Assembly (NCBI GenBank): GCA_977020255.1
Contig: CDROCS010005043.1
Coordinates: 1-64,000 of the forward strand
Reading direction: 5' to 3'
DNA from: Obrimoposthia wandeli
Lineage: Eukaryota
Length of the DNA: 64,000 nucleotides
Of the stretch, positions 1 to 64,000 are shown piece by piece. The notes beneath the pieces were generated by a model. It was not told where the DNA came from, did not search any database, and saw nothing but the letters and a program-made list of their open reading frames with translations. Made by a program: the position numbers and the translations under genes. Numbering within the stretch: position 1 is the first letter of the stretch; each line of letters opens with the position of its first letter.

Positions 1-375
1 TACTCTCAGCAAAGATGCTTCGCCATTAAAGGCCAATGAATACACATAAAATAACCAACCGATACTACCGGCAAACGCAAAACAGCGGAAAAATAAGTTT
101 TTATCTTTCTGTAGTGACATAAATACCATAAATGCGATTGCCAGTGTCGACAATAATTTTTCTGTCATGACCGTATCAACAAACGGAACTCGACCTGAAA
201 CCATACACACTAAAGCAATCATCATCACGGTGATCATATCTATCACCTTACGTGATTTGATAAAACCAGCATGCTCAAGATAAGGTGATTCCTTCACTGT
301 GAAGGCAAAATTTACAATATACATCACGACACTTAATAACAATGTCGCAATGTGCAGCGGAATAGCAATATCCAT
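1..375 (-). CDS. ychQ: SirB2/YchQ-family inner-membrane protein; runs off the left edge, stop not in window
   Basis: Not in the ORF track. My translation from ATG 375 gives 125 open codons (MDIAIPLHIATLLLSVVMYIVNF...RVPFVDTVMTEKLLST...), hydrophobic with the SirB2-type PF..TEK motif. Position after prmC matches the hemA-prfA-prmC-ychQ order. Confidence 0.65.
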   Translation of the reverse strand, partial: MDIAIPLHIATLLLSVVMYIVNFAFTVKESPYLEHAGFIKSRKVIDMITVMMIALVCMVSGRVPFVDTVMTEKLLSTLAIAFMVFMSLQKDKNLFFRCFAFAGSIGWLFYVYSLAFNGEASLLRV

Positions 376-377
376 GA

Positions 378-1223
378 TTAAACTTCTTTTCGTTGTCCAA
401 CAGTAATACGATCGTTATTACCATAATCTTTATGCGTAACAACCTGATGATAATTTGATGCGTTAAATATCGCGCGAACCGCAGCACCTTGCTCAAAACC
501 ATGCTCAACTAACAACCAACCATCGATACTTAAGAACTGATAACCTTGGCTAATAATATGCTTAAGATCAGCAAGTCCATCCTCGCCAGCAACTAACGCT
601 GTTAACGGTTCAAAACGCACATCACCCATTGCTAGGTGAGGGTCATTTTCTTCAATATAAGGTGGGTTGCTGACTATTACATCAAAGCGTTGGTTAGCTT
701 GTAAAGGTTCAAACCAGCTACCTTGCAATACCGCGACATCACATCACAGCGCTTCAGACATGACGCGCTAACGCTGCAGCACCAGACTGATATTCAATAG
801 CAGTAACGGTCGCTTGTGGTGATTCAGATGCTAATGCCAGCGCAATCGCGCCAGTACCTGTGCCTAAATCTAATACCTGACAAGCGTCAATCGGCATGCT
901 GCGTGCTCTGTTCGACTAACACTTCGGTATCAGGTCTTGAATGAGGGTAATGTGCAGATACTTCTAATTCCAATGACCAAAAATTCACGGTAAACTAAGA
1001 ATACAAGGACAGGTTCACCCGTCTGACGACGGCTGATAAGTGCGGAAAAACGACTGATGATGTCATCATCCATCACTTTGTCATCCCAAGTGAAAAGATA
1101 ACTGCGATCTTTCTCTAACAGGAAACACAGGATGACTTCAGCATCAAGCTTCGGGCTTTCGCTGTCAGTGAGCTGTTTGGCAGCCCACTGCAGTAATTTT
1201 GCAATTGTTTTCACAGTACGCAA
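378..1223 (-). pseudogene. prmC: Release-factor glutamine methyltransferase PrmC/HemK, frameshifted as sequenced (probably sequencing error)
   Basis: Fragments in different frames: N-terminus (DAEVILCFLLEKDRSYLFTW), [28 protein letters not shown], and the C-terminal SNPPY...GFEQG. Directly downstream of prfA. Confidence 0.85.
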
Positions 1224-1228
1224 TACAC

Positions 1229-2316
1229 CTAGTCTGCTTCAGCAAGTGCCGCTAACAGATCTGCTTGATGTTCTTGAATGATAGTTGATCACTTCTAACT
1301 CGCCTTCCATCACTTCATTTAGACGGTAAAGCGTTAGGTTAATACGGTGATCACTAACACGGCCTTGTGGATAGTTATAAGTACGGATACGTTCAGAACG
1401 ATCACCACTTGCTACTAGGCTACGACGTGTACTTTCTTCTTCAAGGCGCACAACTTCATCTGCAGCCGCTTGAATACGCGCTTGTAGTATTGACATCGCA
1501 CGCACGGTTTTTATAAGCGTGAACGTTCGTCCTGACACTCCACCACAGTACCCGTTGGAATATGGGTAATACGGATAGCTGAATCGGTTTTATTTACGTG
1601 CTGACCACCCGCGCCTGATGCACGGAAAGTATCAACTTTAAGATCGGCAGTATTGATGCTAATCGCTTCAGACTCTGGGTACTCTCAGGCATAACCACAA
1701 CTGCACAAGCTGATGTATGGATACACCTTTGTGATTCCGTTTCCTGGTACACGTTGTACAGGTGGCCGCCTGATTCAAACTTCATGGTGCCGAATACAGC
1801 TTCACCTTCCATCTTCACGATAACTTCTGTAAACGCCTTGATCAGCCGTCGTGCTTAAGTTCATGATGGTTGCCAGCCTTTTTTTCAGCATAGCGTTTGC
1901 GCTGCTGCAAAGATCACCGCAAAGATTGCTGCTTCATCGCCACCAGCACCAGCACGGATTCCCAAGAAACAGTTATTACTGTCATTTGGATCACGTGGTA
2001 ACAGCAAAACTTCTAACTCTTCGCTGATACGAGCAACGGTTGCTTTGCTTTATATTCTTCTTCAACAGCCATTTTCACTTCGCATATCAGGATCTTTCAT
2101 CCTTTAGCATCTCTTCTTCTGCTGATTCAAAATCTTCTTTGCTTCTGATATTGTTTAAAGCAAGAAACGAGTTCTCTCTTAATTGCGCGTATTCCTTGAA
2201 GTTAATGCACGGTAACAGCCCTGATCACTGATGATCGATGGTTCACTTAATAATGCTTGAACTTCTTCATGACGTTCGATTAAGGCTTCTAATTTTGTAA
2301 TGATCGATGCTTTCAT
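1229..2316 (-). pseudogene. prfA: Peptide chain release factor 1, multiply frameshifted as sequenced (essential gene, so probably sequencing error)
   Basis: ATG 2316 gives [23 protein letters not shown]. Downstream pieces are [33 protein letters not shown] (GGQ motif) and [33 protein letters not shown] at 1229-1231; the 1088 bp span fits RF1. Confidence 0.9.
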
Positions 2317-2557
2317 CTTTACTCGTATTACCGTTAAATAGATCACTGAAGTCTGACACAGGCTGCTTCAGTAATTGGATATGAATTATTTCTTTGTTGT
2401 GATCGGCAAGGATACCTATATGTAAGGAAATAGTCGATTGCTTTCCGAACATTTACCTTGGATATAGCAAATATATGCCGAAAACAATTTGAAATAGACG
2501 ATTTGCCGTTGTTAATCGATAAAGACAATTAACAACGGTTTCTTTAGGAAGTGATTG

Positions 2558-3808
2558 CTACTCAAGCCCTACAACACGACGCACTAATAATAGTTCGTCA
2601 TCTTGTTTACGTTTACCCGCACTAACCAAAGCTTGTGTCGGTGCATGGATCAGCTTGTTGGTTAACTTATTGGCTAATTCTGTCAGAACCCGTTCGCAGT
2701 CAGTGCCGTTTTGCATCGCTGCAATTGCGCGTTCGAGTAATATGTCTTTTTCAGCCATTGCCGCATTGCGGTATTCTTTAATCGAATCAACACTAGATAG
2801 TGATGCGATCCATTCTGAAAACAGCTGCGTTTCTTCCGTAATAATGAATTCTGCTTGCTGCGCTGCATCTTGGCGCGCTTCTTTATTCTGCTCGATAATA
2901 CCTTGCAGATCATCGACGGTATAAAGATAAGCATTACCTAACTCACCCACTTCTTCTTCAATATCCCGTGGCACGGCGATATCGACTAAAAAAATCGGTT
3001 TCTGTTTACGTTGCTTCAGTGCACTTTCAATCATGCCTTTACCAATAATCGGTAAGGGACTGGCTGTTGAACTGATGACAATATCAGCATTGTGTAAATG
3101 CTGCGGGATCTCTTCGAGTGTGAACGTGGTAGCACCAAACTTTTCACCCAGCGCTTGTGCGCGAGAGACTGTCCGATTGGCGACCATCATTTCAGTGACA
3201 TTTTGCTCGGCCAGATGCGTCGCAACCAACTCAATAGTTTCACCTGCACCAATCAGCAATACCCGGGTTTTCGATAAATCATCAAAGATATGTTTACTTA
3301 AACTAACCGCAGCAAAGGCAACGGATACCGCATTAGCACCAATTTCGGTTTCGGTGCGCACACGTTTTGCAGCCGTAAAGGTTTTTTGAAATAACTTATC
3401 AAGTACTTGAGAAACACAGTTCAACTGTTTGGCTTTTGCAAATGATTGTTTTATCTGACCTAGAATTTGTGGCTCACCTAATACCAGTGAATCTAAACCA
3501 CCCGCAACACGCATTAAATGATGCACAGCGTCGGCATCATAATAACGATAAGTACAAGTCGCCAATTCATCCGCTGGCAGATGGTGGAAATCAACTAACC
3601 ATTGGGTGACACGTTCGGGTAAGCCTTGCTCAATTTTGCAATATATTTCAGTACGATTACAGGTCGATACAATCACCGCTTCCGAGACGATCCCATCGGC
3701 CATAATGCTGGCAAAGGCATCCTCAATATTGTCAGGTGAAAAAGCTACCTTTTCACGCAGTGATACAGGTGCCGTATTATGATTTATACCAAGTGCTAAC
3801 AGAGTCAT
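2558..3808 (-). CDS. hemA: Glutamyl-tRNA reductase
   Basis: [38 protein letters not shown], and NADPH-binding GAGET motifs. Confidence 0.98.
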
Positions 3809-3959
3809 GTATTACTTACAGTGAATAGTTGTAAAAATAGATAAGGAGGTCATTCTACGCAAAAAGTATGAATTTTTAAAGTGACAAAACCATGCATATC
3901 TGTTTTTATAAGCTCATGCTTGCTCTTTATCATCATTACTTTATTTTTTTGAGTATCTT

Positions 3960-4568
3960 ATGACATTTCAGCGTTCTATTTACATTGTGATTCTCAGCTT
4001 ATTTTTAAGTGCTTGTAGCACCACAACACAATTACCCGCACCGATTGGTAGTCCACAACAATTATGGCAGCAACACCAAGTACAGTTACAATCGATACAA
4101 ACCTGGCAACTGCAAGGGCAGATCGCGTTTATCACCCCTGATGACCGTAATTCCGCTACATTAAACTGGCAACAATTTAGCCAAGACTTTAAAATTAACC
4201 TTACGGGTCCTTTTGGTATTCATCTACTGAGCATTAAACGCAGTGATAATATCTCAACATTGACTCTAGCTGATGACCGCCAATATCAAGGCCGAGATAC
4301 CCAAGCATTAATTAACCAACTCAGTCCGATGCCGATCCCAGTGAATGAGTTACGCGCTTGGATCATTGGCGATCCTTTAACTAACGATGTGCAACTCGAC
4401 AATTACGGCCGTGTAACCAAAGCTAATCATCCACTTGGCTGGCACATCAGTTATACTAAGTATCAATTAATCGATAATATTTGGTTACCAAAAAACATTG
4501 TTATCAAACAAGACGACCTGCGTATAAAGATCACGACTCGAAACTGGAAATTAAATGCAAAAGAATAA
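3960..4568 (+). CDS. lolB: Outer-membrane lipoprotein insertase LolB
   Basis: Lipobox LSAC, GQIAF...W.Q...L.GPFG motif; divergent from hemA and upstream of ispE. Confidence 0.93.
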   Translation: MTFQRSIYIVILSLFLSACSTTTQLPAPIGSPQQLWQQHQVQLQSIQTWQLQGQIAFITPDDRNSATLNWQQFSQDFKINLTGPFGIHLLSIKRSDNISTLTLADDRQYQGRDTQALINQLSPMPIPVNELRAWIIGDPLTNDVQLDNYGRVTKANHPLGWHISYTKYQLIDNIWLPKNIVIKQDDLRIKITTRNWKLNAKE

Positions 4569-5406
4569 TAGCCATTGGTCAGCCCCTGCAAAACTAAATT
4601 TGTTTCTGTATATTAATGGCCGTCGTCCCGATGGTTACCACGAACTGCAAACCTTATTTCAGTTTGTTGATATCGGTGATGAACTCGCGATCACACCGAA
4701 TCACAGTGATAGCATTACCATTACTCCAGCTATCCCAGGCGTACCGCTGACCGACAATATCATCTACCAAGCAGCAATAATGTTGAAAGCATATTCATCA
4801 TTACCACTGGGCGCTGACATTAACTTAACCAAAAATCTGCCAATGGGCGGTGGTCTCGGAGGCGGTTCTTCGGATGCAGCCACAACACTCGTAGCCCTAA
4901 ATCAGCTTTGGCAATTACACCTAACTGAAGACCAACTCGCAGAGATAGGCGTTAAGTTAGGTGCTGACGTACCCGTGTTTGTTCGTGGTCATGCCGCATT
5001 TGCAGAAGGTATCGGTGAGAAGCTTACCCCAATAGAGGTGGATGAGAACTATTATCTTATTGCCATACCTGACACGCAGGTCAATACAGCGAAATTATTT
5101 TCTGATCCAGAACTGATCCGGGATACGCCAAAACGCCCGCTGAATCAGTTGTTACGAGACGAATGGAAAAATGACTTTGAAGCAACTGTAAAAAAACGTC
5201 ATCCCGAGGTTGCAAAAGCATTAGAGTGGTTGCTAAAATGTGCGCCATCTCGACTGACAGGTTCCGGTTGCTGTGTTTTCTCTGAATTTAAAACTAAGTC
5301 TGCCGCATTAGCCGTATTAGCTAAAGCGCCTAAAGACATGCAAATTTATCTTGCGAAGGGCTTAAATAAATCGCCACTATTAGATGATTTAGCAAGACAG
5401 GTTTAA
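4555..5406 (+). CDS. ispE: 4-diphosphocytidyl-2-C-methyl-D-erythritol kinase
   Basis: APAKLNLFL, GYHELQTLF, KNLPMGGGLGGGSSDAA and LTGSG GHMP-kinase motifs. Confidence 0.97.
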   Translation: MQKNNSHWSAPAKLNLFLYINGRRPDGYHELQTLFQFVDIGDELAITPNHSDSITITPAIPGVPLTDNIIYQAAIMLKAYSSLPLGADINLTKNLPMGGGLGGGSSDAATTLVALNQLWQLHLTEDQLAEIGVKLGADVPVFVRGHAAFAEGIGEKLTPIEVDENYYLIAIPDTQVNTAKLFSDPELIRDTPKRPLNQLLRDEWKNDFEATVKKRHPEVAKALEWLLKCAPSRLTGSGCCVFSEFKTKSAALAVLAKAPKDMQIYLAKGLNKSPLLDDLARQV

Positions 5407-5549
5407 ACTTTAATTCAGTACCAAACATCTGTTAAATAAGTTGTTACCAAATTTTAAGAGATTAATGCTGGGGATCTCTACTAAACAGTTCGCTGTTTAG
5501 GAGTATAATTATATCCCAGCCAAATACATCGATTACCTGAGGTTACACC

Positions 5550-6494
5550 GTGCCCGACATGAAACTCTTTGCTGGTAACGCTACACCAGAACTAGCTCAA
5601 AAAGTTGCTGAACGCCTTTTCATCCAACTTGGTAAAGCCAAAGTTGGTCGCTTTAGCGATGGCGAAATTAGCGTTGAAATTGAAGAAAATGTACGTGGTG
5701 GAGATATCTTCATCCTACAATCAACTTGTGCACCAACGAACGACAACCTAATGGAACTTATCGTTATGGTTGATGCGATGCGTCGTGCATCTGCGGGTCG
5801 TATTACTGCTGTAATCCCTTACTTTGGTTATGCTCGTCAAGATCGTCGTGTACGCTCTTCTCGTGTGCCAATTACAGCAAAAGTTGTAGCTGATTTCCTT
5901 TCAAGTGTTGGTGTTGACCGTGTATTAACGGTTGATCTACATGCTGAACAAATCCAAGGTTTCTTCGATGTACCTGTTGATAATGTATTTGGTACGCCAG
6001 TATTATTAGCTGACATGCAAGAAAAGAATCTTGAGAACCCAGTAATCGTATCTCCTGATATCGGTGGTGTTGTACGTGCACGTGCTAACGCTAAATTACT
6101 TGACGAAGCTGACCTTGCGATTATCGACAAACGTCGTCCAAAAGCAAACGTAGCACAAGTAATGCACATTATTGGTGACGTTAAAGACCGTGATTGTATC
6201 CTTGTTGATGACATGATCGATACTGGCGGTACTTTATGTGCAGCAGCAGTAGCACTGAAGAAAAATGGCGCGAAACGTGTATTTGCATACGCGACTCACC
6301 CAGTATTCTCAGGTAACGCGGTAGAAAATCTACTTAACTCTTGCATTGATGAAATCGTGGTAACAGATTCAATTCCATTATCTCCTGAAGTTGCTGCAAT
6401 GCCAAACGTACGCGTATTAAGCTTAAGCCCTATGCTTGCTGAATCAATTCGCCGCGTAAGCAACGAAGAATCAATTTCTGCAATGTTTAAATAA
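5550..6494 (+). CDS. prs: Ribose-phosphate pyrophosphokinase (GTG start)
   Basis: [44 protein letters not shown]. Confidence 0.98.
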
Positions 6495-6564
6495 TTGAGA
6501 CTGCTTTAAAGTATTTGTTAAAGAATCTTTAAAGCGTTCGTAACTAAAATTTAAGCGATGCAAT

Positions 6565-6598
6565 AAACCGAGTTTGGTATACCAGACTCGGTTTTTTT
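6565..6598 (+). terminator. Rho-independent terminator after prs
   Basis: aaaccgagtttgg-tata-ccagactcggttt stem followed by a T run. Confidence 0.85.
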
Positions 6599-6707
6599 AG
6601 TTCTATTAGCTTCCGTTTTTAGCTCTATCAACCCCAGTTTATAGTACTATTTAGCCTCAGTTTTTCAGCGTCGCTACCGACAATATCGCTTTTGACTCAT
6701 CCGTCAG

Positions 6708-6736
6708 TTGAGCTTTACGGTCACACAAGGTAAAAT
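6708..6736 (+). promoter_or_regulatory. Sigma70 promoter of pth-ychF
   Basis: TTGAGC-17 nt-TAAAAT followed by GC-rich agcgcg. Confidence 0.55.
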
Positions 6737-6816
6737 AGCGCGTTTTTTATCCAATGAGTAAGGTTCGATTCACTCGAAAACTCATTAAGCACTCATTACA
6801 GTAATATAGGTATACC

Positions 6817-7407
6817 ATGAGCAACGACATTCGTTTAATTGTCGGCCTGGCTAATCCAGGACAAGAATACAGCCGCACACGTCATAATGCCGGTGCTTGG
6901 TTTATTAACGAATTAGCAAAGTGGCACAACACGCAATTACGTGAAGAAGCAAAATATTTTGGTTATACAGCCCGCATCAATGTGGCAGGCCAAGATGTGC
7001 GCTTACTGGTACCGACTACATTCATGAATTTAAGTGGTAAATCAGTCGCTGCGATTGCCAAGTTTTACCAGATAGATGTAACCGAGATTTTAGTGGTTCA
7101 TGATGAGTTAGATTTACCACCCGGCGTGGCTAAGTTTAAGCAAGGTGGTAGCCACGGTGGTCATAATGGTCTAAAAGACATTATCAGCAAGATGGCAAAC
7201 AGCAAAGAATTCTACCGTTTACGTATTGGCATTGGCCATCCGGGCAGCAAAGAACAAGTAACCGGATACGTTCTTGGTAAAGCACAAAAGATAGAACAAG
7301 AACAAATGGATGCAGCCGTAGATGAAGCAGTGCGCTGTATTGATATTTTAGCTAAAGACGGCATGGTCAAAGCGATGAGTCGCTTACATACGTTTAAAGC
7401 GCAATAA
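6817..7407 (+). CDS. pth: Peptidyl-tRNA hydrolase
   Basis: [45 protein letters not shown]. Confidence 0.98.
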
Positions 7408-7494
7408 TGAATAAAAAAGAAGTAATTAAACACATACCGTTAATCGTTTAACGGTATGTACCAATTTTAGTACATAGCAAATAAGGTAAAAATC

Positions 7495-8586
7495 ATGGGT
7501 TTTAAATGCGGTATCGTAGGCTTACCAAACGTTGGTAAATCAACACTATTTAATGCACTAACACAAGCTGGTATCGAAGCTGCCAACTTCCCGTTCTGCA
7601 CAATCGAGCCGAACACAGGTGTTGTTCCAGTGCCAGATAAGCGTTTAGATGCATTATCTGCGATCGTAAACCCAGAACGCGTATTGCCAACTACAATGGA
7701 ATTCGTTGATATCGCAGGCTTGGTAGCCGGCGCATCAAAAGGTGAAGGTCTAGGTAACAAATTCCTAGCTAACATCCGTGAAACAGATGCAATTGGCCAC
7801 GTTGTTCGTTGTTTTGAAGATGAAAACATCATTCACGTGAACAACAAAATTTCACCATTAGATGACATCGAAATCATCAATACTGAACTTGCACTAGCCG
7901 ATCTAGATAGCTGTGAACGCGCAATATTACGTTTAACTAAAAAAGCTAAAAGCGGCGATAAAGACGCTAAATTTGAAGTGCCAGTAGTTGAAAAAATCAT
8001 GGCTCACCTTGGTGAAGGCGAAATGATTCGTTCTTTAGAATTATCTAAAGAAGAAATTGCTGCTGTTGAATACATGAACTTCTTAACGCTAAAACCAACA
8101 ATGTACATTGCTAACGTTGCTGAAGATGGCTTTGAAGATAACGCATTCTTAGATTCAGTACGTGAACTTGCTGCAACAGAAAATGCAGTTGTAGTAGCGA
8201 TCTGTGCATCAATGGAATCAGACATCGCGGAACTTGAAGATGAAGAACGTGCAGAATTCATGGAGGACATGGGTATCGAAGAACCAGGTCTTAACCGTGT
8301 AATTCGTGCAGGTTACGAGTTACTAACACTGCAAACTTACTTCACTGCCGGCGTTAAAGAAGTGCGTGCATGGACTATCCCTGTAAACGCAACTGCACCA
8401 CAAGCAGCAGGTAAGATCCACACTGACTTCGAGAAAGGTTTCATCCGTGCAGAAGTAGTGCCATATGCAGCATTCATTGAACACAACGGTGAGTCTGGAG
8501 CTAAGACTGCAGGTCAATGGCGTCTAGAAGGTAAAGACTACATCGTTAAAGATGGCGATGTTGTACATTTCCGTTTCAACGTATAA
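7495..8586 (+). CDS. ychF: Redox-regulated ribosome-binding ATPase YchF
   Basis: [44 protein letters not shown]-terminal FRFNV. Confidence 0.98.
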
Positions 8587-8686
8587 TTACATTTAAGTTA
8601 AGACGCTTAAGTTCTTAGTTTAAAGTTAAGCGCCTTAGGTTGTAGCTTCAGCAGATTACGACGCTATTATTTAACCGAATGCATTC

Positions 8687-8714
8687 AAACGCTGGCTATT
8701 GCCGGCGTTTTTTT
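8687..8714 (+). terminator. Rho-independent terminator after ychF
   Basis: aaacgctggc-tatt-gccggcgttt followed by a T run. Confidence 0.8.
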
Positions 8715-8930
8715 GTTTTTACGCATCGCAATAAATTTATTTACTTAAAAATATGACCCATTGGTTAAAATAACGAAATATAGCTCAAATCGTTAAATAA
8801 TTTTAAACACTGCTTCGCGGCTTCGAATTACCCAAGTTTGCACTTTTTCTACAAATAGCATAGAGTGGCAACAGGATTAGTACAGAATTTCAACAGGCGC
8901 AGCAAAATATGTTTTTATACTAAAAAACAG

Positions 8931-8966
8931 TTGACGAATATCGCTGTAATTAGCATAATGCGCCCC
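8931..8966 (+). promoter_or_regulatory. Stable-RNA-type sigma70 promoter of the tRNA operon
   Basis: TTGACG (8931)-17 nt-CATAAT (8954), then GC-rich discriminator GCGCCCC; A/T tracts upstream (UP-element-like). Confidence 0.85.
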
Positions 8967-9011
8967 GTTCCAACGAAACAGTTAACTGCTAGTCGGAATG
9001 AGATTTAAGAT

Positions 9012-9088
9012 GGCCATGTAGCTCAGCTGGTTAGAGCACAGCATTCATAATGCTGGGGTCACAGGTTCAAGTCCCGTCATGGCCACCA
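9012..9088 (+). tRNA. tRNA-Met (CAT), elongator type
   Basis: GGCCATG/CATGGCC acceptor stem, CAGCA-TTCATAA-TGCTG anticodon arm, GGTTCAAGTCC, encoded CCA; 77 nt. Confidence 0.95.
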
Positions 9089-9104
9089 TCTTAAATCTAA
9101 TTGT

Positions 9105-9179
9105 AGGGATATCGCCAAGCGGTAAGGCACCGGGTTTTGATCTCGGGATTCTGAGGTTCAAATCCTCATATCCCTGCCA
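9105..9179 (+). tRNA. tRNA-Gln (TTG)
   Basis: AGGGATA/TATCCCT acceptor stem, TTTTGAT anticodon loop, G73, CCA; 75 nt. Confidence 0.95.
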
Positions 9180-9283
9180 TTATAAAAATGATTGGCTATT
9201 ATTAGCGGATTGTTAAATTTATAAACACTGTTTATCATTAATTTGATTAACACTACCTCGTTTATAAATACAAAGAATATTGT

Positions 9284-9368
9284 GCGGAAGTGGCGGAATT
9301 GGTAGACGCGCTAGATTTAGGTTCTAGTATTGCAAAGTGTGAGAGTTCAAGTCTCTCCTTCCGCACCA
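9284..9368 (+). tRNA. tRNA-Leu (TAG)
   Basis: GCGGAAG/CTTCCGC acceptor stem, CTAGA-TTTAGGT-TCTAG anticodon arm, variable arm, CCA; 85 nt. Confidence 0.95.
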
Positions 9369-9431
9369 TGCTTAAACATGACTTACTTAGTTAATAGTTA
9401 TTATTGATAAGTATGTTCATGAACAGATTGT

Positions 9432-9506
9432 AGGGATATCGCCAAGCGGTAAGGCACCGGGTTTTGATCTCGGGATTCTGAGGTTCAAATCCTCATATCC
9501 CTGCCA
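9432..9506 (+). tRNA. tRNA-Gln (TTG)
   Basis: Identical to the copy at 9105. Confidence 0.95.
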
Positions 9507-9602
9507 TATATCAACACAGACTTCGGTCAGTGTTAACATTACAAGATTTATTGAACTCTAACCATTCAATACTACCAACCTTGTAATGACAAAGAATATT
9601 GT

Positions 9603-9687
9603 GCGGAAGTGGCGGAATTGGTAGACGCGCTAGATTTAGGTTCTAGTATTGCAAAGTGTGAGAGTTCAAGTCTCTCCTTCCGCACCA
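9603..9687 (+). tRNA. tRNA-Leu (TAG)
   Basis: Identical to the copy at 9284. Confidence 0.95.
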
Positions 9688-9751
9688 TGTTTAACATGAC
9701 ACTGCTTAGTTAATAGTTATTATTGATAAGTAATGTTCATGAACAGTTTGT

Positions 9752-9826
9752 AGGGATATCGCCAAGCGGTAAGGCACCGGGTTTTGATCTCGGGATTCTG
9801 AGGTTCAAATCCTCATATCCCTGCCA
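9752..9826 (+). tRNA. tRNA-Gln (TTG)
   Basis: Identical to the copy at 9105. Confidence 0.95.
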
Positions 9827-9876
9827 CTTTTATTTTATTCGTATTTATACGGGTAGAATGAAAAAAAAGTAAGAAT

Positions 9877-9953
9877 GGCCATGTAGCTCAGCTGGTTAGA
9901 GCACAGCATTCATAATGCTGGGGTCACAGGTTCAAGTCCCGTCATGGCCACCA
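9877..9953 (+). tRNA. tRNA-Met (CAT), elongator type
   Basis: Identical to the copy at 9012. Confidence 0.95.
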
Positions 9954-9976
9954 TTCTTATTTTAAAATAAAACATT

Positions 9977-10061
9977 GCGGAAGTGGCGGAATTGGTAGAC
10001 GCGCTAGATTTAGGTTCTAGTATTGCAAAGTGTGAGAGTTCAAGTCTCTCCTTCCGCACCA
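9977..10061 (+). tRNA. tRNA-Leu (TAG)
   Basis: Identical to the copy at 9284. Confidence 0.95.
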
Positions 10062-10103
10062 TGTTTTATTGCACAATACAGCCATGCTGTAGAAAAGATT
10101 TGT

Positions 10104-10178
10104 AGGGATATCGCCAAGCGGTAAGGCACCGGGTTTTGATCTCGGGATTCTGAGGTTCAAATCCTCATATCCCTGCCA
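10104..10178 (+). tRNA. tRNA-Gln (TTG)
   Basis: Identical to the copy at 9105. Confidence 0.95.
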
Positions 10179-10215
10179 CTTTTTTCTAAATTACTCCTCC
10201 CCATTAATACCTCCT

Positions 10216-10327
10216 CTAATTTCTAATTTCTAATTTCTAATTTCTAATTTCTAATTTCTAATTTCTAATTTCTAATTTCTAATTTCTAATTTCTAATTTC
10301 TAATTTCTAATTTCTAATTTCTAATTT
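10216..10327. repeat. Perfect heptanucleotide microsatellite (CTAATTT)x16
   Basis: 112 bp of uninterrupted 7-bp units read directly. Confidence 0.97.
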
Positions 10328-10440
10328 CAGCATTTTAATTATGCATATCATTACCATGCAAGTTTTATTACCCGCATTACTATAATCAACTTCTCATCAC
10401 CTTACATTCTACTTTATTAACTTATTTATCACATTTGCGC

Positions 10441-10467
10441 TAACAAAATACCTCTTTTGGCCGATAT
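10441..10467 (+). promoter_or_regulatory. Putative sigma28 (FliA) promoter of the chemoreceptor gene
   Basis: TAAC-15 nt-GCCGATAT versus the consensus TAAA-N15-GCCGATAA, about 120 bp upstream of an MCP gene. Confidence 0.65.
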
Positions 10468-10588
10468 CCTATTTGTACCAAGATTAATTTGTTACGATTA
10501 ACCCTACTAATTACAGTAGAATTAAAAGACCAATGGTCATCAGTAAGTGCTTGATCTCTTTTTGGTTGGTTTCAGATGGGAAGAAACG

Positions 10589-12199
10589 ATGTTAAAAAAT
10601 ATCTCTATAGCTAAAAAAATAAACCTCGCACTAAGCAGTCTGTTTATCTTGATCCTCGCTATTTCAGCGATATCACAAAGTAAGCAAGAAACGGCCTTGG
10701 TTTTATCTATTTTAGAGCAACAAGCCCATGAGCAAGCCGACACTTACTTTGATAGTTTAAATACGATGATGCTAACGGGCAGTATTGGTCAACGTGAAAC
10801 CCTGCGTCACAAAATGCTAGAAAATGATAACATTGCCGATATCCGTATCGTCCGAGCAGATAAGGTTAATCAGCTGTATGGCCCAGGATTAGCCAGCGAA
10901 CAAATCAAAGATGATTTTGATCGCCGCGCACTGGCAGGTGAAGATATAACTCAAGTCATTAGCACACAGCAAGGTGACACCTTATTAATCACCAAACCAC
11001 TTATCGCATCAAAAAATTACCGCGGTACTGACTGCACAGCTTGCCACAATGCCAAAGAAGGCGATGTACTCGGAACTGTCAGACTTGAATACTCGCTGAC
11101 CCATTTCTACCAACAAGTACAACAAAACATTTTACGCTCGAGTGCAATCTTAGCCGGGGTATTATTAGCCGGTTTGCTACTCACCTTATTCATCATACGA
11201 AAAATGATCCTCAAGCCAATTGGCGAACTGACCAACAGCATGGAACTTGCCAGTGATACCCAAGATGTCACGACGCTGATTGAAGTGAAAAACAATGACG
11301 AAATCGGCCGCATGGTCACCGCATTTAATTACATGATGAGTAACTTCCATTACAGCCTGACCCATGTACTCAATACCGCAGAGCAATTAGAAGACATTTC
11401 GACAAAATTAAGTACCGCCTCAACGCAAACCTATAACTCGGCTAATCAACAGAAACAAGAAGCGGCAACGATTAACGCCAGTATCGCCACCATGCAGACC
11501 CAGGTTGAGGATATTAAGACAAAAGCGACGCTGACTACGACAGCATCAACACAAGCCGCATTACAAACGGATAAAGGCAACATTCTAGCCAGTGCCACAA
11601 TTGATGAAATCAGTATACTGACCACACAGCTTGATCACGTCGTCGATAAAATGCATCAACTCGGTGAACAAACCAATAACGTCACTAAAATCTTAGGGGT
11701 GATTAATTCCATTTCCGAACAGACCAATTTACTCGCGCTAAATGCCGCGATCGAAGCCGCCCGTGCAGGTGAAAGTGGTCGTGGATTTGCCGTCGTTGCA
11801 GAAGAAGTGCGAGCATTGGCGATTAAGACCAATAACTCAACCAAAGAAATACAAACCATTGTCAGTTCATTGATTGAAACGTCAAACAGCTCGTTTTCAG
11901 CGATGGATACTGCCAAAGTAACAGCGACAGAAGGCGCGATCAAGGTATCGCAGTTAGCGGACATGTTAAATGAGATTGCACGGGAAATGCAGGAGATCAA
12001 TCAGCTCAACGATTCCGTTACCGAGTCATCGATAACGCAACAAGAATTGACCACTGACATTCAATACAACATTGAAATGATTGCCGTTCATTCGGATGAA
12101 ACTACGGTGGTAGCAACTCACGCAAGCAGTATCAGCCAAGACTTACTCAGTCACTCCACTGAACTACTGGCGAAAGTAAAAGAGTTTAAATTAAGCTAA
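10589..12199 (+). CDS. Methyl-accepting chemotaxis protein with a periplasmic c-type heme motif (DUF3365-like sensor)
   Basis: Two TM segments, periplasmic CTACH (11033-11047), HAMP domain, and signalling hairpin [32 protein letters not shown]. Likely start is ATG 10589 rather than 10547. Confidence 0.92.
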
Positions 12200-12219
12200 G
12201 GCGTCATCTTTAATAACCG

Positions 12220-13392
12220 CTAGCTTAAACCAATCGCATAACGTAGCGCCTGACGCTTTAATGGTCCGGCGCGTTGTGCAACTGCAAGTCCAAGATTACG
12301 CAGGATCTTAATGGGTGCGGAGTTATTACTGAATACCGAATAAAACAGATCCATGCTGGTTTGCATTAATAAATTATCTGGTCTTCTTGTGCGCTGGTAG
12401 CGTGCTAATAACGCTTCGCTATCCCATGCTTCACCTTCAATCACCGCACTTCTAATCAGTTCGCATAACACATTCACATCTTTAAAACCGATATTAACGC
12501 CCTGTCCTGCTAATGGGTTAATGGTATGCGCTGCATCACCCAGTAATACCACACGGCCTTTATAATACTGCTGAGCATGACGGCGTGTTAATGGGAATGA
12601 ACCGTGATTAGTGATTTCAAATTCACCAATTAAATCAGGAAAGTGTTGTTGCACTTCCTTTTTCAGATCGGCGTTAGATAACTGACTTAAATATTTGATT
12701 TGTGCAGTCTGGTGATACCAAACCAAGGATGCTTTATGCCCCGGTAACGGTAATAACGCCATTGGACCTGTGGGTGAAAACTCCTGCCAAGTCACCTCTT
12801 GTTGTGCTTGCTCTGTATCAATATTAATCAGCATACAGCTTTGGCGATAATCCCAGCTACTAATACCGATGTTCGTTTGTTGACGGATAATAGAGTTGGC
12901 ACCATCGGCGGCAAGCACTAACTTAGCGCGTAATTTAACGCCAGATGTGAGTGTGATCTCAGTGTAATCACTGTATTGCACTAGCGTGTCCACTTTTTCA
13001 GGGCACATTAACTGTACATTAGTATGGCGCTTCATTGCTTCGAGTAAACCTAACTGGATCACACGATTTTCAATGATGTAACCTAACTTATCGTAGCCGA
13101 TATCGTCAGCATGGAATTTAGTCTCGCAACCACCTTGATCCCAGGTTTCCAAACGTCGGTAAGGACAAAGACGCATTTCTCTGATGTTGCTCCAAGCACC
13201 TGTTGCAACAAGTAGCTGTTGAGAAGCTAAACTGATTGCCGATACACGCAAGTCCATTGGTTGCTCAAACGAGAACGCAGCTGGCATTTGCGCTTCAATT
13301 ACCGCAATCTTAAGTCCCGAAGGGGCGAGTAAATTAGCGGTACTGGCACCGACCATGCCACCACCAACAATAATTACATCAAATTCCTGCAT
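12220..13392 (-). CDS. ubiF: Ubiquinone-biosynthesis flavin monooxygenase (UbiF-like)
   Basis: IVGGGMVG FAD motif, LRVSAIS, AADGANS, GDAAHTINPLAGQGVNIG; divergent from miaB as for E. coli ubiF. Confidence 0.85.
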   Translation of the reverse strand: MQEFDVIIVGGGMVGASTANLLAPSGLKIAVIEAQMPAAFSFEQPMDLRVSAISLASQQLLVATGAWSNIREMRLCPYRRLETWDQGGCETKFHADDIGYDKLGYIIENRVIQLGLLEAMKRHTNVQLMCPEKVDTLVQYSDYTEITLTSGVKLRAKLVLAADGANSIIRQQTNIGISSWDYRQSCMLINIDTEQAQQEVTWQEFSPTGPMALLPLPGHKASLVWYHQTAQIKYLSQLSNADLKKEVQQHFPDLIGEFEITNHGSFPLTRRHAQQYYKGRVVLLGDAAHTINPLAGQGVNIGFKDVNVLCELIRSAVIEGEAWDSEALLARYQRTRRPDNLLMQTSMDLFYSVFSNNSAPIKILRNLGLAVAQRAGPLKRQALRYAIGLS

Positions 13393-13615
13393 CGTGTTTC
13401 CTGAGCCGTTAAGGTTAAATTCTTATCTGAATCAGAATTCTACCAAGCTTTACGCCGAAATGATTGCTTTGTGCAATGAAAATTACAGTAAATTTATGCA
13501 TAGAAGCACAGATAACGTCTAGTCAACAGCGTATTAAGGCAGTAGAATACGCGATCTTCTGTGTGTTCTCACACAACCCGAATATAGCAATAAATAATAA
13601 AGAGCAACGTGGATA

Positions 13616-15043
13616 ATGAGTAAAAAACTGCACATTAAAACCTGGGGCTGCCAGATGAACGAATACGATTCATCGAAAATGGCAGACTTGTTAAATGCCG
13701 AAAATGGTTTTGAACTAACTGACAACCCAGAGGAAGCGGATGTTCTTCTATTAAACACCTGTTCTATCAGAGAAAAAGCGCAAGAAAAAGTATTCCATCA
13801 ATTAGGTCGTTGGAAAAAGCTAAAGAAACGCAATCCTAAATTAGTGATTGGTGTTGGTGGTTGCGTAGCATCACAAGAAGGTGCTGAAATTCAAAAACGC
13901 GCACCGATTGTAAATCTCGTATTTGGTCCACAGACTTTACACCGTTTACCTGAAATGATCACTGATGCACAAGCCGGTAAAAAAGGCTTGGTTGATGTTA
14001 GTTTCCCTGAAATTGAGAAATTCGATCGTTTACCAGAGCCGCGTGCCGAAGGTGTATCAGCATTCGTTTCTATCATGGAAGGTTGTTCAAAATACTGCAC
14101 ATTCTGCGTTGTACCTTACACCCGTGGTGAAGAAGTAAGTCGTCCGCTTGATGATGTCTTATATGAGATTGCCCAACTAGCAGAACAAGGTGTACGTGAA
14201 GTAAACCTATTAGGCCAAAACGCCAATGCTTACCGTGGTGAAATGCATGACGATGATATGTGCTCATTTGCAGATTTGCTACGTTATGTAGCCGCGATTG
14301 ATGGTATCGACCGTATCCGCTATACAACCAGTCACCCAATTGAGTTTACGCGCGATATTATCGAAGTATATACCGACACACCAGAATTGGTATCGCATTT
14401 ACATTTGCCAGTACAATCAGGTTCAGACCGTATCTTGACCTTGATGAAACGTGCTCATACAGCGATTGAATATAAATCATTGATCCGTAAACTGCGTAAA
14501 GCACGTCCGGGCCTAGTGATGAGTTCAGATTTCATCATTGGTTTCCCTGGTGAAAGCAAGCAAGACTTCGCTGATACCATGAAACTGATTGAAGACATCG
14601 AATACGATATCAGCTTCAGCTTCATCTACAGCGCACGTCCTGGTACGCCTGCTGCAGATTTACCAGATGATGTATCACTAGAAGAAAAGAAAGAACGTTT
14701 GAAAATTCTACAAACGCGTATTAGCCAAATGTCACAAAAAATTGGTCGTGACATGGTTAACACAACACAACGTATTTTAGTTGAAGGTCCATCGAAGAAA
14801 AACATCATGGAACTAACCGGTCGTACCGAGAATAACCGTGTAGTTAACTTCGAAGGTTCACCAGATCTTATCGGTACTTTTGTTGATGTCGACATTGTTG
14901 ATGTATTCCCTAACTCTATCCGTGGTGTATTCCTCCGCGGTGAAGATGAGATGGGTCTACGTAGTGACGTTAAACCAAGCGAGATCTTGGCACGCGCTAC
15001 CAATCAACCGAATGAGCTAGGTGTTGCCAAGTTCAATCCATAA
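13616..15043 (+). CDS. miaB: tRNA-2-methylthio-N6-dimethylallyladenosine synthase
   Basis: [20 protein letters not shown], radical-SAM CSKYCTFC, C-terminal TRAM domain. Confidence 0.98.
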
Positions 15044-15074
15044 GAGCTAGACTTAGAGCCATTAATGATCGTTA

Positions 15075-16106
15075 ATGGCTCTGCCTAATGAGACTATTTT
15101 GAATAAAAATACGACAACGCTCGATATATTTTTAGAACCTGCCGACAGCGCCAGACTCGCACATTTGTGTGGCCCGTTTGATGACAACCTTAAACAACTT
15201 GAACATCGTTTAGAAGTTGACATTACGTATCAAAATAATCAATTTCATATTACTGGTAATCCAGTTAATTCGCACTGTTGCATGGATATTCTTCGTGACC
15301 TTTACGTTGAAACTCAGCCTGTTAAAGGCCAAGTCACCGATATTGATCCTGAAAAGATCCACTTAGCTATACAAGCATGTAAATTAGTTGCACCAGAACC
15401 AGCAGCAAAAGTTGCCAGCTTTAATACCGTTATCAAGACCAAACGCGGTATAATAAAACCGCGTGGTGACAATCAAGCCAATTACATTGCCAATATTTTA
15501 ACGCATGATATAACCTTTGGTATTGGTCCTGCAGGTACAGGTAAAACGTATTTAGCCGTAGCCGCTGCCGTCGATGCATTAGAGCGTCAAGAAGTACGCC
15601 GTATATTACTGACACGACCGGCCGTTGAAGCAGGTGAAAAATTAGGTTTTCTACCCGGTGATTTAAGCCAGAAAGTAGACCCTTATTTACGACCATTATA
15701 TGACGCGTTATTTGAGATGTTAGGTTTTGAAAAAGTGGAACGTTTGATTGAGCGCAATGTCATAGAAATAGCACCTCTTGCTTATATGCGTGGACGCACA
15801 TTAAACGATGCATTTATTATTTTAGATGAAAGTCAGAACACCACCATTGAACAAATGAAAATGTTTTTAACCCGTATTGGCTTTAACTCCAAAACGGTGA
15901 TCACTGGCGATATTACCCAAGTCGACTTGCCAAAACACATCACATCAGGCTTACGCCATGCAATGGATGTACTTGAGCCAGTGAAAGATATTAGTTTTAA
16001 TGTTTTCATATCCAATGATATTGTTCGCCACCCTGTTGTTGCAAAAATTGTCGATGCCTATGAACAATTTGAAAATGGCATTACCCGTGAGGATGAAGAC
16101 CAATGA
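15075..16106 (+). CDS. ybeZ: PhoH-like ATPase
   Basis: [36 protein letters not shown]; conserved miaB-ybeZYX-lnt order. Confidence 0.95.
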
Positions 16107-16564
16107 ATACCGTACTAGATCTACAAATTGCCACTGCAGATGAGCAGCAATTACCAACAGAACTACAATTTACAACGTGGCTAAATGCGGCGGTTAAACT
16201 GTTTCAAGAAAATGCCGAAGTGACAATACGTATTGTTGATAACGAAGAAAGCCAACAATTGAATCGTGACTACCGTGGTAAAGACAAACCAACTAACGTT
16301 CTGTCGTTTCCATTCGAAGTACCAGAAGGTATTGAATTAGATCTGCTTGGTGATTTAATCATCTGTAAACAAGTTGTCGAACGTGAAGCTATCGAGCAAC
16401 AAAAGCCCTTGACCGCACATTGGGCGCACATGGTTATTCATGGAACTTTACATTTACTCGGCTATGATCATATTATCGATGAAGAAGCTGACGAGATGGA
16501 AGCGCTAGAAACCGAAATTATGCTAAAACTCGAATTTGAAGACCCCTATATTACTGAAAAGTAA
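16103..16564 (+). CDS. ybeY: rRNA maturation endoribonuclease YbeY
   Basis: [13 protein letters not shown] and [11 protein letters not shown] metal-binding motif. Confidence 0.97.
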
Positions 16565-16606
16565 TATTTATACCATCAACCTTATATAACTTAGGTACAA
16601 CAAACT

Positions 16607-17491
16607 ATGAACGACGACAAACCTCACTCGACAAACGGTTCATCAAAAAAAGGGTTTTTTGAAAAATTTTCTCAATTATTCCAAGGTGAGCCGAGAAACA
16701 GAGAAGAGCTTGTAGAAGTTATCCAGGATGCAGAAAATCGCGAACTGATCGATCAAGACACCAAGGATATGATTGAAGGTGTACTCCAAGTCGCAGGACT
16801 GAAAGTACGCGATATTATGATCCCACGCTCACAGATGATTACCATCGATAAGAGCCAAGGTGTCGACCAATTTTTACCTATCATGATTGACTCTGCGCAT
16901 TCGCGCTTTCCGGTCGTCAATGAAGATAAAGATCATATCGAAGGGATCTTGTTAGCCAAAGATCTGCTTAAATTTGTGTTTGCTGGTGAGTCGGACAGTT
17001 TTGAACTGTCATCGATACTACGTCCAGCGGTTGTTGTACCAGAAAGTAAACGTGTTGATAAGCTCCTCAAAGAGTTTCGTTCTGAACGCTACCATATGGC
17101 CGTTGTGGTCGATGAATTTGGTGGTGTATCAGGCCTTGTGACCATCGAAGATATTCTTGAAGAAATCGTTGGCGATATTGAAGACGAATTCGATGAAGAT
17201 GAATCGGCACAAGAAGATATTCGCCGTATTAATAAAAGTGTATTCTCAGTGCAAGCATTAACACCCGTTGATGATTTCAATGATTACTTCTCATCACGCT
17301 TTAGCGATGATGAAGTGGATACTATTGGCGGTATGATTGCCCATGCATTTGGTCATTTACCAGAGCAAGGCGAGATTATTACTGTCGATGAATTCCAGTT
17401 TAAAGTCATTTCTGCTGACCGCCGTCGTATCATTCAGCTGCAAGTGAAGATACCAGAAGCACAGCAAGAGCGCTTAGCTGAGTCCGCTTAA
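16607..17491 (+). CDS. corC: CBS-domain Mg/Co efflux-associated protein CorC
   Basis: [48 protein letters not shown]. Confidence 0.93.
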
Positions 17492-17549
17492 CCGTCTCAG
17501 TGGCAGGTTAGTTCACTTGTCGCTGTAAATAGCTACAAAGGAATTAACT

Positions 17550-19094
17550 ATCAAGTCACTGATTCATAAAATAAGTGCGCTACTTACTGGCGCACTTAGC
17601 GTCTTTGCTTTTGCGCCGTTTGATTACACCATCAGCTTATACATTTCATTATTTTCTCTGCTTTTTATTCTTGATAATAAATCGGCCAAGCACGCGGCTG
17701 GATACGGTTTTCTGTGGGGGCTCGGGTTCTTCATTGCCGGTATTCACTGGATTTCAGTCAGTATCTTAGACTTTGGTGGATTGCCGCTCTCTGTGGCAGC
17801 ATTACTCGTGGTATTACTCTGCGCCTATCTAGCTATTTACCCTGCACTTTGTGCCTACCTACTTAATCGTTTTACCTCAGACTCGGCGTTACTGCGTTAC
17901 TTTGTTGCTTTCCCTGCTATCTGGTTAATCACAGATTGGTTACGCGGTTGGGTAATGACTGGCTTTCCGTGGTTACAGTTTGGTTATAGTCAAATGGATA
18001 CGCCACTGGTTAGCTTTGCGCCAATACTCGGTGTTGAAGGTGTTACAGCCGCAGTTTGCCTGATTACCGCCAGCTTGTATTACGCTTATCGTGAACGAAA
18101 AGCCGTCTTACCAGCCATTGTGATCACAGCAATCGTGTTGTCAGCCATATCGTTAAAAGGTTTAGAATGGACAGCGGCAGAAGCCGTTAAATCGATCGCT
18201 TTAGTGCAAGGCAATACCAATCAAGATGAGAAGTGGCTGCCAGAAAAACAAGCAGATATTCTCAATGAATACTTAGAACTCAGTTTAGAGAATACCGATG
18301 CTGATATTATCATCTGGCCAGAATCTGCTATTCCAGCATTAGAATTCCAAGTGAAAAATTATTTGGATTATGTCAGTGAATTAATGCGCGAGAGCAATAC
18401 CACCCTTATCAGCGGCATTATTAATTACCAACGTGTCGACGATATCGATGAATATTACAATGCTGTGATCGTACTTGGCCAGCCAGAACAAGCTGCTAAT
18501 CACTCACCGGTGAATGACCGTTATTATAAAAACAAACTATTACCGATTGGTGAGTTTGTCCCCTTTGAAGATCTGCTCAGACCGATTGCACCATTATTTA
18601 ACTTACCTATGTCATCATTTCAACGTGGTGGTGAAGCACAGTTAAACTTAGCCGCGAGCAACGTCCATATTGCCACGGCAATATGCTACGAGATAGCCTT
18701 TAACCAAACCTTAGTGAACACGGTAAAGCCAGATACCGGCTTTATTTTAACGGTAAGTAACGATGCTTGGTTTGGTACTTCAATCGGTCCTGATCAGCAT
18801 TTAGAGATCGCGAGAATGCGGGCGTTTGAATTCCAACGTCCGGTACTCCGTAGTACCAATACCGGCATTACCGCAATTTATGATGCTCAAGGTCAAGAGG
18901 CGGGCCGTATTCCACAATTCGAAAAAGCTGTATTACGTGCCGATGTCACGCCATATCAAGGCACAACACCCTTTAACCGTTATGGTCATACACCATTATT
19001 GATACTGGCAATGCTGTTATTCGCTGGTGTAGTCAGTCATCATTTATTCAGCCATAAAGTCAAAAATGAGAACCCACTTAAAACCTCGTTATAA
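17550..19094 (+). CDS. lnt: Apolipoprotein N-acyltransferase; true N-terminus lies well upstream of the ORF-track start (17781)
   Basis: GFPW...GYSQ, WPESAIP, K.KLLPIGEFVP, ICYEIAF, SNDAWFG, RSTNTGIT. The frame is open back to 17529 and encodes the expected FAFAPFD...GFLWGLGFFIAGIHWISVS. AAAGGA lies 7 nt before ATC at 17550. Confidence 0.9.
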   Translation: MKSLIHKISALLTGALSVFAFAPFDYTISLYISLFSLLFILDNKSAKHAAGYGFLWGLGFFIAGIHWISVSILDFGGLPLSVAALLVVLLCAYLAIYPALCAYLLNRFTSDSALLRYFVAFPAIWLITDWLRGWVMTGFPWLQFGYSQMDTPLVSFAPILGVEGVTAAVCLITASLYYAYRERKAVLPAIVITAIVLSAISLKGLEWTAAEAVKSIALVQGNTNQDEKWLPEKQADILNEYLELSLENTDADIIIWPESAIPALEFQVKNYLDYVSELMRESNTTLISGIINYQRVDDIDEYYNAVIVLGQPEQAANHSPVNDRYYKNKLLPIGEFVPFEDLLRPIAPLFNLPMSSFQRGGEAQLNLAASNVHIATAICYEIAFNQTLVNTVKPDTGFILTVSNDAWFGTSIGPDQHLEIARMRAFEFQRPVLRSTNTGITAIYDAQGQEAGRIPQFEKAVLRADVTPYQGTTPFNRYGHTPLLILAMLLFAGVVSHHLFSHKVKNENPLKTSL

Positions 19095-19266
19095 ATATAA
19101 TTTATCTATATAAATGACGAATTAAGTAATAAAAATGGCACTCTCGAGTGCCACCTTTAATTTAAAACACTATATTATCAATCACTTAAGGTGATCAACT
19201 GCCAACTGTTGTTAACAAGGTTTACTAGCAACTTTTATTAACAGCTCGCGTGATTAGATAATTTGA

Positions 19267-19641
19267 CTAAATAAATAGCGTCACTTTCGTTTTAGCAATA
19301 TAAAAAATCATCACAAAAAACACCATAGTGACCCCGATACAGAATTGACGCAGTTTTAAATTCATCTTAGGCTTAAAGGCCAACATCGCAAACCCGACAT
19401 AAGCAAACAACAACACAAACTTCTCGGTTACCCAACCATCGATAAATGGATATTGATTGATCGTCACACATAAAGCTAAGCCAGATAAAATAAGCACTAA
19501 GTTAAGTACTTTATGGATCTTAAATAACAGCACATTGTTAATATATTCAGAGCCCTTAATCGCCCAAAATGTACGTAATGCAAAACTTAACAAGCTGATT
19601 AACAGTAACGCCAGATGCGCTTGCAGTAATAATGGATACAT
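19267..19641 (-). CDS. Second SirB2-family membrane protein
   Basis: MYPLLLQAH...LSFALRT.WA..S...YPFIDGWVTEK, four TM segments. ATG 19641 preferred over the 19728 extension. Confidence 0.75.
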   Translation of the reverse strand: MYPLLLQAHLALLLISLLSFALRTFWAIKGSEYINNVLLFKIHKVLNLVLILSGLALCVTINQYPFIDGWVTEKFVLLFAYVGFAMLAFKPKMNLKLRQFCIGVTMVFFVMIFYIAKTKVTLFI

Positions 19642-19832
19642 GATAATTCCGTTAACAGAATAGAAATAAGGCTTATGATGATAACCAGCAATAAAAAATC
19701 TGTTTTGACCCAGATCATGACTTAACAATTACATAACAATTTACACCGTATACTCTCGCCGTACAAATCGGTAAACTAGCGTAACTATATACAGCTAAAC
19801 AAACACGACTATCTAGCCAAGAGAGATAAGCA

Positions 19833-20462
19833 ATGCAAGTTAACGTCATTCCAGTTACGCCTTTTGAACAAAATTGTAGTCTATTAATCTGCCCTGAAAC
19901 CAAGAAAGCCGCGATCGTAGATCCCGGTGGTGACATAGATAAGATTCTTAGCCAAGTAAAACAACATGGTGTAGAAGTAGAGAAGATATTTTTAACCCAT
20001 GGTCATATGGATCACGTTGGCGGCACTGAAGCACTTGCAGCAGTATTAAAGGTATCAATAGAAGGCCCACATATTGCCGACAAATTTTGGTTAGATCAGT
20101 TACCAATGCAAGGACAGATGTTTGGTTTTCCAGAAGTACCACCATTTGAACCTCAGCGCTGGTTAGAACACGGCGATACCATTACGTTTGGTAACCAAGA
20201 ACTAGCCGTATTACATACCCCAGGGCATACGCCGGGACACGTGGTATTTAATCACGCAGAGACGAAACAAGTTATTGTCGGTGATGTGCTATTCAGTGGT
20301 TCTATAGGTCGTACTGATTTTCCACAAGGTTGCTTTAATACCTTGATGACGGCGATCAAAAGCCAGTTATGGACGTTACCAGAAGAAACCGTATTCTTCC
20401 CAGGTCATGGACCAATATCGACTATCGGTCATGAAAAAAGAACAAATCCTCACGTAAGATAA
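19833..20462 (+). CDS. MBL-fold hydrolase (YcbL/GloC-like)
   Basis: PVTPFEQNCSL, THGHMDHVGG, HTPGHTPGH, GD.LF.GSIGRTDFP, PGHG. Confidence 0.9.
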   Translation: MQVNVIPVTPFEQNCSLLICPETKKAAIVDPGGDIDKILSQVKQHGVEVEKIFLTHGHMDHVGGTEALAAVLKVSIEGPHIADKFWLDQLPMQGQMFGFPEVPPFEPQRWLEHGDTITFGNQELAVLHTPGHTPGHVVFNHAETKQVIVGDVLFSGSIGRTDFPQGCFNTLMTAIKSQLWTLPEETVFFPGHGPISTIGHEKRTNPHVR

Positions 20463-20512
20463 CGTGATATTCAGTAATACGTTTATCGTCTAGCGATGAA
20501 CTCATAAGCATA

Positions 20513-20548
20513 AAAAAGCTTGTCAGCGTTTCCACTGACAAGCTTTTT
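20513..20548. terminator. Bidirectional terminator; left boundary of the GAG locus
   Basis: aaaaagcttgtcag-8 nt-ctgacaagcttttt perfect inverted repeat between convergent genes. Confidence 0.85.
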
Positions 20549-20568
20549 AGCTAAAAATATATTTGAAT

Positions 20569-21195
20569 CTAAGATTTTTTAAGTTTACCGGTATTTCGAG
20601 TGATCGTTTTATTCTTAGGCCAGTGATCAAAATAGATATGATTACTTTGCCACAATACTTTTTCAGTATTATCACTTAGTAATATATTTGCGACTGCAAA
20701 AGAAAATTCAAAACTAACACCTAAACCTCGGCCAGTAATAAAGTTATCTTCAATAACAACATCTTCATCGACAAAGACCCCATCATTAAATTTGGTTGGC
20801 AGGCCATCACCAGTGGTATATTTACGCGAGCCTAAAAGACCATGGGCAGCCAATACTTTCGCACCAGATGAACACAAGGCACAAATCAATTTATCTTCAA
20901 GAATATGGCGCTTAATAAAATCAATCACCATAGTATTAGCAGATAAATTATCCGTCCCCTTTGGTCCACCCGGCATCATGATCGCATCATAAGTCTGTGT
21001 TTGTTTTTCAGTAAGCGTATAGTCTGCCGTAATACGAGTTTCAAAATACGTCTCTAATGCCGTGGTTTCCATGCACGAAAGTACATCAACCTTAATATCA
21101 AGACGACGCATAATGTCGATAAATACCACCGCTTCACCTTCTTCAAAACCGTCAGCCAATAATACCGCTACATGTTTTTCAGTTTGAGGCTTCAT
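20569..21195 (-). CDS. DJ-1/PfpI (YajL-like) protein
   Basis: VAVLLADGFEEGEA, MPGG..G..NL, nucleophile-elbow ALCSS, ITGRG.G. Confidence 0.85.
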   Translation of the reverse strand: MKPQTEKHVAVLLADGFEEGEAVVFIDIMRRLDIKVDVLSCMETTALETYFETRITADYTLTEKQTQTYDAIMMPGGPKGTDNLSANTMVIDFIKRHILEDKLICALCSSGAKVLAAHGLLGSRKYTTGDGLPTKFNDGVFVDEDVVIEDNFITGRGLGVSFEFSFAVANILLSDNTEKVLWQSNHIYFDHWPKNKTITRNTGKLKKS

Positions 21196-21204
21196 AATGT
21201 CACC

Positions 21205-21840
21205 TTATCCGTTAACAAGTTTGCAAGTATCAACAGCATTTTTCGCAATCGTATCCCAGTCATGGTCACGAATGGCTGCCGTTGTTGCGATCCAACTACC
21301 ACCACATGCTATAACTTGTGGTACAGCAAGATACTCCAGAACATTAGATGGCTTAATACCGCCTGTAGGCATAAGTTTGATTTGACTATATGGACCAACT
21401 AACGCTTTGACCATATTAACGCCACCAGAGGCCTCCGCAGGGAAGAATTTAACGACATTAATACCAAGCTCTAATGCTTGTTCAATTTGACTTGGGCTAT
21501 TAATACCTGGGATGATTTTAATGCCATTTTCAATACAGTAATTCACTGTTGTTGGATTAAACCCTGGGCTAATAATAAAGTCAGCGCCCGCAGCTACAGC
21601 TTCATCAACTTGCGCAATCGTTAATACTGTACCTGCACACAAGATCACATCCGGAAAAGCGGCGCGAATACGGCGAATTGATTCAGCCGCAGCCGCACTG
21701 CGAAACGTAATCTCTGCTGCTGGTAAGCCATTTTCAGCTAAGACTTCCACCAGTTTTACCGCATCATCGGCATTTTCAATTTGGATCACTGGCATAACAG
21801 CCAATGCTGATAATTTATCAATTAATTCGTTATTTATCAT
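21205..21840 (-). CDS. eda: KDPG/KHG aldolase
   Basis: EITFRS, GAGTV-like AGTVL, F.ISPG, KFFPAE, PTGGI. Confidence 0.93.
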   Translation of the reverse strand: MINNELIDKLSALAVMPVIQIENADDAVKLVEVLAENGLPAAEITFRSAAAAESIRRIRAAFPDVILCAGTVLTIAQVDEAVAAGADFIISPGFNPTTVNYCIENGIKIIPGINSPSQIEQALELGINVVKFFPAEASGGVNMVKALVGPYSQIKLMPTGGIKPSNVLEYLAVPQVIACGGSWIATTAAIRDHDWDTIAKNAVDTCKLVNG

Positions 21841-22795
21841 TTTCGACTCTCATTCTGGTAATTAAATTTTGCATAAATTCGGTTGGTATCACAGCGCCTT
21901 TGTATTGAATGACTTGGCCTGCAAGGCTATTTCCCCAAGCGCAGCAATCAGCCATAGGTTGTTCTTCAGACCAAGCAGCAAGGTAGCCAGCATTAAAAGA
22001 ATCACCAGCCGCTGTGGTATCAACAACTTGGTCAACTTTATTACCAGTGACAACACCTTGTGAGCCCGCATGGGACCACATAGCCCCCTCACTACCTCGT
22101 TTTACCACCACCTGTTTAATGCCAAGGTCATGTAAACGTTTAGCAATAATGGTTGGCGCAGTATCTTCCGAACCCAGCAGTAAATCTTCATCATCGCCGG
22201 TCACTAAGGCGATATCACTCAACTGATAAAGTTTATCTAACCACTCTTGCGCATGTGCAGGGCTTTGCCATAATCGCGGACGATAGTTAGAATCAACCGC
22301 GATCTTAACGCCAGCTTTTTTTAACGTGGCTAATGAAGCCAGTAATTTCAATTTACTACTATCAGGTAAAATGGCCAGAGAGATACCCGATAAGTAGATC
22401 AGATCCGCATCCACTAAGCTAGCCATATTCAGCTCAAAGTCTGCATGTTCGCACATATGACGTGCCGCAGAATCATTGCGCCAATAACTGAATGTACGCT
22501 CACCTGTTGCATCAATCGCAATGGCGTACAGCCCGGGGATCTTAGTTTCATCTAAGGTGACAAGGCTGGTATCAATGCCTTCATTACGCCACGCTGTCAA
22601 CATTGATTGGCTGTATCGATCAACGCCCAATCCTGTTATGTATTGTACCGACACATCCGGTTGTAAACGCGAGAGATAAACAGCTGTATTAAGTGAATCA
22701 CCACCAAAGTTTTGTTGTTGAGTGCCAAACGGCTTACCGCTTAACTCAATCATACATTCACCAATAATGGCTATTTTTTTATGTTTTTTCATCAT
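21830..22795 (-). CDS. kdgK: 2-keto-3-deoxygluconate kinase (PfkB family)
   Basis: IGECMIEL, GGDSLNTAVYL, GERTFSYWR, DSNYRPRLW, DTTAAGDSFNAG. Likely start is ATG 22795. Confidence 0.93.
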   Translation of the reverse strand: MMKKHKKIAIIGECMIELSGKPFGTQQQNFGGDSLNTAVYLSRLQPDVSVQYITGLGVDRYSQSMLTAWRNEGIDTSLVTLDETKIPGLYAIAIDATGERTFSYWRNDSAARHMCEHADFELNMASLVDADLIYLSGISLAILPDSSKLKLLASLATLKKAGVKIAVDSNYRPRLWQSPAHAQEWLDKLYQLSDIALVTGDDEDLLLGSEDTAPTIIAKRLHDLGIKQVVVKRGSEGAMWSHAGSQGVVTGNKVDQVVDTTAAGDSFNAGYLAAWSEEQPMADCCAWGNSLAGQVIQYKGAVIPTEFMQNLITRMRVENDK

Positions 22796-22899
22796 AACCC
22801 TACTCAACGGTAATACCTCCATTATCGTAATATCCAACTGCCACAACGAATTAAGGCACTTGATTTATATTTACACAACTCAGACAATGAAAACAAAAC

Positions 22900-22933
22900 C
22901 TTTCGATTACTTTCAAACAATGATATTCGAAAG
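22900..22933. promoter_or_regulatory. AgaR-type boxes upstream of kdgK-eda
   Basis: CTTTC at 22900 and 22910 (10-bp period), inverted GAAAG at 22929. Confidence 0.6.
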
Positions 22934-22944
22934 TCATAGTAAAT

Positions 22945-22966
22945 AAATAGAGCTAGATCACAAAGT
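22945..22966 (-). promoter_or_regulatory. Putative CRP site
   Basis: Minus strand reads TTTGTGATCTAGCTCTATTT, against the consensus TGTGATCTAGATCACA. Confidence 0.45.
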
Positions 22967-23034
22967 ATTTGATCTTGCTGTTAAAACGAGGATTAAATTG
23001 ACAGTTCACCGTTAAACCACAAACATCGAGTATG

Positions 23035-23065
23035 AAAAAAGGGTAAGTAGCAACTTACCCTTTTT
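23035..23065 (-). terminator. Terminator after the lipoprotein lyase
   Basis: aaaaaagggtaagt-agca-acttacccttttt. Confidence 0.85.
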
Positions 23066-23084
23066 ATAGTGGTGGTGGTGGTCG

Positions 23085-26000
23085 TTATTTTTGTTTTTTG
23101 AGCGTCACTTGCTGTGGTATACCAAAATAGCTTACAAATGTTAAAGAAGTATTATCACCAGATACACTCACTTTAACCTTATCGTTATCGGCAATCACAT
23201 CCCAGCGGCCTTGAATAACAACGGGAATATCCATTGGTATCGCCGCTGTATAACGCGTCATATTCAAGTCCGGAGTCACACCACTAATATTAATAGTGTC
23301 TTCACTCACTTGTCGTGTCATGACAATCGATGGTTTTGACATACTCACAACTAAACCATCGCTAAAGCTAGTGCCTGAAAAAGCACTATACGCGGTCGTT
23401 TTAGTTTCTATATCATAAACAACATGGGCATTATCGTCTTTTTGCAGTACTTGATAAGGCTTGTTACCCGCGGTAGTTTCAGCTGCAATACGTGCCATCG
23501 ATTCCGGCGTCGCATCAAGTATGGTTAAATACTCATACTCAGCATCATCAGGGGCATCCCCATGATTTAACCAAGCAACAGTAAAGTCGCCCTCTGTTGG
23601 TTTTTTACTTTGATTATGTGCTGATTTTTGATGCTGACGGCGTACTTCAAGTTCACCATCACTGACTAACACATAGCCATTACCTTGGCCGTCAATGAGC
23701 CAGTCACCTTTCGCTAATGTCGCAGTATAAGGAAAGGCGTCAATTTCTGTGCCATTCACCCATATACTATTCGACTTAGCTGTGTTCGCATGTTGGAACA
23801 ATGTCGTTTCAGTATTAAAACCATCACTACTGCTCTCGATATTGCTACCCAACATCACCAAACGGTTGTTCACCGAGAAGGTTGTTTTAAGCATTGAGAA
23901 ACCACTATCAAATTTTGCCGTAGATGGTGCTTGATGCTTAAACGCAAACATACCATATTGACCATCCAAACTTGATGCACCACTAAATGCTTGGTTACCA
24001 CGTAACATCAAGGTATGCGAATTTGGACTATCAAGTTGCTCTAGCGGTAAATGAATCGTCGTGGCTCCAGGGTTACGATTCCAATCCCAACCCGCTTCAA
24101 CAAAACCAACATCAGCTTGCTTTCCATAAGGCACAATCTGTACTGCACCGTGACTTTGATAGCGACCATAACGGTTATCACGATGATAGATCTCTGACGA
24201 CCAAACATTACTATTATACGCCTTCATCGTCACCATTTTGTCCTGATAACGGTGAATACCAAACGCACCACCATTAAACGCCCAATAACCTTGTGGGAGG
24301 CTTTCTGGTTCAACCCGTTCGCCAAATAATGCCACCGACTGGTCTGCCGTTTTACCTGTGATTTGTAAATATGCAGCAGCAAGTTCATGATCGACATCAC
24401 CATCACCAGACAAATCACCTGAAAGTGCTAACCAACGAAATGAATCTTGGAATGACGCTAATTTAGGTGGATTTAATGGGTGGCGTCCAGATAAGCCGAT
24501 ACCGACTTCAGGATTACTATATACCCAAGCTGATAACATCGCTTTTTTCAACGCTTTGCGACCCGTTTCACCGACTGCATACGGGGTACCACTGAGCATA
24601 TAAACCAGTTGAGCAGCATTTTTGAAAGCAGGAAATGAATAACCCGGATAGTTACCTTCATGACGCCACGCAGTACCATCTGGTCGTAAACCATCATAAC
24701 CACCAGGTGGTGTTTGCGACAATGCGATATCAATGTAATGACCAAATTTTTGCAATAAAGCAACTCGACGATTAATATCAGGTTCGAGCATTAACAATGC
24801 GAGATGTTGTCGTGACAAGGTATTGAAATAATCTAAGTTAGAACTTTCAAGTCCCGGTACCATATCAAAATTATCTTTAAATTCACGTGAATACCATAAT
24901 AAGGCATCATAAACAGGCTTACGTAAATCATGCTGAGTTAACACATCAGACATTAACATCGCTGAAATATACCACCAACGACCATAGTAACCCCAGTGGT
25001 GTGTCGTCACCAATGAACTGCCATCAACGAATCCCTGGTCTAGGATATGTTGTGTCATTAACACATACATATCTTCCAGCTCTTGTTTAATAATAGGGTC
25101 GTTCGTATTGTTCCATGCTCTACTGATATTTAGCAATAATGTAGAATATTTTCCTTGCGATACATAATCATCAATCAATTTTTTATCTGCGGGCTTTAAA
25201 TGCTCAGGCTGATAAATAACACGCTGTTTATTATTGATCAGATGACGGCCAGAAAGATTACCGTCACTGTCACGTTTGATTTCAAGAGCAGTGAATTCAG
25301 CGCGTAACGCATCTAAATCGGTATTTATTTTCAACCCTGTTTCACCCGCTATGTTAGTAAATACATTAACCAGTGAATTACGTACCAAGTTAGCAGTTGC
25401 AATTTCTTCAGCTGTTGCAACTGGAACAATTTTAGATAAGTTAAAATCAATTTCAGGGATTGTATAACGGGTTTTAACTTGATCATCAGACCATTGATAA
25501 CGAGAATCATCAACTGACAACATCACTCGATCTATATAAAAAGTACCATCTTCAGCATTGCGAGGGGCAGTAAAACGGATAGTATCCATATCACTGCGGA
25601 CACTACCAAAAATACTACTACTACCTAAGCCTTCGCCATCTTTATTGTCAGTCGGCGCGATACCTTCGACTTCTCGGCCTTGAATGTCATTCGCTAAAGA
25701 AACACCAACGGCTCGCCAACCGGTAAAATTCATATTGACACTAAAACCAGCATCAGCATCAGCGGTTCCAGTCAATCCACGACCTAAGTCAACCACAACA
25801 TCATCATCAACAGCGACTTCATTGTAAATCCAAAATGATAATACTTGCGTGCCTCGACGTCCCCAAGTCTTTTTCGCTTGGGCGTCAGTAATTAGCTTGA
25901 TCGGTTGATTGATAACAAAAGCACTGCTCTTTGTCCAATCCCATTGCAGAGAATGTCTGCCCATGATGTAACGCTTGTCACTCATCTGTAAAGTAGAGCC

Positions 26001-26186
26001 TTGTCGAGCAACAATATTATCAGGTACTTTGTCTTCTGACAGTGGAATAATGAGCGATTCCATGACAGGTGCGATAACGTTTTTTTCTTCCACCGCTTGC
26101 ACTTTATTCATATCAGCACAAGCTGTGAGCCCAAGTGCGGTAACGATACATAAAGATATCTTTTTTAATTTCATTGAAGTATGCAT
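23085..26186 (-). CDS. Chondroitin sulfate ABC lyase, cABC-I-like (PL8), lipoprotein
   Basis: Lipobox LTAC. THHWGY, GLRPDGTAWRHEGNYPGYSFPAFKNA (catalytic His/Tyr), SGRHP, WSSEIY.RDNRYGRYQSHG and GWDWNRNPG match Proteus-type cABC I motifs. Confidence 0.93.
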   Translation of the reverse strand: MHTSMKLKKISLCIVTALGLTACADMNKVQAVEEKNVIAPVMESLIIPLSEDKVPDNIVARQGSTLQMSDKRYIMGRHSLQWDWTKSSAFVINQPIKLITDAQAKKTWGRRGTQVLSFWIYNEVAVDDDVVVDLGRGLTGTADADAGFSVNMNFTGWRAVGVSLANDIQGREVEGIAPTDNKDGEGLGSSSIFGSVRSDMDTIRFTAPRNAEDGTFYIDRVMLSVDDSRYQWSDDQVKTRYTIPEIDFNLSKIVPVATAEEIATANLVRNSLVNVFTNIAGETGLKINTDLDALRAEFTALEIKRDSDGNLSGRHLINNKQRVIYQPEHLKPADKKLIDDYVSQGKYSTLLLNISRAWNNTNDPIIKQELEDMYVLMTQHILDQGFVDGSSLVTTHHWGYYGRWWYISAMLMSDVLTQHDLRKPVYDALLWYSREFKDNFDMVPGLESSNLDYFNTLSRQHLALLMLEPDINRRVALLQKFGHYIDIALSQTPPGGYDGLRPDGTAWRHEGNYPGYSFPAFKNAAQLVYMLSGTPYAVGETGRKALKKAMLSAWVYSNPEVGIGLSGRHPLNPPKLASFQDSFRWLALSGDLSGDGDVDHELAAAYLQITGKTADQSVALFGERVEPESLPQGYWAFNGGAFGIHRYQDKMVTMKAYNSNVWSSEIYHRDNRYGRYQSHGAVQIVPYGKQADVGFVEAGWDWNRNPGATTIHLPLEQLDSPNSHTLMLRGNQAFSGASSLDGQYGMFAFKHQAPSTAKFDSGFSMLKTTFSVNNRLVMLGSNIESSSDGFNTETTLFQHANTAKSNSIWVNGTEIDAFPYTATLAKGDWLIDGQGNGYVLVSDGELEVRRQHQKSAHNQSKKPTEGDFTVAWLNHGDAPDDAEYEYLTILDATPESMARIAAETTAGNKPYQVLQKDDNAHVVYDIETKTTAYSAFSGTSFSDGLVVSMSKPSIVMTRQVSEDTINISGVTPDLNMTRYTAAIPMDIPVVIQGRWDVIADNDKVKVSVSGDNTSLTFVSYFGIPQQVTLKKQK

Positions 26187-26212
26187 GAAATAACCTTACA
26201 ACTATGAGAGAA

Positions 26213-26234
26213 GCTTATGGGCTAACCCATAAGC
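26213..26234. other. Intercistronic 9-bp hairpin between autotransporter and lyase genes
   Basis: gcttatggg-ctaa-cccataagc, with only a weak U tail on the minus strand. Confidence 0.7.
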
Positions 26235-26241
26235 AGCTAAT

Positions 26242-28341
26242 TTAGAAACGTTTAGTAGTAGAAATACCAGCAACCAATTCAGTATATTTATCACGCTGGT
26301 AATAATTTAAACCAGCAGAAATACTAAAGTCATTTTCCATTTTAAAATGACCATTTAATTTAGCTTCTAATACATCACCGCCAACTTGATCACCAGAGAT
26401 CACAAAACGATCCCCAGAAGTATCCATCTTCAGAGTTGCACTTTCACGGAACACTTGATCTGAGTTTAAGTCTTTATAACCCATCACAGAGAATGATGGT
26501 GTAAATTGACTGTTTTCCATTTGAAAAGTGGTGAATATGTTGTAGCCAATGCCAACTTGTTTTGTACTGTAAGTTTGACGGTCATATCGTAAGCTAGCAG
26601 GAGAGCCTTGCTCTTCATAATCAGCACTGCGGATCCACTGATAATTATAAGCAATACGAGGTTCAAATTGCACAGATTCCAGATCAAATTTCATCCCTGC
26701 CATCAATTGATAGCCTAACTGAAATGAACTGTATTCAGCCTTTGCATGAGTATCGCCTTCATAACCTGAACGATTACCAATAACTCTTTCGCTGGTATTA
26801 TCATTACGACCAATATTAACATTGCCATCAATAAAGTAACGTTGATCAAACCAGCCGCTATAAATCATCCCTTGAAAACTATCAACTTCATTACTGCTGT
26901 TATTATTGTTAATATCAGCGCTCGAATTAGCATAAGCTAATGAAGCGCCAAACAAGCGTTGTTTATCAAAAACGCGGTCAAAACCAACGTTAATACCATA
27001 GGTACTCAAAGAATAACCGTTCACAGATGCTGAATCAGCTTGCCTACCGCTACTGTATAGCGCATGGCTCCAGATATTCCAGCCATTATTTGCAGTTCCC
27101 AACGCACTTTGATTACGTAAAATATTAGTACGCTCATCAACTTGACCACGCATTTTATCGACGAGCATAAGCGCAGCACGTAGTTCACTTCCTTCTGCAT
27201 CAGGTGTGATGTCATCTGCTAGTTGAGCTGTTTTTATCGCGTCATTACCCGACGATGTTAATAAAGCCAATAACTCAGCAGAAGCATCTGAACCGGTTTT
27301 ATTATGTGTATTAAGCGCATAATTCACCATGTGGTTAGCGGTCGCTACTTCATTGTTATTAGCACCACCAGCAGCAGCTAAACTAACAAATTGATCACCA
27401 CCTTGATAATTAACCGCGTAACGTACAATTAATTGATTACCCGACACACCGCCGTTAAGTGCTGGAGGTGTTTTCTCTAACCATGAACTCTGCACCGCTA
27501 ATAGTGGTGACATAGTCAGGTTTGATTTTGCCGCAGGTTTATCTCCCTCAATAACAATACCGGATCCGCCTTTTATGCCACCATCAGATTTCAGTAACAC
27601 AATATCTTTACCTAAAATATCATTTACACTGCTACCTTTATAAGAGAATTTCACCTTGTTATTAACGAACTCTGTTTTTCCTTCAACCTGTAAAATAGGT
27701 GCATCTAAATTACTCGTATCACCGACATTGAAGGTCAAGGTTGAACCCGCTTTATTACCAAAGTCCCCTCCCCAAACAATCGTATTAGCCTGACTAATAA
27801 TCGTTAAATTACCATAGTTATTAATGGTGCCAATACCGGTAATAGCGCCTCCATCAAAGATCGCATCTTTACCACTACTACCGTTATAGCCAAAATTTAT
27901 TTTATTACCTGTTACACCATTACCAATAATGCTGCCATCAATTGTGCCGTCAACATCGATACGTAATGAAGACGAGCTCGTACTAAAGTCTATTGCGTTG
28001 ACAAGGCCACTTACCTTCGAACCAGCCTTAACGTAAATCCCTAAATTAGGACTTGCTGGATCACTTTGAATAAAGCGACCATCAATTTTGATACCAGTCC
28101 CGTTACTGCTGGTAATATCATAGCCATCGGTATAAATATTACCTTTAAGTACACCATCACTCGCAACATATATTGCATTCGCATTATCAGCCGTCACTGC
28201 AGCATCATTTTTTAACCACTGACTTCCGAACTCGCCACCTTTATAACTTAGTCCTTCTGCATTAACTAAGCTGGGTGTAAATAAATAGCTCACTACTAGT
28301 AGAGACAATAAACTCGGTTTAAACTTTGGCTTAATATACAT
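26242..28341 (-). CDS. Type Va autotransporter with a Gly/Asn/Ser-rich beta-helical passenger of unknown function
   Basis: Signal peptide ending VNA, AIDA-like passenger, linker helix, and C-terminal barrel (WNIWSHALY...G.SL.TYG...GFD...FEPRIAY...), ending in Phe. Confidence 0.85.
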   Translation of the reverse strand: MYIKPKFKPSLLSLLVVSYLFTPSLVNAEGLSYKGGEFGSQWLKNDAAVTADNANAIYVASDGVLKGNIYTDGYDITSSNGTGIKIDGRFIQSDPASPNLGIYVKAGSKVSGLVNAIDFSTSSSSLRIDVDGTIDGSIIGNGVTGNKINFGYNGSSGKDAIFDGGAITGIGTINNYGNLTIISQANTIVWGGDFGNKAGSTLTFNVGDTSNLDAPILQVEGKTEFVNNKVKFSYKGSSVNDILGKDIVLLKSDGGIKGGSGIVIEGDKPAAKSNLTMSPLLAVQSSWLEKTPPALNGGVSGNQLIVRYAVNYQGGDQFVSLAAAGGANNNEVATANHMVNYALNTHNKTGSDASAELLALLTSSGNDAIKTAQLADDITPDAEGSELRAALMLVDKMRGQVDERTNILRNQSALGTANNGWNIWSHALYSSGRQADSASVNGYSLSTYGINVGFDRVFDKQRLFGASLAYANSSADINNNNSSNEVDSFQGMIYSGWFDQRYFIDGNVNIGRNDNTSERVIGNRSGYEGDTHAKAEYSSFQLGYQLMAGMKFDLESVQFEPRIAYNYQWIRSADYEEQGSPASLRYDRQTYSTKQVGIGYNIFTTFQMENSQFTPSFSVMGYKDLNSDQVFRESATLKMDTSGDRFVISGDQVGGDVLEAKLNGHFKMENDFSISAGLNYYQRDKYTELVAGISTTKRF

Positions 28342-28389
28342 AATTATCACTCTCAGAAATAAATTCAGATCAACTCACACAACACTGAC

Positions 28390-29322
28390 TTAAAATACCG
28401 TACTAACACCAAACGAAAGATACTTCACTTGGCCATCCGCTTTACCTAAATTAAAGCCATCTTGGTATTTGGTATCTTCTATATAGTACTCAGCGCTTAT
28501 TTTAAAACTATCCGTGATCGGATAAGAAAGCTGCAATGCATAACGATAAGTTTTACTGTTAGTATGATCCTCATCATGATAAGCACTGTCATACCAAGCG
28601 TAAGCCTTAGAATAACCGATAGGTAAGCGGAAATAAGGAGACACAGTTATGCCAAAAGGTGCTTTCCAATAATAATAAATGCGAGCCTGTTGGCCTGATT
28701 TATCATCTGATAAGCCCCAAGTATCACCTTTATCACTTTTTAGTCCGGAATTATAATACGTCATGGTGAGTCGAGATCCGTTAGCGAAATAATAACGAGG
28801 TCCTGATTCAAATTCCCAGCTTAAATAATCACTATCCATGGTTGGTTTAACATTATCCGCCGTATGACTGGCTTGGGTATTTAGGCCAAATTGTACTTCG
28901 CCCCACACGCCCCATTGATCATTAAATGAATATATATAAGCCGTCTCACTGCTATATAGATTAACGATCAAGCGAGAACCACTGTCATAAATCGTGCTAT
29001 CTTTTTGTAAATTGATACTCGGTTGGATCCAACCACCATCGAATCGAAAGCGGTACGACATTTCCATACTCGCTTGGGTATATCTTTGTTTGGAATCATG
29101 TTTACGATCACGATAACCTAAACTGTAATACCAATTTGAACCATCAGGGTTGATCGTCATATCCAGTCTTGGACCTGAATAGTTATAGTCTGAACCATAA
29201 TTCCCAGATTCTTGACTCAATGAGACATTAATTTTTGCAGCATTTGCCTGTAAAGGTAATAGCAGGCTTAATAATCCAACTGACAATAGACTGCCAGATA
29301 CTTTAACAAAATCAGATTTCAT
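28390..29322 (-). CDS. OmpG-like monomeric porin
   Basis: Signal peptide (ANA), Tyr/Trp-rich amphipathic strands; C-terminal SPYFR...YALQLSY...SAEY...KYLSFGVSTVF resembles the OmpG C-terminus. Confidence 0.65.
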   Translation of the reverse strand: MKSDFVKVSGSLLSVGLLSLLLPLQANAAKINVSLSQESGNYGSDYNYSGPRLDMTINPDGSNWYYSLGYRDRKHDSKQRYTQASMEMSYRFRFDGGWIQPSINLQKDSTIYDSGSRLIVNLYSSETAYIYSFNDQWGVWGEVQFGLNTQASHTADNVKPTMDSDYLSWEFESGPRYYFANGSRLTMTYYNSGLKSDKGDTWGLSDDKSGQQARIYYYWKAPFGITVSPYFRLPIGYSKAYAWYDSAYHDEDHTNSKTYRYALQLSYPITDSFKISAEYYIEDTKYQDGFNLGKADGQVKYLSFGVSTVF

Positions 29323-29663
29323 AACTTTTTATGACTCCCTAACGTTAAACTCAATGTGATTGTATATATTTTATAAACGCAATTTTAACGATTTCTCACT
29401 AAAAGTTTGTGATCAACCACCAATTATCGAAAGCAAACAAAAGAAACAAAGTAAGTAAAAGAAAAAGTTCAAAAAATATTAACTAATATTTAAATAAGAT
29501 CTAAAACATCATAAACTACTGGTTAATAAAGAATAAGTCGATTTAAATCGCTAGATTAGTAAGCATTGTTAAATTTACTGATCAACACCATGTCACAAAA
29601 CAGTTAATAAAAAGTATAAATACATTGAAATACATTTCATTAAAGCTTTAAAATCTTCACATA

Positions 29664-29698
29664 GAAAGACAAAGAAAGAAAAGGAAAGCAAAGGAAAG
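29664..29698. promoter_or_regulatory. Four AgaR-type GAAAG boxes upstream of the Ig-like lipoprotein
   Basis: GAAAG at 29664, 29674, 29684 and 29694, an exact 10-bp period. Confidence 0.7.
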
Positions 29699-29772
29699 AT
29701 AGGTTTGATGTATTAGTTCTACTAACCGTCAAATATAATTCTCTTATAATGAAACTACCCTAGGCAGGAATC

Positions 29773-32265
29773 ATGAAAAAAAGCTTTAAGTATTGCGCCA
29801 TTGCAATCGCCATTAGCAGTGTTCTTACAGGCTGTAATGACGAAGACACCACGAATTCAAATAACAATAACGGAAATCCTTACGTTGTACCGATCGCTTC
29901 TGATATAAGTATCTCTGGTGATAGTTACGTGAATTCAACGCTAACAGGTGAATATAAATTTATTGATCCGAACTATTCACCACGTGCAGAAGGCGCAAGT
30001 GCTTATAGCTGGAAAGTAGATGATCTTGATGGCGATAGAACTAATGATGTTGCCATTACGGGTGCAAATGAGCGCACCTTATTACTAGCTGATAATCAAC
30101 TAGACCAGTCTGTATATTTGTGTGTCACACCTGAAGCAACAGGTAACACAAATACGACTGGTGAAACGAAATGTTCAACGGCGAAATTGGTTCAATCAGC
30201 AAACGGCTCTAAACCCTCAGCAACAAGTGCTGTTATCGATAACACAACTCCGACAGTTGGCGACACCTTGACGGGTAGTTATGACTATGCCGATGCTGAT
30301 AACGATCTAGAAAGCGGTTCAACTTTCCGCTGGAAAGCCAGCGCGAATGACATTACGGGTGCGACGAGCATTACTCACACACTGACTAATCAGCAAGAAG
30401 GGAAAGTCATTGAGTTTTGTGTCACACCAACGTCTGCCAACCCAGATAGCATTTCTAATTACCCAACAATTGGCGATGAAGTGTGCTCTGCTGTTGATAC
30501 AGATGCAGTACAGGAAAAAGTAGGTGATGCGCCGACAGCAAATAATATTGTGATCACTGGTGATCACACGGTAGGCTCAACACTGACTCCAACCTACGCT
30601 TTCAGTGATGCTGATAATGATGCACAAGGCAGCAGTACCTTTAGCTGGAAACGCGGTTCAATCGAAGTAGCAACAACATTAGCTTATGAATTAGTAAGCG
30701 CGGATGTTGGTGCGAATATTACCTTTACTGTGACGCCCGTTTCAGCGACAGGGCTACCAACAAATGGTACACCTGTAGAATCTGGCGCGATAACCGACGT
30801 CGCGCAACCTTCAGGTCCAACACCGACAATCTCTTTAAAGGCAGTAGATAAAGCCGGTAAAGCTTACCCTGAAATTAACGATACATTGACCGGTGGTTAC
30901 ACTTACACCCCGTCAATAACCAACTCAGCAGATGAATCTACCGCGGTATGGAAAGCAGCAGGTGTACCGATCACCGATGTCACTTGTACTACCGGTTCCG
31001 ATTGTTCTTTAACGCTCACTGACACTTATTACAATAAAGACTTAACGTATTGTGTGACGCCGAAAGCAGTTGATAGCTCTGCAGGTACTGAGAAATGTAG
31101 CGCCATCGAAAAAGTCTATGGTGTAAAACTCTCTGGCACACTCGAGTTTGGTAAAGAGTTAAAACTAGACATATCGGGTTATAACAATCCAAAGGTTGAA
31201 TGGAAAGTCGACGTTAGTGATATTGAAGGCCCAACCAGTGATGATAATCGCACGCCGCGTAATCCAGTAAAAACCGGTGAAGCAGCAAAAACGTTCTTAA
31301 TTGGCGCTGAAGTATTGAAACAAATCATCAATACAGATCAAGCTAGTCTACTTGACTTAGATGCTACTATTGGTAACAAAAACGGGATTGTTGATGATGC
31401 CGATTGGGCACAAGCCTCTCTTTTAGGTAATGTCACTATGGACAGTGGTTCTGTTGATGCCAACGCCATTAATGCCGCGAACTACGTAGGTAAAGAAGTC
31501 GAAGTTACTGTCACATTTACTGAATCAAACGTAGATCCAGTTACCTTGATCGCGTCAAAAACAACTGAAGTACTCGGTGGCGTTTATTACGATACCAGTG
31601 ATGCAACCAAGCGTGGTATTGAGCCTGTAAGAGAATTAGTTTTCGGTACTCTGGTTTATCACCGTCCATTGACTGTGGCTGAAGCAACTCATAAAGCGGC
31701 TGTTGGTTTTGGTGCTAACGTAGCTTATCCGCGTTATTCAAAACCATCAGCAGGAATCAACTGGGGACTATATCGCGCAATAAAAGATGCATCAGATACT
31801 GCTGATAAGTACAACTCAGACTTCCCTGCGGTTGAATCTTGCTTGAATCTATATGATGAAGCGGCTAAGGATGTTTGGCATTTACCTGCAAGCCGTTATG
31901 ATTCAGCTTACACAGCAAACGGTTTTGCAGCCCAAGGCAATAAGCCACCAATGGAAACTGCCGATGAAAAGTATTCATTAATCCAATTGGCAAGCGCGAT
32001 CAACAAAAGTGATAACACAGTCAGAAATGGCTTACTCGGCACTTATATCGACCGTACAACGCCGAACGAGAAACTTAATTATACCATTTCACCGACGACT
32101 GGGTGGCTATTAAATGGCAATACTGGACTAACTGCTTTTTGGAGCGCTACGAAACCAAATTCAAGTTCATCGACAGCGAACTCGGTATTATTCACAGAAT
32201 CAGGTGGTTCAGGTAACAACGGTTTGACCAATGGCCGCTTTGTTTCATGTGTTAGAGCAAAATAA
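29773..32265 (+). CDS. Lipoprotein with four tandem Ig-like repeats and a C-terminal invasin/DUF823-like (C-type-lectin-like) domain
   Basis: Lipobox LTGC. Four ~95-aa repeats (VG.TLTG.Y...D...S...W...V/CTP...G...CS). The tip has YHRPLTVAE...W...C...WHLP...TGW...FWS...FVSCVR. Confidence 0.75.
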   Translation: MKKSFKYCAIAIAISSVLTGCNDEDTTNSNNNNGNPYVVPIASDISISGDSYVNSTLTGEYKFIDPNYSPRAEGASAYSWKVDDLDGDRTNDVAITGANERTLLLADNQLDQSVYLCVTPEATGNTNTTGETKCSTAKLVQSANGSKPSATSAVIDNTTPTVGDTLTGSYDYADADNDLESGSTFRWKASANDITGATSITHTLTNQQEGKVIEFCVTPTSANPDSISNYPTIGDEVCSAVDTDAVQEKVGDAPTANNIVITGDHTVGSTLTPTYAFSDADNDAQGSSTFSWKRGSIEVATTLAYELVSADVGANITFTVTPVSATGLPTNGTPVESGAITDVAQPSGPTPTISLKAVDKAGKAYPEINDTLTGGYTYTPSITNSADESTAVWKAAGVPITDVTCTTGSDCSLTLTDTYYNKDLTYCVTPKAVDSSAGTEKCSAIEKVYGVKLSGTLEFGKELKLDISGYNNPKVEWKVDVSDIEGPTSDDNRTPRNPVKTGEAAKTFLIGAEVLKQIINTDQASLLDLDATIGNKNGIVDDADWAQASLLGNVTMDSGSVDANAINAANYVGKEVEVTVTFTESNVDPVTLIASKTTEVLGGVYYDTSDATKRGIEPVRELVFGTLVYHRPLTVAEATHKAAVGFGANVAYPRYSKPSAGINWGLYRAIKDASDTADKYNSDFPAVESCLNLYDEAAKDVWHLPASRYDSAYTANGFAAQGNKPPMETADEKYSLIQLASAINKSDNTVRNGLLGTYIDRTTPNEKLNYTISPTTGWLLNGNTGLTAFWSATKPNSSSSTANSVLFTESGGSGNNGLTNGRFVSCVRAK

Positions 32266-32301
32266 TACTCACTAACTAACTAACACATATGAAGTATAGT
32301 T

Positions 32302-32346
32302 AATCTCGTCATGACAAGTAACTCTTGTTAATGACGAGATTTTTTT
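32302..32346 (+). terminator. Terminator after the Ig-like lipoprotein
   Basis: aatctcgtcat...atgacgagatt stem plus T run. Confidence 0.8.
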
Positions 32347-32493
32347 AATCAAATATTCATAATTTATATCAAGATCTGATTAACAGACCTTGCACATGAG
32401 CCTGCTAACCAAATGAATATGCCTTGTAATTAGCGCTACCCCACGATTTCACTTAGTTACACCAAAGTATACTTCACGCCCCACCCCCTAAAA

Positions 32494-32548
32494 CAAAGCC
32501 AAACAAAGAAAAACAAAAGCGATCGAAACCACAAAATTAAAATCGAAG
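32494..32548. promoter_or_regulatory. Degenerate 10-bp-phased (C/G)AAAG boxes upstream of the beta-helix gene
   Basis: CAAAG 32494, CAAAG 32504, CAAAA 32514, CGAAA 32524, CGAAG 32544. Confidence 0.45.
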
Positions 32549-32700
32549 CCATTCACAACTAACAAAAAAAACATGTCGTCCTGATAAAATAAACCTAATT
32601 CTATATATTACTCATTGAGCTTAACTGTTGACTCAACACTCAAACTAGGACAACAGTTGCTCAACATAACTCTTAACAACTTATATATGGTAAGAACTTT

Positions 32701-33825
32701 ATGAAACACATGAAAAAAGTAAAATCAATATTAGGACTTTCTCTTCTATATTTACCGCTTAGTGTGAGCGCTTCAGTCTGTGGTGTAGTAGGTGGGGGTT
32801 CAGTCCCTCTCACTATAGATCATGACACCGCAAAAACAGTGTCAATTACCACTTACACTGAATTACAAAGTGCGCTGTTAGCAGGGGAAAAACATATCTA
32901 CATTCCCGGCAACATCACAATTACGATCCCCAATAGCAAGAATGCGTTAATCATCCCTGAAGGGACAACTTTATTCAGTGACCGTGGAACGAATAATAGT
33001 CCAGGAGCTTTATTGCAAACCAACTACCTCAATGAGGCAGACAATTATTATGCCGTGATATCCATCGCGAGTAATGTCGAATTAAGTGGCTTAAGGATCC
33101 AAGGCCCAAATAGTAATATTGATACAGACAATCTGACCATTGGCATGCAGTCTGTCGCTGGCAGTAAAAATATCGCTATTACTAATAGTGAACTCTATGC
33201 TTGGCCTGGCGCTGCGTTATCACTAAAAACATCGTTGAATGCAGAAATTAGCTACAGCTATATTCATCACAACAGAAAATCATCACGTGGTTATGGTGTT
33301 GTCGTACAAAACGGTAGTACATCAGCAGCAATATACTGCAATGTATTTGATGCCAACCGTCATAGTATTGCTGGTTCAGGGCAGTCTGGAGAATCTTATA
33401 CCGCGTCTTACAACCTGGTACTGCCAGAAGGTAAAGGCCATGCGTTTGATATGCATGAAAGCTCCGACCCAGCAAGTAAGATAGGTGGTAGTTATGTCAA
33501 TATAAGTAACAACTGGTTAGATTTTGGCGGTACAAAGTGGGGGCATTATCCGTCGATAAATGTGCGTGGAATACCAGAAGTTGGCGCGGCAACGATTCAG
33601 AAAAATCATTTCACATCAGCAATACAATATCTTGATGGCGGAGCCAGAACGAAACGCCCAATTGAAGGCGTATCTGGCGCGATAGCTGCAGATAATACAT
33701 TAAAAAGTAACAATGAATTTGATGTTAATTTTAACTATGCCAATGATGGTCAACAGTGTTCTTTCAGTTATGGTTCGATGACACAGCAAGTTAATTGTAC
33801 AGCTGTAAGTTCAGTATTACCTTAA
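32701..33825 (+). CDS. Secreted right-handed beta-helix (pectin-lyase-fold) protein, function unknown
   Basis: Signal peptide. Repeats with Asn/Ile ladders (VELSGLRIQG, IAITNSEL, ISYSYIHHN, IYCNVF..NRHSIAG, HAFDMH, VNISNNW). Confidence 0.7.
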   Translation: MKHMKKVKSILGLSLLYLPLSVSASVCGVVGGGSVPLTIDHDTAKTVSITTYTELQSALLAGEKHIYIPGNITITIPNSKNALIIPEGTTLFSDRGTNNSPGALLQTNYLNEADNYYAVISIASNVELSGLRIQGPNSNIDTDNLTIGMQSVAGSKNIAITNSELYAWPGAALSLKTSLNAEISYSYIHHNRKSSRGYGVVVQNGSTSAAIYCNVFDANRHSIAGSGQSGESYTASYNLVLPEGKGHAFDMHESSDPASKIGGSYVNISNNWLDFGGTKWGHYPSINVRGIPEVGAATIQKNHFTSAIQYLDGGARTKRPIEGVSGAIAADNTLKSNNEFDVNFNYANDGQQCSFSYGSMTQQVNCTAVSSVLP

Positions 33826-34107
33826 TTTCCTTATCTAATATTGATTGTGTTCACGGCCTTGTGTTACGTTTTCAGCAAGGCCGATACAAAACTCAGCAAC
33901 TGATTCAAGATACTCAGCCCAAAATAGCATCAAATAAACGTGGCTTTGCAAGTCATCAGATAAAATGACAAACGCGGTCAGATTACTATATTTACGACCT
34001 GAAAAGGATAAAGTACTTCTATATATTATCGTAAACTAACCCCGTCATCGGCAGATATTACGTGTAATAACGAGGTAGAGCATGCATTTTAAATATTGCC
34101 AAAAAAT

Positions 34108-34887
34108 TTAATAATCAGTCACTAATTTAAACGAATAAGACGGTGTCCTTAATCCTTTCATATCAACCGTCACCATCAGCCCTTCCCCTTGTTTTACAAG
34201 CGAAACTCGTGACTCTGGATCATCCACATGAATTGTGTCTGATAGCAATGTATCCACGCCTCGATGCATAAAACGATTCAGCTTTTCCGTATCCATAAAA
34301 TCAACATCAGATGCGTGTAGTTTAAACTGAGCTTGCGTTTGCGCTTTGTCTTTCACTGCCACATTAATAGCCATGTTTCCCAATTGATGCTGAGTACTCA
34401 CCAGCAAGGGGGTTTCAGCACTAATATAACCAGCATTACTTGGTGCAATAAAATCTGCCACTAAAAAGTATCGACGGTTCTCAGCCACAGCACGCACTTT
34501 GGTATTGTTGGCTAACACGCGAACATCTGGTTTCGCTAAATAATGAGTCTGTAACGTGTTTGGCATATTAGGCAATAATAACGTATGTTCACCATCACCG
34601 CGCATCACCACAATTTCATCATCCGACAGAAAATAACTGGTATTATCATCACTGACTAACACGGCATTTTGCAACGAACTGAATGCCATATCGCCAAAGT
34701 TCGCCAAACCAAATGTCAGGCCTGGTAAAGGTTGCATATCAGTCACTTTAATTTTATCGGCTTGCTTGTAAACAATAAAATCATCACCTTGATACTGCCA
34801 GTCACTTGCTTGTGCTGTTACTACTGTGGTTGCTAATAGTGATGCACATAAAAGCGATAACAGGGCTGGTTTCGATGTCATCATCAT
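34108..34887 (-). CDS. Exported hypothetical protein
   Basis: Signal peptide (..TAQA), no family recognised; ATGA overlap with the upstream phosphoesterase stop. Confidence 0.8.
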   Translation of the reverse strand: MMMTSKPALLSLLCASLLATTVVTAQASDWQYQGDDFIVYKQADKIKVTDMQPLPGLTFGLANFGDMAFSSLQNAVLVSDDNTSYFLSDDEIVVMRGDGEHTLLLPNMPNTLQTHYLAKPDVRVLANNTKVRAVAENRRYFLVADFIAPSNAGYISAETPLLVSTQHQLGNMAINVAVKDKAQTQAQFKLHASDVDFMDTEKLNRFMHRGVDTLLSDTIHVDDPESRVSLVKQGEGLMVTVDMKGLRTPSYSFKLVTDY

Positions 34888-36110
34888 GAGGCTACTCCAT
34901 AGGTTAATTCGTCCAACATCTCGCCTTGATCGTTACTGATCTGAACGTGGATGTTTTGACTATCCGCTTGCACATAAATGCGTGTTGCGGTGCCCGCTTT
35001 CGGACCACCACCCACAATCAACGGGAAACCGACATCTAGATTTTCATAAACATGGGTATGACCCGCTAACATCAAATCGACACCTGCCGCAGTTAGCACT
35101 TTCAACCAACGAGCCTGAAACGAACGACTAATTTCAGAAATCCATTGCGTTGGCACATGGTGCCAAATCGGGATGTGGCAACAAACAATACGAAACTGTG
35201 CATTTTTCCATTCAGGTGTTTGGATCACGGTTTTGATCCACTCTAACTGCTGCTCACGATAGGCTTCAAAATCCGCCAAACCTTGGTAATCTTCCCAAAA
35301 GTCAGGTTTATCTTCCCCTGTATCTAACATTAAAAACTGTACTGGCCCCTGTTTGAAAGTGTAATAATTAACACCTTCTGTCGGGGTACTTAAATAACGC
35401 TGCATACTGCGGGCATGTGTACCGCGACACTCATGGTTACCGCGTAAAAAATGCAAGATAGAGTTTGGCTCAATACCAACAAATTGCTGATAAATAATGT
35501 CTCTCAGCTGGTTTTCACTTTTTGCTTCGGTAATAAGATCGCCATTCAACAAGGTAAAATCAGCAGGCTGTTGCTTGGCTTGTGCCACCAAACGTTTTAT
35601 CACCGGATTATTTTGGTGCAGATCATTAAATACATTAAACCTAACTTGCTCTGTATTCTGAACTGGCATATAAACCGCAGGCTCAGAGACGACACGGTGG
35701 CCAAGCTTAAATGGCCATTCATCATTTAAACAAGGGCGTCCTAAAAAGCGGTAATTAATCTTGCTAACACCGCTACCAATTGCAAGTCGGAATGTATGAC
35801 AAGTATTTAATGTATTCATCAATCCCATGACCGCAGGTTTATGCGCAGTAAAAAAACCACCATCAACAGCATATTCAAGCTCAACAGCGGCATTTATATT
35901 GGTGAAAATAATGAGGTCAATGAAACCTGATTCGGCATAAGTGATCGCAGGGTGAGTAACGAAGGCAAATGCTTCGACAGGTTGCATCGTATGCTGTTCT
36001 TCCGGTTGAGATTGTGCAGTCACTGTCGGTGAAAACAACGATACCCCGGTACCGATAGCAACGGATGCAACAGACACCCCCTTCATAAACTGCCTTTTAC
36101 TTTTATCCAT
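34884..36110 (-). CDS. Tat-type calcineurin-like metallophosphoesterase (purple-acid-phosphatase-like, with N-terminal FN3-like part)
   Basis: NDLH, NGD, RGNHE, HIP and GHTH motifs; N-terminal SKRQFMK Tat-like motif. Confidence 0.85.
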   Translation of the reverse strand: MDKSKRQFMKGVSVASVAIGTGVSLFSPTVTAQSQPEEQHTMQPVEAFAFVTHPAITYAESGFIDLIIFTNINAAVELEYAVDGGFFTAHKPAVMGLMNTLNTCHTFRLAIGSGVSKINYRFLGRPCLNDEWPFKLGHRVVSEPAVYMPVQNTEQVRFNVFNDLHQNNPVIKRLVAQAKQQPADFTLLNGDLITEAKSENQLRDIIYQQFVGIEPNSILHFLRGNHECRGTHARSMQRYLSTPTEGVNYYTFKQGPVQFLMLDTGEDKPDFWEDYQGLADFEAYREQQLEWIKTVIQTPEWKNAQFRIVCCHIPIWHHVPTQWISEISRSFQARWLKVLTAAGVDLMLAGHTHVYENLDVGFPLIVGGGPKAGTATRIYVQADSQNIHVQISNDQGEMLDELTYGVAS

Positions 36111-36142
36111 AAATATACTCCTTCAAATAAATAAAATAATGT

Positions 36143-37897
36143 CTATTGCAACCACGTCGGCAAATACCCTAACCTGCGCTCGACTTGTGCTTGATATAAC
36201 GACTGCGGATACACAGATTTACCCAATGACTCAACATATGCCTGCGGTACGGTTAGCAACGGCTCTGGATACTTGGCATAACCGTTGTCATTCACGTATT
36301 GCACATAACCTTGGGTATCACTTACCGTGATTGGCGCACCGTGAAAGCCAATCAAATACGGCATAATGATCCGTCCATAAGCATTGTCCTTACGCATTAA
36401 CTCATAACCCTGTATTGGCTTATCAATATTGTTATAATTCCAATATATCAACCCTTTCAGATGGTTAGGTTGATTCATTATTGCCGCGCCCCAACGACCG
36501 TAGATCCAGCCCCCAGTGACATTATCAAACAAGTTCAAACGTGGTTGTGCACCATGTAAATCAGATGACGCATTGGCATTAAATTGGGTTTTAAAGTGCA
36601 CATTCGATGACGACATATGCGAGAAACCCGGTGCATGCCAAGCGTTAGAATTATCTGTAACATTCATCGACAAATTATTAAATGAGAACTGCATCTGTAA
36701 TGATAAATGCCCAGCATTACCATTGAGGTTCATATTTTTCACTGTCGAATTTGCCGTGATTGTGAGCGACATGCCGGCATTGAAATCGACTAATTCAAGA
36801 TCTTGCGCCCAGCTATTGGCAACACGTCGGAACTGGACAAGACTCCAAGCGCTGTCATGGATAAGGCCATCCGTCGTTAATTTATGATGTTTAAATGTAT
36901 CTTGCCAATTACCGCGAATGGTTAACTGTTCTAATCCCACGTTTTCCAGCATCGCGACTTTCGTTACCTGCCAATTATCTTCCGGGTCAATATCCACTTG
37001 GATTGGCGCATAAAACTTAATTTGATCACCATTAATGGCTTTGACCTGATGCAATTCTTGTAAGGCCAAACCTTGTCGCAATTTCGTCCAACGGCTTTCT
37101 AGCTTGTACGGTGAAATTTGCGCCTCAATATAATCGGGACGTTTAACTGATGCAGCTAATGCAACCCAATCACCAACTTTAAATTCCGCACCAATAATGC
37201 GCAGCTTATTCAGCTGGATAGTGTTACTGCTACCAGCAACATGGGTAGAACTGACCTTTGCAACAACGGCTTGTTCAGGTTGGCCTTTATTCGGTGAAGT
37301 GAAATTAATGATGCGTGGTGTTGACCACATTTTTTTCGGGTCTTTAGGCAATAACGGCATGCGCATAAACAGTTCAGTTTTACCCTGACCCGCGCCACGT
37401 AACACGATATTACTTTGCGTAATATTAATCAGTTTCTGCGCGGCAACATCGCTACTTTCATTAATCAATAATTGTCCTTCAGGGAAAGCTACGATAGCCG
37501 CACGTTTCTCCGCATCGTTGCCTTTTCGCCCATCTTCGACGTAACCTTCAGCTTGTTTGATTGCCTCGATAATTGCGCTTTTATCACTGTGTTCATCGTT
37601 AGCAATAGCGCCATAATCGGTGACGTTAAACACTTTATAAGTGGCACCATTCGGGGCGATATCACCACTCGGTAACGGCTGTTCGCCTCGTTGATAACCG
37701 ACGTAAGCAAAATTATTAAGTACCTCATCACCAGTAAACTTGCTTGCTGGGTCATACAGATCATTGCCCGCACTGCGTGAGGCTTCAAATTGTTGCCAAT
37801 AACGCGAAGTATTGACTTGCTCTGCAGCAAGTTCTCCACTCATCACCATCACCAGCGGCGCTAAACCCAGCAACAAGTTAATATATTTATATCTCAT
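36143..37897 (-). CDS. Secreted beta-helix protein, DUF4955-like, putative polysaccharide-active enzyme
   Basis: Signal peptide; FAYVGY..GE..LP, VFNVTDYGAIAND..SD..AI (pectate_lyase_3-type start), LRGAG, and C-terminal H..QPR.NLFD..GG...PNH...L.YWN. Confidence 0.7.
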   Translation of the reverse strand: MRYKYINLLLGLAPLVMVMSGELAAEQVNTSRYWQQFEASRSAGNDLYDPASKFTGDEVLNNFAYVGYQRGEQPLPSGDIAPNGATYKVFNVTDYGAIANDEHSDKSAIIEAIKQAEGYVEDGRKGNDAEKRAAIVAFPEGQLLINESSDVAAQKLINITQSNIVLRGAGQGKTELFMRMPLLPKDPKKMWSTPRIINFTSPNKGQPEQAVVAKVSSTHVAGSSNTIQLNKLRIIGAEFKVGDWVALAASVKRPDYIEAQISPYKLESRWTKLRQGLALQELHQVKAINGDQIKFYAPIQVDIDPEDNWQVTKVAMLENVGLEQLTIRGNWQDTFKHHKLTTDGLIHDSAWSLVQFRRVANSWAQDLELVDFNAGMSLTITANSTVKNMNLNGNAGHLSLQMQFSFNNLSMNVTDNSNAWHAPGFSHMSSSNVHFKTQFNANASSDLHGAQPRLNLFDNVTGGWIYGRWGAAIMNQPNHLKGLIYWNYNNIDKPIQGYELMRKDNAYGRIIMPYLIGFHGAPITVSDTQGYVQYVNDNGYAKYPEPLLTVPQAYVESLGKSVYPQSLYQAQVERRLGYLPTWLQ

Positions 37898-37932
37898 CCA
37901 CTTTCTCCAGATAACACATCAAAATAAAATAT

Positions 37933-37969
37933 AAAAAAAGCCGACCAAACAAAATGTTTAATCAGCTTT
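37933..37969 (-). terminator. Terminator after GH105
   Basis: Minus strand aaagctgattaaac-atttt-gtttggtcggcttt (G-U pairs) plus U run. Confidence 0.7.
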
Positions 37970-38003
37970 ATTAGTGCTACTCAATAATTGTATTTAACTA
38001 TTG

Positions 38004-39053
38004 TTATTTAGCTAAATGGGCAACTTCAGTTGCCGCAAGTAAGAAAGCACCCGCACCATAATCGATGTTGTGTTCGAACTTCACGTCACGTGGGTTAAAC
38101 GCCGGTAATTGTACCCACCCCATCATGCCATTATCGTGGATAGCTGTTTGCAGCGCTGTCCAGGCTTTTTCTAATACTGGTAAATAAGTCTCACGATCTA
38201 ATTCACCGTTATTAATCCCCCAAGCAAGGCCGTAGCAAAACAATGATGTAGCGCTACTTTCTGGTGCAGGGAAGTTTTCTGGATCCAGTAAACTGGTACG
38301 CCAGAAACCGTCTGCTTGCTGATATTTAATCACTTCAGCAGCCAGGTTTTTAAACAATGCTAAATAACGCGCTTTATCAGCAAAATCGTCCGGTAAACGC
38401 GCCATCAAACGTGGTACAGACGCAAGAACCCAGCCGATGCCACGGCTCCAGAATACTTTTTCACCATTGGCTTCACGTAATTCACCGCCTTTTCCATCTG
38501 GAATATAACGGTGATCACGATAAAAAAGACCGGTTTCTGGATCAAACAAATGCTCTACTGAATCCCAATAAGCGATATTCATGTAGTCTAAATATTTGTT
38601 ATCACCCGTTTGCTTAGTTAATGCTGCAAACGACGGCGGAGCCATAAATAATGAATCACACCACCACCAGTCTTTACGACCAGGTTCTGGGTTATCAACC
38701 ATCAGATCTAACGCTTTAACGGTAGAGTCTAATGCTTCAACTTGATCGACCACAGGGTAAACATCTAAGTACGCCTGACAACAGATATGGTCATCAGCAA
38801 AACGGGCATTAGGCCCGGTTCTGAATCCAGTATGTAGTGCATAGTTCATCACTCCGTCTAGGTACTCTGCATCATCACTTGCTTTCCAAGCTGCTGACGC
38901 ACAAGACCAAAACACACCACGTTCCCAATCAGTATCTTTAATGAAGCGTGTTTTACCACTGCGACGTACCACACTACGAGTTTGGTTTGCCGCTTGATAA
39001 CGATAGACACGTTTCATCGTATCTAAAACTTGCTGTTTCGTTCCAAAAGCCAT
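38004..39053 (-). CDS. GH105/GH88-type unsaturated glycuronyl hydrolase, cytoplasmic
   Basis: W.RGVFW, ADD..C.Q.Y, WWWCDSLFMAPP, GLFYRD, FWSRG.GW, ESSATSLF.Y, YG.GAFLLA; no signal peptide. Confidence 0.88.
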   Translation of the reverse strand: MAFGTKQQVLDTMKRVYRYQAANQTRSVVRRSGKTRFIKDTDWERGVFWSCASAAWKASDDAEYLDGVMNYALHTGFRTGPNARFADDHICCQAYLDVYPVVDQVEALDSTVKALDLMVDNPEPGRKDWWWCDSLFMAPPSFAALTKQTGDNKYLDYMNIAYWDSVEHLFDPETGLFYRDHRYIPDGKGGELREANGEKVFWSRGIGWVLASVPRLMARLPDDFADKARYLALFKNLAAEVIKYQQADGFWRTSLLDPENFPAPESSATSLFCYGLAWGINNGELDRETYLPVLEKAWTALQTAIHDNGMMGWVQLPAFNPRDVKFEHNIDYGAGAFLLAATEVAHLAK

Positions 39054-39063
39054 AACGGACTCC

Positions 39064-39819
39064 TTAGCGTGCTAACCAACCACCGTCAACAGCGATAGTG
39101 TAACCATTAACATAATCACTTGCGCTTGATGCAAGGAATACCGCAGGACCCGCTATATCTTCAGGTGTACCCCAACGGTCAGCAGGAATACGTTCTAAGA
39201 TTGCCGCGTTACGCTCTGGATCAGCACGTAATGCTTCAGTATTATCTGTTGCCATGTAACCCGGTGCGATTGCATTCACGTTGATATTATATTTAGCTAA
39301 TTCATTCGCCATTGCACGTGTTAGACCCATAACCGCAGATTTACTTGCAGTGTAAGACGGCACTCGGATACCACCTTGGAAAGATAACATCGACGCGATG
39401 TTGATGATCTTGCCGCCTTCACCTTGTTTTACACATTGTTTTGCAACAGCTTGTGATAGGAAAAATACTGTTTTTTGGTTAATGTTGATCACATCATCCC
39501 AATTCTTTTCAGAAAACTCTAAAAAATCTTCACGGCGGATGATACCCGCATTGTTTACCAAAATATCAACACGACCCATTACTTCAACAGCTTCACTTAC
39601 AATGTTAGACACTTGGTCTTGTTCCATTAAGTTAGCTGTAATGTAATGAAACTTACACCCTAACGCTTCAATCTTAGCTTGTGTTTCTGGAGCAGGCTGA
39701 TGACCAACACCAACAATATCAGCACCAGCTTGGGCTAGACCAATCGCACTGCCTTGACCTAAACCTGTATTACAACCCGTTACAATGGCAACCTTGCCTG
39801 ACAAATCAAAAGAGTTCAT
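39064..39819 (-). CDS. kduD: 2-dehydro-3-deoxy-D-gluconate 5-dehydrogenase
   Basis: VTGCNTGLGQG, NNAGIIRRED, GKIINIASMLSFQGGIRVPSYTASKS. Confidence 0.97.
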   Translation of the reverse strand: MNSFDLSGKVAIVTGCNTGLGQGSAIGLAQAGADIVGVGHQPAPETQAKIEALGCKFHYITANLMEQDQVSNIVSEAVEVMGRVDILVNNAGIIRREDFLEFSEKNWDDVININQKTVFFLSQAVAKQCVKQGEGGKIINIASMLSFQGGIRVPSYTASKSAVMGLTRAMANELAKYNINVNAIAPGYMATDNTEALRADPERNAAILERIPADRWGTPEDIAGPAVFLASSASDYVNGYTIAVDGGWLAR

Positions 39820-39907
39820 ATCAACTTCCTAACTATAGAATAACAGCACTCTGGTGAATCCTTTTAAAATCACCAGATTACCGTGAAAGAGGAATAACGA
39901 TTATTCG

Positions 39908-40738
39908 TTATTTCAGGTCGCTCATTGCGATGTGATCCATATCGTGGAACGTTTGGTTTTCACCCACCATACCCCAGATAAAAGTATAAGATGCAGTACC
40001 TACACCAGAGTGAATTGACCAACTTGGGCTAATTACCGCTTGCTCATTACGCACTACGATGTGACGAGTTTCTTGCGGCTGTCCCATGTAATGGAAAGCA
40101 ATGTTGTCATCTTTCATATCAAAATACAGGTAAACTTCCATACGTCTTTCATGGGTATGACAAGGCATCGTATTCCATAGACTACCAGGGGCTAGCTCTG
40201 TCATGCCCATTAATAACTGGCAAGTTGGTAGCACCGCTGGATGCAGATATTTGTAAATAGTACGAACATTACAGTTTTCTTGATTACCTAATGTTTCAGG
40301 TGATGCTTCATCACGGGTAATTTTACGTGTTGGGTAAGTCATATGTGCAGGTGCACAGTTTAGATAAAAACGCGCAGGTTGCTCAGCGTTGTCACTCAAG
40401 AACTGAATCTCTTGTGCGCCTTTACCTACGTAAAGTGCTTCACGTGCGCCGATTTCATAAGTCACACCATCAACGATCACAGAACCCGCTTCACCGATGT
40501 TAATGACACCTAGCTCACGACGTTGTAAGAAAAAATCAACACCAATCTCTTTACCACCTTCAAATACCACAGGTACTGTTGTTGGCACTACACCACCAAC
40601 AATAATGCGATCGATATGACTATATGTAAGGTTGATTTGACCTTCCTGGAACATATCTTCAATTAAAAACTGTTCTCTTAGACCCGCGGTGTCTAGCTGC
40701 TTTGCATGCTCACTGTGTATTGGCTGACGAATTTCCAT
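39908..40738 (-). CDS. kduI: 4-deoxy-L-threo-5-hexosulose-uronate ketol-isomerase
   Basis: [47 protein letters not shown]. Confidence 0.97.
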
Positions 40739-40843
40739 TAAATAAACCTCTTAACTATTAACTATTAACTACCAGTTACACAAATTATGCATAACTACTA
40801 AAGATTAACTCTTCACATCGACAACAAGGTATGATCGCTTAGA

Positions 40844-41992
40844 CTAGGCTTGAAAAGCCCACTTCCCCTTGACCAAGGTACCCCGTACTTGTAATTCTTT
40901 ATTCATAACGGTCAGGCTAGCATCCATACCGACGGCGATAGAACCAAGGCGGTTAGCTAAACCTAAATACAGTGCAGGTACTGAAGTCGCCATTTGCACG
41001 GCTTCCCAGGCTGGGACACCAGAAGCGAACACCATATTGCGCACTGCTTGATCTAAACTGCAGGTACTGCCTGCTAATGAACCATCATCAGTGCGGGCTT
41101 CACCATTTTTAACATTAACGATCTGCGCCCCTAATTGATAAGGACCATCTGCCAGTCCACCAGCGCGCATACAATCAGTGATAAGTGCAATCTTTTCATA
41201 ACCTTTCATACGATAGGCAAGTTGCATCATCACTGGATTAACATGGATACCGTCAGCAATCAGTTCGGCTAGCATGTCGTGATAAAGCACTGCGCCACAG
41301 CAACCCGGTTCACGGTGATGTAAACCACTCATGCCATTAAACAAATGCACACCACAGTCGGCACCAAGTTCAAACGCTTCGGTAACTTGGGCAAAATTGG
41401 CATTGGTATGAGCTACAGACGTTTTAATATTATTTGCCGTTAACCACTTAATCGACGCCATCGCATTATCGGCTTCTGGCGCAATGGCCACCCGTAATAA
41501 TGACTCACCAGCAACGATTTTTAATTCTTCCAGTTCATGATGTTCCGGTGATTTTAACAATCGACTTGGGTGCGAACCGCGGTGACGTTCTGTAAAGTAA
41601 GGTCCCTCTAAGAAGCTACCTAACAATTCTGCGCCCTCTGCTTGTCCGTCTGCGATATAACTACGCACCTTAGTTAACGCGGTAATAATATCTTGCCAAG
41701 GTGCAGTTACCGTTGTGCCTACCCATGCAGTAACACCAGTAGAAGGTAAGGCTTGAGCAATACCGTCTAACGCCGCATCTGTCGCATCCATCACATCATG
41801 GCCATGACGACCATGAATATGGATATCAACGAAACCTGGCATCAAGGATTGTCCTGTTAGGTGTATAACCTCACAGTCCGTTGGCACTGTTGTTGAGACC
41901 TCGGCAATTTTGCCATCTTCAACCACGACAACCTGATTTAACTCAATCCCATTTGGGGTATAAACTTCATCTGCTACCAACGCAAAACGCAT
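40844..41992 (-). CDS. agaA: N-acetylgalactosamine-6-phosphate deacetylase (NagA family)
   Basis: PGFVDIHIHG, LEGPY, SVAHT, HLFNGM, IADGIHV, ITDCM, LAGS. Real start is ATG 41992. Confidence 0.92.
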   Translation of the reverse strand: MRFALVADEVYTPNGIELNQVVVVEDGKIAEVSTTVPTDCEVIHLTGQSLMPGFVDIHIHGRHGHDVMDATDAALDGIAQALPSTGVTAWVGTTVTAPWQDIITALTKVRSYIADGQAEGAELLGSFLEGPYFTERHRGSHPSRLLKSPEHHELEELKIVAGESLLRVAIAPEADNAMASIKWLTANNIKTSVAHTNANFAQVTEAFELGADCGVHLFNGMSGLHHREPGCCGAVLYHDMLAELIADGIHVNPVMMQLAYRMKGYEKIALITDCMRAGGLADGPYQLGAQIVNVKNGEARTDDGSLAGSTCSLDQAVRNMVFASGVPAWEAVQMATSVPALYLGLANRLGSIAVGMDASLTVMNKELQVRGTLVKGKWAFQA

Positions 41993-41993
41993 G

Positions 41994-42437
41994 CTATAAA
42001 CCCTCGTCGTCAAATTCGTCTGTTGTTGGCGCCATCGCCGCTTCAAACTCTTTACGCATGTCTTTAATACAAGCATGACCAATTTCTAATACGATCTCAA
42101 CTAACTCATGTAAATCAACATCATCACGTTCAAATGCTGCATTGGCAATCATGGGTAAATTAGCACCACCTATCACTTCAACTAACGGTGTATCCATCAT
42201 GATAGCCGTGGCACGATTCGACGGTGAACCACCTGGAATATCAGTCAAAAATAGCACTCCATCACCGGTATTAACCTCGGCAGCGGCAGCACGTAATTCA
42301 CCTTCCAAGTCATCTGTTGACATGGTTTCAACAAAATCAACAAAGCGCATTTGCGCTTGTTCGCCGGCAATTGCGCCGACTGCAGATTGAACACCGGATG
42401 CAAAGTTAATATGTCCTGAAACTACAATTCCAATCAT
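41994..42437 (-). CDS. agaF: Mannose-family PTS EIIA (AgaF-like)
   Basis: MIGIVVSGHINFASG (phospho-His), TDIPGGSP, GANLPM. Start ATG 42437 with AAGGA SD. Confidence 0.85.
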   Translation of the reverse strand: MIGIVVSGHINFASGVQSAVGAIAGEQAQMRFVDFVETMSTDDLEGELRAAAAEVNTGDGVLFLTDIPGGSPSNRATAIMMDTPLVEVIGGANLPMIANAAFERDDVDLHELVEIVLEIGHACIKDMRKEFEAAMAPTTDEFDDEGL

Positions 42438-42482
42438 AATAAAGTCCTTAAAATTGGGAGAAACATGTTCTCCCAAAACATA

Positions 42483-43376
42483 TTACATAATGCCGATAGC
42501 GTGGCCGATAACACCCGCCGCTAAGGTTGCAAAAATAAGTACCGGTGGTTTAGCCCAGAAGCCAGTGCCTTTTACCATTTTCAGCATAAAGAATACTAAT
42601 GCCAGCGGTAGAATGTTGGGCATGATCTTATCGAATAGCGCCGTTTGTAACTCGACGCTTGCACCACCAAGCTCTGCAGTCAAGGTTGTTTCTACTTTAA
42701 TGAATGTCGCCGATAGCGCACCAATCACAAAGATACCCATGATATTCGCTGCTTTTGCTAACTTCTCTGTGGTATCACTCATGTTCACCATGGCAGCGGT
42801 ACCCGCTTTATAACCCATGAACATTAAACCAAAGTACGCAAAGAAGTGCGCCGTTTGGTATAAGAAGAAGAATACAAAAGGACCAGCAATCGAGCCCTCC
42901 AGTGCGATAGACGCACCTAAGGCCAGTGTTAATGGCATGATTGTCATGTGATCAAGCGCATCACCAATACCACCTGTAGGCCCCATACCTGCCACTTTCA
43001 TGACGTTAATCGTTGACGGTTTCTCTTTACTTTCTTCCATCGCTATCGCGGTACCGAGTAAGAAAGTAAATAGTTTTGGGCTGGCATTAAAAAACTGTAA
43101 ATGATTCTTTAGCGCTTTAGCAAAATCACGTTCATTACCGTGAATTTTCTTTAATGCTGGGATGATAGAATAAGCAAAACCACCCGCTTGCATACGTTCA
43201 AAGTTGAAGTTACCTTCCATTAACAAACCACGTAACGCACATACCCAAAGATCTTTCTTGGTGATCACACCTTTCTTTGTGGTATCTTCGTAAGCATCAA
43301 TGCCATCAATTAAATTAATATGATTCTGTGATTTTTTCTCAACAAAGTTGCTGCTAGCTGTGATATCAGATGCCAT
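42483..43376 (-). CDS. agaE: Mannose-family PTS EIID (AgaE-like)
   Basis: FNFERMQAGGFAYS..P.L.KI, HLQFFN, MGPTGGIGD, LDKIMP-type motif. Confidence 0.85.
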   Translation of the reverse strand: MASDITASSNFVEKKSQNHINLIDGIDAYEDTTKKGVITKKDLWVCALRGLLMEGNFNFERMQAGGFAYSIIPALKKIHGNERDFAKALKNHLQFFNASPKLFTFLLGTAIAMEESKEKPSTINVMKVAGMGPTGGIGDALDHMTIMPLTLALGASIALEGSIAGPFVFFFLYQTAHFFAYFGLMFMGYKAGTAAMVNMSDTTEKLAKAANIMGIFVIGALSATFIKVETTLTAELGGASVELQTALFDKIMPNILPLALVFFMLKMVKGTGFWAKPPVLIFATLAAGVIGHAIGIM

Positions 43377-44139
43377 CTTCAAAGTCCTCTTCAGAATTAT
43401 CTACATTATTTTCTGTACCATTACTGCTATAGAAGAAATACAGTGCTGCAATCGATGCACCGATAATAGCTACAGCCATAATTGGTAAATGTAGGTATGT
43501 CGTCATCACGAAACCGATGAAGAATACCCCTGCTACTTCTTTAGACCACATGATTTTAAGTAACATCGCGAAACCAATCGCTGGCACCATTTTTGCGCCA
43601 ATACCAAGACCTTCAAGTACGACTGTCGGTGCATTTTCATCGATCCATTTTGCGCCATGCTCACCAAAGTAAACGGTAGCAAATGCAATAACAGCATATA
43701 ACATTGCCCGGGCAAATAAGGTGCCCAGTAACAAACGGTCAATACCGCCTGAATCACCACTTTCTGCATAACGGTCAGCTTTGCCCATCGTAAATGATGT
43801 CATAGCAAAGAAACCGATCACCAACATTTGCATTAATACAGCAATCGGCATACCTACACCCATTGCCACTGCCGCAGACTGATTGGTCATCACTGCAAAT
43901 GCTACCGCTGCGATTGTACCCATGGTTACATCTGGCGGCTGAGCACCGGCGTTAGGCACAAGACCTAACCAAGCAAGTTCCAGTGTCGCACCGGCGATTA
44001 GACCGGTTTGCATGTCACCCATGATAAAACCGACAACAGGACCGGTAATAAGTGGTCGGTGAATATTTAGTGCAATATCGTATTTATCGATACCACATAA
44101 AAATGCCCACGCGGCAACTAATAACGCTTCATAAATCAT
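43366..44139 (-). CDS. agaW: Mannose-family PTS EIIC (AgaW-like)
   Basis: HRPLITGPVVG, GATLEL, AGAQPPD, PAIGFAMLL, C-terminal FEDGI. Confidence 0.85.
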   Translation of the reverse strand: MIYEALLVAAWAFLCGIDKYDIALNIHRPLITGPVVGFIMGDMQTGLIAGATLELAWLGLVPNAGAQPPDVTMGTIAAVAFAVMTNQSAAVAMGVGMPIAVLMQMLVIGFFAMTSFTMGKADRYAESGDSGGIDRLLLGTLFARAMLYAVIAFATVYFGEHGAKWIDENAPTVVLEGLGIGAKMVPAIGFAMLLKIMWSKEVAGVFFIGFVMTTYLHLPIMAVAIIGASIAALYFFYSSNGTENNVDNSEEDFEDGI

Positions 44140-44182
44140 AATAATTCCCCTTTATAATCATAATATTACATACAAAATCTAT

Positions 44183-44683
44183 TTATGCTTTTTCAGCAAT
44201 CGCAGCTAAGATATCAATAGGACTTTGATCTGGTGTATTTTGGATGGTACAAGTCACATTACATTGAACAATGCGTTCAAATGCTTCAATATCGTTGTCA
44301 TCCACAGATACTGTTTTAGTCAACTTGCGCTTACCTTCATGGAAGTGCATGTTGCCCACATTGCAATGTGGAATTGGCACGCCACCTTCAACCAAACGAG
44401 CAACATCAGTTGGGTTGTTACATAAGATAAAGATCTTTTGTTTTGCTGACGCTTTGGCAATTACATCAATCGTTTTCTGGATTGAGAAAAAACGTACCGC
44501 ATATTCACCACCCGCAGAGGCTTTCATACCCGCTTGCATAAATGCGGCGTTTGGGCCATCTGCAGCGTCATCATTCGCGACTAAGATTAGATTCGCTTCA
44601 CTGTGTTTACCCCAAGTAATGCGGATTTGTCCATGTAGTAGGCGTTCGTCAATACGAGTCCAAACGATATTAGGAGATGTCAT
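44183..44683 (-). CDS. agaV: Mannose-family PTS EIIB (AgaV-like)
   Basis: RIDERLLHGQ (phospho-His), NVGNMH, KTVSVD. Confidence 0.87.
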   Translation of the reverse strand: MTSPNIVWTRIDERLLHGQIRITWGKHSEANLILVANDDAADGPNAAFMQAGMKASAGGEYAVRFFSIQKTIDVIAKASAKQKIFILCNNPTDVARLVEGGVPIPHCNVGNMHFHEGKRKLTKTVSVDDNDIEAFERIVQCNVTCTIQNTPDQSPIDILAAIAEKA

Positions 44684-44698
44684 AATCAATTCCTGTAC

Positions 44699-45862
44699 TT
44701 ATTTGTTAAATTTATGAATCGTCACACCTTGAACCACTCGGTTTACTTCACCGGTTGGGCAAGGGTTGTCAGGTGTATTGCCTAACTCTACTGACAGATG
44801 GAATGCATAAATTTGTGCCACTAAGATGTAAGAAAAAAGTAGTCCAGCATCTGTTGCATCTTGCATATCATCAGCAAGCCAGTAATCACCGTTACTCACT
44901 TGATTATCAAGTTGAGCTGTAATCGCAATTACTTTATTAGCAATGCCATCACGGCGTAATTCAGCTAATAAATCTAAATCATATTTACGGGTTTGTGGGT
45001 TATTTGAGATATAAACAAAAATTAATGTTTTATCATCAACAATCGATTTCGGTCCGTGGCGGAAGCCAAGCGGAGAATCGAAACTAATCACAACCTTACC
45101 GGCAGTCAGTTCAAGTAATTTTAATGCAGACTCTTCAGCCACACCTTTAAAACCACCACTCCCGAGGTAAATAACTTTGTTTACTTCAGTGTTGTCTATT
45201 GTACCGATAAATTTATTAATTTCTTTGACCTGCGCCTCAGAATGCTTACAAATACTTTCGATATCTTTCAACTTGAACTCGCCGTCACCTAATATCGAAA
45301 AAGCAGAGAGCATCATTGAAGAGAAACTAGAGGTCATTGCGAACGATTTATCATTGGTTTGCGCTGGCATTAATACCGCTAATGATTTGCTGTCAGTTTT
45401 ACTTGCTACGTATAACTGACCTTCGTTATTACAAGTCAGTACTAAGTGGTAACAATTACTCAAGCATTCATTGGCTAGGTTTACCGCTTCTACACTTTCA
45501 GGGCTGTTACCTGAACGTGCAAACGATACTAATAGTGTCGGGATATCTTCAGCAAAGTACTGATAAGGGTTTGATACAATATCAGTCGTTGATACTGCTT
45601 CAACACGGCGTTGAGTTTGCTGTGTTAAAATAGGAGCAAGTGAACGACCAACAAATGCAGATGTACCAGCACCAGTTAATACAATACGTAAATCACGATG
45701 TGCTAGAATCGGCGTCATAAAATCATTAATTAACGCGCTATTTCGTTCTAAAATTGCTTTTGTTTCACGCCAGCATTCAGGTTGTTGTTCGATCTCTTTC
45801 GCTGTCCAGAAGCCTTTTAATTGTTCTAATTCTGTCGCGCTATAACCCAAGTAATTACTCAT
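44699..45862 (-). CDS. agaS: Galactosamine-6-phosphate deaminase/isomerase (SIS domains)
   Basis: WTAKEI.QQP, TGAGTSAF, SFARSGNSPES, FAMTSSF, GFRHGPKS, PCPTGEVNRVVQGV. Confidence 0.95.
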   Translation of the reverse strand: MSNYLGYSATELEQLKGFWTAKEIEQQPECWRETKAILERNSALINDFMTPILAHRDLRIVLTGAGTSAFVGRSLAPILTQQTQRRVEAVSTTDIVSNPYQYFAEDIPTLLVSFARSGNSPESVEAVNLANECLSNCYHLVLTCNNEGQLYVASKTDSKSLAVLMPAQTNDKSFAMTSSFSSMMLSAFSILGDGEFKLKDIESICKHSEAQVKEINKFIGTIDNTEVNKVIYLGSGGFKGVAEESALKLLELTAGKVVISFDSPLGFRHGPKSIVDDKTLIFVYISNNPQTRKYDLDLLAELRRDGIANKVIAITAQLDNQVSNGDYWLADDMQDATDAGLLFSYILVAQIYAFHLSVELGNTPDNPCPTGEVNRVVQGVTIHKFNK

Positions 45863-45885
45863 ATCTCTAATCCTTTAATTCAAAT

Positions 45886-47160
45886 TTATTTACAAGCTTT
45901 TGCGTAGCTACGCATTACTTGTTGGATCTTATCGATAACTAGCGCTTCTGGTTGGGCACTAATTTGACCTTCACGTACAGCGTGGAATTGTTCTGGCAAG
46001 TACTGACTTAACAGTGGTAATGCGATACCGCTTGTTTCTAAGTTGTCAAATAATTTTGCTTGTGCAGCAACGATATTTGCATTTGGCCAGTAATAACGAA
46101 TACGATCACTGAAACTAAAGCGGCGTGCAAAACTCTGCTGCGCTTCCGTGCCTTGGTAATATTTTTCCCAATAGCCAGGTGCTGCAAGCATTTCAGCTTC
46201 AATTACGTCACGTAAATTTGAACGTTGCTCAGGGGCAAAGGTTTCATTTTCAATTGAACAAAGGTTAAATAGCGCTTCACGTAATGCAAACGTTAAGGCT
46301 GGACCTACTTTGAGGATGGCAAAATGATCTTCAACTAACGCTTTATAAGCACCGTCAGTTTGGTAATCGGTAGAGTGTGCTTCAAAAACCATGTTGTCAT
46401 AATCTGCAACAACTTTGCTTAGTTCTTGTGCTTTTTCGCGGTTGTAATCAATAACACCCGTGTGGTCAAACTCGACACCAGGCTGAACAACTAAACCAAC
46501 AATACGGTCTAGGCAACTCGCAACGCCAGCATCAGCAAACGCTTGATAATGACAATCGATGGTTTTTTTCGCAGCTTCTGGCGATGTTACTTCTAATTCC
46601 TGTAACTCTTCCGCTGCGCCACCTGGCACAGGCACTTCAGTACCTACAACATAAACCAAGTTGCTCTTACCGAATACGTTAACCGCAGTCATTTCAGCTA
46701 TTGCCGCTAAACGGGCAGCACGACCAGCAACAATTTCGTCAGACAGTGGGATTGGATCACCAGCACAAGACATACTGCAATCAAGGTGAATTTTTTCGAA
46801 ACCAGCTTCAACATACGCAGCAATCAATACATCTGCATTTGCCATTGCTTCTTCGGCAGGCAGGTCTTGCCAGCGATTTGGACCTAAATGGTCACCGCCA
46901 AGAATAATTTTTTCAACAGGGAAGTTAAGCTCAGCGGCTTTATTCAATACGAATGCACGGAAATCAGCAGGTTTCATACCTGTATAACCGCCGAATTGAT
47001 CAACCTGATTAGAAGTCGCTTCGATTAACACTAAAGAATTATCGCTCAACGCTTGCTTTAAACTTGCTTCAATAACAAGAGAATGCGCAGAACAAACAGA
47101 ATAGATGCCGATTTTCTCGCCGGCTTTATGAGACTTAACTAATTTTAAAAGGGTATTCAT
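45886..47160 (-). CDS. kbaZ: KbaZ/AgaZ/GatZ-family protein (possible tagatose-6-phosphate 4-epimerase)
   Basis: GIYSVCSAH, EATSNQVDQFGGYTGM, GGDHLGPN, GTEVPVPGG, EAHSTDYQ, SFSDRIRYYW. Confidence 0.95.
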   Translation of the reverse strand: MNTLLKLVKSHKAGEKIGIYSVCSAHSLVIEASLKQALSDNSLVLIEATSNQVDQFGGYTGMKPADFRAFVLNKAAELNFPVEKIILGGDHLGPNRWQDLPAEEAMANADVLIAAYVEAGFEKIHLDCSMSCAGDPIPLSDEIVAGRAARLAAIAEMTAVNVFGKSNLVYVVGTEVPVPGGAAEELQELEVTSPEAAKKTIDCHYQAFADAGVASCLDRIVGLVVQPGVEFDHTGVIDYNREKAQELSKVVADYDNMVFEAHSTDYQTDGAYKALVEDHFAILKVGPALTFALREALFNLCSIENETFAPEQRSNLRDVIEAEMLAAPGYWEKYYQGTEAQQSFARRFSFSDRIRYYWPNANIVAAQAKLFDNLETSGIALPLLSQYLPEQFHAVREGQISAQPEALVIDKIQQVMRSYAKACK

Positions 47161-47209
47161 TAAATAACTCCACAGTTAACATCTGGAATGCAACTATGGA
47201 GTTAGTGGA

Positions 47210-47986
47210 TCAATCTTCCTTTTCGACAATAATCACTTCAACTTTCATATCTCGAAGACCTTCTACGTACTCGTCCGGGATACCTGAATCAGTAACTAAT
47301 ATGTCAATTTTACCGAACTCGCGAATCATATGACAGCTACGTTTTCCAAACTTACTGGAATCGGCAACTGCAATCACTTGTTCAGAAATATCACACATCA
47401 AACGATTAAGACTTGCTTCTTGTTCGTTATGAGTAGTGATACCGGCACGCAAATCAAAACCATCGACCCCTAAAAACAACTTATCGAAACAGTAATTTTT
47501 AAGACCTTGTTCTGCTTGTGAACCACTAAAAGAAAGTGCATTCTTACGGAGAATACCCCCGGGCATCAACACTTCAATTCCAGGTGCTGATGCTAACTCC
47601 ATCGCTACATCCAGACCATTGGTCATAACCACTGCACTGCCAATTGATTTTAGGCTAGAGGCAATCTCTTTTGCAGTAGTTCCCGAATCTAGAATAACAG
47701 TGTCACCACTATTGATAAGTTTTGCTGCAGCTTGACCAATCCGAGTTTTAATGTCGGGGTTATGCCGACGTTTCTCATGAACAGTCAATTCTGCAACAAC
47801 CCCAATATTTGGAATCGCAGCACCATGTGATCGAACCACATAACCGCTACTTTCCAGAAAACTAAGGTCACTTCGAATCGTGACACTAGAGACATTAAAT
47901 AGTGCAGCAAGGTCTTCAACGCGGGCTTTACCGTCTCGGTTAACCACATTGATGATTTCCATGCGCCTTTCGACAGCACTTTTCAT
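47210..47986 (-). CDS. agaR: DeoR-family repressor AgaR
   Basis: ERR..II...G.A.V..LA..F.VS.VTIR.DL HTH, DSGTT, VMTNG, DSSKFG; directly upstream of kbaZ. Confidence 0.93.
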   Translation of the reverse strand: MKSAVERRMEIINVVNRDGKARVEDLAALFNVSSVTIRSDLSFLESSGYVVRSHGAAIPNIGVVAELTVHEKRRHNPDIKTRIGQAAAKLINSGDTVILDSGTTAKEIASSLKSIGSAVVMTNGLDVAMELASAPGIEVLMPGGILRKNALSFSGSQAEQGLKNYCFDKLFLGVDGFDLRAGITTHNEQEASLNRLMCDISEQVIAVADSSKFGKRSCHMIREFGKIDILVTDSGIPDEYVEGLRDMKVEVIIVEKED

Positions 47987-48089
47987 AAAACTTGTCTCCC
48001 AACAAAACTAAAAATTAATAAAACCTTTCGCTTTGCTTCGAGTGAAGAATACACCCTAAAACGAAAGGAACAATATAAAAAACAAAAAC

Positions 48090-48141
48090 CTTTGAAGTCT
48101 TTCACAAACTTTCAATTTCTTTCAATTCATTCCGAACTTTA
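48090..48141. promoter_or_regulatory. AgaR operator array upstream of agaR-kbaZ
   Basis: CTTTC at 48099, 48109 and 48119 (10-bp period) flanked by CTTTG 48090 and CTTTA 48137; further boxes at 48025 and GAAAG at 48356, 48382, 48417. Confidence 0.7.
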
Positions 48142-48457
48142 CATTTACATTTTCGAAAAACGAAAATATCACTTAATGAGTACGTAACCAACTGATTTTA
48201 CGTTAAATTCAAAAATAAAAATAGAAATACGTGATAAAAATGACTATTACCATGCTTCTTAGCGCATATTTTATCACGTAATATCGCGTAATAAGGTTAC
48301 ATCCCCCACAGAAACACCTTCAAAGTGAAAACCATTTTGTTTACACTTATATAACGAAAGTGAACGTATACGTTAAAATATGAAAGTTAGATACGAAAAT
48401 AACTGTTAACGACAACGAAAGCAATAATTTCATGCCTCTACATTAAAAATCATCGAT

Positions 48458-49933
48458 TTAAAAAAAGTGAGTCATTTTAGAGCTATAACACGTCACACCT
48501 TTACGTAATAAGTTGTTTTTTGGACGTTTAGCACGACAAAATATAACTTCGAGCACTTTATTTTGCCAACTTTGAGATTCCAATCTACGTGTTAAAGGTC
48601 CTTGTGACATTATATATTCGGATAAAAAGATCACCACGACCTCTTTAGTTGCCTGCACACCAATGACCTTTGCATTAATATCTAGAATATTCAGCTCAAA
48701 ATCGCTATTTTCAACCATTAACGGTGTTTCGGCCGCTTCCCATAACCCGGTTCGCTCTCCACAATAAAAGGCTATATTCAATGCACGTAATGACCAAAAG
48801 CTACTTGCTGGACCACTATAGTTATCAATCAGCCGCGTATCATCAGCAAATAACCCTTGAGTTGGTGCACCATGTCTCATTGCACCTTGGCTGATAAAGT
48901 ATTTTAGATTGGTCGCAAAGGCACGTTTCGCTTCACCAATACGTATATCACCAGCATGACAATCCACAGCTGCTAATAGCGGTGCAGCTGCAGCTAATCG
49001 ATAACACGCGCTACGTCCAAATAGCGGTAAGCCATCCGGTGTAAAGAAATAACGATAACTATTACTAAACTCAGCCAGAACACCACAGATAAAGCCGGCA
49101 TCATAATCTGGATTGATTTGCTGTAACCAATACAAAGAATAATGAAAGCCCCAGGCATTATAAAAATCATAATTACCTTTAGCACCATCGCGAAACCACC
49201 CACTTCCGACATGAAATTCTTTCACTCGTTCATATTTATCATAAGAGATTATGTCTTCACCAGTCAGCGCTAAGATCACAAATTCAACCGTTAATGAAAA
49301 TAAATGCCAGTTATTATCAACAGTCTGGACACAGCTCGCTTGCTTAAACCAACAGATCACTTGATTCTGCTCTGTGGCTGAAAATACATCCCAGGTAGTC
49401 GTTTTACTTAACCACAGTGCGAGAGCCAGATCTGCACTTTCACAGATACGCTGATCGTAGTCGGTTAACGCGCCCCAGTAACCCTGGTGAGTGGGATCAG
49501 TTCCAGCCAACAATGCTTTCCGTAGAATATCCGCGACATCTATGTCTTTATGATTTAATCCTTGCATGCAGGTCATATCGACAGGCCGATTATGTAACCA
49601 AGCTGCTAATGTGGGTAATACTCGGCTAACCCCTTCCATCGCATCAATCCTTGCAGATTGTTGGCTAGGTCGGCCAGGATAATAGGCATGGCTATAATCC
49701 CAAACAGCATAATGCTCAAATGCTTCCGTAACATAACGCACGAGCTGATCACATAGATACGCTAAACCAACCTGCTCATTCGAAAATATGGCTTGTAAGG
49801 TATCGTCATGTTTATCATAAGGTGTGCGTTTAAATACTTGGCGTTGAAGATTGTGTTTTATATTGTGCCAATGCATTTTTAAATTGGGGTGTTCGTAAGG
49901 AATAGTTGGACGGGGTTTACCTGTAATGTTCAC
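48458..49933 (-). CDS. DUF2264-family protein (GH154-like), cytoplasmic
   Basis: D..EGVSR...LAAW, GTDP.H.GYWG, DQRICESA..AL.LW, NNW.LF, GW..DG...D.YN.WG.H, FGRS..YR.A; no signal peptide. Confidence 0.8.
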   Translation of the reverse strand: MNITGKPRPTIPYEHPNLKMHWHNIKHNLQRQVFKRTPYDKHDDTLQAIFSNEQVGLAYLCDQLVRYVTEAFEHYAVWDYSHAYYPGRPSQQSARIDAMEGVSRVLPTLAAWLHNRPVDMTCMQGLNHKDIDVADILRKALLAGTDPTHQGYWGALTDYDQRICESADLALALWLSKTTTWDVFSATEQNQVICWFKQASCVQTVDNNWHLFSLTVEFVILALTGEDIISYDKYERVKEFHVGSGWFRDGAKGNYDFYNAWGFHYSLYWLQQINPDYDAGFICGVLAEFSNSYRYFFTPDGLPLFGRSACYRLAAAAPLLAAVDCHAGDIRIGEAKRAFATNLKYFISQGAMRHGAPTQGLFADDTRLIDNYSGPASSFWSLRALNIAFYCGERTGLWEAAETPLMVENSDFELNILDINAKVIGVQATKEVVVIFLSEYIMSQGPLTRRLESQSWQNKVLEVIFCRAKRPKNNLLRKGVTCYSSKMTHFF

Positions 49934-49973
49934 GGTTATACACCTATTAATAATGAATGGATAACATGCATAT

Positions 49974-50003
49974 AATAAAAGGGCACAGTGTTTACCGTGT
50001 CCT
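49974..50003 (-). terminator. Probable terminator between the sulfatase and DUF2264
   Basis: Minus strand aaggacacgg-taaaca-ctgtgccctt plus ttttatt. Confidence 0.55.
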
Positions 50004-50040
50004 TAGTGCTATTATTATGGTCTACGGAATCAAATAAAAA

Positions 50041-51654
50041 TTATGGTTTTGCCGATTCAGTCAGTATTTGATACTGATCTTGTCCCCATATGACTGGTTT
50101 TGGCTTGGCCTTAATCCAGTCATAGAATGCCGTTTTCATTTCTTTTACTCGTTTAGGGTGTTGTGTGGCAAGGTTTTTAGACTCCATAGGGTCAAGCTTG
50201 TCATTAAATAGTTGTAATTCATTACGACCATCATCGACAAAATACAGCGCCCATTCTTGATCACGTATCGCCCAAGCACTTTTCGATAACCGTTCTAGGT
50301 TTGGATTGTTGGCTTTATCATTAGTTTCAAATGTGATCCACTGACGGTAATCTTTCCAAAACTGGACATTTTCATCACTGTAATGCTTGGCGTCTGGACC
50401 CGCCCAATATAAGTACTGATGGGGTGACAGTGTGGTTTCACCTGATAGTATCGGTAATATATCGCGCCCTTCTACTTGCAGCGATGCAGGGATCTTAATA
50501 TTTGCCGCCGTCAACGCGGTAGGGATAATATCCATTGCTGACACTAATGAGTCATTGTGACCACCAGCAGGGATCGCTTGTGGCCAATGCACAATAAGCG
50601 GCACCCTTACACCACCATTAAATAACCGACCTTTATGACCTCTATCCATGCCATTTTGTGGCATTGGTGATTCATGTACCGCACCATTATCTGACAAGAA
50701 GAACACCATCGTATTATCAAGTTCGCCACGTTGTTTAAGTAACGTCAAAATCTTACCAACCCCGTCATCGGCGGCATTAAGTGCAGCAAAATACTTATCG
50801 ACTTCGACATTACCGGTATTAAACTTATCCATGTATTTAGCAGGTGAATTCGTCTCCAACGGTATATGCGGCACACTGTAAGCTAAATTAATAAAGAAAG
50901 GTTTATCGCCACTCGCTTTAATCGCAGTAAGCGTTTCGTTCGTCAAATTATGGGTTAAATAACCCGTTGATGGCACATTGACGCCATTCCGCCAAATCGC
51001 AGGCGTATTCCATAATGCTGCGCCAGATGCATAATAGCTATAAGAGTAATCAAACCCACGCTCGTCCGGGGCATAACCCGGCGCGGCGACAACGATCTCA
51101 TTATCATGATAATCGCGACTACGTGACTCATTAGCAATTCTATTTTTACCGGCTTTCTTGGCATTATGCCACTTACCAACATTCGCAGTGTAATAACCAT
51201 TATCTTGGAATAATTCTGGTAATAAGGTGACATCTAATGGAATACCATCGAGTGAATCCGTGTTACTGTAAATACCAAAATTAGCTGGTGCACGTCCGGT
51301 AAAGATACCTGCACGTGAAGGCCCACATACCGGGTGAGCGACAAACGCATTGGTCATCTTAATGCCATCAGCAGCCATCTTAGTCGTGTTTGGCATTGCA
51401 CGTTTTGCAGCATCCATCAGCTTATCCATATCGCCATTATAGCGTTCTGAAATAATCCGCTGACCCAATAAATCTTTATCTATTGTATCTAAAGTAAAAT
51501 CAAATTGGCCAGTACCGAGATCATCCATCACAACAATCAGCACATTTGGCTGTAGTGGCTTATCGCTAGCCGCATTTGCCGTTATTGGGGCAACCGCACA
51601 AGCTGCGGCTATCGCACCTGCAAGTAACGTTTGTTTTGATAAAGACAGTTTCAT
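50041..51654 (-). CDS. Periplasmic S1 sulfatase, YdeN-like, Cys-type
   Basis: Sec signal (ANA); PNV...MDDLG.GQ, VAHPVCGPSRA (CxPxR), GKWH, TRDYHDN-like SRDYHDN, YS.PH.P, SDNG, and W...Y..FDEEN..FW-like segment as in E. coli YdeN. Confidence 0.92.
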   Translation of the reverse strand: MKLSLSKQTLLAGAIAAACAVAPITANAASDKPLQPNVLIVVMDDLGTGQFDFTLDTIDKDLLGQRIISERYNGDMDKLMDAAKRAMPNTTKMAADGIKMTNAFVAHPVCGPSRAGIFTGRAPANFGIYSNTDSLDGIPLDVTLLPELFQDNGYYTANVGKWHNAKKAGKNRIANESRSRDYHDNEIVVAAPGYAPDERGFDYSYSYYASGAALWNTPAIWRNGVNVPSTGYLTHNLTNETLTAIKASGDKPFFINLAYSVPHIPLETNSPAKYMDKFNTGNVEVDKYFAALNAADDGVGKILTLLKQRGELDNTMVFFLSDNGAVHESPMPQNGMDRGHKGRLFNGGVRVPLIVHWPQAIPAGGHNDSLVSAMDIIPTALTAANIKIPASLQVEGRDILPILSGETTLSPHQYLYWAGPDAKHYSDENVQFWKDYRQWITFETNDKANNPNLERLSKSAWAIRDQEWALYFVDDGRNELQLFNDKLDPMESKNLATQHPKRVKEMKTAFYDWIKAKPKPVIWGQDQYQILTESAKP

Positions 51655-51707
51655 CTGTCACTCCTTTCAGTTAAAAATTAGAATTATTCAGCCCGCAATC
51701 ATTAATC

Positions 51708-52952
51708 CTAACGTCCTTGCGCTTTCATTCGAGCAATCACTGGCATCACATTTTCTGCTAATCCGCCGCGCTGAATTTCTTGCGCCATTAAATGCATTGC
51801 AGGTGTCGTATGCCCAAAGATCTGCTTATAAGAGCCGCACAAATAGTTATGTTTATGCTTTTCATCTGTGATGGTCGTGATCCTATGTTTAGGACAGCCG
51901 CCATAACATAAAGCCTGAAAATCACATTGTTGGCAATGGCTCGTGAGTTTGGTATTTTTTGCCGCACCAAAACGTTGTTGCTGTTTACTGGTCGCCAATT
52001 TAGCCATGTTTGTTTGCTTAATATTACCGAGCTTATTGGCGGGATAAACATAATGATCACATGAATACACATCACCATTAGTTTCAATCACCAAGGCTTG
52101 GCCACATTCCTTGGCTTGTACACAAACTGAGGCGGGATAACCCATCCAAGTTGCTAACATGCTATCGAACATACGCACAAATATTTTACCAACGTCCGCT
52201 TTGATCCACTCATCAAATACATCAGTCATGAACTTGCCATAACCATGGCTTGGTACTGAAAAGTGCGTTAATTTTGCTTCTTTGATCGGGGTGTAGTAAC
52301 CACTTTCATTATTCTGATCGCTCGCGTCGACTTCAACAATGGGAATAAACTGAAAGTGCACAGAGCCTAATTCTTTGAGGATATGGTAGGTTTCTTTGCC
52401 TTTATCCCAGTTTTGATCATTAATCACAGTAAGGGTATTAAATTGTACTTTATATTCAATGAGCAGTTTTATTGCGCTTTTTACACGTTCAAAGGTTGGA
52501 TTACCATTTACTGATATTCTATATTTATCGTGAACTTCTGGCGCGCCATCGACAGAAACACCAATTAAGAAATCATTATCTGCGAAAAATTGTGCCCACT
52601 GGCGATTAATAGCCACGGCATTCGTTTGAAACCCATTGGTAATCGTCTTGCCACCTGCAAATTGTTTCTGATATTTTACCACGGATTTATAGAAATCAAG
52701 CCCTGCTAGCGTTGGTTCACCGCCTTGCCAGGCAAAATCGATGACGTCGCCCGCTTGAGAACGAATATACTCTCGAACATATATTTTTAACATAGCGTCA
52801 GACATTCTATCCGACTGCTTATGTGCTGATGCTGGAGTCATCATTTCTTCTTTTTCAAGGTAAAAACAGTAATCGCATTTTAAATTACAGCGATAACTCG
52901 CTGGCTTTGCCATCATATGAAAATGTGCTTGAGAATGTGTACTAGCAGCCAT
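51708..52952 (-). CDS. Anaerobic sulfatase-maturating radical-SAM enzyme (AslB/ChuR/YdeM family)
   Basis: MAKP...CNLKCDYCFY, WQGGEPTL, QTN, SVDG, SPASM Cys clusters (C..AKECG, YSCDHYV, C..C.....C.GGCPKHR). Confidence 0.95.
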   Translation of the reverse strand: MAASTHSQAHFHMMAKPASYRCNLKCDYCFYLEKEEMMTPASAHKQSDRMSDAMLKIYVREYIRSQAGDVIDFAWQGGEPTLAGLDFYKSVVKYQKQFAGGKTITNGFQTNAVAINRQWAQFFADNDFLIGVSVDGAPEVHDKYRISVNGNPTFERVKSAIKLLIEYKVQFNTLTVINDQNWDKGKETYHILKELGSVHFQFIPIVEVDASDQNNESGYYTPIKEAKLTHFSVPSHGYGKFMTDVFDEWIKADVGKIFVRMFDSMLATWMGYPASVCVQAKECGQALVIETNGDVYSCDHYVYPANKLGNIKQTNMAKLATSKQQQRFGAAKNTKLTSHCQQCDFQALCYGGCPKHRITTITDEKHKHNYLCGSYKQIFGHTTPAMHLMAQEIQRGGLAENVMPVIARMKAQGR

Positions 52953-53127
52953 GGCATACCTCTAGAGTAAATAAGAAAAAGAATAACGAAAGTAAATATA
53001 TTCCCAATCTAGATCAGACGCACTTAACTTCAAAAGAAAATATACGAGAGATCCGGATATGAAAGGAATCGTTTAAATAAAAATAACCATCAGCAAATAT
53101 AGGCTCAATACTGGTTATCTTTACATA

Positions 53128-54930
53128 CTAAGACAACTGAAATTCATTCATATGGGTATATATTTCGTCTTTACACTGACTTAATTGTAATGCGCTGCTT
53201 GCAAGTTGCTCGCCCGTTGTCGATGCTGTGCGCGTAACTGTAACGATAACTTGTAAACTACGATTAAAAGATTCTGAAGTCGCACTTTGCTCGACAGTCG
53301 CTTGTGATAAGCTAACCGTTTGTTCCTCAACATTCTTAATTAATCCAGCAACATGTGATATATGAGAGCCAATTTCTTCAACTTGATAACGTGAGGATGC
53401 CACCGATTCTTGGCTAACGCCCATTGCTTTTACAGCATGCTCTGCGCCGCTGCGTAATGACTCAATAATGCTGTGGATCTCTTGTGTTGACGCTTGTGTT
53501 CGCTGTGCTAACAACCGCACTTCATCCGCAACAACAGCAAACCCTCGACCTTGTTCGCCAGCTCGTGCGGCCTCGATAGCCGCATTTAATGACAACAAAT
53601 TTATTTGGTCAGAAATACCATTGATGACATCTAATACTGAACTGATATTTTCTGTTTCATCGGCTAAATTATTCACCACCGTTGAGGCATTGGCAATATT
53701 ACTGCTGAGTTGTTTAATATCTGTTATTGCGGTATCAGAGACTTCATTACAACTATCAATTAAGCTTTGGCTATCACGAACACTACCTGAAACCTCATTA
53801 ACACTCTGGCTAATCTCGGTCATCGTGGCTGACATCTGTGTCATCGCTGCCGCAAGTTGCTCCGACTCCGATAACTGCTGCTCGGTACCATGCTTATTAT
53901 CGATAGCGATATCTGTCATACCTGTTGTCATTTTCGTCAATACAATCAGGTTGTGGTTAATATCACTGACCATATGATGTAAAGCATGACTCATGTGATT
54001 AATTGCCGTGACCAAACTGGCCATTTCATCTTTACCTTCTGGTTTTAGCTGATGAAACAGTTCACCTTTGGCTAGTTGCTCAACCATTGTAATCGCCGCA
54101 GTAATTGGTTTAACAACAGAGCGGGTGATGACATAACCAATCAGACCACACGCTATAACAGCACAAATACTCACGATAAAACCGAGCATAAAGCTCAACT
54201 GTTTATCTTCAGCCATCTGCTTTTCAACATTGACGACCATCTTTTTTGCACTATCCCGTACCGCTAATGCAGCTTGTAACATTTCATTACGGGTAACGAT
54301 AGATTCCTCAAGTAAGCTAGTAATATTATCCAGCGATTGTTGGTAATTTGAATACTCTGACGCAGATATAAATTCACGTAAAGGCAATAGCGTTACTAAC
54401 CAGCGCTGAATCATCTCGGGTTGTAAGCTAGCTTGTACTTGTTCGCGAGCCCGCGCTAATTCCGTTAGTAGCAATTCTTGTTCAAGCGCCTGTTGTTCTT
54501 GCCGCCATTGTTTTTCCAATAACAATAATTGTTCCATGTTTTTTTGAATGTTCAGTACTTGTTGGTTAAACACATTAAAAAACTGACCATATTGTCGATT
54601 AGCCATTTCAAATTTATTGACCAAAGGTAGATTTAGTGAAGAATTAAAAACATGTTTAGTGGCAATGAAATTATCTAAATTCACTTTATGCCATTTATTA
54701 AAACGTTGGGCATACAGTGGATCACGGGTATTTAAATAATTATTTTCCAGTACCTGCAAGCCAAATACTTCACGAACACCAACATTAGCGGTATTTAACT
54801 TTATTATTCCTTCGTCAACAACAGCACGGCTTCGTAGTCCTTCAGCATACACACTTAAAAATAATAAAATGATGATCGCAAAGCCAAAGCCAATCCTTTT
54901 ACCAAAGCTATATTGGTTTAACTTAAACAT
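53128..54930 (-). CDS. Methyl-accepting chemotaxis protein with a helical periplasmic sensor
   Basis: Two TMs, [37 protein letters not shown]. Confidence 0.95.
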
Positions 54931-55044
54931 ATTTCACTCCTTATTTTAGGTGATTAACATACTGAAAAGACATCAATATAGCGGTGGATAATAAGCCACT
55001 TATTAACTAATTGTTGTGATCGCCATCAATAAAATAAACCAAAC

Positions 55045-55275
55045 GAAAGCATTCGAAGAACCACTTGATAAAATGAACACAAATAAATCAACTCAATTTT
55101 ATTTATTATTTTTATCCAAGATATCATTAACACAGCTTAACAACGCGATTTGTTAACGCTACGCTTATCACAAAATAAATATAAAAATAAAAAATGGCAT
55201 ATCCGAAAATAACTAATTAACTTACAATGAAAATAATCGAAACAAACATAACAATAAAAACCTTCATTAACTTTC
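55045..55275. promoter_or_regulatory. Paired AgaR-type boxes in the MCP/lyase divergent region, plus possible CRP site at 55015-55030
   Basis: GAAAG/GAAGA 55045/55055, GAAAA/GAAAC 55229/55239, CCTTC/CTTTC 55261/55271; TGTGA-N6-TCAAT at 55015. Confidence 0.5.
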
Positions 55276-55303
55276 ACTCAATGATTTTTATTTTTACTGC
55301 AAT

Positions 55304-58300
55304 ATGCCGGGAAAGTCTATGCCATCACTTAGTCGCCATACTAATCGCTTAATAAAAAAATCTCTTTTTTTATTAAGCGTTCTACTGCCAACGATTAGCC
55401 ATGCCAACAGTTTAACTGCAGATATTTTCAGTTTTGAAGCAAGCCAAAAACCAAGCTGGATATCTGGCGAACAAGTTGCTCTCTCAACAAAACGCGCCGT
55501 ACTCGGACAACAATCACTGTACTGGCAATGGCAACAACCAAGTGCAGAATTAGCCCTGAATAACCTTGGTATTCAACGCCTCAGCGATAAACAGGCCACA
55601 GATGCTTATGTGAGTAATGCAACGCAAGTCCTGTCTTTTTGGATTTATAATGAAAATGCTATCGATGCGTCTTTAACCGTGACGCTTCATGACGATACAC
55701 AAAGTAAAGTAACTAACTTTCCTGTACTGCTTAATTTCACCGGTTGGCGCGCGATTGGTGTCTCACTGAATCTTGATTTAGACAAAAGCTTTAAAGATAC
55801 TGCTGAACTATCACGTATCACATTCACATCCCCGACTAAAGTAGGGATGACAACAGGGGCACTGTATCTCGACCGTATTATGGTTTCTGTCGATGATTAC
55901 CGCTATCAATGGTCAGATTCTCAAGTCACGACACGCATAACTGAACCTGAAATTGATTTTGAATTACCTGCAGATCTACCTGAACCATCAGTATCAGAAC
56001 TGGAGGATGCCGAATTAATTAAACAAACGATTATTACTGAATTTAGCGGAGATCCTGGCTCAATAAGTACACTGGAAAGTCGATTTTCCAATTTCAACAT
56101 CAGTAAAGATAATAATGGCGTGATCCGTGGGCGCCATCTGTTAACAGCTAAACAGCAAATAATTTATCAACCCAATAATTTGACAGCCGCTGATAAAATT
56201 GATTTCAATGAATACGCTATACTCGATGACGGCGATAGCAAGGGAAATAAAGCTTCAGGTTACAGTAAGTTAATGTTAGATATCGCCAAGGCCTATCACA
56301 ACCCTAAGTACAGCGGTGATAAAGTACGTCTTAGTAGCATGTATCAGTTAATGACAGAACACCTACTCGATCAGGGTTTTGCGGATGGCAGTTCTTTGGT
56401 CACCACCCATCACTGGGGTTATGCAGGTCGTTGGTGGTATATATCGGCGCTCATGATGGAACAAACATTAACGGACAATCAGTTACTTGATCCGGTCTAC
56501 AAAGCATTATTATGGTTCTCACGAGAGTTCAAAGAGAGCTTTGATATGAAATTAACCACAACAAGTTCTAATCTCGATTACTTTAATACCTTATCTCGTC
56601 AACATTTAGCGCTACTGTTACTCAATCCTGATGACAAAGAACGTATTGCCCTATTGCATAAATTTAGTACTTTCTTTTCTGGTGCGTTAGCGCAAACGCC
56701 CCCTGGCACCAATGATGGTTTCCGCCCTGACGGTACCGCATTCCGTCACCACGGCAACTACCCAGGTTATGCTTTCCCGGCTTTCCAAAATGCCGGTCAT
56801 GTTATTTATATGCTACAAGATACCGAATTCAGTATTAATAAAGCCGGTATGGATAAACTAAAATTAGTGATGCAAGCCGGTTGGAACTACACCAATGCCG
56901 TCGTGCCACTAAGCATTGCGGGTCGCCATCCTTTCACAACATTAGGAGTGAAAAACTACGCAAATGCATTAAAGTGGGTTGCGAACAGTTATCCTCAGGT
57001 TGATGAAGAATTAGCGGCTGTTTATTTACAAGTCATGGGCATTAGCGAGCAAAACAGTGCTACTCATTTCGGCAAAACAATTAAACCGGCCGTATTACCA
57101 CAAGGCAGCTGGAGTTATAACGGCGGTGCATTTACCGTCCACCGTAGTGGCGAACGCATGGCAATGGTCAAAGGTTATAATAAAGATGTTTGGTCTGCAG
57201 AGATCTACACCAAGGATAATCGCTTTGGTCGCTATCAAAGTCACGGTAGCGTACAAGTGTTCCCTTACGGCAATCCCGTCGATTACGGCTTTAAACAAGA
57301 AGGCTGGGATTGGAATCGTAACCCAGGTACCACGACGATCCATCTGCCTCTATCACAATTAGAAAGTCCTAAAACGTCAACAGTAATGGTGCGTTCAGAA
57401 GAAGGCGTTAGTGGCGCAGTATCACTGCAAGATAAATACGGATTATTTACTTTTAAACATAAAGCGCCGAGTAACATCACCAATTTTGAATCCAGCTTTG
57501 TAGCCCATAAACAAGTGCTTACCAATGGCGATAAATTATACCTAACGGGTAACAACATCAGTAATACCGATGGTATCAACAGCACAGAGACAACCCTGTT
57601 CCAACTGGCGATTACCAGTAAATCACAAGGTCTGTTTATCAATAATGATAAACGCATAACGAATGATACATTCAGCACTGAAATAACATCAGGTGACTGG
57701 ATCATTGATGATAACGGAGTCGGCTATTACTTGATCAATGCACCCAAGGTTAATGTACAAAGAAAAATGCAAAGTTCTAAGCATAATAAAACTAAAGCAG
57801 ATACTTTAGGGCGATTCTCCTCCGCTTGGATAGATCACGGTACTGCACCAGATAAAACCAGTTATGAATATATTATGGTGATGCAAGCCACACCGCAACA
57901 AATGATAGCATTAGCGCAAGAAATGCAGAACGGACCACTATTTAAAGTCTTAACCGAAGACCTAGATAAGCAAGTAGTCTGGAGTAAAACCGATAATTTA
58001 TATGGCTATACAAGTTATATTGCGAGTACCTTTAACCAAGGACCAATAAAAAAGATTGAGACCACAGCTTTAGTATTAGCAAAAATAACCACAGATAAAC
58101 TTCATTTGAGTGTATCTGCACCAGAATTAAATCTCACGAACAATGGTAGTCCGGTGCAAGCAATACCAGTAATTTTCGAGATAAATGGTTTATGGCAAAC
58201 AGACGATACGACCTTCAGCCATACAGCTAACAGCACCATCATCACTGCTGAAAGTTTATTCGGTCAATCCGTTAATATCAGCTTACGGCCTGTTGACCCT

Positions 58301-58426
58301 GTTGACCCTGTTGACCCTGTTAAACCCGTTGACCCTGTAGATCAACCAAAAGACACAGGTGGTTCATTCAACTTCAGCTTGTTAGCTTTCCTTGGGCTGA
58401 TTATGGCCTTTAGAATTAAATTATAA
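55304..58426 (+). CDS. Chondroitin sulfate ABC lyase, cABC-I-like (PL8), with C-terminal GlyGly-CTERM sorting signal
   Basis: Sec signal; THHWGY, GFRPDGTAFRHHGNYPGY, AGRHPF, WSAEIY..DNRFGRYQSHG; ends in Pro-rich linker plus TGGSFNFSLLAFLGLIMAFRIKL. Confidence 0.93.
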   Translation: MPGKSMPSLSRHTNRLIKKSLFLLSVLLPTISHANSLTADIFSFEASQKPSWISGEQVALSTKRAVLGQQSLYWQWQQPSAELALNNLGIQRLSDKQATDAYVSNATQVLSFWIYNENAIDASLTVTLHDDTQSKVTNFPVLLNFTGWRAIGVSLNLDLDKSFKDTAELSRITFTSPTKVGMTTGALYLDRIMVSVDDYRYQWSDSQVTTRITEPEIDFELPADLPEPSVSELEDAELIKQTIITEFSGDPGSISTLESRFSNFNISKDNNGVIRGRHLLTAKQQIIYQPNNLTAADKIDFNEYAILDDGDSKGNKASGYSKLMLDIAKAYHNPKYSGDKVRLSSMYQLMTEHLLDQGFADGSSLVTTHHWGYAGRWWYISALMMEQTLTDNQLLDPVYKALLWFSREFKESFDMKLTTTSSNLDYFNTLSRQHLALLLLNPDDKERIALLHKFSTFFSGALAQTPPGTNDGFRPDGTAFRHHGNYPGYAFPAFQNAGHVIYMLQDTEFSINKAGMDKLKLVMQAGWNYTNAVVPLSIAGRHPFTTLGVKNYANALKWVANSYPQVDEELAAVYLQVMGISEQNSATHFGKTIKPAVLPQGSWSYNGGAFTVHRSGERMAMVKGYNKDVWSAEIYTKDNRFGRYQSHGSVQVFPYGNPVDYGFKQEGWDWNRNPGTTTIHLPLSQLESPKTSTVMVRSEEGVSGAVSLQDKYGLFTFKHKAPSNITNFESSFVAHKQVLTNGDKLYLTGNNISNTDGINSTETTLFQLAITSKSQGLFINNDKRITNDTFSTEITSGDWIIDDNGVGYYLINAPKVNVQRKMQSSKHNKTKADTLGRFSSAWIDHGTAPDKTSYEYIMVMQATPQQMIALAQEMQNGPLFKVLTEDLDKQVVWSKTDNLYGYTSYIASTFNQGPIKKIETTALVLAKITTDKLHLSVSAPELNLTNNGSPVQAIPVIFEINGLWQTDDTTFSHTANSTIITAESLFGQSVNISLRPVDPVDPVDPVKPVDPVDQPKDTGGSFNFSLLAFLGLIMAFRIKL
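58289..58342 (+). repeat. Six tandem 9-bp units encoding the PVD/PVK linker
   Basis: cctgttgac x3, cctgttaaa, cccgttgac, cctgtagat. Confidence 0.9.
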
Positions 58427-58527
58427 TCTAACCATATTTGGTAATAAGACATTCTGCTCTTATTACCAAATCATCAGATCATTACTTTTATAGTCTTTAT
58501 TTTGAGACCTTATTAAGGAAACTAGAA

Positions 58528-60087
58528 ATGTCGATTTCACGCCGCGATTTACTTAAAGGCATTGCAATTACAGGTGCGGGAGCCGCTGCAGTTGCAACAA
58601 CAGGATGCAGCTCACTGACTTCCAGTAACGCGATTACGCCAAAAGCCGTTCCGGGTAAAAAGCCTAATTTACTTATTGTTTTCCCTGATGAGATGCGAAC
58701 TCATGCGATGGAATTCATGAAGCAAGACCCATCACATACACCCAACATCAACAAGTTTGCCAAAGAAGGCGTGCATTTAAAACAGGCTGTATCTAACTTC
58801 CCGTTATGTACACCATTTCGCGGTATGTTAATGACGGGTCAGTATCCGGTTCGCAGTGGTATTCAAGGTAACAGTCATACGCCTATGCCAGGTAAATACG
58901 GTGGTAGTGACTTTGGTATTGAGCTCAACCGTAATGCATTAACCTGGTCTGGCATCATGAAAGAACAAGGTTATAGCATGGGTTATATTGGCAAGTGGCA
59001 TCTTGATGCACCGCACGCACCATTTGTACCAAGTTATAATAACCCAATGGAAGGCAAATATTGGAACGACTGGACACCACCTGAACGTCGCCACGGTTTT
59101 GATTTTTGGTACGCATACGGTACCTATGATTTACACATGAATCCGATTTATTGGACCAATAATACGCCGCGTGATAAACCGCTGCAGATCAATCAGTGGA
59201 GCCCTGAACATGAAGCCGATATCGCGATCAAATATTTACGTAATGAAGATGGTAAATACCGTGAGGATGACCAGCCGTTTAGCTTAGTTATATCAATGAA
59301 TCCACCGCATTCACCATATGACCAGGTACCACAGAAATATTTGGACCGATATAAAGATGATACGTCTGAAAGTCTCAATACCCGTCCAAACGTACAGTGG
59401 GATAAAGAATATACCGAAGGTTATGGGCCTAAATTCTTTAAAGAATACATGGCAATGATCAATGGTGTTGATGAGCAATTTGGCCGCATAGTCGATGAGT
59501 TAGACAGCCTACAGTTAGCTGAAGATACCCTAGTGGTCTTCTTCTCTGATCACGGTTGCTGCATGGGCTCAAACGGTAAACCAACCAAGAATGTACACTA
59601 TGATGAATCCATGCGTATCCCAATGATCTTCCGTTGGCCAGGCACACTTGCTGCACAAGACAGTGATATTTTATTCTCAGCACCTGATATTTATCCGACC
59701 ATGTTAGGTCTGTTAGGTATGGAAGATTTGATCCCAGATACGGTTGAAGGTACCAACTTTGCTAATACCGTACGTGGTATTAAAGGTGATAAACAGCCAA
59801 CATCACAGTTCTATACCTTCATGCCATACGGCGCTCAATCTTATGGTCGACGCGGAATAAGAACAGATCGTTATACCTTGGTGGTTGATCGTCGAATTGC
59901 AAAACCACTCAGCTATATTTTGCATGATAATCAAAACGACCCTTACCAAATGAGTAATATTGCCGAAGGTAATGACGAACTGATCCACCAACTTATCGTC
60001 GCAGAACTCATGCCATGGCTTGAACACACTGGTGATCCTTGGCGTCCAACCGAGGTGCCTGAAAGCGTGATGAATGCTTATACTTAA
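58528..60087 (+). CDS. Tat-exported S1 sulfatase (possible lipoprotein); candidate chondroitin 4-O-sulfatase
   Basis: ATG 58528 after AAGGAA; SRRDLLK Tat motif and TTGC; PNLL...DEMR, CTPFRG (CxPxR), GYIGKWH, NPPH.PY, SDHG. Specificity is inferred. Confidence 0.9.
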   Translation: MSISRRDLLKGIAITGAGAAAVATTGCSSLTSSNAITPKAVPGKKPNLLIVFPDEMRTHAMEFMKQDPSHTPNINKFAKEGVHLKQAVSNFPLCTPFRGMLMTGQYPVRSGIQGNSHTPMPGKYGGSDFGIELNRNALTWSGIMKEQGYSMGYIGKWHLDAPHAPFVPSYNNPMEGKYWNDWTPPERRHGFDFWYAYGTYDLHMNPIYWTNNTPRDKPLQINQWSPEHEADIAIKYLRNEDGKYREDDQPFSLVISMNPPHSPYDQVPQKYLDRYKDDTSESLNTRPNVQWDKEYTEGYGPKFFKEYMAMINGVDEQFGRIVDELDSLQLAEDTLVVFFSDHGCCMGSNGKPTKNVHYDESMRIPMIFRWPGTLAAQDSDILFSAPDIYPTMLGLLGMEDLIPDTVEGTNFANTVRGIKGDKQPTSQFYTFMPYGAQSYGRRGIRTDRYTLVVDRRIAKPLSYILHDNQNDPYQMSNIAEGNDELIHQLIVAELMPWLEHTGDPWRPTEVPESVMNAYT

Positions 60088-60099
60088 TAAGATAGATCA

Positions 60100-60131
60100 T
60101 AATCAGTACTTCTTTGCGTAAGTACTGATTA
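60100..60131. terminator. 12-bp hairpin after the sulfatase (probable terminator)
   Basis: taatcagtactt-8 nt-aagtactgatta. Confidence 0.65.
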
Positions 60132-60199
60132 TTACGACGTGATTCAAAATTTTTATGCCATTATGCATTTGTTACATAAAAATGAAAAAACAAGAGTTA

Positions 60200-60236
60200 G
60201 AAACCAATCGCAAATACAAACGAAGGGAATTGAAGG
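60200..60236. promoter_or_regulatory. Degenerate phased boxes upstream of the phosphodiesterase-like gene
   Basis: GAAGG at 60222 and 60232, GAAAC at 60200. Confidence 0.35.
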
Positions 60237-60299
60237 TGGCAACTAAATGTTATATAACTGAAGTTCCGTTATTTTAATTCTATGATTAGGTATATAAAA

Positions 60300-61202
60300 A
60301 TGAAAGTTAGTCTAAACACTCTTTATGCATGCGCTATCCTATCTTCTTGTAATGCCCTTGCTGAATCCAATAATAAAGTAGTACTTATTGGCCTTGATGG
60401 CGTACAGTATGAACAATTACTTACAGCATCCACACCTAATATTGACAAATTAAATATTTTATCCGGTTTCACTGGAGGGGAGTTAGGCGGTATTTCTGAA
60501 CAAATTACATCATCAGGACCAAGCTGGACGACCATTTTAACCGGTACTTGGGCAAACAAGCACCAAATTAAAAACAACAGTGCTCGCTTTGCAAATCCTC
60601 AACACCCTTCAATTTTCAAAGTACTGTCAAATGCAGAGCGCAGCAGTAGTGCAATGCTTGGTTGGGCGAATCCAATGCGTGATTACCTTACTTATGATCA
60701 ACCATTATTAGACTATCTATATTACCCTGATGTTAAAAATAATAATTTAGAAGACTACCGAGTAATGGATGAAAAATTATCTTATATGTTTACTCGAACA
60801 TTAAAAAAATTCAATTCAGACTTTACATTTGTACATTTAGATCATGTCGATGATGTCGGTCATCAGTTAGGATTTGGTCCTAAATACAGCCAAGGTATTA
60901 CGAAATTGGATGATTACGTTGGTCGAATAATTACCGCAACAAAAAAAAATAAAGATCAAAATTGGCTAATTCTGTTAGTAACAGATCATGGCCGAAGTAA
61001 TAAAAATGGCGGTAAATCGCACGGAGAACAGACAGCACAAGAAAGAACAATATGGATAGCTGCAAATAGAGATATTAAAATCCCTCTAAATTCACTTTAT
61101 GGCCAAGTATCCTTAGTAGATATAGCACCAACAATTTATGATTTTCTTGCAATAGAAAGTAAAGGCCTTGATTTAGATGGTCAGTCATTATTGGTAAAAT
61201 AA
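60300..61202 (+). CDS. Exported alkaline-phosphatase-superfamily (type I phosphodiesterase/NPP-like) protein
   Basis: VVLIGLDG, TSSGPSWTTILTG, HL..VD..GH, TDHG, DIAPTI; signal peptide with possible LSSC lipobox. Confidence 0.85.
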   Translation: MKVSLNTLYACAILSSCNALAESNNKVVLIGLDGVQYEQLLTASTPNIDKLNILSGFTGGELGGISEQITSSGPSWTTILTGTWANKHQIKNNSARFANPQHPSIFKVLSNAERSSSAMLGWANPMRDYLTYDQPLLDYLYYPDVKNNNLEDYRVMDEKLSYMFTRTLKKFNSDFTFVHLDHVDDVGHQLGFGPKYSQGITKLDDYVGRIITATKKNKDQNWLILLVTDHGRSNKNGGKSHGEQTAQERTIWIAANRDIKIPLNSLYGQVSLVDIAPTIYDFLAIESKGLDLDGQSLLVK

Positions 61203-61282
61203 CCTCAGCTAATACAGAGAGTCATTCAATATTCTATGATAAGCACCTGTAACATCGCCTACAGGTACTTATCTGTGAAATA

Positions 61283-64000
61283 TTAACCTTGAGTTAGTTC
61301 AAGCTTAATACCTTCAGCGCGAACAGTGGTGACCTGCAACAACGTATTACCACCTTTCTGCACAGTTAGTTTAACTGCTGCTGGTAATGTTGAAGTTGCG
61401 TGCCACAACCCTTTTAATACAAGCTGCGTAGCGGTATCGGCAGAAGCATTATCTTTCCAACTATTACGTGAATAGATGCTAACTTCTTTTTGGATACCGC
61501 CAGCGTCATATTGACTCTCATCTTTACCTTGATAAAGATTTAAATCGGGATTCACAATATGCATGATTAATTGCTGTTTATCTTGTGTCACCATCACCAT
61601 CGATGCAGCATCTATTGACTTAATCAAGCAGTCCCCGAGGTTCGTAACAGGATTAAAGAAAGCATAACTACGTGTATTAGACGCCCGGTCCCAGACAATA
61701 TGTGCATTATTATCTTGTTGCTCGACAATAAAAGGTGCTGCGCTTGTTGATTGTAATTGTTCAGCAAATTTAGTCGCTTGCTGGACATTTGAATCAATCA
61801 ATACCGAATATGCATAACGTCCATCCGTTGGTTTAATACCATGATTAATCACGGCCGTGGCAAACCTCCCTTGTGTTGGTTTACTATTCTTTTGATTAAA
61901 TGACTCCTGCTCAATAACCGACACAGTAACGGTACTATCGTCACCAACAAAATAAGCATTCTTATCAGGGTCTAATAATATATTTATGCCATTTTCTGTC
62001 GTTTTCGTAATATAAGTACCAGGTTCTACAACTTGCCCATTAACAACCATTTTATCACTATCTTGACGTAGTGCATGCTGGAACAATGTGGTATCAACCT
62101 GATGTTGTACATCTTCAGTCTGAATACCACTACCAAGGGCGACAATGAGATTATCAAAAAAGAACACTGATTTATTCGCCACAAAGCTAGCATCATATTT
62201 AGGATGCCCTTGTAGCTTCATAGCAAATAACCCGTTATCACCGTCACTGAGTGCGCCAGAATATGTTTGTTCCGACATTAACATTTCTTCTAAGCCACTG
62301 AACTTATCCACATTCAATAATTCAGCTTCTAGATCAGCGATAGGTAACTGTACTGCAGTTGTGCCAGGCCAGCGATTCCAATTCCAACCATCGTGACTAA
62401 AACTACGTGATTTACCATCATTATCCATGATCTCTAATTGACCGTAATTAACATAACGCCTTGGGTTATCGATTAAAGTATTAGCATAGCCTGCGAATTG
62501 TCAAGTGCAACGCACTAAATCCACGAGCTGCAGCAACCAGCTATATCAATGGCAAGGATACCCAAGTTCGCAAAGTCTACGTCTAGTTTCCCGTTGTTAT
62601 TGCCGCATTAATATCTTGTGACGTATGCAACGCGAAAACGCATCAACGCCCGGAGCTGCTGCAACAGGTCAGCCATATCGGTATCAATCACACTTTTACC
62701 ATCAACAGAACCTGCCATCGTCATATGTTCAAAAGGCTTTATAGCAATATCTTGCTTTCCATCAGGATGACACCTGGCTTTATCGACATTGTACCAACCA
62801 ATTACTATAAATCTCCGTCATTGCCACAGCATTTTAATACCGCGATGCGCTTGTGGTTGGGGTCGTTATAAAGATGTACAGTCGACCCAGCGCTTCCAAT
62901 GTGAGTTAACCCATTTACGTAACCTTAGCATAAGCAGGGCAATGCTAGCAACGGTGAAAAACAGTTCATCCGGTTTAAATCCACCACCAAGCCCTTTAGA
63001 ATTATTAATCGAGCGTGATAACCAGAAGCTAAATTGATTTAACCACGCTGACTTTATATTTACATCTGGCTGCATTAATATACTGTATAACATGCCTCGC
63101 AATTGGGTATTCATCACATCAACATTGAAATTGGTCATTTCCGATATAGGACGATAAATACGTCCCGTCCCTGCAAACCACGCCATCATATCACTCACAT
63201 CTTTGGCCAACATATTGGCCGCGAGTAGGTCTCGATTATAATAATGGGCTTGAAACAGCGCACGTAAGATATAACCAAAGTGATGAGAAGTACCGACAGC
63301 ACTACCAGACTCATAACCTTGCGTTAGCCCATAGCGCGTTAATGACAGATACATTTTGGTCAATTCTTGTTGTTCAGCGTCAGAAATATCTGTATGCATC
63401 ATTTTCGCAATCGCAAACATAAAATCACCATAATCACGCAATTTAACAACATCAAAAACGGTATCGAAACCACTTTCGTTTAGTAACCCTTTATTAATGC
63501 CTTTATCTAAAAATGTTTGTAAACGATTGGCATTATCGAGTGGTTTTCCGGTAACAACACCATTTATCTCTAGCAATTCATAAGATTGATATTGGCGACG
63601 TACATCATCCATCGTCATCGCATTCATACGACCAGAATCTTGATTAACAAAAGAATCAAGCTTTGCAGTGATCACATTCACTGCTGAGTCATCTAATGAT
63701 GGAACCGATGAGCCAACATCAGTACCCAGCAAAAAATTGTGGTAACGGTAGAGTGCTAACCAGTGTCGATTCGGCGCCACGTCCGCAGCTAAATTAATAA
63801 AAGGAACAGTCGCATCGCGGGTTGGCCAACGCGGATCGACAGGAATATTCATCATCATTTGATCAAAGTATAAAGTAGTAGCATCAAGTGTGGCAGCTGT
63901 ACGAACCTGCATGAAATTCATGCCTATTTTCGGATTCCCTTGCATATCTTTAAAAGGGATCATCAACTGACGCCAACCATCAAAATCCAGCGACACATCA
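61283..64000 (-). CDS. Third chondroitin ABC lyase, cABC-II/exolyase-like (PL8); 5' end outside the window, frameshifted at about 62430-62965
   Basis: 5' part: GWR, PVDPRWPT.D, SHHFGY, D..NT.LRG, GGFKPD. Reading across frames gives PAYAK and HPDGKQDIAIKPFEHMTMAGSVDGKSVIDTDMA. 3' part: GWNWNRWPGTT, Lyase_8 C-terminal domain. Confidence 0.85.

What the first reader, a model, noticed from the sequence alone, without database searches (positions are those of the whole stretch)
20569..64000. More than 43 kb chondroitin/dermatan-sulfate foraging locus in a gammaproteobacterium, with no SusC/D or TonB-dependent receptor
Seen: depolymerisation (3 PL8 lyases), desulfation (2 sulfatases plus maturase), disaccharide cleavage (GH105), uronate catabolism (kduI, kduD, kdgK, eda), GalNAc catabolism (PTS, agaA, agaS, kbaZ), a regulator and a chemoreceptor are all contiguous. 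Established: Bacteroidetes GAG PULs use SusC/D, and streptococcal GAG clusters use a PTS plus Ugl/KduI/KduD. Inference: this locus is a hybrid. It uses Firmicutes-style PTS uptake and a Gram-negative surface module (porin, autotransporter, Ig-lipoprotein) in place of SusC/D, and at least six components are uncharacterised. It suggests a cartilage or connective-tissue scavenger or a fish-associated lifestyle. Partial versions exist in Proteus/Vibrio-type organisms, so the novelty lies in the accessory genes.
Basis: partly seen in the sequence, partly recalled or inferred. Interest (0 to 1): 0.85.

Follow-up and report, generated by a model that had tools for sequence, protein, structure and literature searches.

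The report
Chondroitin-sulfate foraging locus, porin-based uptake
This is a real, nearly complete gene set for eating chondroitin/dermatan sulfate from animal tissue in a Moritella-like marine bacterium; its core is the common gammaproteobacterial layout, but it also carries a conserved, co-regulated outer-membrane set (porin, autotransporter, lipid-anchored lyase, lectin-tipped lipoprotein) whose role has not been tested.

Summary
From 20.5 kb to the window end lie two intact chondroitinase-ABC-type PL8 lyases, a third PL8 that reads as broken, a PL29-type lyase, two Cys-type sulfatases with an anaerobic maturase, a GH88-family hydrolase (not shown to be GH105), KduI/KduD/KdgK/Eda, a mannose-family PTS with AgaA/AgaS/KbaZ, AgaR and a chemoreceptor. 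No TonB-dependent or SusC/D gene is present.

The "hybrid" reading is only partly new. The GH88-Kdu-PTS-Aga-AgaR core recurs in 80 fetched loci from about 20 gammaproteobacterial genera. Published work covers a Vibrio hyaluronan locus and a Moritella cluster with a porin. Two "uncharacterised" genes are known families: DUF4955 is PL29, and DUF2264 is GH154, a glucuronate dehydratase.

Three points are new here:
- An OmpG-like porin, autotransporter and PL8 lyase (mostly lipoprotein) triad recurs in Moritella, Photobacterium, Vibrio, Yersinia, Salmonella and Proteus.
- An Ig-repeat lipoprotein with a C-type-lectin-like tip always sits beside such lyases.
- Phased CTTTC boxes, probably the AgaR operator, mark the promoters of the surface genes and of the catabolic genes.

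Verdict: new member of a known kind, with a testable outer-membrane uptake hypothesis.

The parts
20569..21195 (-). DJ-1/PfpI family protein, last gene of the kdgK-eda operon
   Evidence: Pfam PF01965 5.7e-32. Orthologues (64-72%) lie within 10 kb of GH88 in 10 of 80 loci.
21205..22846 (-). Eda (KDPG aldolase, 21205-21840) and KdgK (21830-22846)
   Evidence: Pfam Aldolase 2.6e-70 and PfkB 2.8e-59.
22900..22914 (.). CTTTC-N5-CTTTC box upstream of kdgK
   Evidence: Exact match.
23085..26186 (-). PL8a, chondroitinase-ABC-I-like lyase with a lipoprotein signal (lipobox LTAC)
   Evidence: Pfam Lyase_N, Lyase_catalyt, Lyase_8, Lyase_8_C. 1194 bits to 1hn0. N-terminus.
26242..28350 (-). Classical (type Va) autotransporter with a short beta-helix passenger
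   Evidence: Pfam Autotransporter 4.4e-46. AF2 model pLDDT 84.3. Foldseek hits EstA, NalP and EspP barrels. Passenger conserved across genera.
28390..29322 (-). OmpG-like monomeric porin
   Evidence: Homologues are named OmpG family porin. hhalign probability 85.6, E 5.6e-6 to E. coli OmpG.
29429..29698 (.). Divergent porin/lipoprotein promoter region with phased CTTTC boxes (29429-29443; four boxes in 29664-29698)
   Evidence: The same element sits in the homologous regions of other loci. Controls.
29773..32265 (+). Lipoprotein with about five Ig-like (AIR9/ZirU-type) repeats, one more beta-sandwich and a C-type-lectin-like tip
   Evidence: Pfam IG_AIR9 and NCBIfam ZirU_fam. Family alignment. 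AF2 model pLDDT 86.9. VIA Z 12.7 to InvE 5n40 and Z 8.2 to Lcl C-terminal domain 8q4e.
32701..33825 (+). Secreted right-handed beta-helix protein, function unknown
   Evidence: Pfam Beta_helix 2e-4, below cut-off. Atlas features 0.99 to beta-helix clusters, with PL6/PL9-like families lower in the list. Absent from all fetched loci.
34108..36110 (-). TAT-signal metallophosphoesterase (34884-36110) translationally coupled to an exported 259-aa protein of unknown fold (34108-34887)
   Evidence: Pfam Metallophos 7e-16. The pair follows GH88 in L088 (75% and 62% identity) and L089 (50% and 43%). The 259-aa protein has only three clear relatives (E <= 1e-50) among 1.8 billion representatives.
36143..37897 (-). 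PL29-type (BT3328 family, DUF4955) lyase lacking the Bacteroides N-terminal spacer
   Evidence: Pfam DUF4955 1.2e-34. NCBIfam NF058554 1.3e-93 over model positions 318-836. PMC6994673.
38004..39053 (-). Cytoplasmic unsaturated glucuronyl hydrolase (Glyco_hydro_88)
   Evidence: Pfam 1e-71. No signal peptide. 65-96% identical orthologues in 80 loci.
39064..40738 (-). KduD (39064-39819) and KduI (39908-40738)
   Evidence: Pfam adh_short and KduI. NCBIfam NF002091, 454 bits against a cut-off of 250.
40844..42082 (-). AgaA/NagA-type N-acetylhexosamine-6-phosphate deacetylase
   Evidence: TIGR00221, 316 bits against a cut-off of 226.
41994..44689 (-). Mannose-family PTS: EIIA, EIID, EIIC, EIIB
   Evidence: Pfam EIIA-man, EIID-AGA, EII-Sor, PTSIIB_sorb. 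Best NCBIfam hit AgaE, 247 bits, below its cut-off of 500.
44699..47160 (-). AgaS (44699-45862) and KbaZ (45886-47160)
   Evidence: TIGR02815, 564 bits; NF012002, 738 bits; both above cut-off.
47210..47986 (-). AgaR, DeoR-family repressor
   Evidence: NF040755, 409.6 bits against a cut-off of 260.
48099..48123 (.). Three phased CTTTC boxes upstream of agaR
48458..49933 (-). GH154/DUF2264 protein, candidate cytoplasmic beta-glucuronate dehydratase
   Evidence: Pfam PF10022 2e-76. PDB 9o4u and 9nwf (glucuronate dehydratase), E about 1e-11. PMC12269599.
50041..52952 (-). SulfA (Sec signal, CxPxR; 50041-51654) and anaerobic sulfatase maturase (51708-52952)
53128..54930 (-). Methyl-accepting chemotaxis protein with an unclassified sensor domain
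   Evidence: Pfam HAMP + MCPsignal. No family for residues 1-300. Adjacent to a PL8 in Photobacterium L005 and L064 and in Vibrio L086.
55261..55275 (.). CTTTC-type box (one mismatch) upstream of PL8b
55304..58426 (+). PL8b, second chondroitinase-ABC-type lyase with a Sec signal
58438..60087 (+). SulfB, CS/DS 4-O-endosulfatase homologue. Likely start at residue 31 (about 58528), which gives a TAT-type signal.
   Evidence: 969 bits to 6j66, aligned from query residue 31. N-terminus.
60282..61202 (+). Small exported alkaline-phosphatase-superfamily protein, not a formylglycine sulfatase
   Evidence: Pfam Phosphodiest 1.5e-17. Atlas. No CxPxR motif.
61283..64000 (-). PL8c, third PL8 lyase. Its N-terminus lies beyond the window. 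It reads as broken within 62429-62865.
   Evidence: Pfam on the two pieces. Three-frame translations. An independent contig disagrees with the window only in 62461-62872.

Best explanation
The stretch 20.5-64 kb is a chondroitin/dermatan-sulfate (probably also hyaluronan) utilisation regulon of the type widespread in Gammaproteobacteria. Here it sits in a Moritella-like genome and carries an unusually full set of envelope accessories.

Proposed mechanism (shown = domain or homology evidence; inferred = not tested):
1. Polymer is captured and cut at or outside the outer membrane. The enzymes are an outer-membrane lipoprotein chondroitinase ABC (PL8a), a Sec-exported PL8b and a PL29-type lyase (families shown; location inferred from the signal peptides).
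2. A lipoprotein with Ig repeats and a C-type-lectin-like tip, and the autotransporter passenger, act as surface binding or display partners (inferred).
3. Oligo- and disaccharides enter through the OmpG-like porin (inferred).
4. In the periplasm a 4-O-endosulfatase homologue and a second Cys-type sulfatase remove sulfate. Both are matured by the radical-SAM maturase (families shown).
5. The mannose-family PTS imports and phosphorylates the unsaturated disaccharide (inferred). It is the only inner-membrane carrier in the locus, and both GH88 and GH154 lack signal peptides.
6. GH88 splits the disaccharide, and GH154 dehydrates saturated GlcA ends so that GH88 can act on them (families shown).
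7. The uronate branch runs through KduI, KduD, KdgK and Eda. GalNAc-6-P runs through AgaA, AgaS and KbaZ.
8. AgaR probably represses the whole set, surface genes included, through phased CTTTC boxes.
9. A linked chemoreceptor may steer cells to the substrate (inferred).
For: - Domain and family assignments.
- Near-full-length similarity of PL8a and PL8b to chondroitinase ABC I, and of SulfB to the CS/DS 4-O-endosulfatase 6j66.
- CxPxR motifs in both sulfatases.
- PL29 and GH154 identities: with PMC6994673 and PMC12269599.
- Signal peptides and lipoboxes.
- Core synteny in 80 loci.
- Porin-autotransporter-PL8 triad in Salmonella diarizonae (stand-alone), Yersinia ruckeri, two Photobacterium species, Proteus, a Moritella MAG and metagenome contig L088.
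- The Ig-lipoprotein family sits beside a PL8 in all nine contexts seen: the window, L001 and seven further loci.
- CTTTC-N5-CTTTC: 13 hits in the window against 3.9 expected, and 0 of 100 shuffles reach 13.
- The same element lies upstream of porin, OprD, lipoprotein and agaR genes in other genera, including the stand-alone Salmonella triad.
- Composition-matched pentamers give 0-5 hits against 25, and other spacings give 9 or fewer against 25.
- Lectin-like tip: VIA Z 12.7 to InvE and Z 8.2 to the GAG-binding Lcl C-terminal domain (PMC11162425).
- PTS import of unsaturated GAG disaccharides has a streptococcal precedent, cited in PMC8222515.
Against: - There are no expression, binding or transport data.
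- That the CTTTC boxes are the AgaR operator rests on position and on my memory of the literature; the key paper was not held.
- The autotransporter passenger has no recognisable ligand-binding or catalytic relative.
- The lectin-like tip is near neutral (20 K/R against 18 D/E). Lcl's domain, by contrast, is described as having a positively charged surface.
- Pfam Lcl_C matched only 1 of 14 family members, at E 0.17.
- The OmpG relationship is distant (probability 85.6 over 129 columns).
- TonB-dependent-like genes occur within 10 kb of the core in Salmonella L056 and Providencia L070, so such receptors elsewhere in this genome are not excluded.
- KbaY is not in the window.
- The beta-helix protein at 32701 has no box with one mismatch or fewer upstream and is in none of the other loci.
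Confidence: 0.72

Rival explanations
1. Outer-membrane uptake is done by a TonB-dependent receptor encoded elsewhere, as assumed for Vibrio alginolyticus. On this reading the porin, autotransporter and Ig-lipoprotein are adhesins or tissue-invasion factors that only travel with the lyase gene.
For: - PMC8222515 proposes TonB-dependent uptake for a related Vibrio locus.
- TonB-dependent-like genes lie near the GH88 core in Salmonella L056 and Providencia L070.
- The lipoprotein tip resembles adhesin tips such as InvE and Lcl.
- The triad stands alone in Salmonella diarizonae.
Against: - No such receptor is in the window, nor among the Pfam-annotated gene calls of nine related loci and one further listed context.
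- A porin gene (OmpG-like or OprD-family) is always part of the module.
- The stand-alone triad still carries the CTTTC boxes shared with aga promoters.
Confidence: 0.2
2. The PTS imports free GalNAc only, as in E. coli aga. The unsaturated disaccharide or uronate enters by a carrier outside the locus, so the streptococcal-type disaccharide import does not apply.
For: - The best NCBIfam match of EIID is the GalNAc transporter subunit AgaE.
- AgaR, AgaS, AgaA and KbaZ are the classical GalNAc pathway.
Against: - GH88 and GH154 have no signal peptide, so their disaccharide substrates must reach the cytoplasm.
- No other inner-membrane carrier is encoded between 20.5 and 64 kb.
- The EIID score (247) is far below the AgaE cut-off (500), so specificity may differ.
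- GH88 is adjacent to this PTS in 80 of 80 loci.
Confidence: 0.15
3. The accessory genes (beta-helix protein, metallophosphoesterase pair, small alkaline-phosphatase-like protein, DJ-1) are unrelated passengers inserted into a hot spot.
For: - The Moritella MAG L001 has the same order but lacks the three genes at 32.3-36.1 kb.
- The beta-helix and alkaline-phosphatase-like genes were found in no other locus.
Against: - The metallophosphoesterase pair follows GH88 in two further contigs at 75% and 50% identity.
- DJ-1 lies near the core in 10 of 80 loci.
Confidence: 0.3

Closest known systems
Vibrio alginolyticus LWW-9 hyaluronan utilisation locus (PMC8222515)
   Same: A gammaproteobacterial locus with two PL8 lyases (one with a type II signal), GH88, a four-component PTS and KduI/KduD-type steps, and no SusC/D.
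   Different: That locus is about 19.6 kb and has hyaluronate-type PL8s. The description read here lists no sulfatases, maturase, porin, autotransporter, Ig-lipoprotein, PL29, GH154 or chemoreceptor. Its authors assumed a TonB-dependent receptor elsewhere.
Moritella yayanosii DB21MT-5 GalNAc/uronate cluster (PMC8477399)
   Same: Same genus-level background. GalNAc PTS and 5-keto-4-deoxyuronate genes sit with an unsaturated glucuronyl hydrolase and an outer-membrane porin, and type V secretion systems are discussed as possible polysaccharide degraders.
   Different: That cluster was reported to lack the depolymerising enzyme. Here there are two to three PL8 lyases and a PL29. The autotransporter sits between the porin and the lyase in one apparent operon.
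Bacteroides thetaiotaomicron PUL CS/DS/HA (PMC6994673)
   Same: The enzyme logic matches: PL8 endo/exo pair, surface PL29, GH88, 4-O-endosulfatase family, surface glycan-binding lipoproteins.
   Different: Bacteroides imports through SusC/D, splits the disaccharide in the periplasm and senses through a hybrid two-component system. Here there is a porin instead, GH88 is cytoplasmic behind a PTS, and control is by a DeoR-type repressor. The PL29 lacks the Bacteroides spacer domain.
Streptococcal GAG cluster with PTS, unsaturated glucuronyl hydrolase and Kdu-like enzymes (Oiki et al. 2019, cited in PMC8222515)
   Same: A mannose-family PTS lies next to the hydrolase and the uronate isomerase/reductase. 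The disaccharide is the presumed PTS substrate.
   Different: Streptococci are Gram-positive, so there is no outer-membrane step, no periplasmic sulfatases and a different regulator. I did not read that paper itself.
Proteus chondroitinase ABC I/II locus
   Same: PL8a is about 54% identical to the Proteus enzyme. In Proteus the same autotransporter and porin follow the lyase, and the same GH88-Kdu-PTS-Aga block lies alongside.
   Different: The Proteus lyase has an ordinary signal peptide rather than a lipobox. No Ig-lipoprotein, PL29, chemoreceptor or metallophosphoesterase pair was seen in the 21-kb Proteus stretches.

Membership tests
PL8, chondroitinase ABC type | Lyase_N + Lyase_catalyt + Lyase_8 super-sandwich architecture and full-length similarity to 1hn0 | tested here: met
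   PL8a and PL8b: (1194 and 860 bits over nearly the whole length).
PL8, chondroitinase ABC type | Catalytic His/Tyr/Arg/Glu residues of chondroitinase ABC I | not tested
   No residue-level alignment to 1hn0 was inspected.
PL29 (BT3328 family) | DUF4955-containing catalytic region homologous to BT3328 | tested here: inconclusive
   NF058554 E 1.3e-93 over model positions 318-836, but 315 bits is below the equivalog cut-off of 1100. Pfam DUF4955 1.2e-34. The N-terminal Bacteroides spacer is absent. Activity not tested.
GH154 / beta-glucuronate dehydratase (PF10022) | PF10022 domain and similarity to BcGDH | tested here: met
   Pfam 2e-76. PDB 9o4u E 8.6e-12 and 9nwf E 6.1e-11. Substrate-binding residues not checked.
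Formylglycine (S1) sulfatases | Sulfatase domain with a C-x-P-x-R motif and a maturase nearby | tested here: met
   the anSME equivalog is above cut-off. SulfB scores 969 bits to 4-O-endosulfatase 6j66. SulfA's regiospecificity is unresolved.
GH88 unsaturated glucuronyl hydrolase | Glyco_hydro_88 fold family, distinguished from GH105 | tested here: inconclusive
   Pfam PF07470 1e-71. I ran no comparison that separates CAZy GH88 from GH105. Assignment to GH88 rests on context.
OmpG family monomeric porin | Homology to E. coli OmpG and a 14-strand monomeric barrel | tested here: inconclusive
   Profile against OmpG: probability 85.6, E 5.6e-6, C-terminal 129 columns only. Homologues are named OmpG family by NCBI. 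Strand number not modelled.
Classical (type Va) autotransporter | C-terminal 12-strand barrel with a helix linker and an N-terminal passenger | tested here: met
   Pfam 4.4e-46. AF2 model. Foldseek EstA 2.5e-19, NalP, EspP.
Invasin/intimin inverse autotransporters | N-terminal beta-barrel anchor carrying the Ig array and lectin-like tip | tested here: not met
   The Ig array and C-type-lectin-like tip are present (Z 12.7 to InvE). There is no barrel domain. Instead there is a lipoprotein signal, conserved in the family. It resembles these adhesins but is not a member.
Lcl C-terminal domain (DUF1566) | Sequence membership in PF07603 | tested here: inconclusive
   Fold match Z 8.2, 21% identity over 100 residues. 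Pfam Lcl_C E 0.17 in 1 of 14 members.
Bacteroidetes-type PUL | Adjacent SusC/SusD pair | tested here: not met
   No TonB-dependent, Plug or SusD domain in any window ORF scanned.
AgaR regulon | AgaR orthologue plus its operator at target promoters | tested here: inconclusive
   AgaR equivalog met. A conserved phased CTTTC element lies at target promoters. Binding by AgaR is not shown and the published motif was not available.

The most novel reading that the evidence does not exclude
A mobile three-gene unit, made of an OmpG-like porin, a classical autotransporter and an outer-membrane lipoprotein chondroitinase ABC, is the proteobacterial counterpart of the Bacteroides SusC/D and surface-enzyme complex for glycosaminoglycans. 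It is often joined by an Ig-repeat lipoprotein with a lectin-like tip, and it is under the same CTTTC-box repressor as the catabolic genes. In this reading the autotransporter is a dedicated partner of the lipoprotein lyase, for surface display or for holding the polymer over the porin. That would be a role not known for type Va autotransporters.
Probability: 0.3. Interest if true: 0.7.

Novelty: new member of a known kind. Interest (0 to 1): 0.5.

Why it matters
How Gram-negative bacteria outside the Bacteroidota move glycosaminoglycan fragments across the outer membrane is not settled. The one detailed Vibrio study read here simply assumed a TonB-dependent receptor.

This locus and its relatives name concrete candidates: a porin, an autotransporter and a lectin-tipped lipoprotein. 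These genes are conserved beside the lyase and share a promoter element with the catabolic genes. They also occur in tractable species (Proteus mirabilis, Yersinia ruckeri, Salmonella diarizonae, Photobacterium), so the question becomes testable.

The same genes sit in fish and animal pathogens. The module may therefore also bear on tissue colonisation.

Tried and rejected
- Shared 9-mers and a best-18-mer search over promoter regions did not exceed shuffled controls. The CTTTC-N5-CTTTC pattern was picked out by eye from those lists and then tested separately.
- PDB sequence searches for the porin, the lipoprotein, the beta-helix protein and the autotransporter found nothing useful.
- Foldseek on the autotransporter model found only barrels.
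- Atlas gave no lead for the 259-aa protein. Exhaustive HMMER found only three clear relatives.
- Pfam found no family for the chemoreceptor's sensor region.
- Literature searches for 'DUF4955' and 'DUF2264' returned nothing.
- 'AgaR' + 'CTTTC' was swamped by the word agar.
- Leyn et al. 2012 on the proteobacterial AgaR regulon is not held.
- The idea that the ~800-aa unassigned ORFs in other loci were TonB-dependent receptors was rejected. All six sampled ORFs of 737-838 aa were AC-type PL8 lyases. Two of the other four sampled ORFs were receptor-like.
- I first read the third lyase as a pseudogene. I withdrew that to 'cannot tell'.

Full report
**What is there.** Six-frame ORF listing and Pfam/NCBIfam scans show housekeeping genes in the first 20 kb: hemA, lolB, ispE, prs, pth, ychF, a tRNA array, an MCP, miaB-phoH-ybeY-corC-lnt. 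From 20569 to the window end there is an uninterrupted run of glycosaminoglycan-related genes.

In map order, on the minus strand:
- DJ-1/PfpI, Eda, KdgK.
- PL8a, an autotransporter and a small outer-membrane barrel.

On the plus strand:
- An 830-aa Ig-repeat lipoprotein.
- A 374-aa beta-helix protein.

On the minus strand again:
- A 259-aa unknown protein and a TAT-signal metallophosphoesterase.
- A DUF4955 protein, Glyco_hydro_88, KduD, KduI and an AgaA/NagA-type deacetylase.
- PTS EIIA/D/C/B, AgaS, KbaZ and AgaR.
- DUF2264, a sulfatase, an anaerobic sulfatase maturase and a chemoreceptor.

On the plus strand:
- PL8b, a second sulfatase and a small alkaline-phosphatase-superfamily protein.

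Finally, on the minus strand, a third PL8 runs off the window. No ORF carries TonB-dependent receptor, Plug or SusD domains.

**Corrections to the observation.**
- PL8a and PL8b align over almost their whole length to Proteus chondroitinase ABC I (1194 and 860 bits).
- The hydrolase matches Pfam Glyco_hydro_88 (1e-71). I had no test that separates GH88 from GH105, so the GH105 label is unconfirmed rather than disproved. Either way the role, splitting the unsaturated disaccharide, is the same.
- The third lyase reads as broken by several frame changes and stops between 62429 and 62865. A contig from public run X1 covers 61200-64000 and agrees with the window everywhere except 62461-62872, where it differs at 63 bases and 47 gap positions. 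The break coincides with a stretch where two assemblies of apparently the same sample disagree. I cannot say whether the gene is truly dead.
- KbaY, the catalytic aldolase partner of KbaZ, is not in the window.

**Known families among the 'uncharacterised' genes.**
- The DUF4955 protein matches the NCBIfam BT3328 family hyaluronic-acid endo-lyase model at 1.3e-93 over model positions 318-836. BT3328 is the founding PL29 surface lyase of the Bacteroides CS/DS/HA locus, and its first ~300 residues are a Bacteroides-specific spacer (PMC6994673). The Moritella-like protein is that catalytic region behind a Sec signal.
- DUF2264 is GH154. Its nearest solved relatives are beta-glucuronate dehydratases. 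PMC12269599 shows that the family converts saturated non-reducing-end GlcA into the unsaturated form that GH88 can cleave. The protein here has no signal peptide, and neither has GH88.
- SulfB scores 969 bits to the solved CS/DS 4-O-endosulfatase 6j66. The alignment starts at residue 31 of the ORF, which exposes a twin-arginine-type signal.
- SulfA is a Sec-exported Cys-type sulfatase whose nearest solved relatives are carrageenan 4S and GalNAc-6 sulfatases. Its regiospecificity is open.

**How common the layout is.** A scan of one genome per species with the hydrolase as query returned 80 loci. The best is a Moritella MAG at 96% identity, which is the basis for calling the window Moritella-like. 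The others are Photobacterium, Aliivibrio, Vibrio, Psychromonas, Budvicia, Limnobaculum, Yersinia, Edwardsiella, Proteus, Providencia, Moellerella, Salmonella arizonae/diarizonae and several Pasteurellaceae.

A tblastn matrix of all window proteins against these loci gives the following counts out of 80:

| Gene | Loci with it |
|---|---|
| PTS subunits | 78-80 |
| AgaR | 67 |
| AgaS, KbaZ | 65 |
| AgaA | 64 |
| KduD | 57 |
| KduI | 54 |
| A close sulfatase | 49 |
| Maturase | 33 |
| GH154 | 30 |
| Chondroitinase-ABC-type PL8 within 10 kb | 20 |

All six sampled unassigned ORFs of 737-838 aa were AC-type PL8 lyases. 'PTS plus GH88 plus Kdu plus sulfatases without SusC/D' is therefore the ordinary gammaproteobacterial solution. 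Related loci are in print for Vibrio alginolyticus (PMC8222515) and Moritella yayanosii (PMC8477399).

**The outer-membrane module.** The 310-aa barrel has 18 relatives in the large protein collection, several named OmpG family monomeric porin. A profile of them matches E. coli OmpG at probability 85.6, E 5.6e-6, over the C-terminal 129 columns.

Every genomic context I could read has the same order, porin, autotransporter, chondroitinase-ABC-type PL8:
- The window.
- Moritella MAG L001.
- Proteus mirabilis, P. hauseri and others.
- Salmonella diarizonae, where the three genes stand alone.
- Yersinia ruckeri, Photobacterium gaetbulicola and P. phosphoreum.
- Metagenome contig L088.

The autotransporters align along the passenger as well as the barrel (38-68% identity, many invariant passenger residues). 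The model shows a short beta-helix passenger, a helical region and a 12-strand barrel. Only the barrel has structural relatives.

The lyase next to the autotransporter carries a lipobox without Asp at +2 in Moritella, Salmonella, Yersinia, P. gaetbulicola, V. cionasavignyae and V. hangzhouensis. It does not in Proteus. In two Vibrio species an OprD-family porin takes the place of, or joins, the OmpG-like one.

**The Ig-lipoprotein.** Full-length relatives exist only in Moritella, Photobacterium and Vibrio. All nine contexts seen place it beside a PL8 and a porin. The family has a conserved lipobox, about five Ig-like repeats with paired cysteines and a conserved C-terminal region.

An AlphaFold model of the last 381 residues (pLDDT 86.9) aligns as a whole to the Yersinia adhesin InvE (Z 12.7). 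Its last ~210 residues align to C-type-lectin-like domains. Among these is the Legionella Lcl C-terminal domain (Z 8.2, 21% identity), which binds sulfated glycosaminoglycans (PMC11162425).

It is not an inverse autotransporter, because it has no barrel. Sequence membership in Lcl_C is not established. The tip is not notably basic. A glycan-binding role is therefore a reasonable inference, not a result.

**Shared promoter element.** The pattern CTTTC-N5-CTTTC (one mismatch allowed) occurs 13 times in the window against 3.9 expected, and no shuffle of 100 reaches 13. Of the seven exact hits, six lie in promoter regions:
- Upstream of kdgK (22900).
- In the divergent porin/lipoprotein region: four boxes in phase at 29664-29698, plus a one-mismatch site at 29429.
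- Upstream of agaR (three boxes, 48099-48123).

The seventh exact hit (45255) lies inside agaS. A one-mismatch site precedes PL8b (55261).

In other genera the same element lies just upstream of the porin, OprD, lipoprotein and agaR genes, including the stand-alone Salmonella triad. In 5.7 kb of such regions, CTTTC gives 25 hits against 0-5 for the nine composition-matched pentamers. Spacing 5 gives 25 against at most 9 for any other spacing.

The only regulator in the locus is an AgaR equivalog. I recall that proteobacterial AgaR sites are built of such repeats, but I could not check the source. I therefore rate 'AgaR operator' as likely, not shown. A first-stage note on another piece of this genome reached a similar AgaR reading. 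That is not independent evidence.

**Other accessories.**
- The TAT-signal metallophosphoesterase and the overlapping 259-aa gene recur as a pair directly after GH88 in two metagenomic contigs (75%/62% and 50%/43% identity). The Moritella MAG lacks them. The 259-aa protein has three clear relatives among 1.8 billion representatives.
- A terminator-like hairpin follows GH88 at 37969-37937. The PL29-metallophosphoesterase-259 genes may therefore form their own unit.
- DJ-1/PfpI ends the kdgK-eda operon and is near the core in 10 of 80 loci. A role in handling the reactive keto-uronate is a guess.
- The chemoreceptor is next to a PL8 in two Photobacterium species and one Vibrio species. Its sensor domain has no family.
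- The beta-helix protein and the small alkaline-phosphatase-like protein were found in no other locus and have no assigned role.

**Mechanism and rivals.** The best-supported model is given under Best explanation. The strongest inferred step is PTS import of the unsaturated disaccharide. Both enzymes that act on it are cytoplasmic and no other inner-membrane carrier is encoded. The weakest step is what the autotransporter does.

The main rival, a TonB-dependent receptor elsewhere, is not excluded. Receptor-like genes lie within 10 kb of the core in Salmonella L056 and Providencia L070, and I could not see beyond 64000.

**Verdict.** It overstates how unusual the hybrid is and how many parts are unknown.

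The locus is a rich new member of a known gammaproteobacterial kind. Its added value is the conserved, apparently co-regulated porin-autotransporter-lipoprotein-lyase unit and the lectin-tipped lipoprotein. I did not find either described in the papers I could search.

Noticed in passing
window 9012-10178: Array of nine tRNA genes on the plus strand (Met, Gln, Leu, Gln, Leu, Gln, Met, Leu, Gln) with near-identical repeated copies.
   Followed up: partly
window 62461-62872: An independent public contig (run X1) is identical to the window over 2.8 kb except in this ~400-base stretch, where it differs at 63 bases and 47 gap positions. This looks like a local assembly-quality problem in one of the two.
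   Followed up: partly
L081 10001-16496 (Salmonella enterica subsp. diarizonae): The porin-autotransporter-lipoprotein PL8 triad stands alone, away from the GH88/PTS locus and flanked by unrelated genes, yet it keeps CTTTC boxes upstream. This suggests the triad moves as a unit.
   Followed up: partly
L085 8232-9743 and L087 409-1908: In Vibrio metschnikovii and V. hangzhouensis an OprD-family porin sits in the module, and the autotransporter in V. hangzhouensis and V. cionasavignyae is only about 450 aa.
   Followed up: no
L070 14227-17187 (Providencia huashanensis) and L056 18929-20947 (Salmonella diarizonae): TonB-dependent-receptor-like ORFs (a Plug domain; Plug plus barrel) lie within 10 kb of the GH88 core. 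Whether they belong to the system is unknown.
   Followed up: no
window 37937-37969: A strong terminator-like hairpin (15 pairs plus a T run) on the minus strand lies between GH88 and the PL29-type gene. It may split the long minus-strand gene run into two transcription units.
   Followed up: no
window 10547-12199: A second methyl-accepting chemotaxis protein lies outside the locus, between the tRNA array and a FAD monooxygenase gene.
   Followed up: no
L040 12607-15402 (Photobacterium nomapromontoriensis): A 932-aa ORF next to the GH88 core has no Pfam family at E 1e-5.
   Followed up: no

What the first reader, a model, noticed from the sequence alone, without database searches (positions are those of the whole stretch)
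22900..60236. Helically phased CTTTC/GAAAG arrays place most of the locus, orphan genes included, in one AgaR-type regulon
Seen: exact 10-bp-period pentamer arrays at 22900/22910, 29664/74/84/94, 48099/109/119 and 55261/55271, with degenerate ones at 29429+, 32494-32548, 55045/55055, 55229/55239 and 60222/60232. I noticed none in the core-gene intergenic regions of 1-20 kb. Established: proteobacterial AgaR binds CTTTC direct repeats spaced by 5 bp. Inference: a GalNAc-phosphate-sensing repressor has taken over uronate genes (no KdgR in the window), an adhesin, a chemoreceptor and beta-helix proteins. This is independent sequence evidence that the orphans belong to the pathway. The degenerate sites are weak given the AT-rich background.
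Basis: partly seen in the sequence, partly recalled or inferred. Interest (0 to 1): 0.7.

Follow-up and report, generated by a model that had tools for sequence, protein, structure and literature searches.

The report
AgaR operator arrays in chondroitin locus
Short CTTTC boxes repeated every 10 bases in front of several operons of a marine bacterium's chondroitin-sulfate-degrading gene cluster are real, conserved in related bacteria and very probably the binding sites of the cluster's own AgaR repressor, a known kind of switch that here controls a larger set of genes.

Summary
The window is a Moritella-like bacterial contig inside a 1.35-Gb eukaryote assembly. Positions 20.5-64 kb are a chondroitin sulfate (CS) utilisation locus with an AgaR repressor.

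The exact period-10 CTTTC/GAAAG arrays at 22900 (x2), 29664 (x4) and 48099 (x3) are confirmed. There are 7 exact doublets against 0.10 in shuffles and 0-1 at most other spacings. The site at 55261/55271 has one mismatch.

In the closest genome, 8 of 17 doublets lie on the two CS contigs. AgaR-less Moritella genomes show only background counts. The boxes are conserved at orthologous promoters in Moritella, Photobacterium and Vibrio, and they match the box pattern of the E. coli promoters reported to bind AgaR.

The regulon reading is well supported for:
- agaR to GH88
- OMP-autotransporter-chondroitinase
- orf830
- kdgK-eda

Support is moderate for MCP/chondroitinase-2. There is none for the beta-helix genes (32494), the phosphodiesterase (60222) or the DUF4955-metallophos-orf259 group, which follows a terminator.

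Both motif and regulator were already known; only the regulon content appears new. No binding or expression data exist.

The parts
47210..47986 (-). agaR, DeoR-family repressor. It is the first gene of the operon agaR-agaZ-agaS-PTS IIBCDA-agaA-kduI-kduD-GH88 (47986 down to 38004).
   Evidence: Pfam HTH_DeoR + DeoRC. NCBIfam AgaR equivalog: 409.6 bits against a cut-off of 260. 48% identity to E. coli AgaR. HTH residues V32 S33 V35 T36 I37 R38 D40 L41 are invariant across Moritella, Photobacterium, Yersinia and E. coli.
48099..48123 (-). Three exact boxes at period 10, lying 113-137 bp upstream of the agaR ATG. This is the core autoregulatory operator. A 1-mismatch CRP-like site (48091-48106) overlaps its first box.
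   Evidence: An identical triple array occurs in the Moritella MAG, a double in G015 and Photobacterium, and a single conserved tgtGAAAGag in Y. ruckeri at the same relative place.
48025..48421 (.). Five further single exact boxes in the agaR upstream region (48025, 48063, 48356, 48382, 48417), giving 8 boxes in 471 bp.
   Evidence: 8 observed against 0.78 expected, P = 2e-6. All 40 box positions are identical in the MAG, against 81% identity for non-box positions.
29664..29698 (+). Four exact GAAAG boxes at period 10, lying 75-109 bp upstream of orf830. They begin about 10 bp after a promoter-like match (TTGAAA-18-TAAAAT, 29625-29654).
   Evidence: The MAG has three boxes at the orthologous place, with changed spacers. 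Upstream regions of the orf830 family are box-dense in 10 of 10 Moritella/Vibrionaceae loci.
29429..29453 (+). OMPbb-proximal degenerate array (GAAAG, AAAAG, then an A-rich unit) next to TGTGATC (29408). It lies upstream of the OMPbb-autotransporter-ChABC_1 operon (29322 down to 23085).
   Evidence: Not significant by itself. The block TGTGA...GAAAa-caaac-GAAAG-aaaac is, however, conserved between Moritella and two Photobacterium species.
22900..22933 (.). kdgK-eda-DJ1 promoter: CTTTC x2 at period 10 (22900, 22910), plus an inverted GAAAG at 22929 and TGTGATC at 22956.
   Evidence: The MAG has the same three-box layout, with 15/15 box positions conserved against 73% of non-box positions. Photobacterium and V. 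fujianensis carry box pairs upstream of agaY-kdgK.
52988..53065 (-). Internal promoter before anSME-sulfatase1-DUF2264. Two single boxes (52988, 53061); the first abuts a TATATT -10-like hexamer.
   Evidence: The architecture TGTGATCT ... cgTATATT + CTTTCGTT is conserved in the window, the MAG and three Photobacterium species. Two of those Photobacterium species have exact period-10 doublets there.
55045..55059 (+). MCP-proximal GAAAG-cattc-GAAGA, next to TGTGATC (55015). Probable but weaker operator.
   Evidence: The same 15-mer occurs in the MAG's MCP/ChABC_2 intergenic region at another position, and CTTTC-gattc-GAAGA occurs in P. proteolyticum. The region as a whole is not enriched for boxes: 2 against 0.56 expected.
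55261..55275 (+). CCTTC + CTTTC, lying 29-43 bp upstream of ChABC_2. One mismatch. Possible operator.
   Evidence: Not conserved in the MAG alignment.
45245..45269 (-). Exact doublet inside the agaS coding sequence. Possible intragenic operator.
   Evidence: Kept in 7 agaS genes of 3 genera although the residues change. The preceding codon always ends in G (L/M/S/P/A), and the Ser/Arg after Glu always uses an AGN codon.
37937..37969 (-). Terminator-like hairpin (15 pairs plus a T-run) after GH88. It separates DUF4955-metallophosphatase-orf259 from the agaR operon.
   Evidence: z = -3.5. A clear terminator sits after GH88 in G015 as well.
32494..32548 (+). Period-10 AAAACAAAGA repeat upstream of the beta-helix gene at 32701. 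Not supported as an operator.
   Evidence: No exact box in 435 bp. TRF finds 2.8 copies. The Psychromonas orthologue has no such array.
60222..60236 (+). GAAGG x2 upstream of the phosphodiesterase gene. Not supported as an operator.
   Evidence: No exact box in the region. Sites of this class occur at background frequency.

Best explanation
The exact CTTTC/GAAAG boxes are operators of the locus-encoded AgaR repressor (DeoR family). Extended consensus: CTTTC, a purine, then a T-rich stretch. They occur as direct repeats one helical turn apart.

Inferred mechanism:
- AgaR oligomers occupy two to four boxes on one face of the DNA at or just downstream of the promoters. Further single boxes may allow cooperative binding or looping.
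- This holds at least five transcription units off: agaR-agaZS-PTS-agaA-kduID-GH88, OMPbb-autotransporter-chondroitinase ABC_1, orf830, kdgK-eda-DJ1 and anSME-sulfatase1-DUF2264. MCP and ChABC_2-sulfatase2 are probably included.
- Repression is relieved when a phosphorylated amino-sugar intermediate made from imported chondroitin breakdown products binds the C-terminal domain.
- TGTGATC(T) half-sites next to the boxes suggest cAMP-CRP co-activation.

Shown here: the sequence pattern, its statistics, its locus specificity, its conservation, and the identity of the regulator. Inferred: binding itself, repression, the effector, and the promoter positions.
For: - Non-random arrays: 7 doublets against 0.10 expected, and only at spacing 10.
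- Genome-wide specificity. The Moritella MAG (4.1 Mb) has 17 doublets, 8 of them on the two CS contigs (57 kb), and most of the rest are inside ORFs. Four AgaR-less Moritella genomes have 9-13 doublets each, with no clustering.
- Footprinting. Box positions are 89% conserved between the window and the MAG, against 71% for other positions (P = 1.4e-4). Spacers change while the boxes stay.
- Recurrence. Across the chondroitinase loci of Moritella, Photobacterium, Vibrio and Y. ruckeri there are 21 spacing-10 doublets, against about 0.1 per locus at other spacings. None occurs in the Bacteroidota, Verrucomicrobiota, Colwellia or Thalassotalea loci.
- Box density. It is 4.0x the composition expectation upstream of CS/aga genes, against 1.8x elsewhere. 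The highest values are for agaR (9x) and orf830 (8x).
- Same signature in E. coli. The promoters reported to bind AgaR carry 7 boxes each, 20-28 per kb against 2.7 per kb nearby, at 10/11-bp phasing (PMC3668189 citing Ray and Larson 2004).
- Regulator identity. NF040755 scores 409.6 bits and the recognition helix is invariant. It is the only transcription factor found in the window.
Against: - There are no binding or expression data. No RNA run holds this DNA.
- Promoter positions are consensus guesses, and only orf830 has a clear match.
- The MCP/ChABC_2 region is not box-enriched and its boxes are poorly conserved, 5 of 10.
- Enterobacterial chondroitinase loci (Salmonella, Proteus, Y. ruckeri) lack box enrichment upstream of OMPbb although those genomes encode AgaR. 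Regulon membership is therefore lineage-specific.
- In G015, kdgK has no boxes.
Confidence: 0.8

Rival explanations
1. The boxes bind a regulator other than AgaR, encoded outside this 66.6-kb contig. Alternatively, they act as phased A-tract curved DNA (a target for nucleoid proteins) in an AT-rich, horizontally acquired island.
For: Only 66.6 kb of this bacterium's genome is available. GAAAG/AAAAG units at period 10 would bend DNA. The locus is mosaic, with modules present or absent between Moritella genomes.
Against: The G and C flanking the A/T triplet are strictly kept while the spacers drift, which curvature alone would not require. The same boxes mark the E. coli AgaR promoters. The agaR promoter itself carries the densest set, in three Moritella genomes. 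AgaR-less Moritella genomes show no clustering.
Confidence: 0.08
2. Only the agaR-proximal operator is functional. The arrays before orf830/OMPbb and kdgK are 10-bp tandem repeats produced by slippage and have no regulatory role.
For: TRF reports them as period-10 tandem repeats. Copy number varies: 4 against 3 before orf830, and 3, 3 and 2 before agaR.
Against: The spacers inside one array differ from each other, so the units are not recent copies. The arrays sit at orthologous promoters in different genera with different spacers. Intergenic doublets are essentially absent outside the CS/aga loci.
Confidence: 0.08
3. The arrays are chance matches in an AT-rich background.
For: The pentamer is short and intergenic DNA is A/T-rich. 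The degenerate sites are indeed at background frequency.
Against: 7 doublets against 0.10 expected, with none of 300 shuffles reaching 3. 3 triplets against 0. Enrichment is confined to spacing 10. The arrays are also conserved and locus-specific.
Confidence: 0.01

Closest known systems
E. coli AgaR and its operators at the agaR, kbaZ (agaZ) and agaS promoters (Ray and Larson 2004, as cited in PMC3668189)
   Same: The repressor is orthologous: 48% identity, same domains, invariant recognition helix. It is autoregulated and linked to agaZ, agaS, a mannose-family PTS and agaA. The operators are built from CTTTC boxes followed by a purine and a T-rich stretch, repeated at about one helical turn, several per promoter.
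   Different: E. coli mixes 10- and 11-bp spacings and uses degenerate ATTTC/GTTTC units. Here the arrays have strictly 10-bp spacing, with up to four perfect boxes. The E. coli regulon is limited to GalNAc/GalN uptake and catabolism. Here the boxes also precede chondroitin lyases, outer-membrane and surface proteins, sulfatase maturation genes and KDG catabolism genes.
Comparative-genomics AgaR regulons of Proteobacteria with the CTTTC motif (Leyn et al. 2012, J Biol Chem 287:28047)
   Same: As I recall the abstract, candidate AgaR motifs share a CTTTC consensus found in multiple copies and arrangements upstream of aga genes. That is what is seen here.
   Different: The paper is not held in the library, so I could not check whether it or RegPrecise already lists chondroitin lyase, sulfatase or kdgK genes as AgaR targets in Vibrionaceae or Moritella. 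No held paper describes such a link.
Other DeoR-family repressors that bind tandem direct repeats (for example GlpR, and FruR of Lactococcus; from my own knowledge)
   Same: An N-terminal HTH plus a sugar-phosphate-sensing DeoR C-terminal domain. Oligomers bind several adjacent repeats, and the inducer is a phosphorylated pathway intermediate.
   Different: The box sequences and the pathways differ. The effector of AgaR is unknown (PMC4694137).

Membership tests
AgaR repressor (DeoR family, NCBIfam NF040755) | N-terminal DeoR-type HTH plus a DeoR C-terminal sensor domain | tested here: met
   PF08220 (E = 3.6e-14) and PF00455 (E = 2e-51).
AgaR repressor (DeoR family, NCBIfam NF040755) | Score above the curated equivalog cut-off | tested here: met
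   409.6 bits against a cut-off of 260. The next best model, PRK09802, falls below its own cut-off.
AgaR repressor (DeoR family, NCBIfam NF040755) | Encoded next to GalNAc catabolic genes (agaZ, agaS, mannose-family PTS, agaA) | tested here: met
   agaR is followed on the same strand by KbaZ/AgaZ, AgaS, EIIB/C/D/A and a NagA/AgaA-type deacetylase.
AgaR repressor (DeoR family, NCBIfam NF040755) | Represses transcription, and is released by a GalNAc-pathway metabolite | not testable with these tools
   No expression data: no RNA run holds the locus. The effector is unknown even in E. coli (PMC4694137).
AgaR operator (CTTTC-box arrays) | CTTTC core with a purine and a T-rich 3' flank | tested here: met
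   Over 79 boxes from 16 promoter regions, position +5 is A or G in 82%, and +6 to +9 are T-rich. The E. coli boxes read CTTTCGTTTT.
AgaR operator (CTTTC-box arrays) | Several copies per promoter, phased about one helical turn apart | tested here: met
   Arrays of x2, x3 and x4 at exactly 10 bp. E. coli uses 10/11 bp.
AgaR operator (CTTTC-box arrays) | Present in the regulator's own promoter and conserved in orthologous promoters | tested here: met
   8 boxes upstream of agaR, P = 2e-6. They are conserved in three Moritella genomes, two Photobacterium species and Yersinia.
AgaR operator (CTTTC-box arrays) | Bound by AgaR protein | not testable with these tools
   This needs EMSA, footprinting or ChIP.
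KdgR (IclR-family) control of uronate/KDG genes | An IclR-family regulator in the locus | tested here: not met
   No IclR/HTH_IclR hit in any ORF of 100 aa or more in the window. The rest of this bacterium's genome is not available.
cAMP-CRP co-activation | A TGTGA-N6-TCACA palindrome at about -41 or -61 | tested here: inconclusive
   Conserved TGTGATC(T) half-sites flank the boxes at the OMPbb, MCP, kdgK and anSME promoters. Full palindromes are not enriched, however (27 against 38.8 expected), and TGTGATC is over-represented across the whole window.

The most novel reading that the evidence does not exclude
In Moritella and Vibrionaceae, AgaR is the master switch of a complete non-Bacteroidota chondroitin sulfate utilisation system. 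Through one box type it would co-regulate the secreted PL8 lyases, their autotransporter-type barrel and OMP partners, an Ig-repeat surface protein (orf830), sulfatases with their maturase, a locus-specific chemoreceptor, the PTS, and KDG catabolism. An additional intragenic operator inside agaS is kept at synonymous sites across three genera and might serve looping or act as a roadblock.
Probability: 0.4. Interest if true: 0.55.

Novelty: new member of a known kind. Interest (0 to 1): 0.42.

Why it matters
It gives sequence-based, cross-species evidence that several uncharacterised genes are expressed together with the chondroitin lyases and the GalNAc pathway. These genes are the outer-membrane barrel pair, the orf830 Ig-repeat protein and DUF2264, and probably the chemoreceptor. 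This narrows their likely roles to glycosaminoglycan capture, export or sensing.

It also shows how a narrow sugar regulon (GalNAc in E. coli) can grow into a polysaccharide-utilisation regulon simply by gaining box arrays at new promoters. Finally, it offers well-defined operators for binding and reporter experiments: a perfect four-box array and a three-box array.

It is not a new mechanism.

Tried and rejected
- Background from the window's own assembly. G000 is a 1.35-Gb eukaryote assembly with many tandem repeats, so its counts say nothing about the bacterium. I used the Moritella MAG, a complete Moritella genome and AgaR-less Moritella genomes instead.
- Leyn et al. 2012 could not be read, by DOI or by PMC id. 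Literature searches were swamped by 'agar' the gel and found no paper linking AgaR to chondroitin loci.
- Sigma-70 consensus scans gave a usable promoter only for orf830.
- The CRP palindrome search was not enriched.
- RNA evidence: no RNA run holds the locus.
- Degenerate arrays as a class were rejected as evidence.
- ATCAC/GATCA spacing-10 doublets turned out to be scattered coding coincidences.
- I did not build a full PWM. Every training site was chosen for an exact core, so such a model would be circular.


Full report
**What the window is.** The window is the first 64 kb of a 66.6-kb contig (C5043) in a 1.35-Gb, 6912-contig assembly, so the assembly is that of a eukaryote. The contig itself is bacterial. 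Its proteins are 80-99% identical to those of a Moritella metagenome-assembled genome, 'the MAG' below (chondroitinase 84%, AgaR 99%), and to a complete Moritella genome, G015 (AgaR 97%). The same DNA is found in food, ice and marine metagenomes.

**Gene content.**
- Positions 1-20 kb hold core genes: hemA, lolB, ispE, prs, pth, ychF, a tRNA array, miaB, phoH, ybeY, corC and lnt.
- Positions 20.5-64 kb are a chondroitin sulfate (CS) utilisation locus.
- It contains two intact chondroitinase ABC-type PL8 lyases and a third that is split.
- It contains two sulfatases with an anaerobic sulfatase-maturing enzyme, plus GH88, KduI, KduD and KdgK-Eda.
- It contains the GalNAc genes agaZ, agaS, a mannose-family PTS and agaA.
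- It has one transcription factor, AgaR.
- It has several poorly characterised genes: OMP barrel, autotransporter barrel, orf830, DUF2264, DUF4955 beta-helix, another beta-helix, a metallophosphatase, orf259 and a chemoreceptor.

**The observation.** The pair at 55261/55271 is CCTTC + CTTTC, so it is not exact. One more exact doublet lies inside agaS at 45255.
- Same-strand pentamer pairs occur 7 times at spacing 10. They occur 0-1 times at every other spacing from 5 to 40, apart from the harmonics at 20 (3) and 30 (1) and a count of 3 at 35 that I did not examine.
- 300 dinucleotide shuffles give a mean of 0.10 doublets (maximum 2) and no triplets, against 3 triplets observed.
- CTTTC is the top pentamer of all 512 for this statistic.
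- No doublet, exact or with one mismatch, lies in 1-20 kb.
- Exact boxes are enriched in three intergenic regions. Upstream of agaR there are 8 against 0.78 expected (P = 2e-6). In the OMPbb/orf830 divergent region there are 5 against 0.82 (P = 1.5e-3). Upstream of kdgK there are 3 against 0.53 (P = 0.017).
- The regions at 32266-32700 and 60088-60281 hold no exact box, and 54931-55303 holds 2 against 0.56 expected.
- Degenerate doublets are at background frequency, and exact arrays do not fade into degenerate in-phase units.

**Genome-wide specificity.**
- The host assembly is useless as a background.
- The MAG (4.1 Mb) has only 17 exact doublets. Eight lie on its two CS contigs (57 kb). Five of the others sit inside long ORFs.
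- Only 2 of 13 Moritella species genomes encode AgaR.
- Four AgaR-less Moritella genomes have 9-13 doublets each, scattered, many with spacers that recur between genomes as conserved coding sequence would. This is a background of about 2-2.6 per Mb, or about 0.15 per 64 kb.
- G015 has a reduced locus, DUF2264-agaR...GH88-kdgK-eda, without lyases. It keeps the agaR-promoter doublet and the agaS doublet, has no boxes before kdgK, and is otherwise at background.
- The arrays are therefore not equally frequent genome-wide.

**Conservation.**
- Between the window and the MAG, 80 of 90 box positions are identical, against 71% of the other intergenic positions (P = 1.4e-4).
- Upstream of agaR the triple array is identical in the MAG. 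It is a double in G015 and Photobacterium. In Y. ruckeri a single tgtGAAAGag sits at the same relative place.
- Before orf830 the MAG has three boxes with different spacers.
- Before kdgK the three-box layout is the same in the MAG, with four spacer substitutions and no box substitution. Photobacterium and V. fujianensis have box pairs before agaY-kdgK.
- Across the chondroitinase loci of Moritella, Photobacterium, Vibrio and Y. ruckeri, 21 doublets occur at spacing 10, against about 0.1 per locus at other spacings. The Psychromonas, Salmonella, Proteus and Moellerella loci have no exact doublet, and neither do the Bacteroidota, Verrucomicrobiota, Colwellia and Thalassotalea loci.
- Box density upstream of CS/aga genes in the gammaproteobacterial loci is 4.0 times the composition expectation, against 1.8 times elsewhere. 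It is highest for agaR (9x), orf830 (8x), the sulfatase divergent from agaR (6x), OMPbb (5x) and anSME (4x).

Upstream of anSME there is an internal promoter whose architecture is conserved in the window, the MAG and three Photobacterium species. It consists of TGTGATCT, then about 30 bp, then cgTATATT directly followed by CTTTCGTT. Two of those Photobacterium species carry exact period-10 doublets there. In the window the boxes are single (52988, 53061), so period-10 arrays are not the whole descriptor of the regulon.

**Who binds the boxes.**
- The regulator at 47210-47986 has the DeoR HTH and DeoR C-terminal domains. It passes the NCBIfam AgaR equivalog (409.6 bits, cut-off 260) and is 48% identical to E. 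coli AgaR.
- The recognition-helix residues are invariant from Moritella to E. coli.
[quoted passage not shown] Those two regions hold 7 exact boxes each, 20-28 per kb against 2.7 per kb in the surrounding 15 kb, with 10- and 11-bp phasing and the flank CTTTCGTTTT.
- The extended consensus of 79 boxes from Moritella, Vibrionaceae and Yersinia promoters is the same: CTTTC, a purine, then a T-rich stretch, with in-phase TTC and TT echoes at -8 to -6 and +11/+12.
- As I recall the abstract of Leyn et al. 2012, CTTTC in multiple copies and arrangements is the predicted proteobacterial AgaR motif. I could not read the paper.

**Which genes are covered.**

| Support | Transcription units |
|---|---|
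| Well supported | agaR to GH88 (11 genes) |
| Well supported | OMPbb-autotransporter-ChABC_1 |
| Well supported | orf830 |
| Well supported | kdgK-eda-DJ1 |
| Well supported | anSME-sulfatase1-DUF2264 |
| Moderate | MCP and ChABC_2-sulfatase2 |
| None | beta-helix gene at 32701 |
| None | phosphodiesterase site at 60222 |
| None | DUF4955-metallophosphatase-orf259 |
| None | the split third lyase |

- The four-box array before orf830 starts about 10 bp after a promoter-like -10.
- The well-supported units make up 21 of about 31 genes in the locus.
- For MCP/ChABC_2, the 15-mer GAAAG-cattc-GAAGA recurs in the MAG and in near-identical form in P. proteolyticum, next to a conserved TGTGA block. 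The region is not box-enriched, however, and aligns poorly.
- The beta-helix gene at 32701 has only a CAAAG tandem repeat upstream, no exact box, and no footprint in Psychromonas.
- DUF4955-metallophosphatase-orf259 begins after a 15-pair terminator-like hairpin downstream of GH88 and has no boxes. Read-through cannot be excluded.
- In Salmonella, Proteus and Y. ruckeri the OMPbb upstream regions are not box-enriched, although the Salmonella and Proteus genomes score over the AgaR cut-off and Y. ruckeri has agaR in the locus. The wider regulon is therefore a Moritellaceae/Vibrionaceae feature.

**Mechanism.**
- Shown: box arrays at promoters, specific to and conserved with an AgaR-encoding CS locus.
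- Inferred: AgaR oligomers bind adjacent boxes on one DNA face and repress. A phosphorylated intermediate produced after lyase action, desulfation, PTS uptake and GH88 cleavage releases AgaR. Conserved TGTGATC(T) half-sites hint at CRP co-activation, but the palindrome test is inconclusive.

**Novelty.** The regulator and the box type were already known. The extension to lyases, outer-membrane and surface proteins, sulfatase maturation and KDG genes in Moritella and Vibrionaceae is not described in any paper I could search. It may be partly present in Leyn et al. 2012 or RegPrecise, which I could not read. I rate it a new member of a known kind, of moderate interest.

**Caveats.**
- Only 66.6 kb of this bacterium's genome is available.
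- The contig has fragmented prfA and prmC genes at 378-2557, which suggests local indel errors.
- All regulatory statements are sequence inference.

Noticed in passing
window 1-64000 (contig C5043, 66.6 kb): The contig is bacterial (Moritella-like) but sits in a 1.35-Gb eukaryote assembly, so it comes from a contaminant or an associated bacterium. Near-identical DNA occurs in food, ice and marine metagenome runs. Earlier scan notes mention Colwellia contigs in the same assembly.
   Followed up: partly
window 45245-45269 (inside agaS): An exact CTTTC doublet lies inside the agaS coding sequence. It is kept in 7 agaS genes from Moritella, Photobacterium and Yersinia although the residues change: the preceding codon always ends in G, and Ser/Arg always uses AGN. 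It may be an intragenic AgaR operator.
   Followed up: partly
window 52953-53127: The internal promoter before anSME is conserved across genera: TGTGATCT, a spacer, then cgTATATT directly followed by CTTTCGTT. It is a likely CRP-dependent promoter with an AgaR box at the transcription start.
   Followed up: partly
window 378-2557: The essential genes prfA (RF-1/PCRF domains) and prmC are present only as several short ORFs in different frames. This suggests indel errors near the contig end, or gene decay.
   Followed up: partly
window 9012-10175: An array of nine tRNA genes made of three repeated kinds, in the 2-kb stretch without ORFs.
   Followed up: no
window 61283-64185 (minus strand): A third PL8 chondroitinase-like gene is split. 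The N-terminal and catalytic parts are in one frame (62956-64185) and the C-terminal sandwich domain in another (61535-62458), with about 500 bp between them that match nothing. The Moritella MAG shows the same split.
   Followed up: partly
L029:525-3645 (Moritella MAG contig C235): The MAG carries an extra divergent gene pair that the window lacks: an autotransporter-barrel protein and an OprD-family porin. Its promoter (GTGA-N6-CACA, a GAAAG doublet, TATATAAT) is also conserved in Photobacterium (L039).
   Followed up: partly
G015:C1:3616000-3630400 (loci L043-L044): A complete Moritella genome has a reduced locus: DUF2264, agaR to GH88, and kdgK-eda, with no lyases, sulfatases or outer-membrane genes. 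It looks like a scavenger of CS or hyaluronan disaccharides. Its agaR upstream region holds a (GTAAAT)x6 microsatellite.
   Followed up: partly
window 20569-66567 and Moritella loci L001, L013, L028, G015 region: No kbaY/agaY-type class II tagatose-bisphosphate aldolase gene was found, although agaZ is present. Photobacterium and V. fujianensis place agaY just upstream of kdgK.
   Followed up: partly
window 29773-32265 (orf830): There is a weak match to the ZirU family (NF040485, 56 bits, below cut-off) and an Ig-like domain hit. The gene family recurs next to chondroitinases in Moritella, Photobacterium and Vibrio, always behind box-dense DNA.
   Followed up: partly
window, whole: TGTGATC is over-represented throughout the window, 25 occurrences against 8.8 expected, in coding as well as intergenic DNA. 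The reason is unknown.
   Followed up: no

Follow-up and report, generated by a model that had tools for sequence, protein, structure and literature searches.

Three neighbouring genes in the 64,000-nucleotide stretch of DNA analysed here (the window) encode an OmpG-type porin, an autotransporter and a chondroitin lyase. We propose, with moderate confidence, that they form a co-inherited and probably co-transcribed outer-membrane module for chondroitin sulfate foraging. Capture and import of chondroitin sulfate by the lyase and the porin are well supported by inference. The PL8 lyase, which usually carries a lipid anchor, would sit on the outer membrane facing outward and cleave the polymer to sulfated, unsaturated di- and tetrasaccharides, anionic products that would then enter the periplasm through a 14-stranded OmpG-type channel with conserved arginines in its lumen. 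Beside the two, the autotransporter would display a short β-helix, and our best guess is that this passenger uses a conserved stripe of Lys/Arg and Asp/Asn residues, perhaps together with Ca2+, to keep the polymer, a proteoglycan or host matrix close to the lyase. Elsewhere in the window lie the genes that would complete the pathway: a second secreted lyase, Sec- and Tat-exported sulfatases, an Aga-type PTS, a cytoplasmic GH88, KduI/KduD/KdgK/Eda and an AgaR-type repressor.

All three genes lie on the reverse strand. The channel gene (28390-29322) encodes 310 residues, with a signal peptide at about residues 1-28 and a C-terminal Phe. It is followed by the gene of a classical (type Va) autotransporter (26242-28350, 702 residues) and by a PL8 chondroitin ABC endolyase-like gene (23085-26186, 1033 residues), whose product is a predicted outer-membrane lipoprotein. 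The genes are separated by 39 bp (porin to autotransporter) and 55 bp (autotransporter to lyase); comparison with homologues makes the ATG at 28341 the likely true start of the autotransporter, and the first gap would then be 48 bp. A scan of the trio found no terminator-like site between the genes. Directly 3' of the lyase stop stands an intrinsic terminator hairpin (23036-23065, reverse strand) with a 13-bp stem followed by a T run, a ΔG of −16.3 kcal/mol and a z-score of −5.17 that none of 200 shuffles reached. A consensus scan overlooked this hairpin, probably since its A/T arms absorb the T run. An earlier reading of the sequence alone had described three co-directional genes with short gaps and one terminator, all with outer-membrane products; the exact reading-frame borders and the strong hairpin agree with the first point, and the signals, barrel strands, C-terminal Phe residues and lipobox with the second. 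The trio is probably one transcription unit.

Upstream of the trio is a divergent control region (29323-29772) with two GAAAG arrays and a σ70-like porin promoter (−35 at 29388, −10 ending at 29359). The degenerate array first noticed here, from 29429 to 29470, is present in that it holds one GAAAG-N5-GAAAG match; it is weak and contains one mismatch. A perfect array of four boxes with 10-bp phasing lies at 29664-29698, closer to the divergent gene at 29773. The window is enriched in phased GAAAG pairs: it contains 13 where 3.7 are expected, a number that none of 100 shuffles reached. Of 12 related loci, 10 have phased boxes upstream of their porin gene. The divergent gene (29773-32265, forward strand) encodes an Ig-repeat lipoprotein with the lipobox LTGC. 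It adjoins the trio in six loci from marine genomes, and no match to it was found within 10 kb of the trio in five loci from enteric genomes.

The lyase carries the Pfam domains Lyase_N, Lyase_catalyt, Lyase_8 and Lyase_8_C, all above threshold, and aligns with Proteus vulgaris chondroitin ABC lyase I (1HN0) with 1194 bits over residues 41-1029. Residues H509, Y516, R568 and E665 (24192-24662, reverse strand) are the same as those at the aligned positions of 1HN0, which we take to be the catalytic His501, Tyr508, Arg560 and Glu653 of ChABC I, and they are invariant in 13 trio lyases. The lipobox L-T-A-C at residues 20-23 (26118-26129, reverse strand) conforms to the pattern [LVI][ASTVI][GAS]C downstream of a hydrophobic signal and has no Asp at +2, Cys23 being followed by Ala-Asp. 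By its sequence the enzyme is a PL8 chondroitin ABC lyase of the ChABC I type, with predicted activity on chondroitin sulfate; ChABC I homology, intact tetrad and lipobox bear out the initial call of a lipoprotein chondroitin lyase. A clear lipobox is found in 12 of 16 trio lyases, with one ambiguous case and three in which it is absent (Moellerella, a metagenome contig and Yersinia pestis), so that the lipid anchor is common in trios and not universal. Surface exposure of an outer-membrane lipoprotein is not readable from sequence.

The autotransporter has a signal-like N-terminus, a C-terminal Phe and a PF03797 β-domain at residues 426-681 (E = 4.4e-46). Its AF2 model (pLDDT 86.7) aligns by VIA-align with EstA (Z 35.5) and NalP (Z 30.6). 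In this model the passenger, residues ~32-313 (27412-28257, reverse strand), is a right-handed β-helix of ~280 residues. A helical pedestal at residues 318-381 (27208-27399, reverse strand), with helices at 318-327, 332-352, 355-365 and 371-381, joins it to the barrel and aligns with part of full-length EstA. Together, model and PF03797 then place a linker helix at 388-416 and a translocator barrel of 12 strands at 424-701 (26245-27189, reverse strand). By its modelled translocator and linker helix the protein is a classical type Va autotransporter, with predicted export of the passenger.

The passenger was first described as lacking a recognizable protease, esterase or toxin motif, and it has no match in Pfam or NCBIfam and none among PDB sequences, even by profile. 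Its fold matches are generic β-helices, among them the SRRP of L. reuteri (Z 15.2), Pet, pertactin, the PL-like Cthe_2159, an alginate lyase and UpaB (Z 12.8); judged by the model, the fold appears nearest to polysaccharide-binding or polysaccharide-lyase-like β-helices and UpaB. On successive rungs it carries the conserved stripe K88/D90, R130/D132 and K150/N152, and D121 is also invariant. The passenger is acidic in 20 of 20 homologues (pI 4.05-5.2). An acidic passenger of pI 4-5 is unusual for polyanion binding without Ca2+.

These features bear on what the autotransporter does. The sequence-only reading had the lyase cutting at the membrane, the porin admitting anionic oligosaccharides and the autotransporter tethering polymer or tissue, or scaffolding the lyase. 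Lyase homology, the catalytic tetrad and an Arg-bearing lumen favour the first two roles; the tether or scaffold fares less well, with an acidic passenger and a Vibrio nomapromontoriensis homologue that has lost the β-helix and kept the pedestal and barrel. The passenger may instead be a partner of the lyase, acting as a surface scaffold, retention device or exposure helper and not as a substrate binder, which we consider unlikely but the most serious competitor. Such a role would explain why the autotransporter stays with the lyase even where the lipid anchor is missing: the two are linked in all contexts, the three without a lipobox among them. The acidity of the passenger fits this role too, as does a conserved segment at residues 281-301 (S281-P-L-L ... 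S-W-L ... N-G-G) that the monomer model leaves unplaced (pLDDT <50 at 269-279 and 288-299), like many docking motifs. No sign of passenger-lyase contact was found, however, and there is no constant charge complementarity between the two because the pI of trio lyases ranges from 5 to 8 across species. Other lipoprotein lyases from this superfamily are also encoded in genomes that lack the autotransporter or porin.

It is less probable still that the passenger is itself an enzyme. It would then be a β-helix hydrolase, esterase or polysaccharide lyase that type V secretion displays and that attacks linkages beyond the reach of the PL8 lyase, for instance in segments of dermatan or hyaluronan or in the linkage region. 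The fold class is common to PL1, PL6, alginate lyases and Cthe_2159, the passenger is under purifying selection, and its invariant stripe recalls the sites of Ca2+-dependent β-helix lyases. Yet it has no sequence similarity to CAZy-type families in Pfam, NCBIfam or the PDB, autotransporter β-helices are mostly non-catalytic stalks in which such ladders are structural too, and the window has other candidate β-helix enzymes at 36143-37897 and 32701-33825. A passenger that retains substrate near the lyase is the reading we prefer.

The proposed route into the periplasm depends on the barrel protein. In its AF2 model (pLDDT 85) a barrel of 14 strands follows immediately on the signal peptide, with neither plug nor periplasmic domain. 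The best Foldseek match is OmpG 2iwv (E = 4e-13, TMt 0.80), with OmpG chains scoring 0.78-0.80 and CymA next at ~0.65. A profile built from 19 homologues matches Escherichia coli OmpG over its C-terminal half (E = 1.4e-4). Pfam PF09381 (Porin_OmpG) is not reported for the window barrel even at E ≤ 10; one homologue has a weak PF09381 match, and some family members are named OmpG family porin in their sources. By profile and model the protein is an OmpG-type, 14-stranded barrel and a putative wide channel of the monomeric type for oligosaccharides, as the name OmpG-like porin had anticipated. The basic ladder sought in its pore is also apparent when lumen residues are assigned from strand phase and not from coordinates: 15 Lys/Arg would face the lumen against 9 Asp/Glu, and seven lumen-side arginines (R52, R71, R91, R93, R214, R232 and R260) are invariant.

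In principle the barrel could serve not for import but as a translocon or anchor through which the lipoprotein lyase reaches the cell surface, in the manner of Neisseria Slam. It always adjoins a usually lipidated enzyme that needs to reach an extracellular polymer, and the Neisseria Slam barrel is also 14-stranded. We regard this as very improbable: sequence and fold group the barrel with the OmpG and CymA sugar channels and not with DUF560 (no match at E ≤ 10), the N-terminal periplasmic TPR domain of a Slam-type translocon is missing, the barrel is kept where the lyase has no lipobox, and other lipoprotein lyases occur without it.

The proposal that the three proteins act together draws on their co-inheritance. 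A lack of co-conservation across genomes would have refuted the sequence-only reading, but in each of the 15 informative contexts outside the window porin, autotransporter and lyase keep their order and orientation. The contexts come from marine and enteric Gammaproteobacteria of six families and comprise Moritella, Psychromonas, Photobacterium, Vibrio, Yersinia, Salmonella arizonae/diarizonae, Moellerella and one metagenome contig. The trio remains intact even where all other neighbours differ. Flanking genes often change between contexts; in Salmonella no other window gene matched within 10 kb of the trio, and the called neighbours in the metagenome contig are unrelated. In a sample of 401 genomes the passenger occurs in only three, those with the best-scoring lyases; it is absent from the remaining seven lyase-bearing genomes, and the porin is absent in 5 of 5 of those examined. 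All three genes, passenger included, are under purifying selection (dN/dS 0.05-0.20). Between the window and a Moritella MAG, porin and autotransporter are 68-69% identical and cytoplasmic enzymes 95-98%, a much greater divergence of the former pair, as would be expected of exposed proteins. The trio-linked lyases form one clade in a quick tree (SH-aLRT 98), so the arrangement arose once, and co-conservation inside a single clade partly reflects common descent. That the genes are neighbours by descent only, functionally uncoupled within one mobile island and with the autotransporter a hitch-hiking general adhesin, is hardly credible: the single clade and the plasmid partition and integrase genes in two Vibrio contexts would fit, but order and orientation are kept down to 39-45% porin identity with all flanking genes changed, the passenger (20 clusters) and porin (18 clusters) families are small with every member of readable context in a trio, selection acts on all three genes, and phased GAAAG boxes are common to the upstream regions.

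The library searched contained no paper on a porin-autotransporter-lyase module. Much less has been described for Proteobacteria than for Bacteroides about how chondroitin sulfate, a large and sulfated polymer of the host, crosses the outer membrane, and a compact, mobile three-gene module would offer a testable answer in a surface lyase coupled to a dedicated, anion-adapted OmpG-type channel. Autotransporters, usually seen as adhesins, proteases or toxins, would gain a possible role in nutrient capture. The module is carried by pathogens and commensals of fish and other animals (Yersinia ruckeri, the Y. pestis/similis group, Salmonella arizonae/diarizonae, Photobacterium, Vibrio and Moritella), and it may therefore bear on colonization of cartilage, skin and mucus. 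It is also a natural source of lipid-anchored enzymes related to Proteus chondroitinase ABC I, whose structure is solved (1HN0).

Each component has known counterparts. The lyase shares with P. vulgaris chondroitin ABC lyase I (PL8; 1HN0, 7EIP) its full-length three-domain architecture and identical catalytic His, Tyr, Arg and Glu. Unlike the Proteus enzyme, which has an ordinary signal peptide, it carries an additional N-terminal lipobox and a linker of ~17 residues before the alignment begins at residue 41, and it is acidic with a pI of 5.3. Moellerella, a relative of Proteus, carries the porin and autotransporter. The barrel resembles the monomeric oligosaccharide channels E. coli OmpG and Klebsiella CymA in its 14 strands, its best structural matches and its place in a sugar-utilization locus. 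It differs in its low identity of only ~17%, in its family-specific set of invariant lumen arginines, and in its substrate, which would be sulfated uronate oligosaccharides. Porins of the KdgM/NanC and ChiP/LamB types pair with extracellular depolymerases, as LamB does with the lipoprotein pullulanase PulA, and the trio would by analogy couple a surface or secreted depolymerase to a dedicated channel for its oligosaccharide products. The window barrel comes from a different family (KdgM, E = 0.019 only), and we know of none of these systems with an autotransporter as a constant third gene.

The autotransporter can be compared with UpaB of uropathogenic E. coli (6BEA), a host adhesin that to our knowledge has no link to a lyase or porin. 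Both are type Va, but the passenger matches UpaB no better than other β-helices, and sequence similarity between the two is not detectable. UpaB has a glycosaminoglycan-binding groove in a β-helix that resembles chondroitinase B (PMC6488583). The earlier reading knew of no characterized autotransporter dedicated to polysaccharide uptake; UpaB is a known glycosaminoglycan binder of this class, but is not known to belong to an uptake system.

As a whole, the trio is reminiscent of the Sus-like polysaccharide utilization loci of Bacteroides. There a single locus encodes an endo-enzyme lipid-anchored at the surface, glycan-binding proteins on the surface and an importer in the outer membrane, functions that the trio would combine by analogy. 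It has a passive OmpG-type channel in place of the TonB-dependent SusC, and the autotransporter, joined by the Ig-repeat lipoprotein in marine genomes, would replace SusD/SGBP. Tentatively, this raises the possibility that the autotransporter is an obligate part of a proteobacterial glycan-foraging machine, either its glycan-capture arm or a docking platform for the lyase beside a dedicated OmpG-type importer, and that the trio is a type V counterpart of Sus spread among animal-associated Gammaproteobacteria, Yersinia and Salmonella arizonae included.

The three genes follow one another on the minus strand in the order porin (28390-29322, 310 aa), autotransporter (26242-28350, 702 aa) and PL8 lyase (23085-26186, 1033 aa). 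The gaps between them are 39 and 55 bp; judging from its homologues, the autotransporter may instead begin with the ATG at position 28341, which would widen the first gap to 48 bp. No terminator-like site was found between the three genes, and the lyase stop codon is followed by a terminator hairpin at 23036-23065 with a 13-bp stem and a T run (dG -16.3 kcal/mol, z -5.2). Re-derivation of the ORFs, gaps and terminator returned the same coordinates and anatomy that the sequence-only reading had given. The contig is plainly bacterial and Moritella-like: its proteins are 63-98% identical to their counterparts in a Moritella MAG, and gene order is shared. The assembly that contains it spans 1.35 Gb in 6912 contigs, so the contig probably belongs to a symbiont or associate of the eukaryotic host, or is a contaminant in the host's genome assembly. 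Between the window and this MAG, across 23085-32265, the porin, the autotransporter and the divergent Ig-repeat lipoprotein (29773-32265, plus strand) are 63-69% identical and the lyase 84%, against 95-98% for the neighboring cytoplasmic GH88, KduI, KduD and Eda. The lower identity of the outer-membrane genes fits either surface exposure or recombinational replacement.

The trio is conserved across genomes. A search with the porin found its order and orientation kept in all ten genome loci with sufficient sequence, drawn from Moritella, two Photobacterium species, Vibrio, Psychromonas, Yersinia ruckeri, Y. pestis, Y. similis, and Salmonella enterica subsp. arizonae and diarizonae. A search with the passenger, the β-helix part of the autotransporter, added the same trio in Moellerella wisconsensis and on a Vibrio plasmid, and three more porin homologues came with the trio in Photobacterium phosphoreum, on a Vibrio alfacsensis contig bearing integrase and ParB genes, and on a metagenome contig. 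The sequence-only reading had staked the unit on the three genes being co-conserved, and they stand together in 15 of 15 contexts. The surroundings often differ from carrier to carrier. The Salmonella loci show no match to any further window gene at up to 10 kb from the trio, no match to the Ig-repeat lipoprotein was found within 10 kb in the enteric carriers, and the called genes flanking the trio on the metagenome contig are unrelated.

Further evidence comes from the lyases and from rates of substitution. Lyases linked to the trio form a single clade (SH-aLRT 98 in a quick tree). In a sample of 401 genomes of the order, ten carry a lyase of the same Pfam family, some of those outside trio genomes also being lipoproteins. 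The passenger occurs in only three of the ten, those with the best-scoring lyases, and the porin is missing from all five examined among the other seven; the sample yielded no new passenger-bearing genome. In Salmonella and Yersinia pairs each of the three genes, passenger included, has a dN/dS within 0.05-0.20. Constant order and orientation, the single lyase clade, co-occurrence and purifying selection together show that the trio genes are co-inherited and maintained. The module is also horizontally mobile, since at the Vibrio loci L014, L015 and L032 (from the Vibrio sp. B1REV9 plasmid and V. alfacsensis) the trio and the Ig-repeat lipoprotein adjoin a phage-type integrase and plasmid genes, namely ParB with ParA and, in one case, Rep3.

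The trio lyase has the architecture of chondroitin ABC lyase I, with each of the four domains present, and its alignment to the Proteus vulgaris enzyme is full-length (1194 bits). Residues H509, Y516, R568 and E665, which we take to be the catalytic tetrad, are identical to the aligned P. vulgaris residues and invariant in 13 orthologues. Near its N-terminus is the lipobox L-T-A-C, with Ala rather than Asp as the next residue, and the protein is predicted from these residues to be an outer-membrane lipoprotein. Because a clear lipobox occurs in only 12 of 16 trio-linked lyases, the lipid anchor is usual but not defining: the motif is ambiguous in P. phosphoreum, missing from Moellerella and one metagenome contig, and altered from Cys to Tyr in Y. 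pestis. In Y. pestis NCTC5923 (L006:13322-16435) it reads LGTAAY where Y. similis retains LGTAAC, and none of the three ORFs is truncated. In M. wisconsensis (L012/L013:12176-18340) the trio lyase has an ordinary signal peptide, and another lyase, about 1013 aa long, follows it in tandem, an arrangement like that of chondroitinases ABC I and II in P. vulgaris. Directly upstream of the P. phosphoreum porin, an ORF of 446 aa whose sole domain is Lyase_8 (L031:6427-7767) may be a lyase fragment.

The autotransporter matches PF03797 (E 4e-46), and its model (pLDDT 86.7) has four parts: a right-handed β-helix, which is the passenger (residues 34-313), a four-helix pedestal (318-381), a linker helix (388-416) and a 12-stranded barrel (424-701). 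The passenger contains no protease, esterase or toxin motif, as was noted from the sequence. Single-sequence and profile searches found no relative of it in Pfam (E<=10), NCBIfam or the PDB, and an ESM Atlas feature search returned generic BigA/pertactin-like β-helix clusters only. Its family comprises just 20 clusters, in taxa identical to those of the porin family. Fold searches used the whole autotransporter model, so that barrel matches predominate; the best of those to the passenger are the binding region of the Lactobacillus reuteri SRRP (Z 15.2), Pet, pertactin, the polysaccharide-lyase-like Cthe_2159, an alginate lyase and UpaB (Z 12.8). By its modeled structure the passenger is thus a generic β-helix, a common fold that is no proof of function. 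It is acidic in every family member (pI 4-5.2). As a ligand site, the most promising candidate is a conserved stripe on successive rungs, K88/D90, R130/D132 and K150/N152, placed by strand phase only; the conserved segment 281-301 falls where the monomer model gives no placement. In most homologues the passenger opens with a loop of the form Cys-x(6-9)-Cys plus some 30-40 further residues, as seen in an alignment of the family, and this start is missing from the window copy and two other homologues. The Vibrio nomapromontoriensis autotransporter (L004:10963-12294) is just 443 aa long and lacks the β-helix, retaining pedestal, linker and barrel at 47% identity to the window copy.

Of the roles considered for the autotransporter, that of a tether for polymer or tissue is the likeliest, although this is the weakest step of the proposed model. 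The reading rests on constant linkage, purifying selection, the fold class and the precedent of UpaB, which has a glycosaminoglycan-binding groove on its autotransporter helix (PMC6488583). Against it stand the acidity of the passenger and the reduction of the V. nomapromontoriensis protein to pedestal and barrel. The alternative, in which the autotransporter serves as a scaffold, gains some weight from the trio lyases that have no lipid anchor. A complex prediction pairing autotransporter residues 32-420 with lyase residues 24-620 returned no result (score 0.00) and is neutral on binding.

The porin, which starts with a signal peptide and ends in Phe, belongs to a small family of 18 clusters at 90% identity. 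The Pfam OmpG model stays below threshold on it, and a profile of its own family matches Escherichia coli OmpG at E 1.4e-4. Its AlphaFold model (pLDDT 85) has 14 strands and is closest to OmpG (E 4e-13, TM 0.80 by target) and then to CymA, both of them 14-stranded monomeric sugar channels. Profile match, strand number and fold thus bear out the label of OmpG-like porin given from the sequence. A reading of the barrel as a translocon like Slam (DUF560), the 14-stranded surface-lipoprotein translocon of Neisseria, was considered and largely rejected. The lumen side carries 15 Lys/Arg to 9 Asp/Glu, with seven invariant arginines, and such an Arg-rich lumen, its residues assigned by strand phase and not by coordinates, would suit anionic cargo.

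A locus for the use of chondroitin sulfate and GalNAc takes up much of the window. Besides the trio lyase it encodes a second one of family PL8, whose signal peptide is of the ordinary kind, and two sulfatases, of which one bears a twin-arginine signal, together with an anaerobic sulfatase-maturing enzyme and an MCP. It also encodes an Aga-type PTS along with AgaS, KbaZ, NagA and a DeoR-type AgaR (47210-47986), a GH88 that has no signal peptide, and KduI, KduD, KdgK and Eda. GAAAG pairs spaced by 10 bp are enriched: the window holds 13 where 3.7 would be expected, a count reached by no shuffle. They precede kdgK (22900-22914) and agaR (48099-48123), lie close to the second lyase (55261-55275) and at 45245-45269, and are present in the control region between the porin and Ig-lipoprotein genes (29429-29443, and four perfect boxes at 29664-29698). 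Of 12 related loci, 10 have such pairs in the 600 bp upstream of their porin gene. CTTTC repeats are part of the E. coli AgaR operator, and by that link the GAAAG boxes can reasonably be regarded as candidate AgaR operators.

Every part of the trio is a member of a known family. The literature searched, with incomplete coverage, contained neither a constant trio of this kind nor any polysaccharide-utilization system in which an autotransporter is a fixed component, and nothing relevant was found on Yersinia Yap names or the S. arizonae chondroitinase. A polymer of tens of kilodaltons is too large for an OmpG-sized pore, so an endolyase must work outside the cell, and a lipid-anchored chondroitin ABC I-type enzyme encoded beside an OmpG-type channel offers the simplest route. 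In the most likely model, the lyase would cleave the polymer at the cell surface, and anionic di- and tetrasaccharides would enter through the channel. The second lyase and the sulfatases would then complete breakdown in the periplasm, and the PTS would import the unsaturated disaccharide for cleavage by the cytoplasmic GH88. The same logic, with different parts, pairs pullulanase with LamB and pectate lyases with KdgM.

What the first reader, a model, noticed from the sequence alone, without database searches (positions are those of the whole stretch)
29773..32265. Barrel-less invasin-like lipoprotein (4 Ig repeats plus lectin-like tip): possible functional analogue of Bacteroides SGBP-B
Seen: LTGC lipobox, four Ig-like repeats with acidic loops (DADND twice, DLDGD), a possible Ca-binding loop (GNKNGIVDDAD), and a C-terminal domain with the RPL..AE / C...W.LP / GW...FWS / SCV pattern. 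Established: that pattern is typical of invasin/RatA DUF823-type tips, normally attached to an inverse-autotransporter barrel, and SGBP-B proteins are lipid-anchored Ig stalks with a distal glycan-binding domain. Inference: this is a lipid-anchored stalk that binds GAG or proteoglycan. It has the strongest AgaR-type array in the window (4 perfect boxes) and is divergent from the porin operon. How it reaches the surface is unknown.
Basis: partly seen in the sequence, partly recalled or inferred. Interest (0 to 1): 0.78.

Follow-up and report, generated by a model that had tools for sequence, protein, structure and literature searches.

The report
Lipid-anchored invasin-like stalk in chondroitin locus
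This gene encodes a lipoprotein made of five immunoglobulin-like modules and an invasin/Lcl-type lectin-like tip; it almost always sits beside glycosaminoglycan lyases, an autotransporter and an outer-membrane barrel protein in marine Gammaproteobacteria, so it is probably their substrate-binding arm, though binding and surface exposure are untested.

Summary
ORF 29773-32265 (+) encodes an 830-aa protein with a lipobox (LTGC, Cys21).

One correction: there are five A9-type Ig modules, not four. The fifth carries a ~65-aa insertion with an EF-hand-like loop.

The tip (residues 616-830) is an expanded C-type-lectin-like domain. Its best structural match is Yersinia InvE (Z 11.2), followed by Legionella Lcl-CTD, which binds chondroitin-4-sulphate. 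Sequence links to InvE_AD and Lcl_C are real but below Pfam thresholds. There is no inverse-autotransporter barrel.

The family is small: 34 representatives among 1.84 billion proteins. It was seen only in Moritella, Photobacterium, Vibrio and Psychromonas, and is unnamed.

In 11 of 12 distinct loci the gene lies next to or within about 5 kb of a GAG lyase (PL8 or DUF4955/PL29-like). A short autotransporter and a barrel protein usually accompany it.

Four perfect phased GAAAG boxes follow a promoter-like site. The same box type lies upstream of the window's agaR and in E. coli's agaR-kbaZ region.

GAG binding, surface exposure and the export route remain inferred. Verdict: a new variant of a known kind, of moderate to high interest.

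The parts
29625..29654 (+). sigma-70-like promoter candidate (TTGAAA, 18-nt spacer, TAAAAT; 10 of 12 matches)
   Evidence: Consensus scan. This is a pattern match only. The number of such sites in the region is not above the shuffle expectation.
29664..29698 (+). AgaR-type operator candidate: four perfect GAAAG boxes with a 10-bp period (seven tandem NAAAG pentamers), starting 10 bp after the -10 hexamer
   Evidence: It is the strongest such array in the window. The same box type lies upstream of the window's agaR (48099-48123) and in the E. coli agaR-kbaZ intergenic region. Arrays also lie upstream of homologues in L003 (four perfect boxes found by the pattern search; six on reading), L004, L006 and L005.
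29773..29835 (+). Signal peptide with lipobox LTGC (residues 1-21; lipidated Cys21; residue +2 is Asn)
   Evidence: Cys21 is invariant in 22 of 22 members.
29836..29892 (+). Acidic, Asn-rich linker (residues 22-40), predicted disordered
   Evidence: pLDDT is below 50 for residues 1-29. An acidic cluster at positions +3 to +5 is conserved in the family.
29893..31113 (+). Four A9-type Ig modules (residues 41-145, 146-250, 251-347, 348-447), three with a conserved Cys pair; Ig3 has none in this protein, though most relatives keep it
   Evidence: Pfam IG_AIR9, NCBIfam ZirU_fam below threshold, AlphaFold2 model, internal repeat alignment. Ig3 is 53% identical to the A9 module of an inverse autotransporter, P0038.
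31114..31617 (+). Fifth, degenerate Ig module (residues 448-615) with a ~65-aa helical insertion
   Evidence: VIA match to the SCAB1 Ig domain 4dix, Z 8.4.
31369..31407 (+). EF-hand/dockerin-like loop followed by a helix (residues 533-545; N at loop position 3, N at 5, G at 6, V at 8, D at 9, D at 12; position 1 is Ile here but Asp in some relatives)
   Evidence: A helix at 542-550 follows in the model. Calcium binding is not tested.
31618..32262 (+). Expanded C-type-lectin-like tip (residues 616-830). The Cys pair C690/C826 is invariant. The region of about residues 692-800 is a long loop. R614, R620, H630 and R631 are invariant basic residues.
   Evidence: VIA: InvE 5n40 Z 11.2, Lcl-CTD 8q4e Z 7.5, and many C-type-lectin-like domains at Z 6-7. 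Foldseek, atlas, hhalign against tip domains of inverse autotransporters, charge and conservation analysis.
32302..32348 (+). Rho-independent terminator (16-bp stem with one bulge followed by a U run), which makes the gene monocistronic
   Evidence: free energy -20.8 kcal/mol, z-score -6.2.
23085..29322 (-). Divergent partner operon: barrel protein (28390-29322), autotransporter (26242-28350) and lipoprotein chondroitin ABC lyase (23085-26186)
   Evidence: Pfam. The lyase scores 1194 bits against P. vulgaris chondroitin ABC lyase I, 1hn0, and carries lipobox LTAC. The operon is co-conserved with the target.
47210..47986 (-). AgaR orthologue (DeoR family), the presumed regulator
   Evidence: Pfam. 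It is 48% identical to E. coli AgaR, E 2e-82.

Best explanation
The gene encodes an outer-membrane-anchored lipoprotein that is most likely exposed on the cell surface.

Architecture: an acidic stalk about 20 nm long, built from five A9-type Ig modules, carries an enlarged InvE/Lcl-type C-type-lectin-like domain at its end.

Proposed role: it is the non-catalytic, substrate-binding member of a conserved outer-membrane cassette. The cassette comprises a barrel protein, an autotransporter, a lipoprotein GAG lyase and this protein. The tip would hold chondroitin or dermatan sulphate, hyaluronan or proteoglycan at the cell surface. The lipid-anchored lyase would cut the substrate there, and the products would enter through the co-encoded barrel protein.

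Regulation: transcription is monocistronic. It is probably repressed by AgaR through four phased GAAAG boxes just downstream of the promoter, and induced when GalNAc-derived products appear.

Shown here: the gene, the lipobox, the domain architecture, the fold of the tip, the synteny and the box array.

Inferred: the ligand, surface exposure, AgaR binding and cooperation with the neighbouring proteins.
For: Architecture and fold:
- establish the domains and the fold of the tip.
- The tip belongs to the clan that includes Lcl-CTD. That domain binds sulphated GAGs, including chondroitin-4-sulphate (PMC11162425).
- The family profile retrieves true Lcl_C proteins at E 6.5e-6 to 2e-4 in a search of 1.84 billion proteins.

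Synteny:
- A GAG lyase lies next to or within about 5 kb of the gene in 11 of 12 distinct loci from Moritella, Photobacterium, Vibrio, Psychromonas and unnamed sources.
- In two distant members the lyase belongs to a different family (DUF4955/PL29-like rather than PL8). The barrel protein, autotransporter, lyase and lipoprotein order is still kept.
- In most cassettes one lyase is itself a lipoprotein.

Regulation:
- The box array sits just after a promoter-like site.
- The same boxes lie upstream of agaR in the window and in the E. coli agaR-kbaZ region.
- The window's regulator is 48% identical to E. coli AgaR.

Location:
- LolB and Lnt are encoded in the window, and residue +2 is Asn, so outer-membrane sorting is expected.
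- Compared with the nearest Moritella genome, the target (63% amino-acid identity), the autotransporter (66%) and the barrel protein (68%) have diverged far more than GH88, KduD and KduI (96-98%). This is the pattern expected of exposed proteins.
- The stalk modules are strongly acidic (net charge -4 to -11 each). The tip is about neutral (+1) and has four invariant basic residues.
Against: - No binding, localisation or expression data exist. No RNA runs hold this sequence.
- C-type-lectin-like domains of intimin and invasin bind proteins, not glycans.
- The tip is only about neutral in charge, not basic like the GAG-binding surface of Lcl (PMC11162425).
- The window protein does not reach Pfam thresholds for InvE_AD or Lcl_C.
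- No known lipoprotein surface-export device (Slam/DUF560) was found among the 46 window ORFs scanned.
- One distant member (P0065) sits next to an OmpA-like gene with no GAG genes in the 7 kb upstream.
- The promoter call is a consensus match, and such matches are not enriched in the region.
Confidence: 0.5

Rival explanations
1. It is a host or particle adhesin rather than a nutrient-capture protein. The tip would bind a protein ligand or a proteoglycan core on animal tissue or marine particles, as intimin and invasin tips do. The stalk would serve colonisation, and the gene would be co-regulated with the lyases because both act on extracellular matrix.
For: The closest structures are adhesins: InvE at Z 11.2, with intimin and invasin at about Z 6. 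The A9 modules are shared with an inverse-autotransporter adhesin. The protein has diverged quickly compared with the cytoplasmic enzymes.
Against: The tight, repeated placement inside catabolic cassettes with two different lyase families and the AgaR-type operator point to a role in substrate use. The two roles are not mutually exclusive.
Confidence: 0.2
2. It is a periplasm-facing outer-membrane lipoprotein. It would stay on the inner leaflet and either bind GAG oligosaccharides that have entered the periplasm, or act as a structural or assembly partner of the barrel protein, the autotransporter or the lyase.
For: In Proteobacteria the default fate of a Lol-sorted lipoprotein is the inner leaflet. 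LolB is encoded in the window. No Slam is present in the locus. The protein is co-conserved with a barrel protein and an autotransporter.
Against: A stalk of five Ig modules with an adhesin-type tip is an extracellular design. Polymeric GAG cannot be expected to cross a porin, and the partner lyase is an endolyase that is itself lipid-anchored. The divergence pattern is that of exposed proteins.
Confidence: 0.2
3. The tip is an enzyme related to the formylglycine-generating-enzyme fold, not a binding domain.
For: VIA matches to FGE-fold proteins cover 128-157 residues (TvpA 2y3c Z 7.9, CarF Z 7.5, PvdO Z 7.0, EgtB Z 6.3).
Against: These score lower than InvE and share only 8-13% identity. The domain has only two cysteines, which correspond to the conserved Cys pair of invasin-type tips. 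The locus already encodes an anaerobic sulfatase-maturating enzyme.
Confidence: 0.03

Closest known systems
Yersinia pseudotuberculosis InvE (PDB 5n40) and the intimin/invasin inverse-autotransporter family
   Same: Both have a tandem Ig-like stalk ending in a C-type-lectin-like adhesion domain. InvE is the best structural match (Z 11.2, rmsd 1.9 A, 22% identity). The tips share motifs (PL..AE, C...LP, GW...YWS, VxCVR). A9 modules occur in at least one inverse autotransporter, P0038.
   Different: This protein has no N-terminal IAT beta-barrel or LysM domain and is anchored by a lipid instead. Its Ig modules are A9 type, not Big_1 or BIg21. Its tip is about 90 residues longer, with a large loop region. 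It sits in a catabolic GAG locus, not a virulence locus.
Legionella pneumophila Lcl C-terminal domain (PDB 8q4e; Pfam Lcl_C/DUF1566)
   Same: Both have a C-type-lectin-like fold (Z 7.5, 19% identity). The family profile finds Lcl_C proteins. Lcl-CTD binds sulphated GAGs, including chondroitin-4-sulphate (PMC11162425). Both place a globular head on a long stalk.
   Different: The Lcl stalk is a collagen-like trimer and the protein is not lipidated. Lcl-CTD has no disulfide and a strongly basic surface. This tip has an invariant Cys pair and is about neutral in charge. Its oligomeric state is unknown.
Bacteroidota surface glycan-binding proteins of the SusE/F (SGBP-B) kind, such as the one in the B. 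thetaiotaomicron CS/HA locus (from general knowledge)
   Same: Both are lipoproteins with an Ig-like stalk and a distal binding domain. Both are encoded in a substrate-regulated polysaccharide locus next to a surface lyase. The window also holds a BT3328-like lyase.
   Different: The window has no SusC/SusD pair. The phylum differs, and the tip is a lectin-like fold rather than a beta-sandwich CBM-like domain. No sequence relationship was seen. The resemblance is at most functional.
Leptospira LigA/LigB (from general knowledge)
   Same: These are lipobox-anchored adhesins built from tandem bacterial Ig-like domains that bind extracellular matrix.
   Different: They use Big_2 domains, lack a lectin-like tip, come from spirochaetes and are not part of a catabolic locus.
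Salmonella ZirU/ZirS family (NCBIfam NF040485)
   Same: The Ig modules are of the same A9 type (56 bits over residues 252-378).
   Different: The score is below the family cut-off (56 against 100). ZirU is a short exoprotein of an inverse-autotransporter-like system. It is not a lipoprotein and has no lectin-like tip.

Membership tests
Inverse autotransporters (intimin/invasin) | N-terminal IAT beta-barrel (PF11924), as stated for the family in PMC3008723 | tested here: not met
   Pfam found no barrel domain. The lipobox is followed by a 19-residue linker, and the first Ig module starts at residue 41. The control protein P0038 scores 325 bits for IAT_beta.
Inverse autotransporters (intimin/invasin) | Passenger made of tandem Ig-like domains | tested here: met
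   There are five A9-type modules. The same module type occurs in the inverse autotransporter P0038, with 53% identity.
InvE_AD adhesion domain (PF05689) | Pfam HMM score above the gathering threshold (32 bits) | tested here: not met
   The window protein gives no hit even at E up to 10. Five of 22 relatives hit below threshold, the best at 21.5 bits and E 3.4e-4, over profile positions 75-135. P0065 scores 25 bits.
InvE_AD adhesion domain (PF05689) | C-type-lectin-like fold of InvE with its conserved Cys pair and motifs | tested here: met
   5n40 matches at Z 11.2, rmsd 1.9 A over 121 residues and 22% identity. Foldseek gives probability 0.98. The top atlas clusters are BIg21 plus InvE_AD. 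hhalign between A3 and A5 gives 86.9%, E 4.1e-6, over the last 46 columns.
Lcl_C / DUF1566 (PF07603) | Pfam HMM score above the gathering threshold (34.9 bits) | tested here: not met
   The window protein gives no hit. Six of 22 relatives hit below threshold, the best at E 0.0026. In the other direction, the family profile finds true Lcl_C proteins at E 6.5e-6 to 2e-4.
Lcl_C / DUF1566 (PF07603) | Trimeric head with a basic GAG-binding surface (PMC11162425) | not testable with these tools
   Only sequence-level charge could be computed. The tip has net charge +1, with invariant R614, R620, H630 and R631. The oligomeric state is unknown.
Bacteroidota SGBP-B (SusE/F-like) | Encoded beside a SusC/SusD pair in a PUL | tested here: not met
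   No TonB-dependent transporter or SusD family was found among the 46 window ORFs scanned.
Bacteroidota SGBP-B (SusE/F-like) | Surface-exposed lipoprotein that binds the locus's glycan | not testable with these tools
   The lipobox is present. Exposure and binding need experiments.
Bacterial lipoproteins sorted to the outer membrane by Lol | Lipobox [LVI][ASTVI][GAS]C after a signal peptide, and no Asp at +2 | tested here: met
   The lipobox is LTGC and residue +2 is Asn. Cys21 is invariant in 22 of 22 members, and only one relative has Asp at +2. LolB and Lnt are encoded in the window.
AgaR regulon | An AgaR orthologue in the genome and phased CTTTC/GAAAG boxes at the promoter | tested here: met
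   The regulator is 48% identical to E. coli AgaR. Four perfect boxes lie at 29664-29698. Boxes of the same kind, at 10-11-bp spacing, occur in the E. coli agaR-kbaZ region and upstream of the window's agaR.
AgaR regulon | AgaR binding and induction by GalNAc or chondroitin sulphate | not testable with these tools
   No RNA runs were found. EMSA and qRT-PCR are needed.
ZirU family (NF040485) | Score above the NCBIfam cut-off (100 bits) | tested here: not met
   The score is 56 bits and covers only the Ig modules.

The most novel reading that the evidence does not exclude
The protein is the glycan-capturing arm of an undescribed four-part outer-membrane GAG-harvesting device in marine Gammaproteobacteria. 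The device would comprise a small barrel protein, a short autotransporter, a lipoprotein lyase and this Ig-lectin lipoprotein. It would be a SusC/D-independent counterpart of the Bacteroidota surface complex. It would be built from inverse-autotransporter passenger modules re-anchored by a lipid. The co-conserved autotransporter or barrel protein would serve as the export route or docking site for the two lipoproteins.
Probability: 0.25. Interest if true: 0.8.

Novelty: new variant of a known kind. Interest (0 to 1): 0.6.

Why it matters
How Proteobacteria capture polymeric host glycans at the cell surface without SusC/D systems is poorly understood. A study of a Vibrio hyaluronan locus notes the absence of any SusD-like binding protein (PMC8222515).

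This small, unnamed family gives a concrete candidate. It is lipid-anchored, has an adhesin-type tip related to a proven GAG-binding domain, and is kept beside GAG lyases of two unrelated families.

It also shows that invasin-type passenger modules can be used without their barrel. That raises a testable question about how such a lipoprotein would cross the outer membrane.

The four-gene cassette is a defined unit for genetics and biochemistry in cold-marine bacteria, some of which live on fish tissue.

Tried and rejected
- Sequence search of the whole protein and of the tip profile against PDB gave nothing meaningful.
- hhalign of the tip profile against a single inverse-autotransporter tip gave only 15.8% probability. 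It needed a seven-sequence profile to reach 86.9%.
- The search for related loci with the 22-sequence alignment A2 failed because no stretch was conserved enough. A narrower alignment, A4, found five loci.
- An FGE-like enzyme was considered and rejected (see the rival explanations).
- A canonical calcium-dependent C-type lectin could not be checked. No EPN/QPD plus WND motifs are evident, and a conserved SGNN sits about 11 residues before the last Cys.
- A Slam-type exporter next door was rejected. The 309-aa barrel protein hits only OMP_b-brl, with a weak KdgM match and no DUF560.
- Homology between the autotransporter passenger and the target was tested and not found. The passenger has no Pfam or PDB match.
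- A second copy of the family in the window was sought and not found.
- Expression evidence: no RNA runs were found.
- The Leyn et al. 2012 paper on AgaR was not held. The E. coli agaR-kbaZ region was read directly instead.
- The window contains no N runs.
Full report
**1. The gene**

The ORF listing gives one 830-codon ORF at 29773-32265 on the plus strand. Its translation starts MKKSFKYCAIAIAISSVLTGC. This is a signal peptide ending in the lipobox L-T-G-C.

In an alignment of 22 family members, Cys21 is invariant and L18 and G20 are nearly so. Residue +2 is Asn. Only one relative has Asp there.

The window encodes LolB (3960-4568) and Lnt (17781-19094). The normal expectation is therefore sorting to the outer membrane.

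A purine-rich Shine-Dalgarno-like stretch lies at 29762-29769. A strong hairpin followed by a U run lies 37 bp after the stop codon (free energy -20.8 kcal/mol, z-score -6.2). The gene therefore looks monocistronic.

**2.

All quoted motifs are present:
- DADND occurs twice, and DLDGD once.
- GNKNGIVDDAD lies at residues 534-544.
- HRPLTVAE is present.
- C690 is followed by W702-H-L-P.
- GW...FWSAT and VSCVRAK are present.

Most of these positions are invariant across the family.

**3. Domain architecture**

Pfam finds only IG_AIR9, the A9 domain (E 7.6e-8). NCBIfam gives a sub-threshold ZirU_fam hit on the same modules (56 bits against a cut-off of 100).

An AlphaFold2 model of the whole protein, built with the family alignment, has mean pLDDT 86.6. 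It shows beta-sandwich modules at about residues 41-140, 149-245, 255-345 and 352-445.

A fifth module lies at residues 449-615. It is interrupted by a helical insertion at about residues 512-575. The fifth segment aligns with the other four on the same signature (G.TLTG.Y.F ... WK ... GK...VTP). There are therefore five Ig modules, not four.

The insertion carries the GNKNG loop. Counted as an EF-hand loop, it has N at position 3, N at 5, G at 6, V at 8, D at 9 and D at 12, and is followed by a helix. Position 1 is Ile here but Asp in some relatives, for example DSNGNGVIDDYDW. Calcium binding is plausible but untested.

**4. The tip**

A separate model of residues 445-830 has pLDDT 85.8 and pTM 0.87.

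Foldseek against PDB ranks Yersinia pseudotuberculosis InvE (5n40) first, with probability 0.98 and E 1.2e-3. The exhaustive VIA-align search also ranks it first, at Z 11.2, rmsd 1.9 A over 121 residues and 22% identity. This stands clear of the next rows.

The next rows for the tip are:
- FGE-fold proteins (Z 6.3-7.9)
- Bdellovibrio Bd2740 C-terminal domain (Z 7.8)
- Legionella Lcl C-terminal domain 8q4e (Z 7.5, 19% identity)
- dozens of animal C-type-lectin-like domains (Z 6-7)
- intimin (Z 6.0) and invasin (Z 5.9)

The atlas search puts BIg21 plus InvE_AD clusters first and also lists an Lcl_C cluster.

At the sequence level the window protein reaches no Pfam score for InvE_AD or Lcl_C. Five and six of the 22 relatives give sub-threshold hits to those two families, on the last ~60 residues.

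I built a seven-sequence profile of true inverse-autotransporter tips. hhalign between it and the family tip profile gives 86.9% probability and E 4.1e-6 over the last 46 columns.

An exhaustive profile search of 1.84 billion representatives found only 34 proteins at E up to 0.001. The weakest of these include true Lcl_C proteins.

The tip is thus a divergent member of the InvE_AD/Lcl_C lectin-like clan. It is about 90 residues longer than those domains. Most of the excess lies in a well-predicted loop region (about residues 692-800) that holds invariant W702, L704, P705 and Y713.

The invariant C690 and C826 correspond to the conserved Cys pair of the autotransporter tips.

**5. What it is not**

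No IAT beta-barrel is present. By the family's defining feature (PMC3008723) it is not an inverse autotransporter. Its Ig3 module is nevertheless 53% identical to the A9 module of one, P0038.

It is not a Bacteroidota SGBP-B. No SusC or SusD family appears among the 46 window ORFs scanned.

**6. Distribution**

The word-index search found full-length relatives only in Moritella, Photobacterium and Vibrio, at 31-65% identity. All are annotated as hypothetical.

A search restricted to the tip found only this same family.

A scan of one genome per species found five loci. They come from a Moritella MAG (two loci), P. lutimaris, P. nomapromontoriensis and a Psychromonas MAG.

I found no paper describing the protein.

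**7. Genomic context**

The window is a glycosaminoglycan utilisation region. The divergent operon upstream of the target holds:
- a 309-aa outer-membrane barrel protein (28390-29322)
- an autotransporter (26242-28350)
- a PL8 lyase (23085-26186), which scores 1194 bits against P. vulgaris chondroitin ABC lyase I and carries its own lipobox LTAC

Further along the window are:
- a BT3328-like/DUF4955 lyase
- GH88, KduD and KduI
- an AgaA-like deacetylase, a mannose-family PTS, AgaS, KbaZ and AgaR
- sulfatases and an anaerobic sulfatase-maturating enzyme
- a second PL8 lyase

Across loci:
- Five loci have the same divergent arrangement of barrel protein, autotransporter and lipoprotein PL8. These are the window, L003, L007, P. 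lutimaris and P. nomapromontoriensis.
- Three loci of a shorter clade (L005, L006, L011) end an autotransporter-PL8-PL8 run with the target homologue; L005 and L006 have an OprD porin gene upstream.
- In V. metschnikovii the gene follows an OprD porin gene, with two PL8 genes 5 kb away.
- The Psychromonas MAG has two tandem copies followed by PL8 and a PL29-like gene.
- Two distant members (P0071, P0073) end a run of barrel protein, autotransporter (391-404 aa) and a DUF4955 lyase. The cassette is therefore kept even where the lyase family differs.
- One distant 589-aa member (P0065) follows an OmpA-like gene with no GAG genes in the 7 kb upstream. Its contig ends just after the gene.

A GAG lyase is therefore next to or near the gene in 11 of 12 distinct loci. 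In most cassettes one lyase is itself a lipoprotein.

**8. Regulation**

GAAAG occurs four times with a 10-bp period at 29664-29698. This is the only array of four perfect boxes in the window. The next best has three perfect boxes and lies upstream of agaR.

The array begins 10 bp after a promoter-like TTGAAA-18-TAAAAT site. That is a position where a repressor would block transcription.

The window's DeoR-family regulator is 48% identical to E. coli AgaR. The E. coli agaR-kbaZ region holds CTTTC/GAAAG-type boxes at 10-11-bp spacing. AgaR is reported to repress that region and itself (PMC4694137, citing Ray and Larson 2004).

Arrays also precede homologues in L003 (four perfect boxes by pattern search; six read), L004 and L006 (two boxes each) and L005 (one imperfect pair). 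They are weaker in P. lutimaris.

AgaR control is therefore a well-founded inference, not a demonstrated fact.

**9. Location**

Nothing here shows surface exposure. Four observations favour it:
- The design is an adhesin-type stalk and tip.
- The substrate is a polymer, and the partner endolyase is also lipid-anchored.
- The stalk is acidic (net charge -4 to -11 per module) while the tip is about neutral with four invariant basic residues.
- The target (63% amino-acid identity), autotransporter (66%) and barrel protein (68%) have diverged far more than GH88, KduD and KduI (96-98%) compared with the nearest Moritella genome.

Known routes for surface lipoproteins are Slam, type II secretion, Bam-assisted threading and type V systems (PMC7857515). 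No Slam is in the locus. The conserved autotransporter and barrel protein are candidates only by association.

**10. Verdict**

The functional part (GAG binding at the surface, an SGBP-B-like role) is the best available reading, at about 50%. The main rivals are a colonisation adhesin and a periplasm-facing partner protein.

The family is small, unnamed and unstudied. I rate it a new variant of a known kind: an Ig stalk with a lectin-like tip, here lipid-anchored and embedded in a conserved GAG cassette.

Noticed in passing
window 36143-37897 (-): This DUF4955 protein matches the NCBIfam BT3328 family of hyaluronic acid endo-lyases (E 1.3e-93, 314.8 bits, model positions 318-836, below the equivalog cut-off). 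It therefore looks like a known PL29-type lyase rather than a new lyase family.
   Followed up: partly
window 61283-63996 (-): A third PL8 lyase gene is split into two ORFs (N part 62866-63996, C part 61283-62428) with a 437-bp gap between them. It aligns contiguously with an intact PL8 of a Moritella MAG at 78% nucleotide identity (L011 2280-4998). It may be a pseudogene.
   Followed up: partly
window 60090-61282 compared with L011 4998-13147: In the related Moritella MAG a second PL8 gene and a shorter paralogue of the target family lie between the PL8 at the window's edge and sulfatase2. In the window that block is absent, and a 306-aa phosphodiesterase-like gene lies there instead. tblastn found no second copy of the family in the window.
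   Followed up: partly
window 32701-36110 compared with L007: The beta-helix gene (32701-33825), the 259-aa ORF and the metallophosphoesterase gene are absent from the closest Moritella locus. There the target homologue is followed directly by the PL29-like lyase.
   Followed up: no
window 23085-32265 compared with L007: There is a trough of divergence centred on the three outer-membrane genes: autotransporter 66%, barrel protein 68% and target 63% amino-acid identity. The lyase is at 84% and the cytoplasmic GH88, KduD and KduI are at 96-98%. This suggests diversifying selection or allele replacement of exposed proteins.
   Followed up: partly
L013 3795-10109 and L014 3968-10265: Distant relatives sit in a run of barrel protein, short autotransporter (391-404 aa), DUF4955 lyase and Ig-lectin lipoprotein. 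The barrel proteins share an N-terminal motif (AAKV...Y...DYG.(S/D)Y(D/N/S)Y.G) with the window's 309-aa barrel protein. The passenger of the short autotransporters is only about 100 residues, and its role is unknown.
   Followed up: partly
L009 (Psychromonas MAG) 15-5703: Two tandem copies of the target family are present. One is 1007 aa long and has two extra A9 modules. They are followed by PL8 and PL29-like lyase genes.
   Followed up: no
window 32470-32530: Degenerate CAAAG/GAAAA phased boxes lie upstream of the beta-helix gene at 32701. This gene may belong to the same regulon.
   Followed up: no
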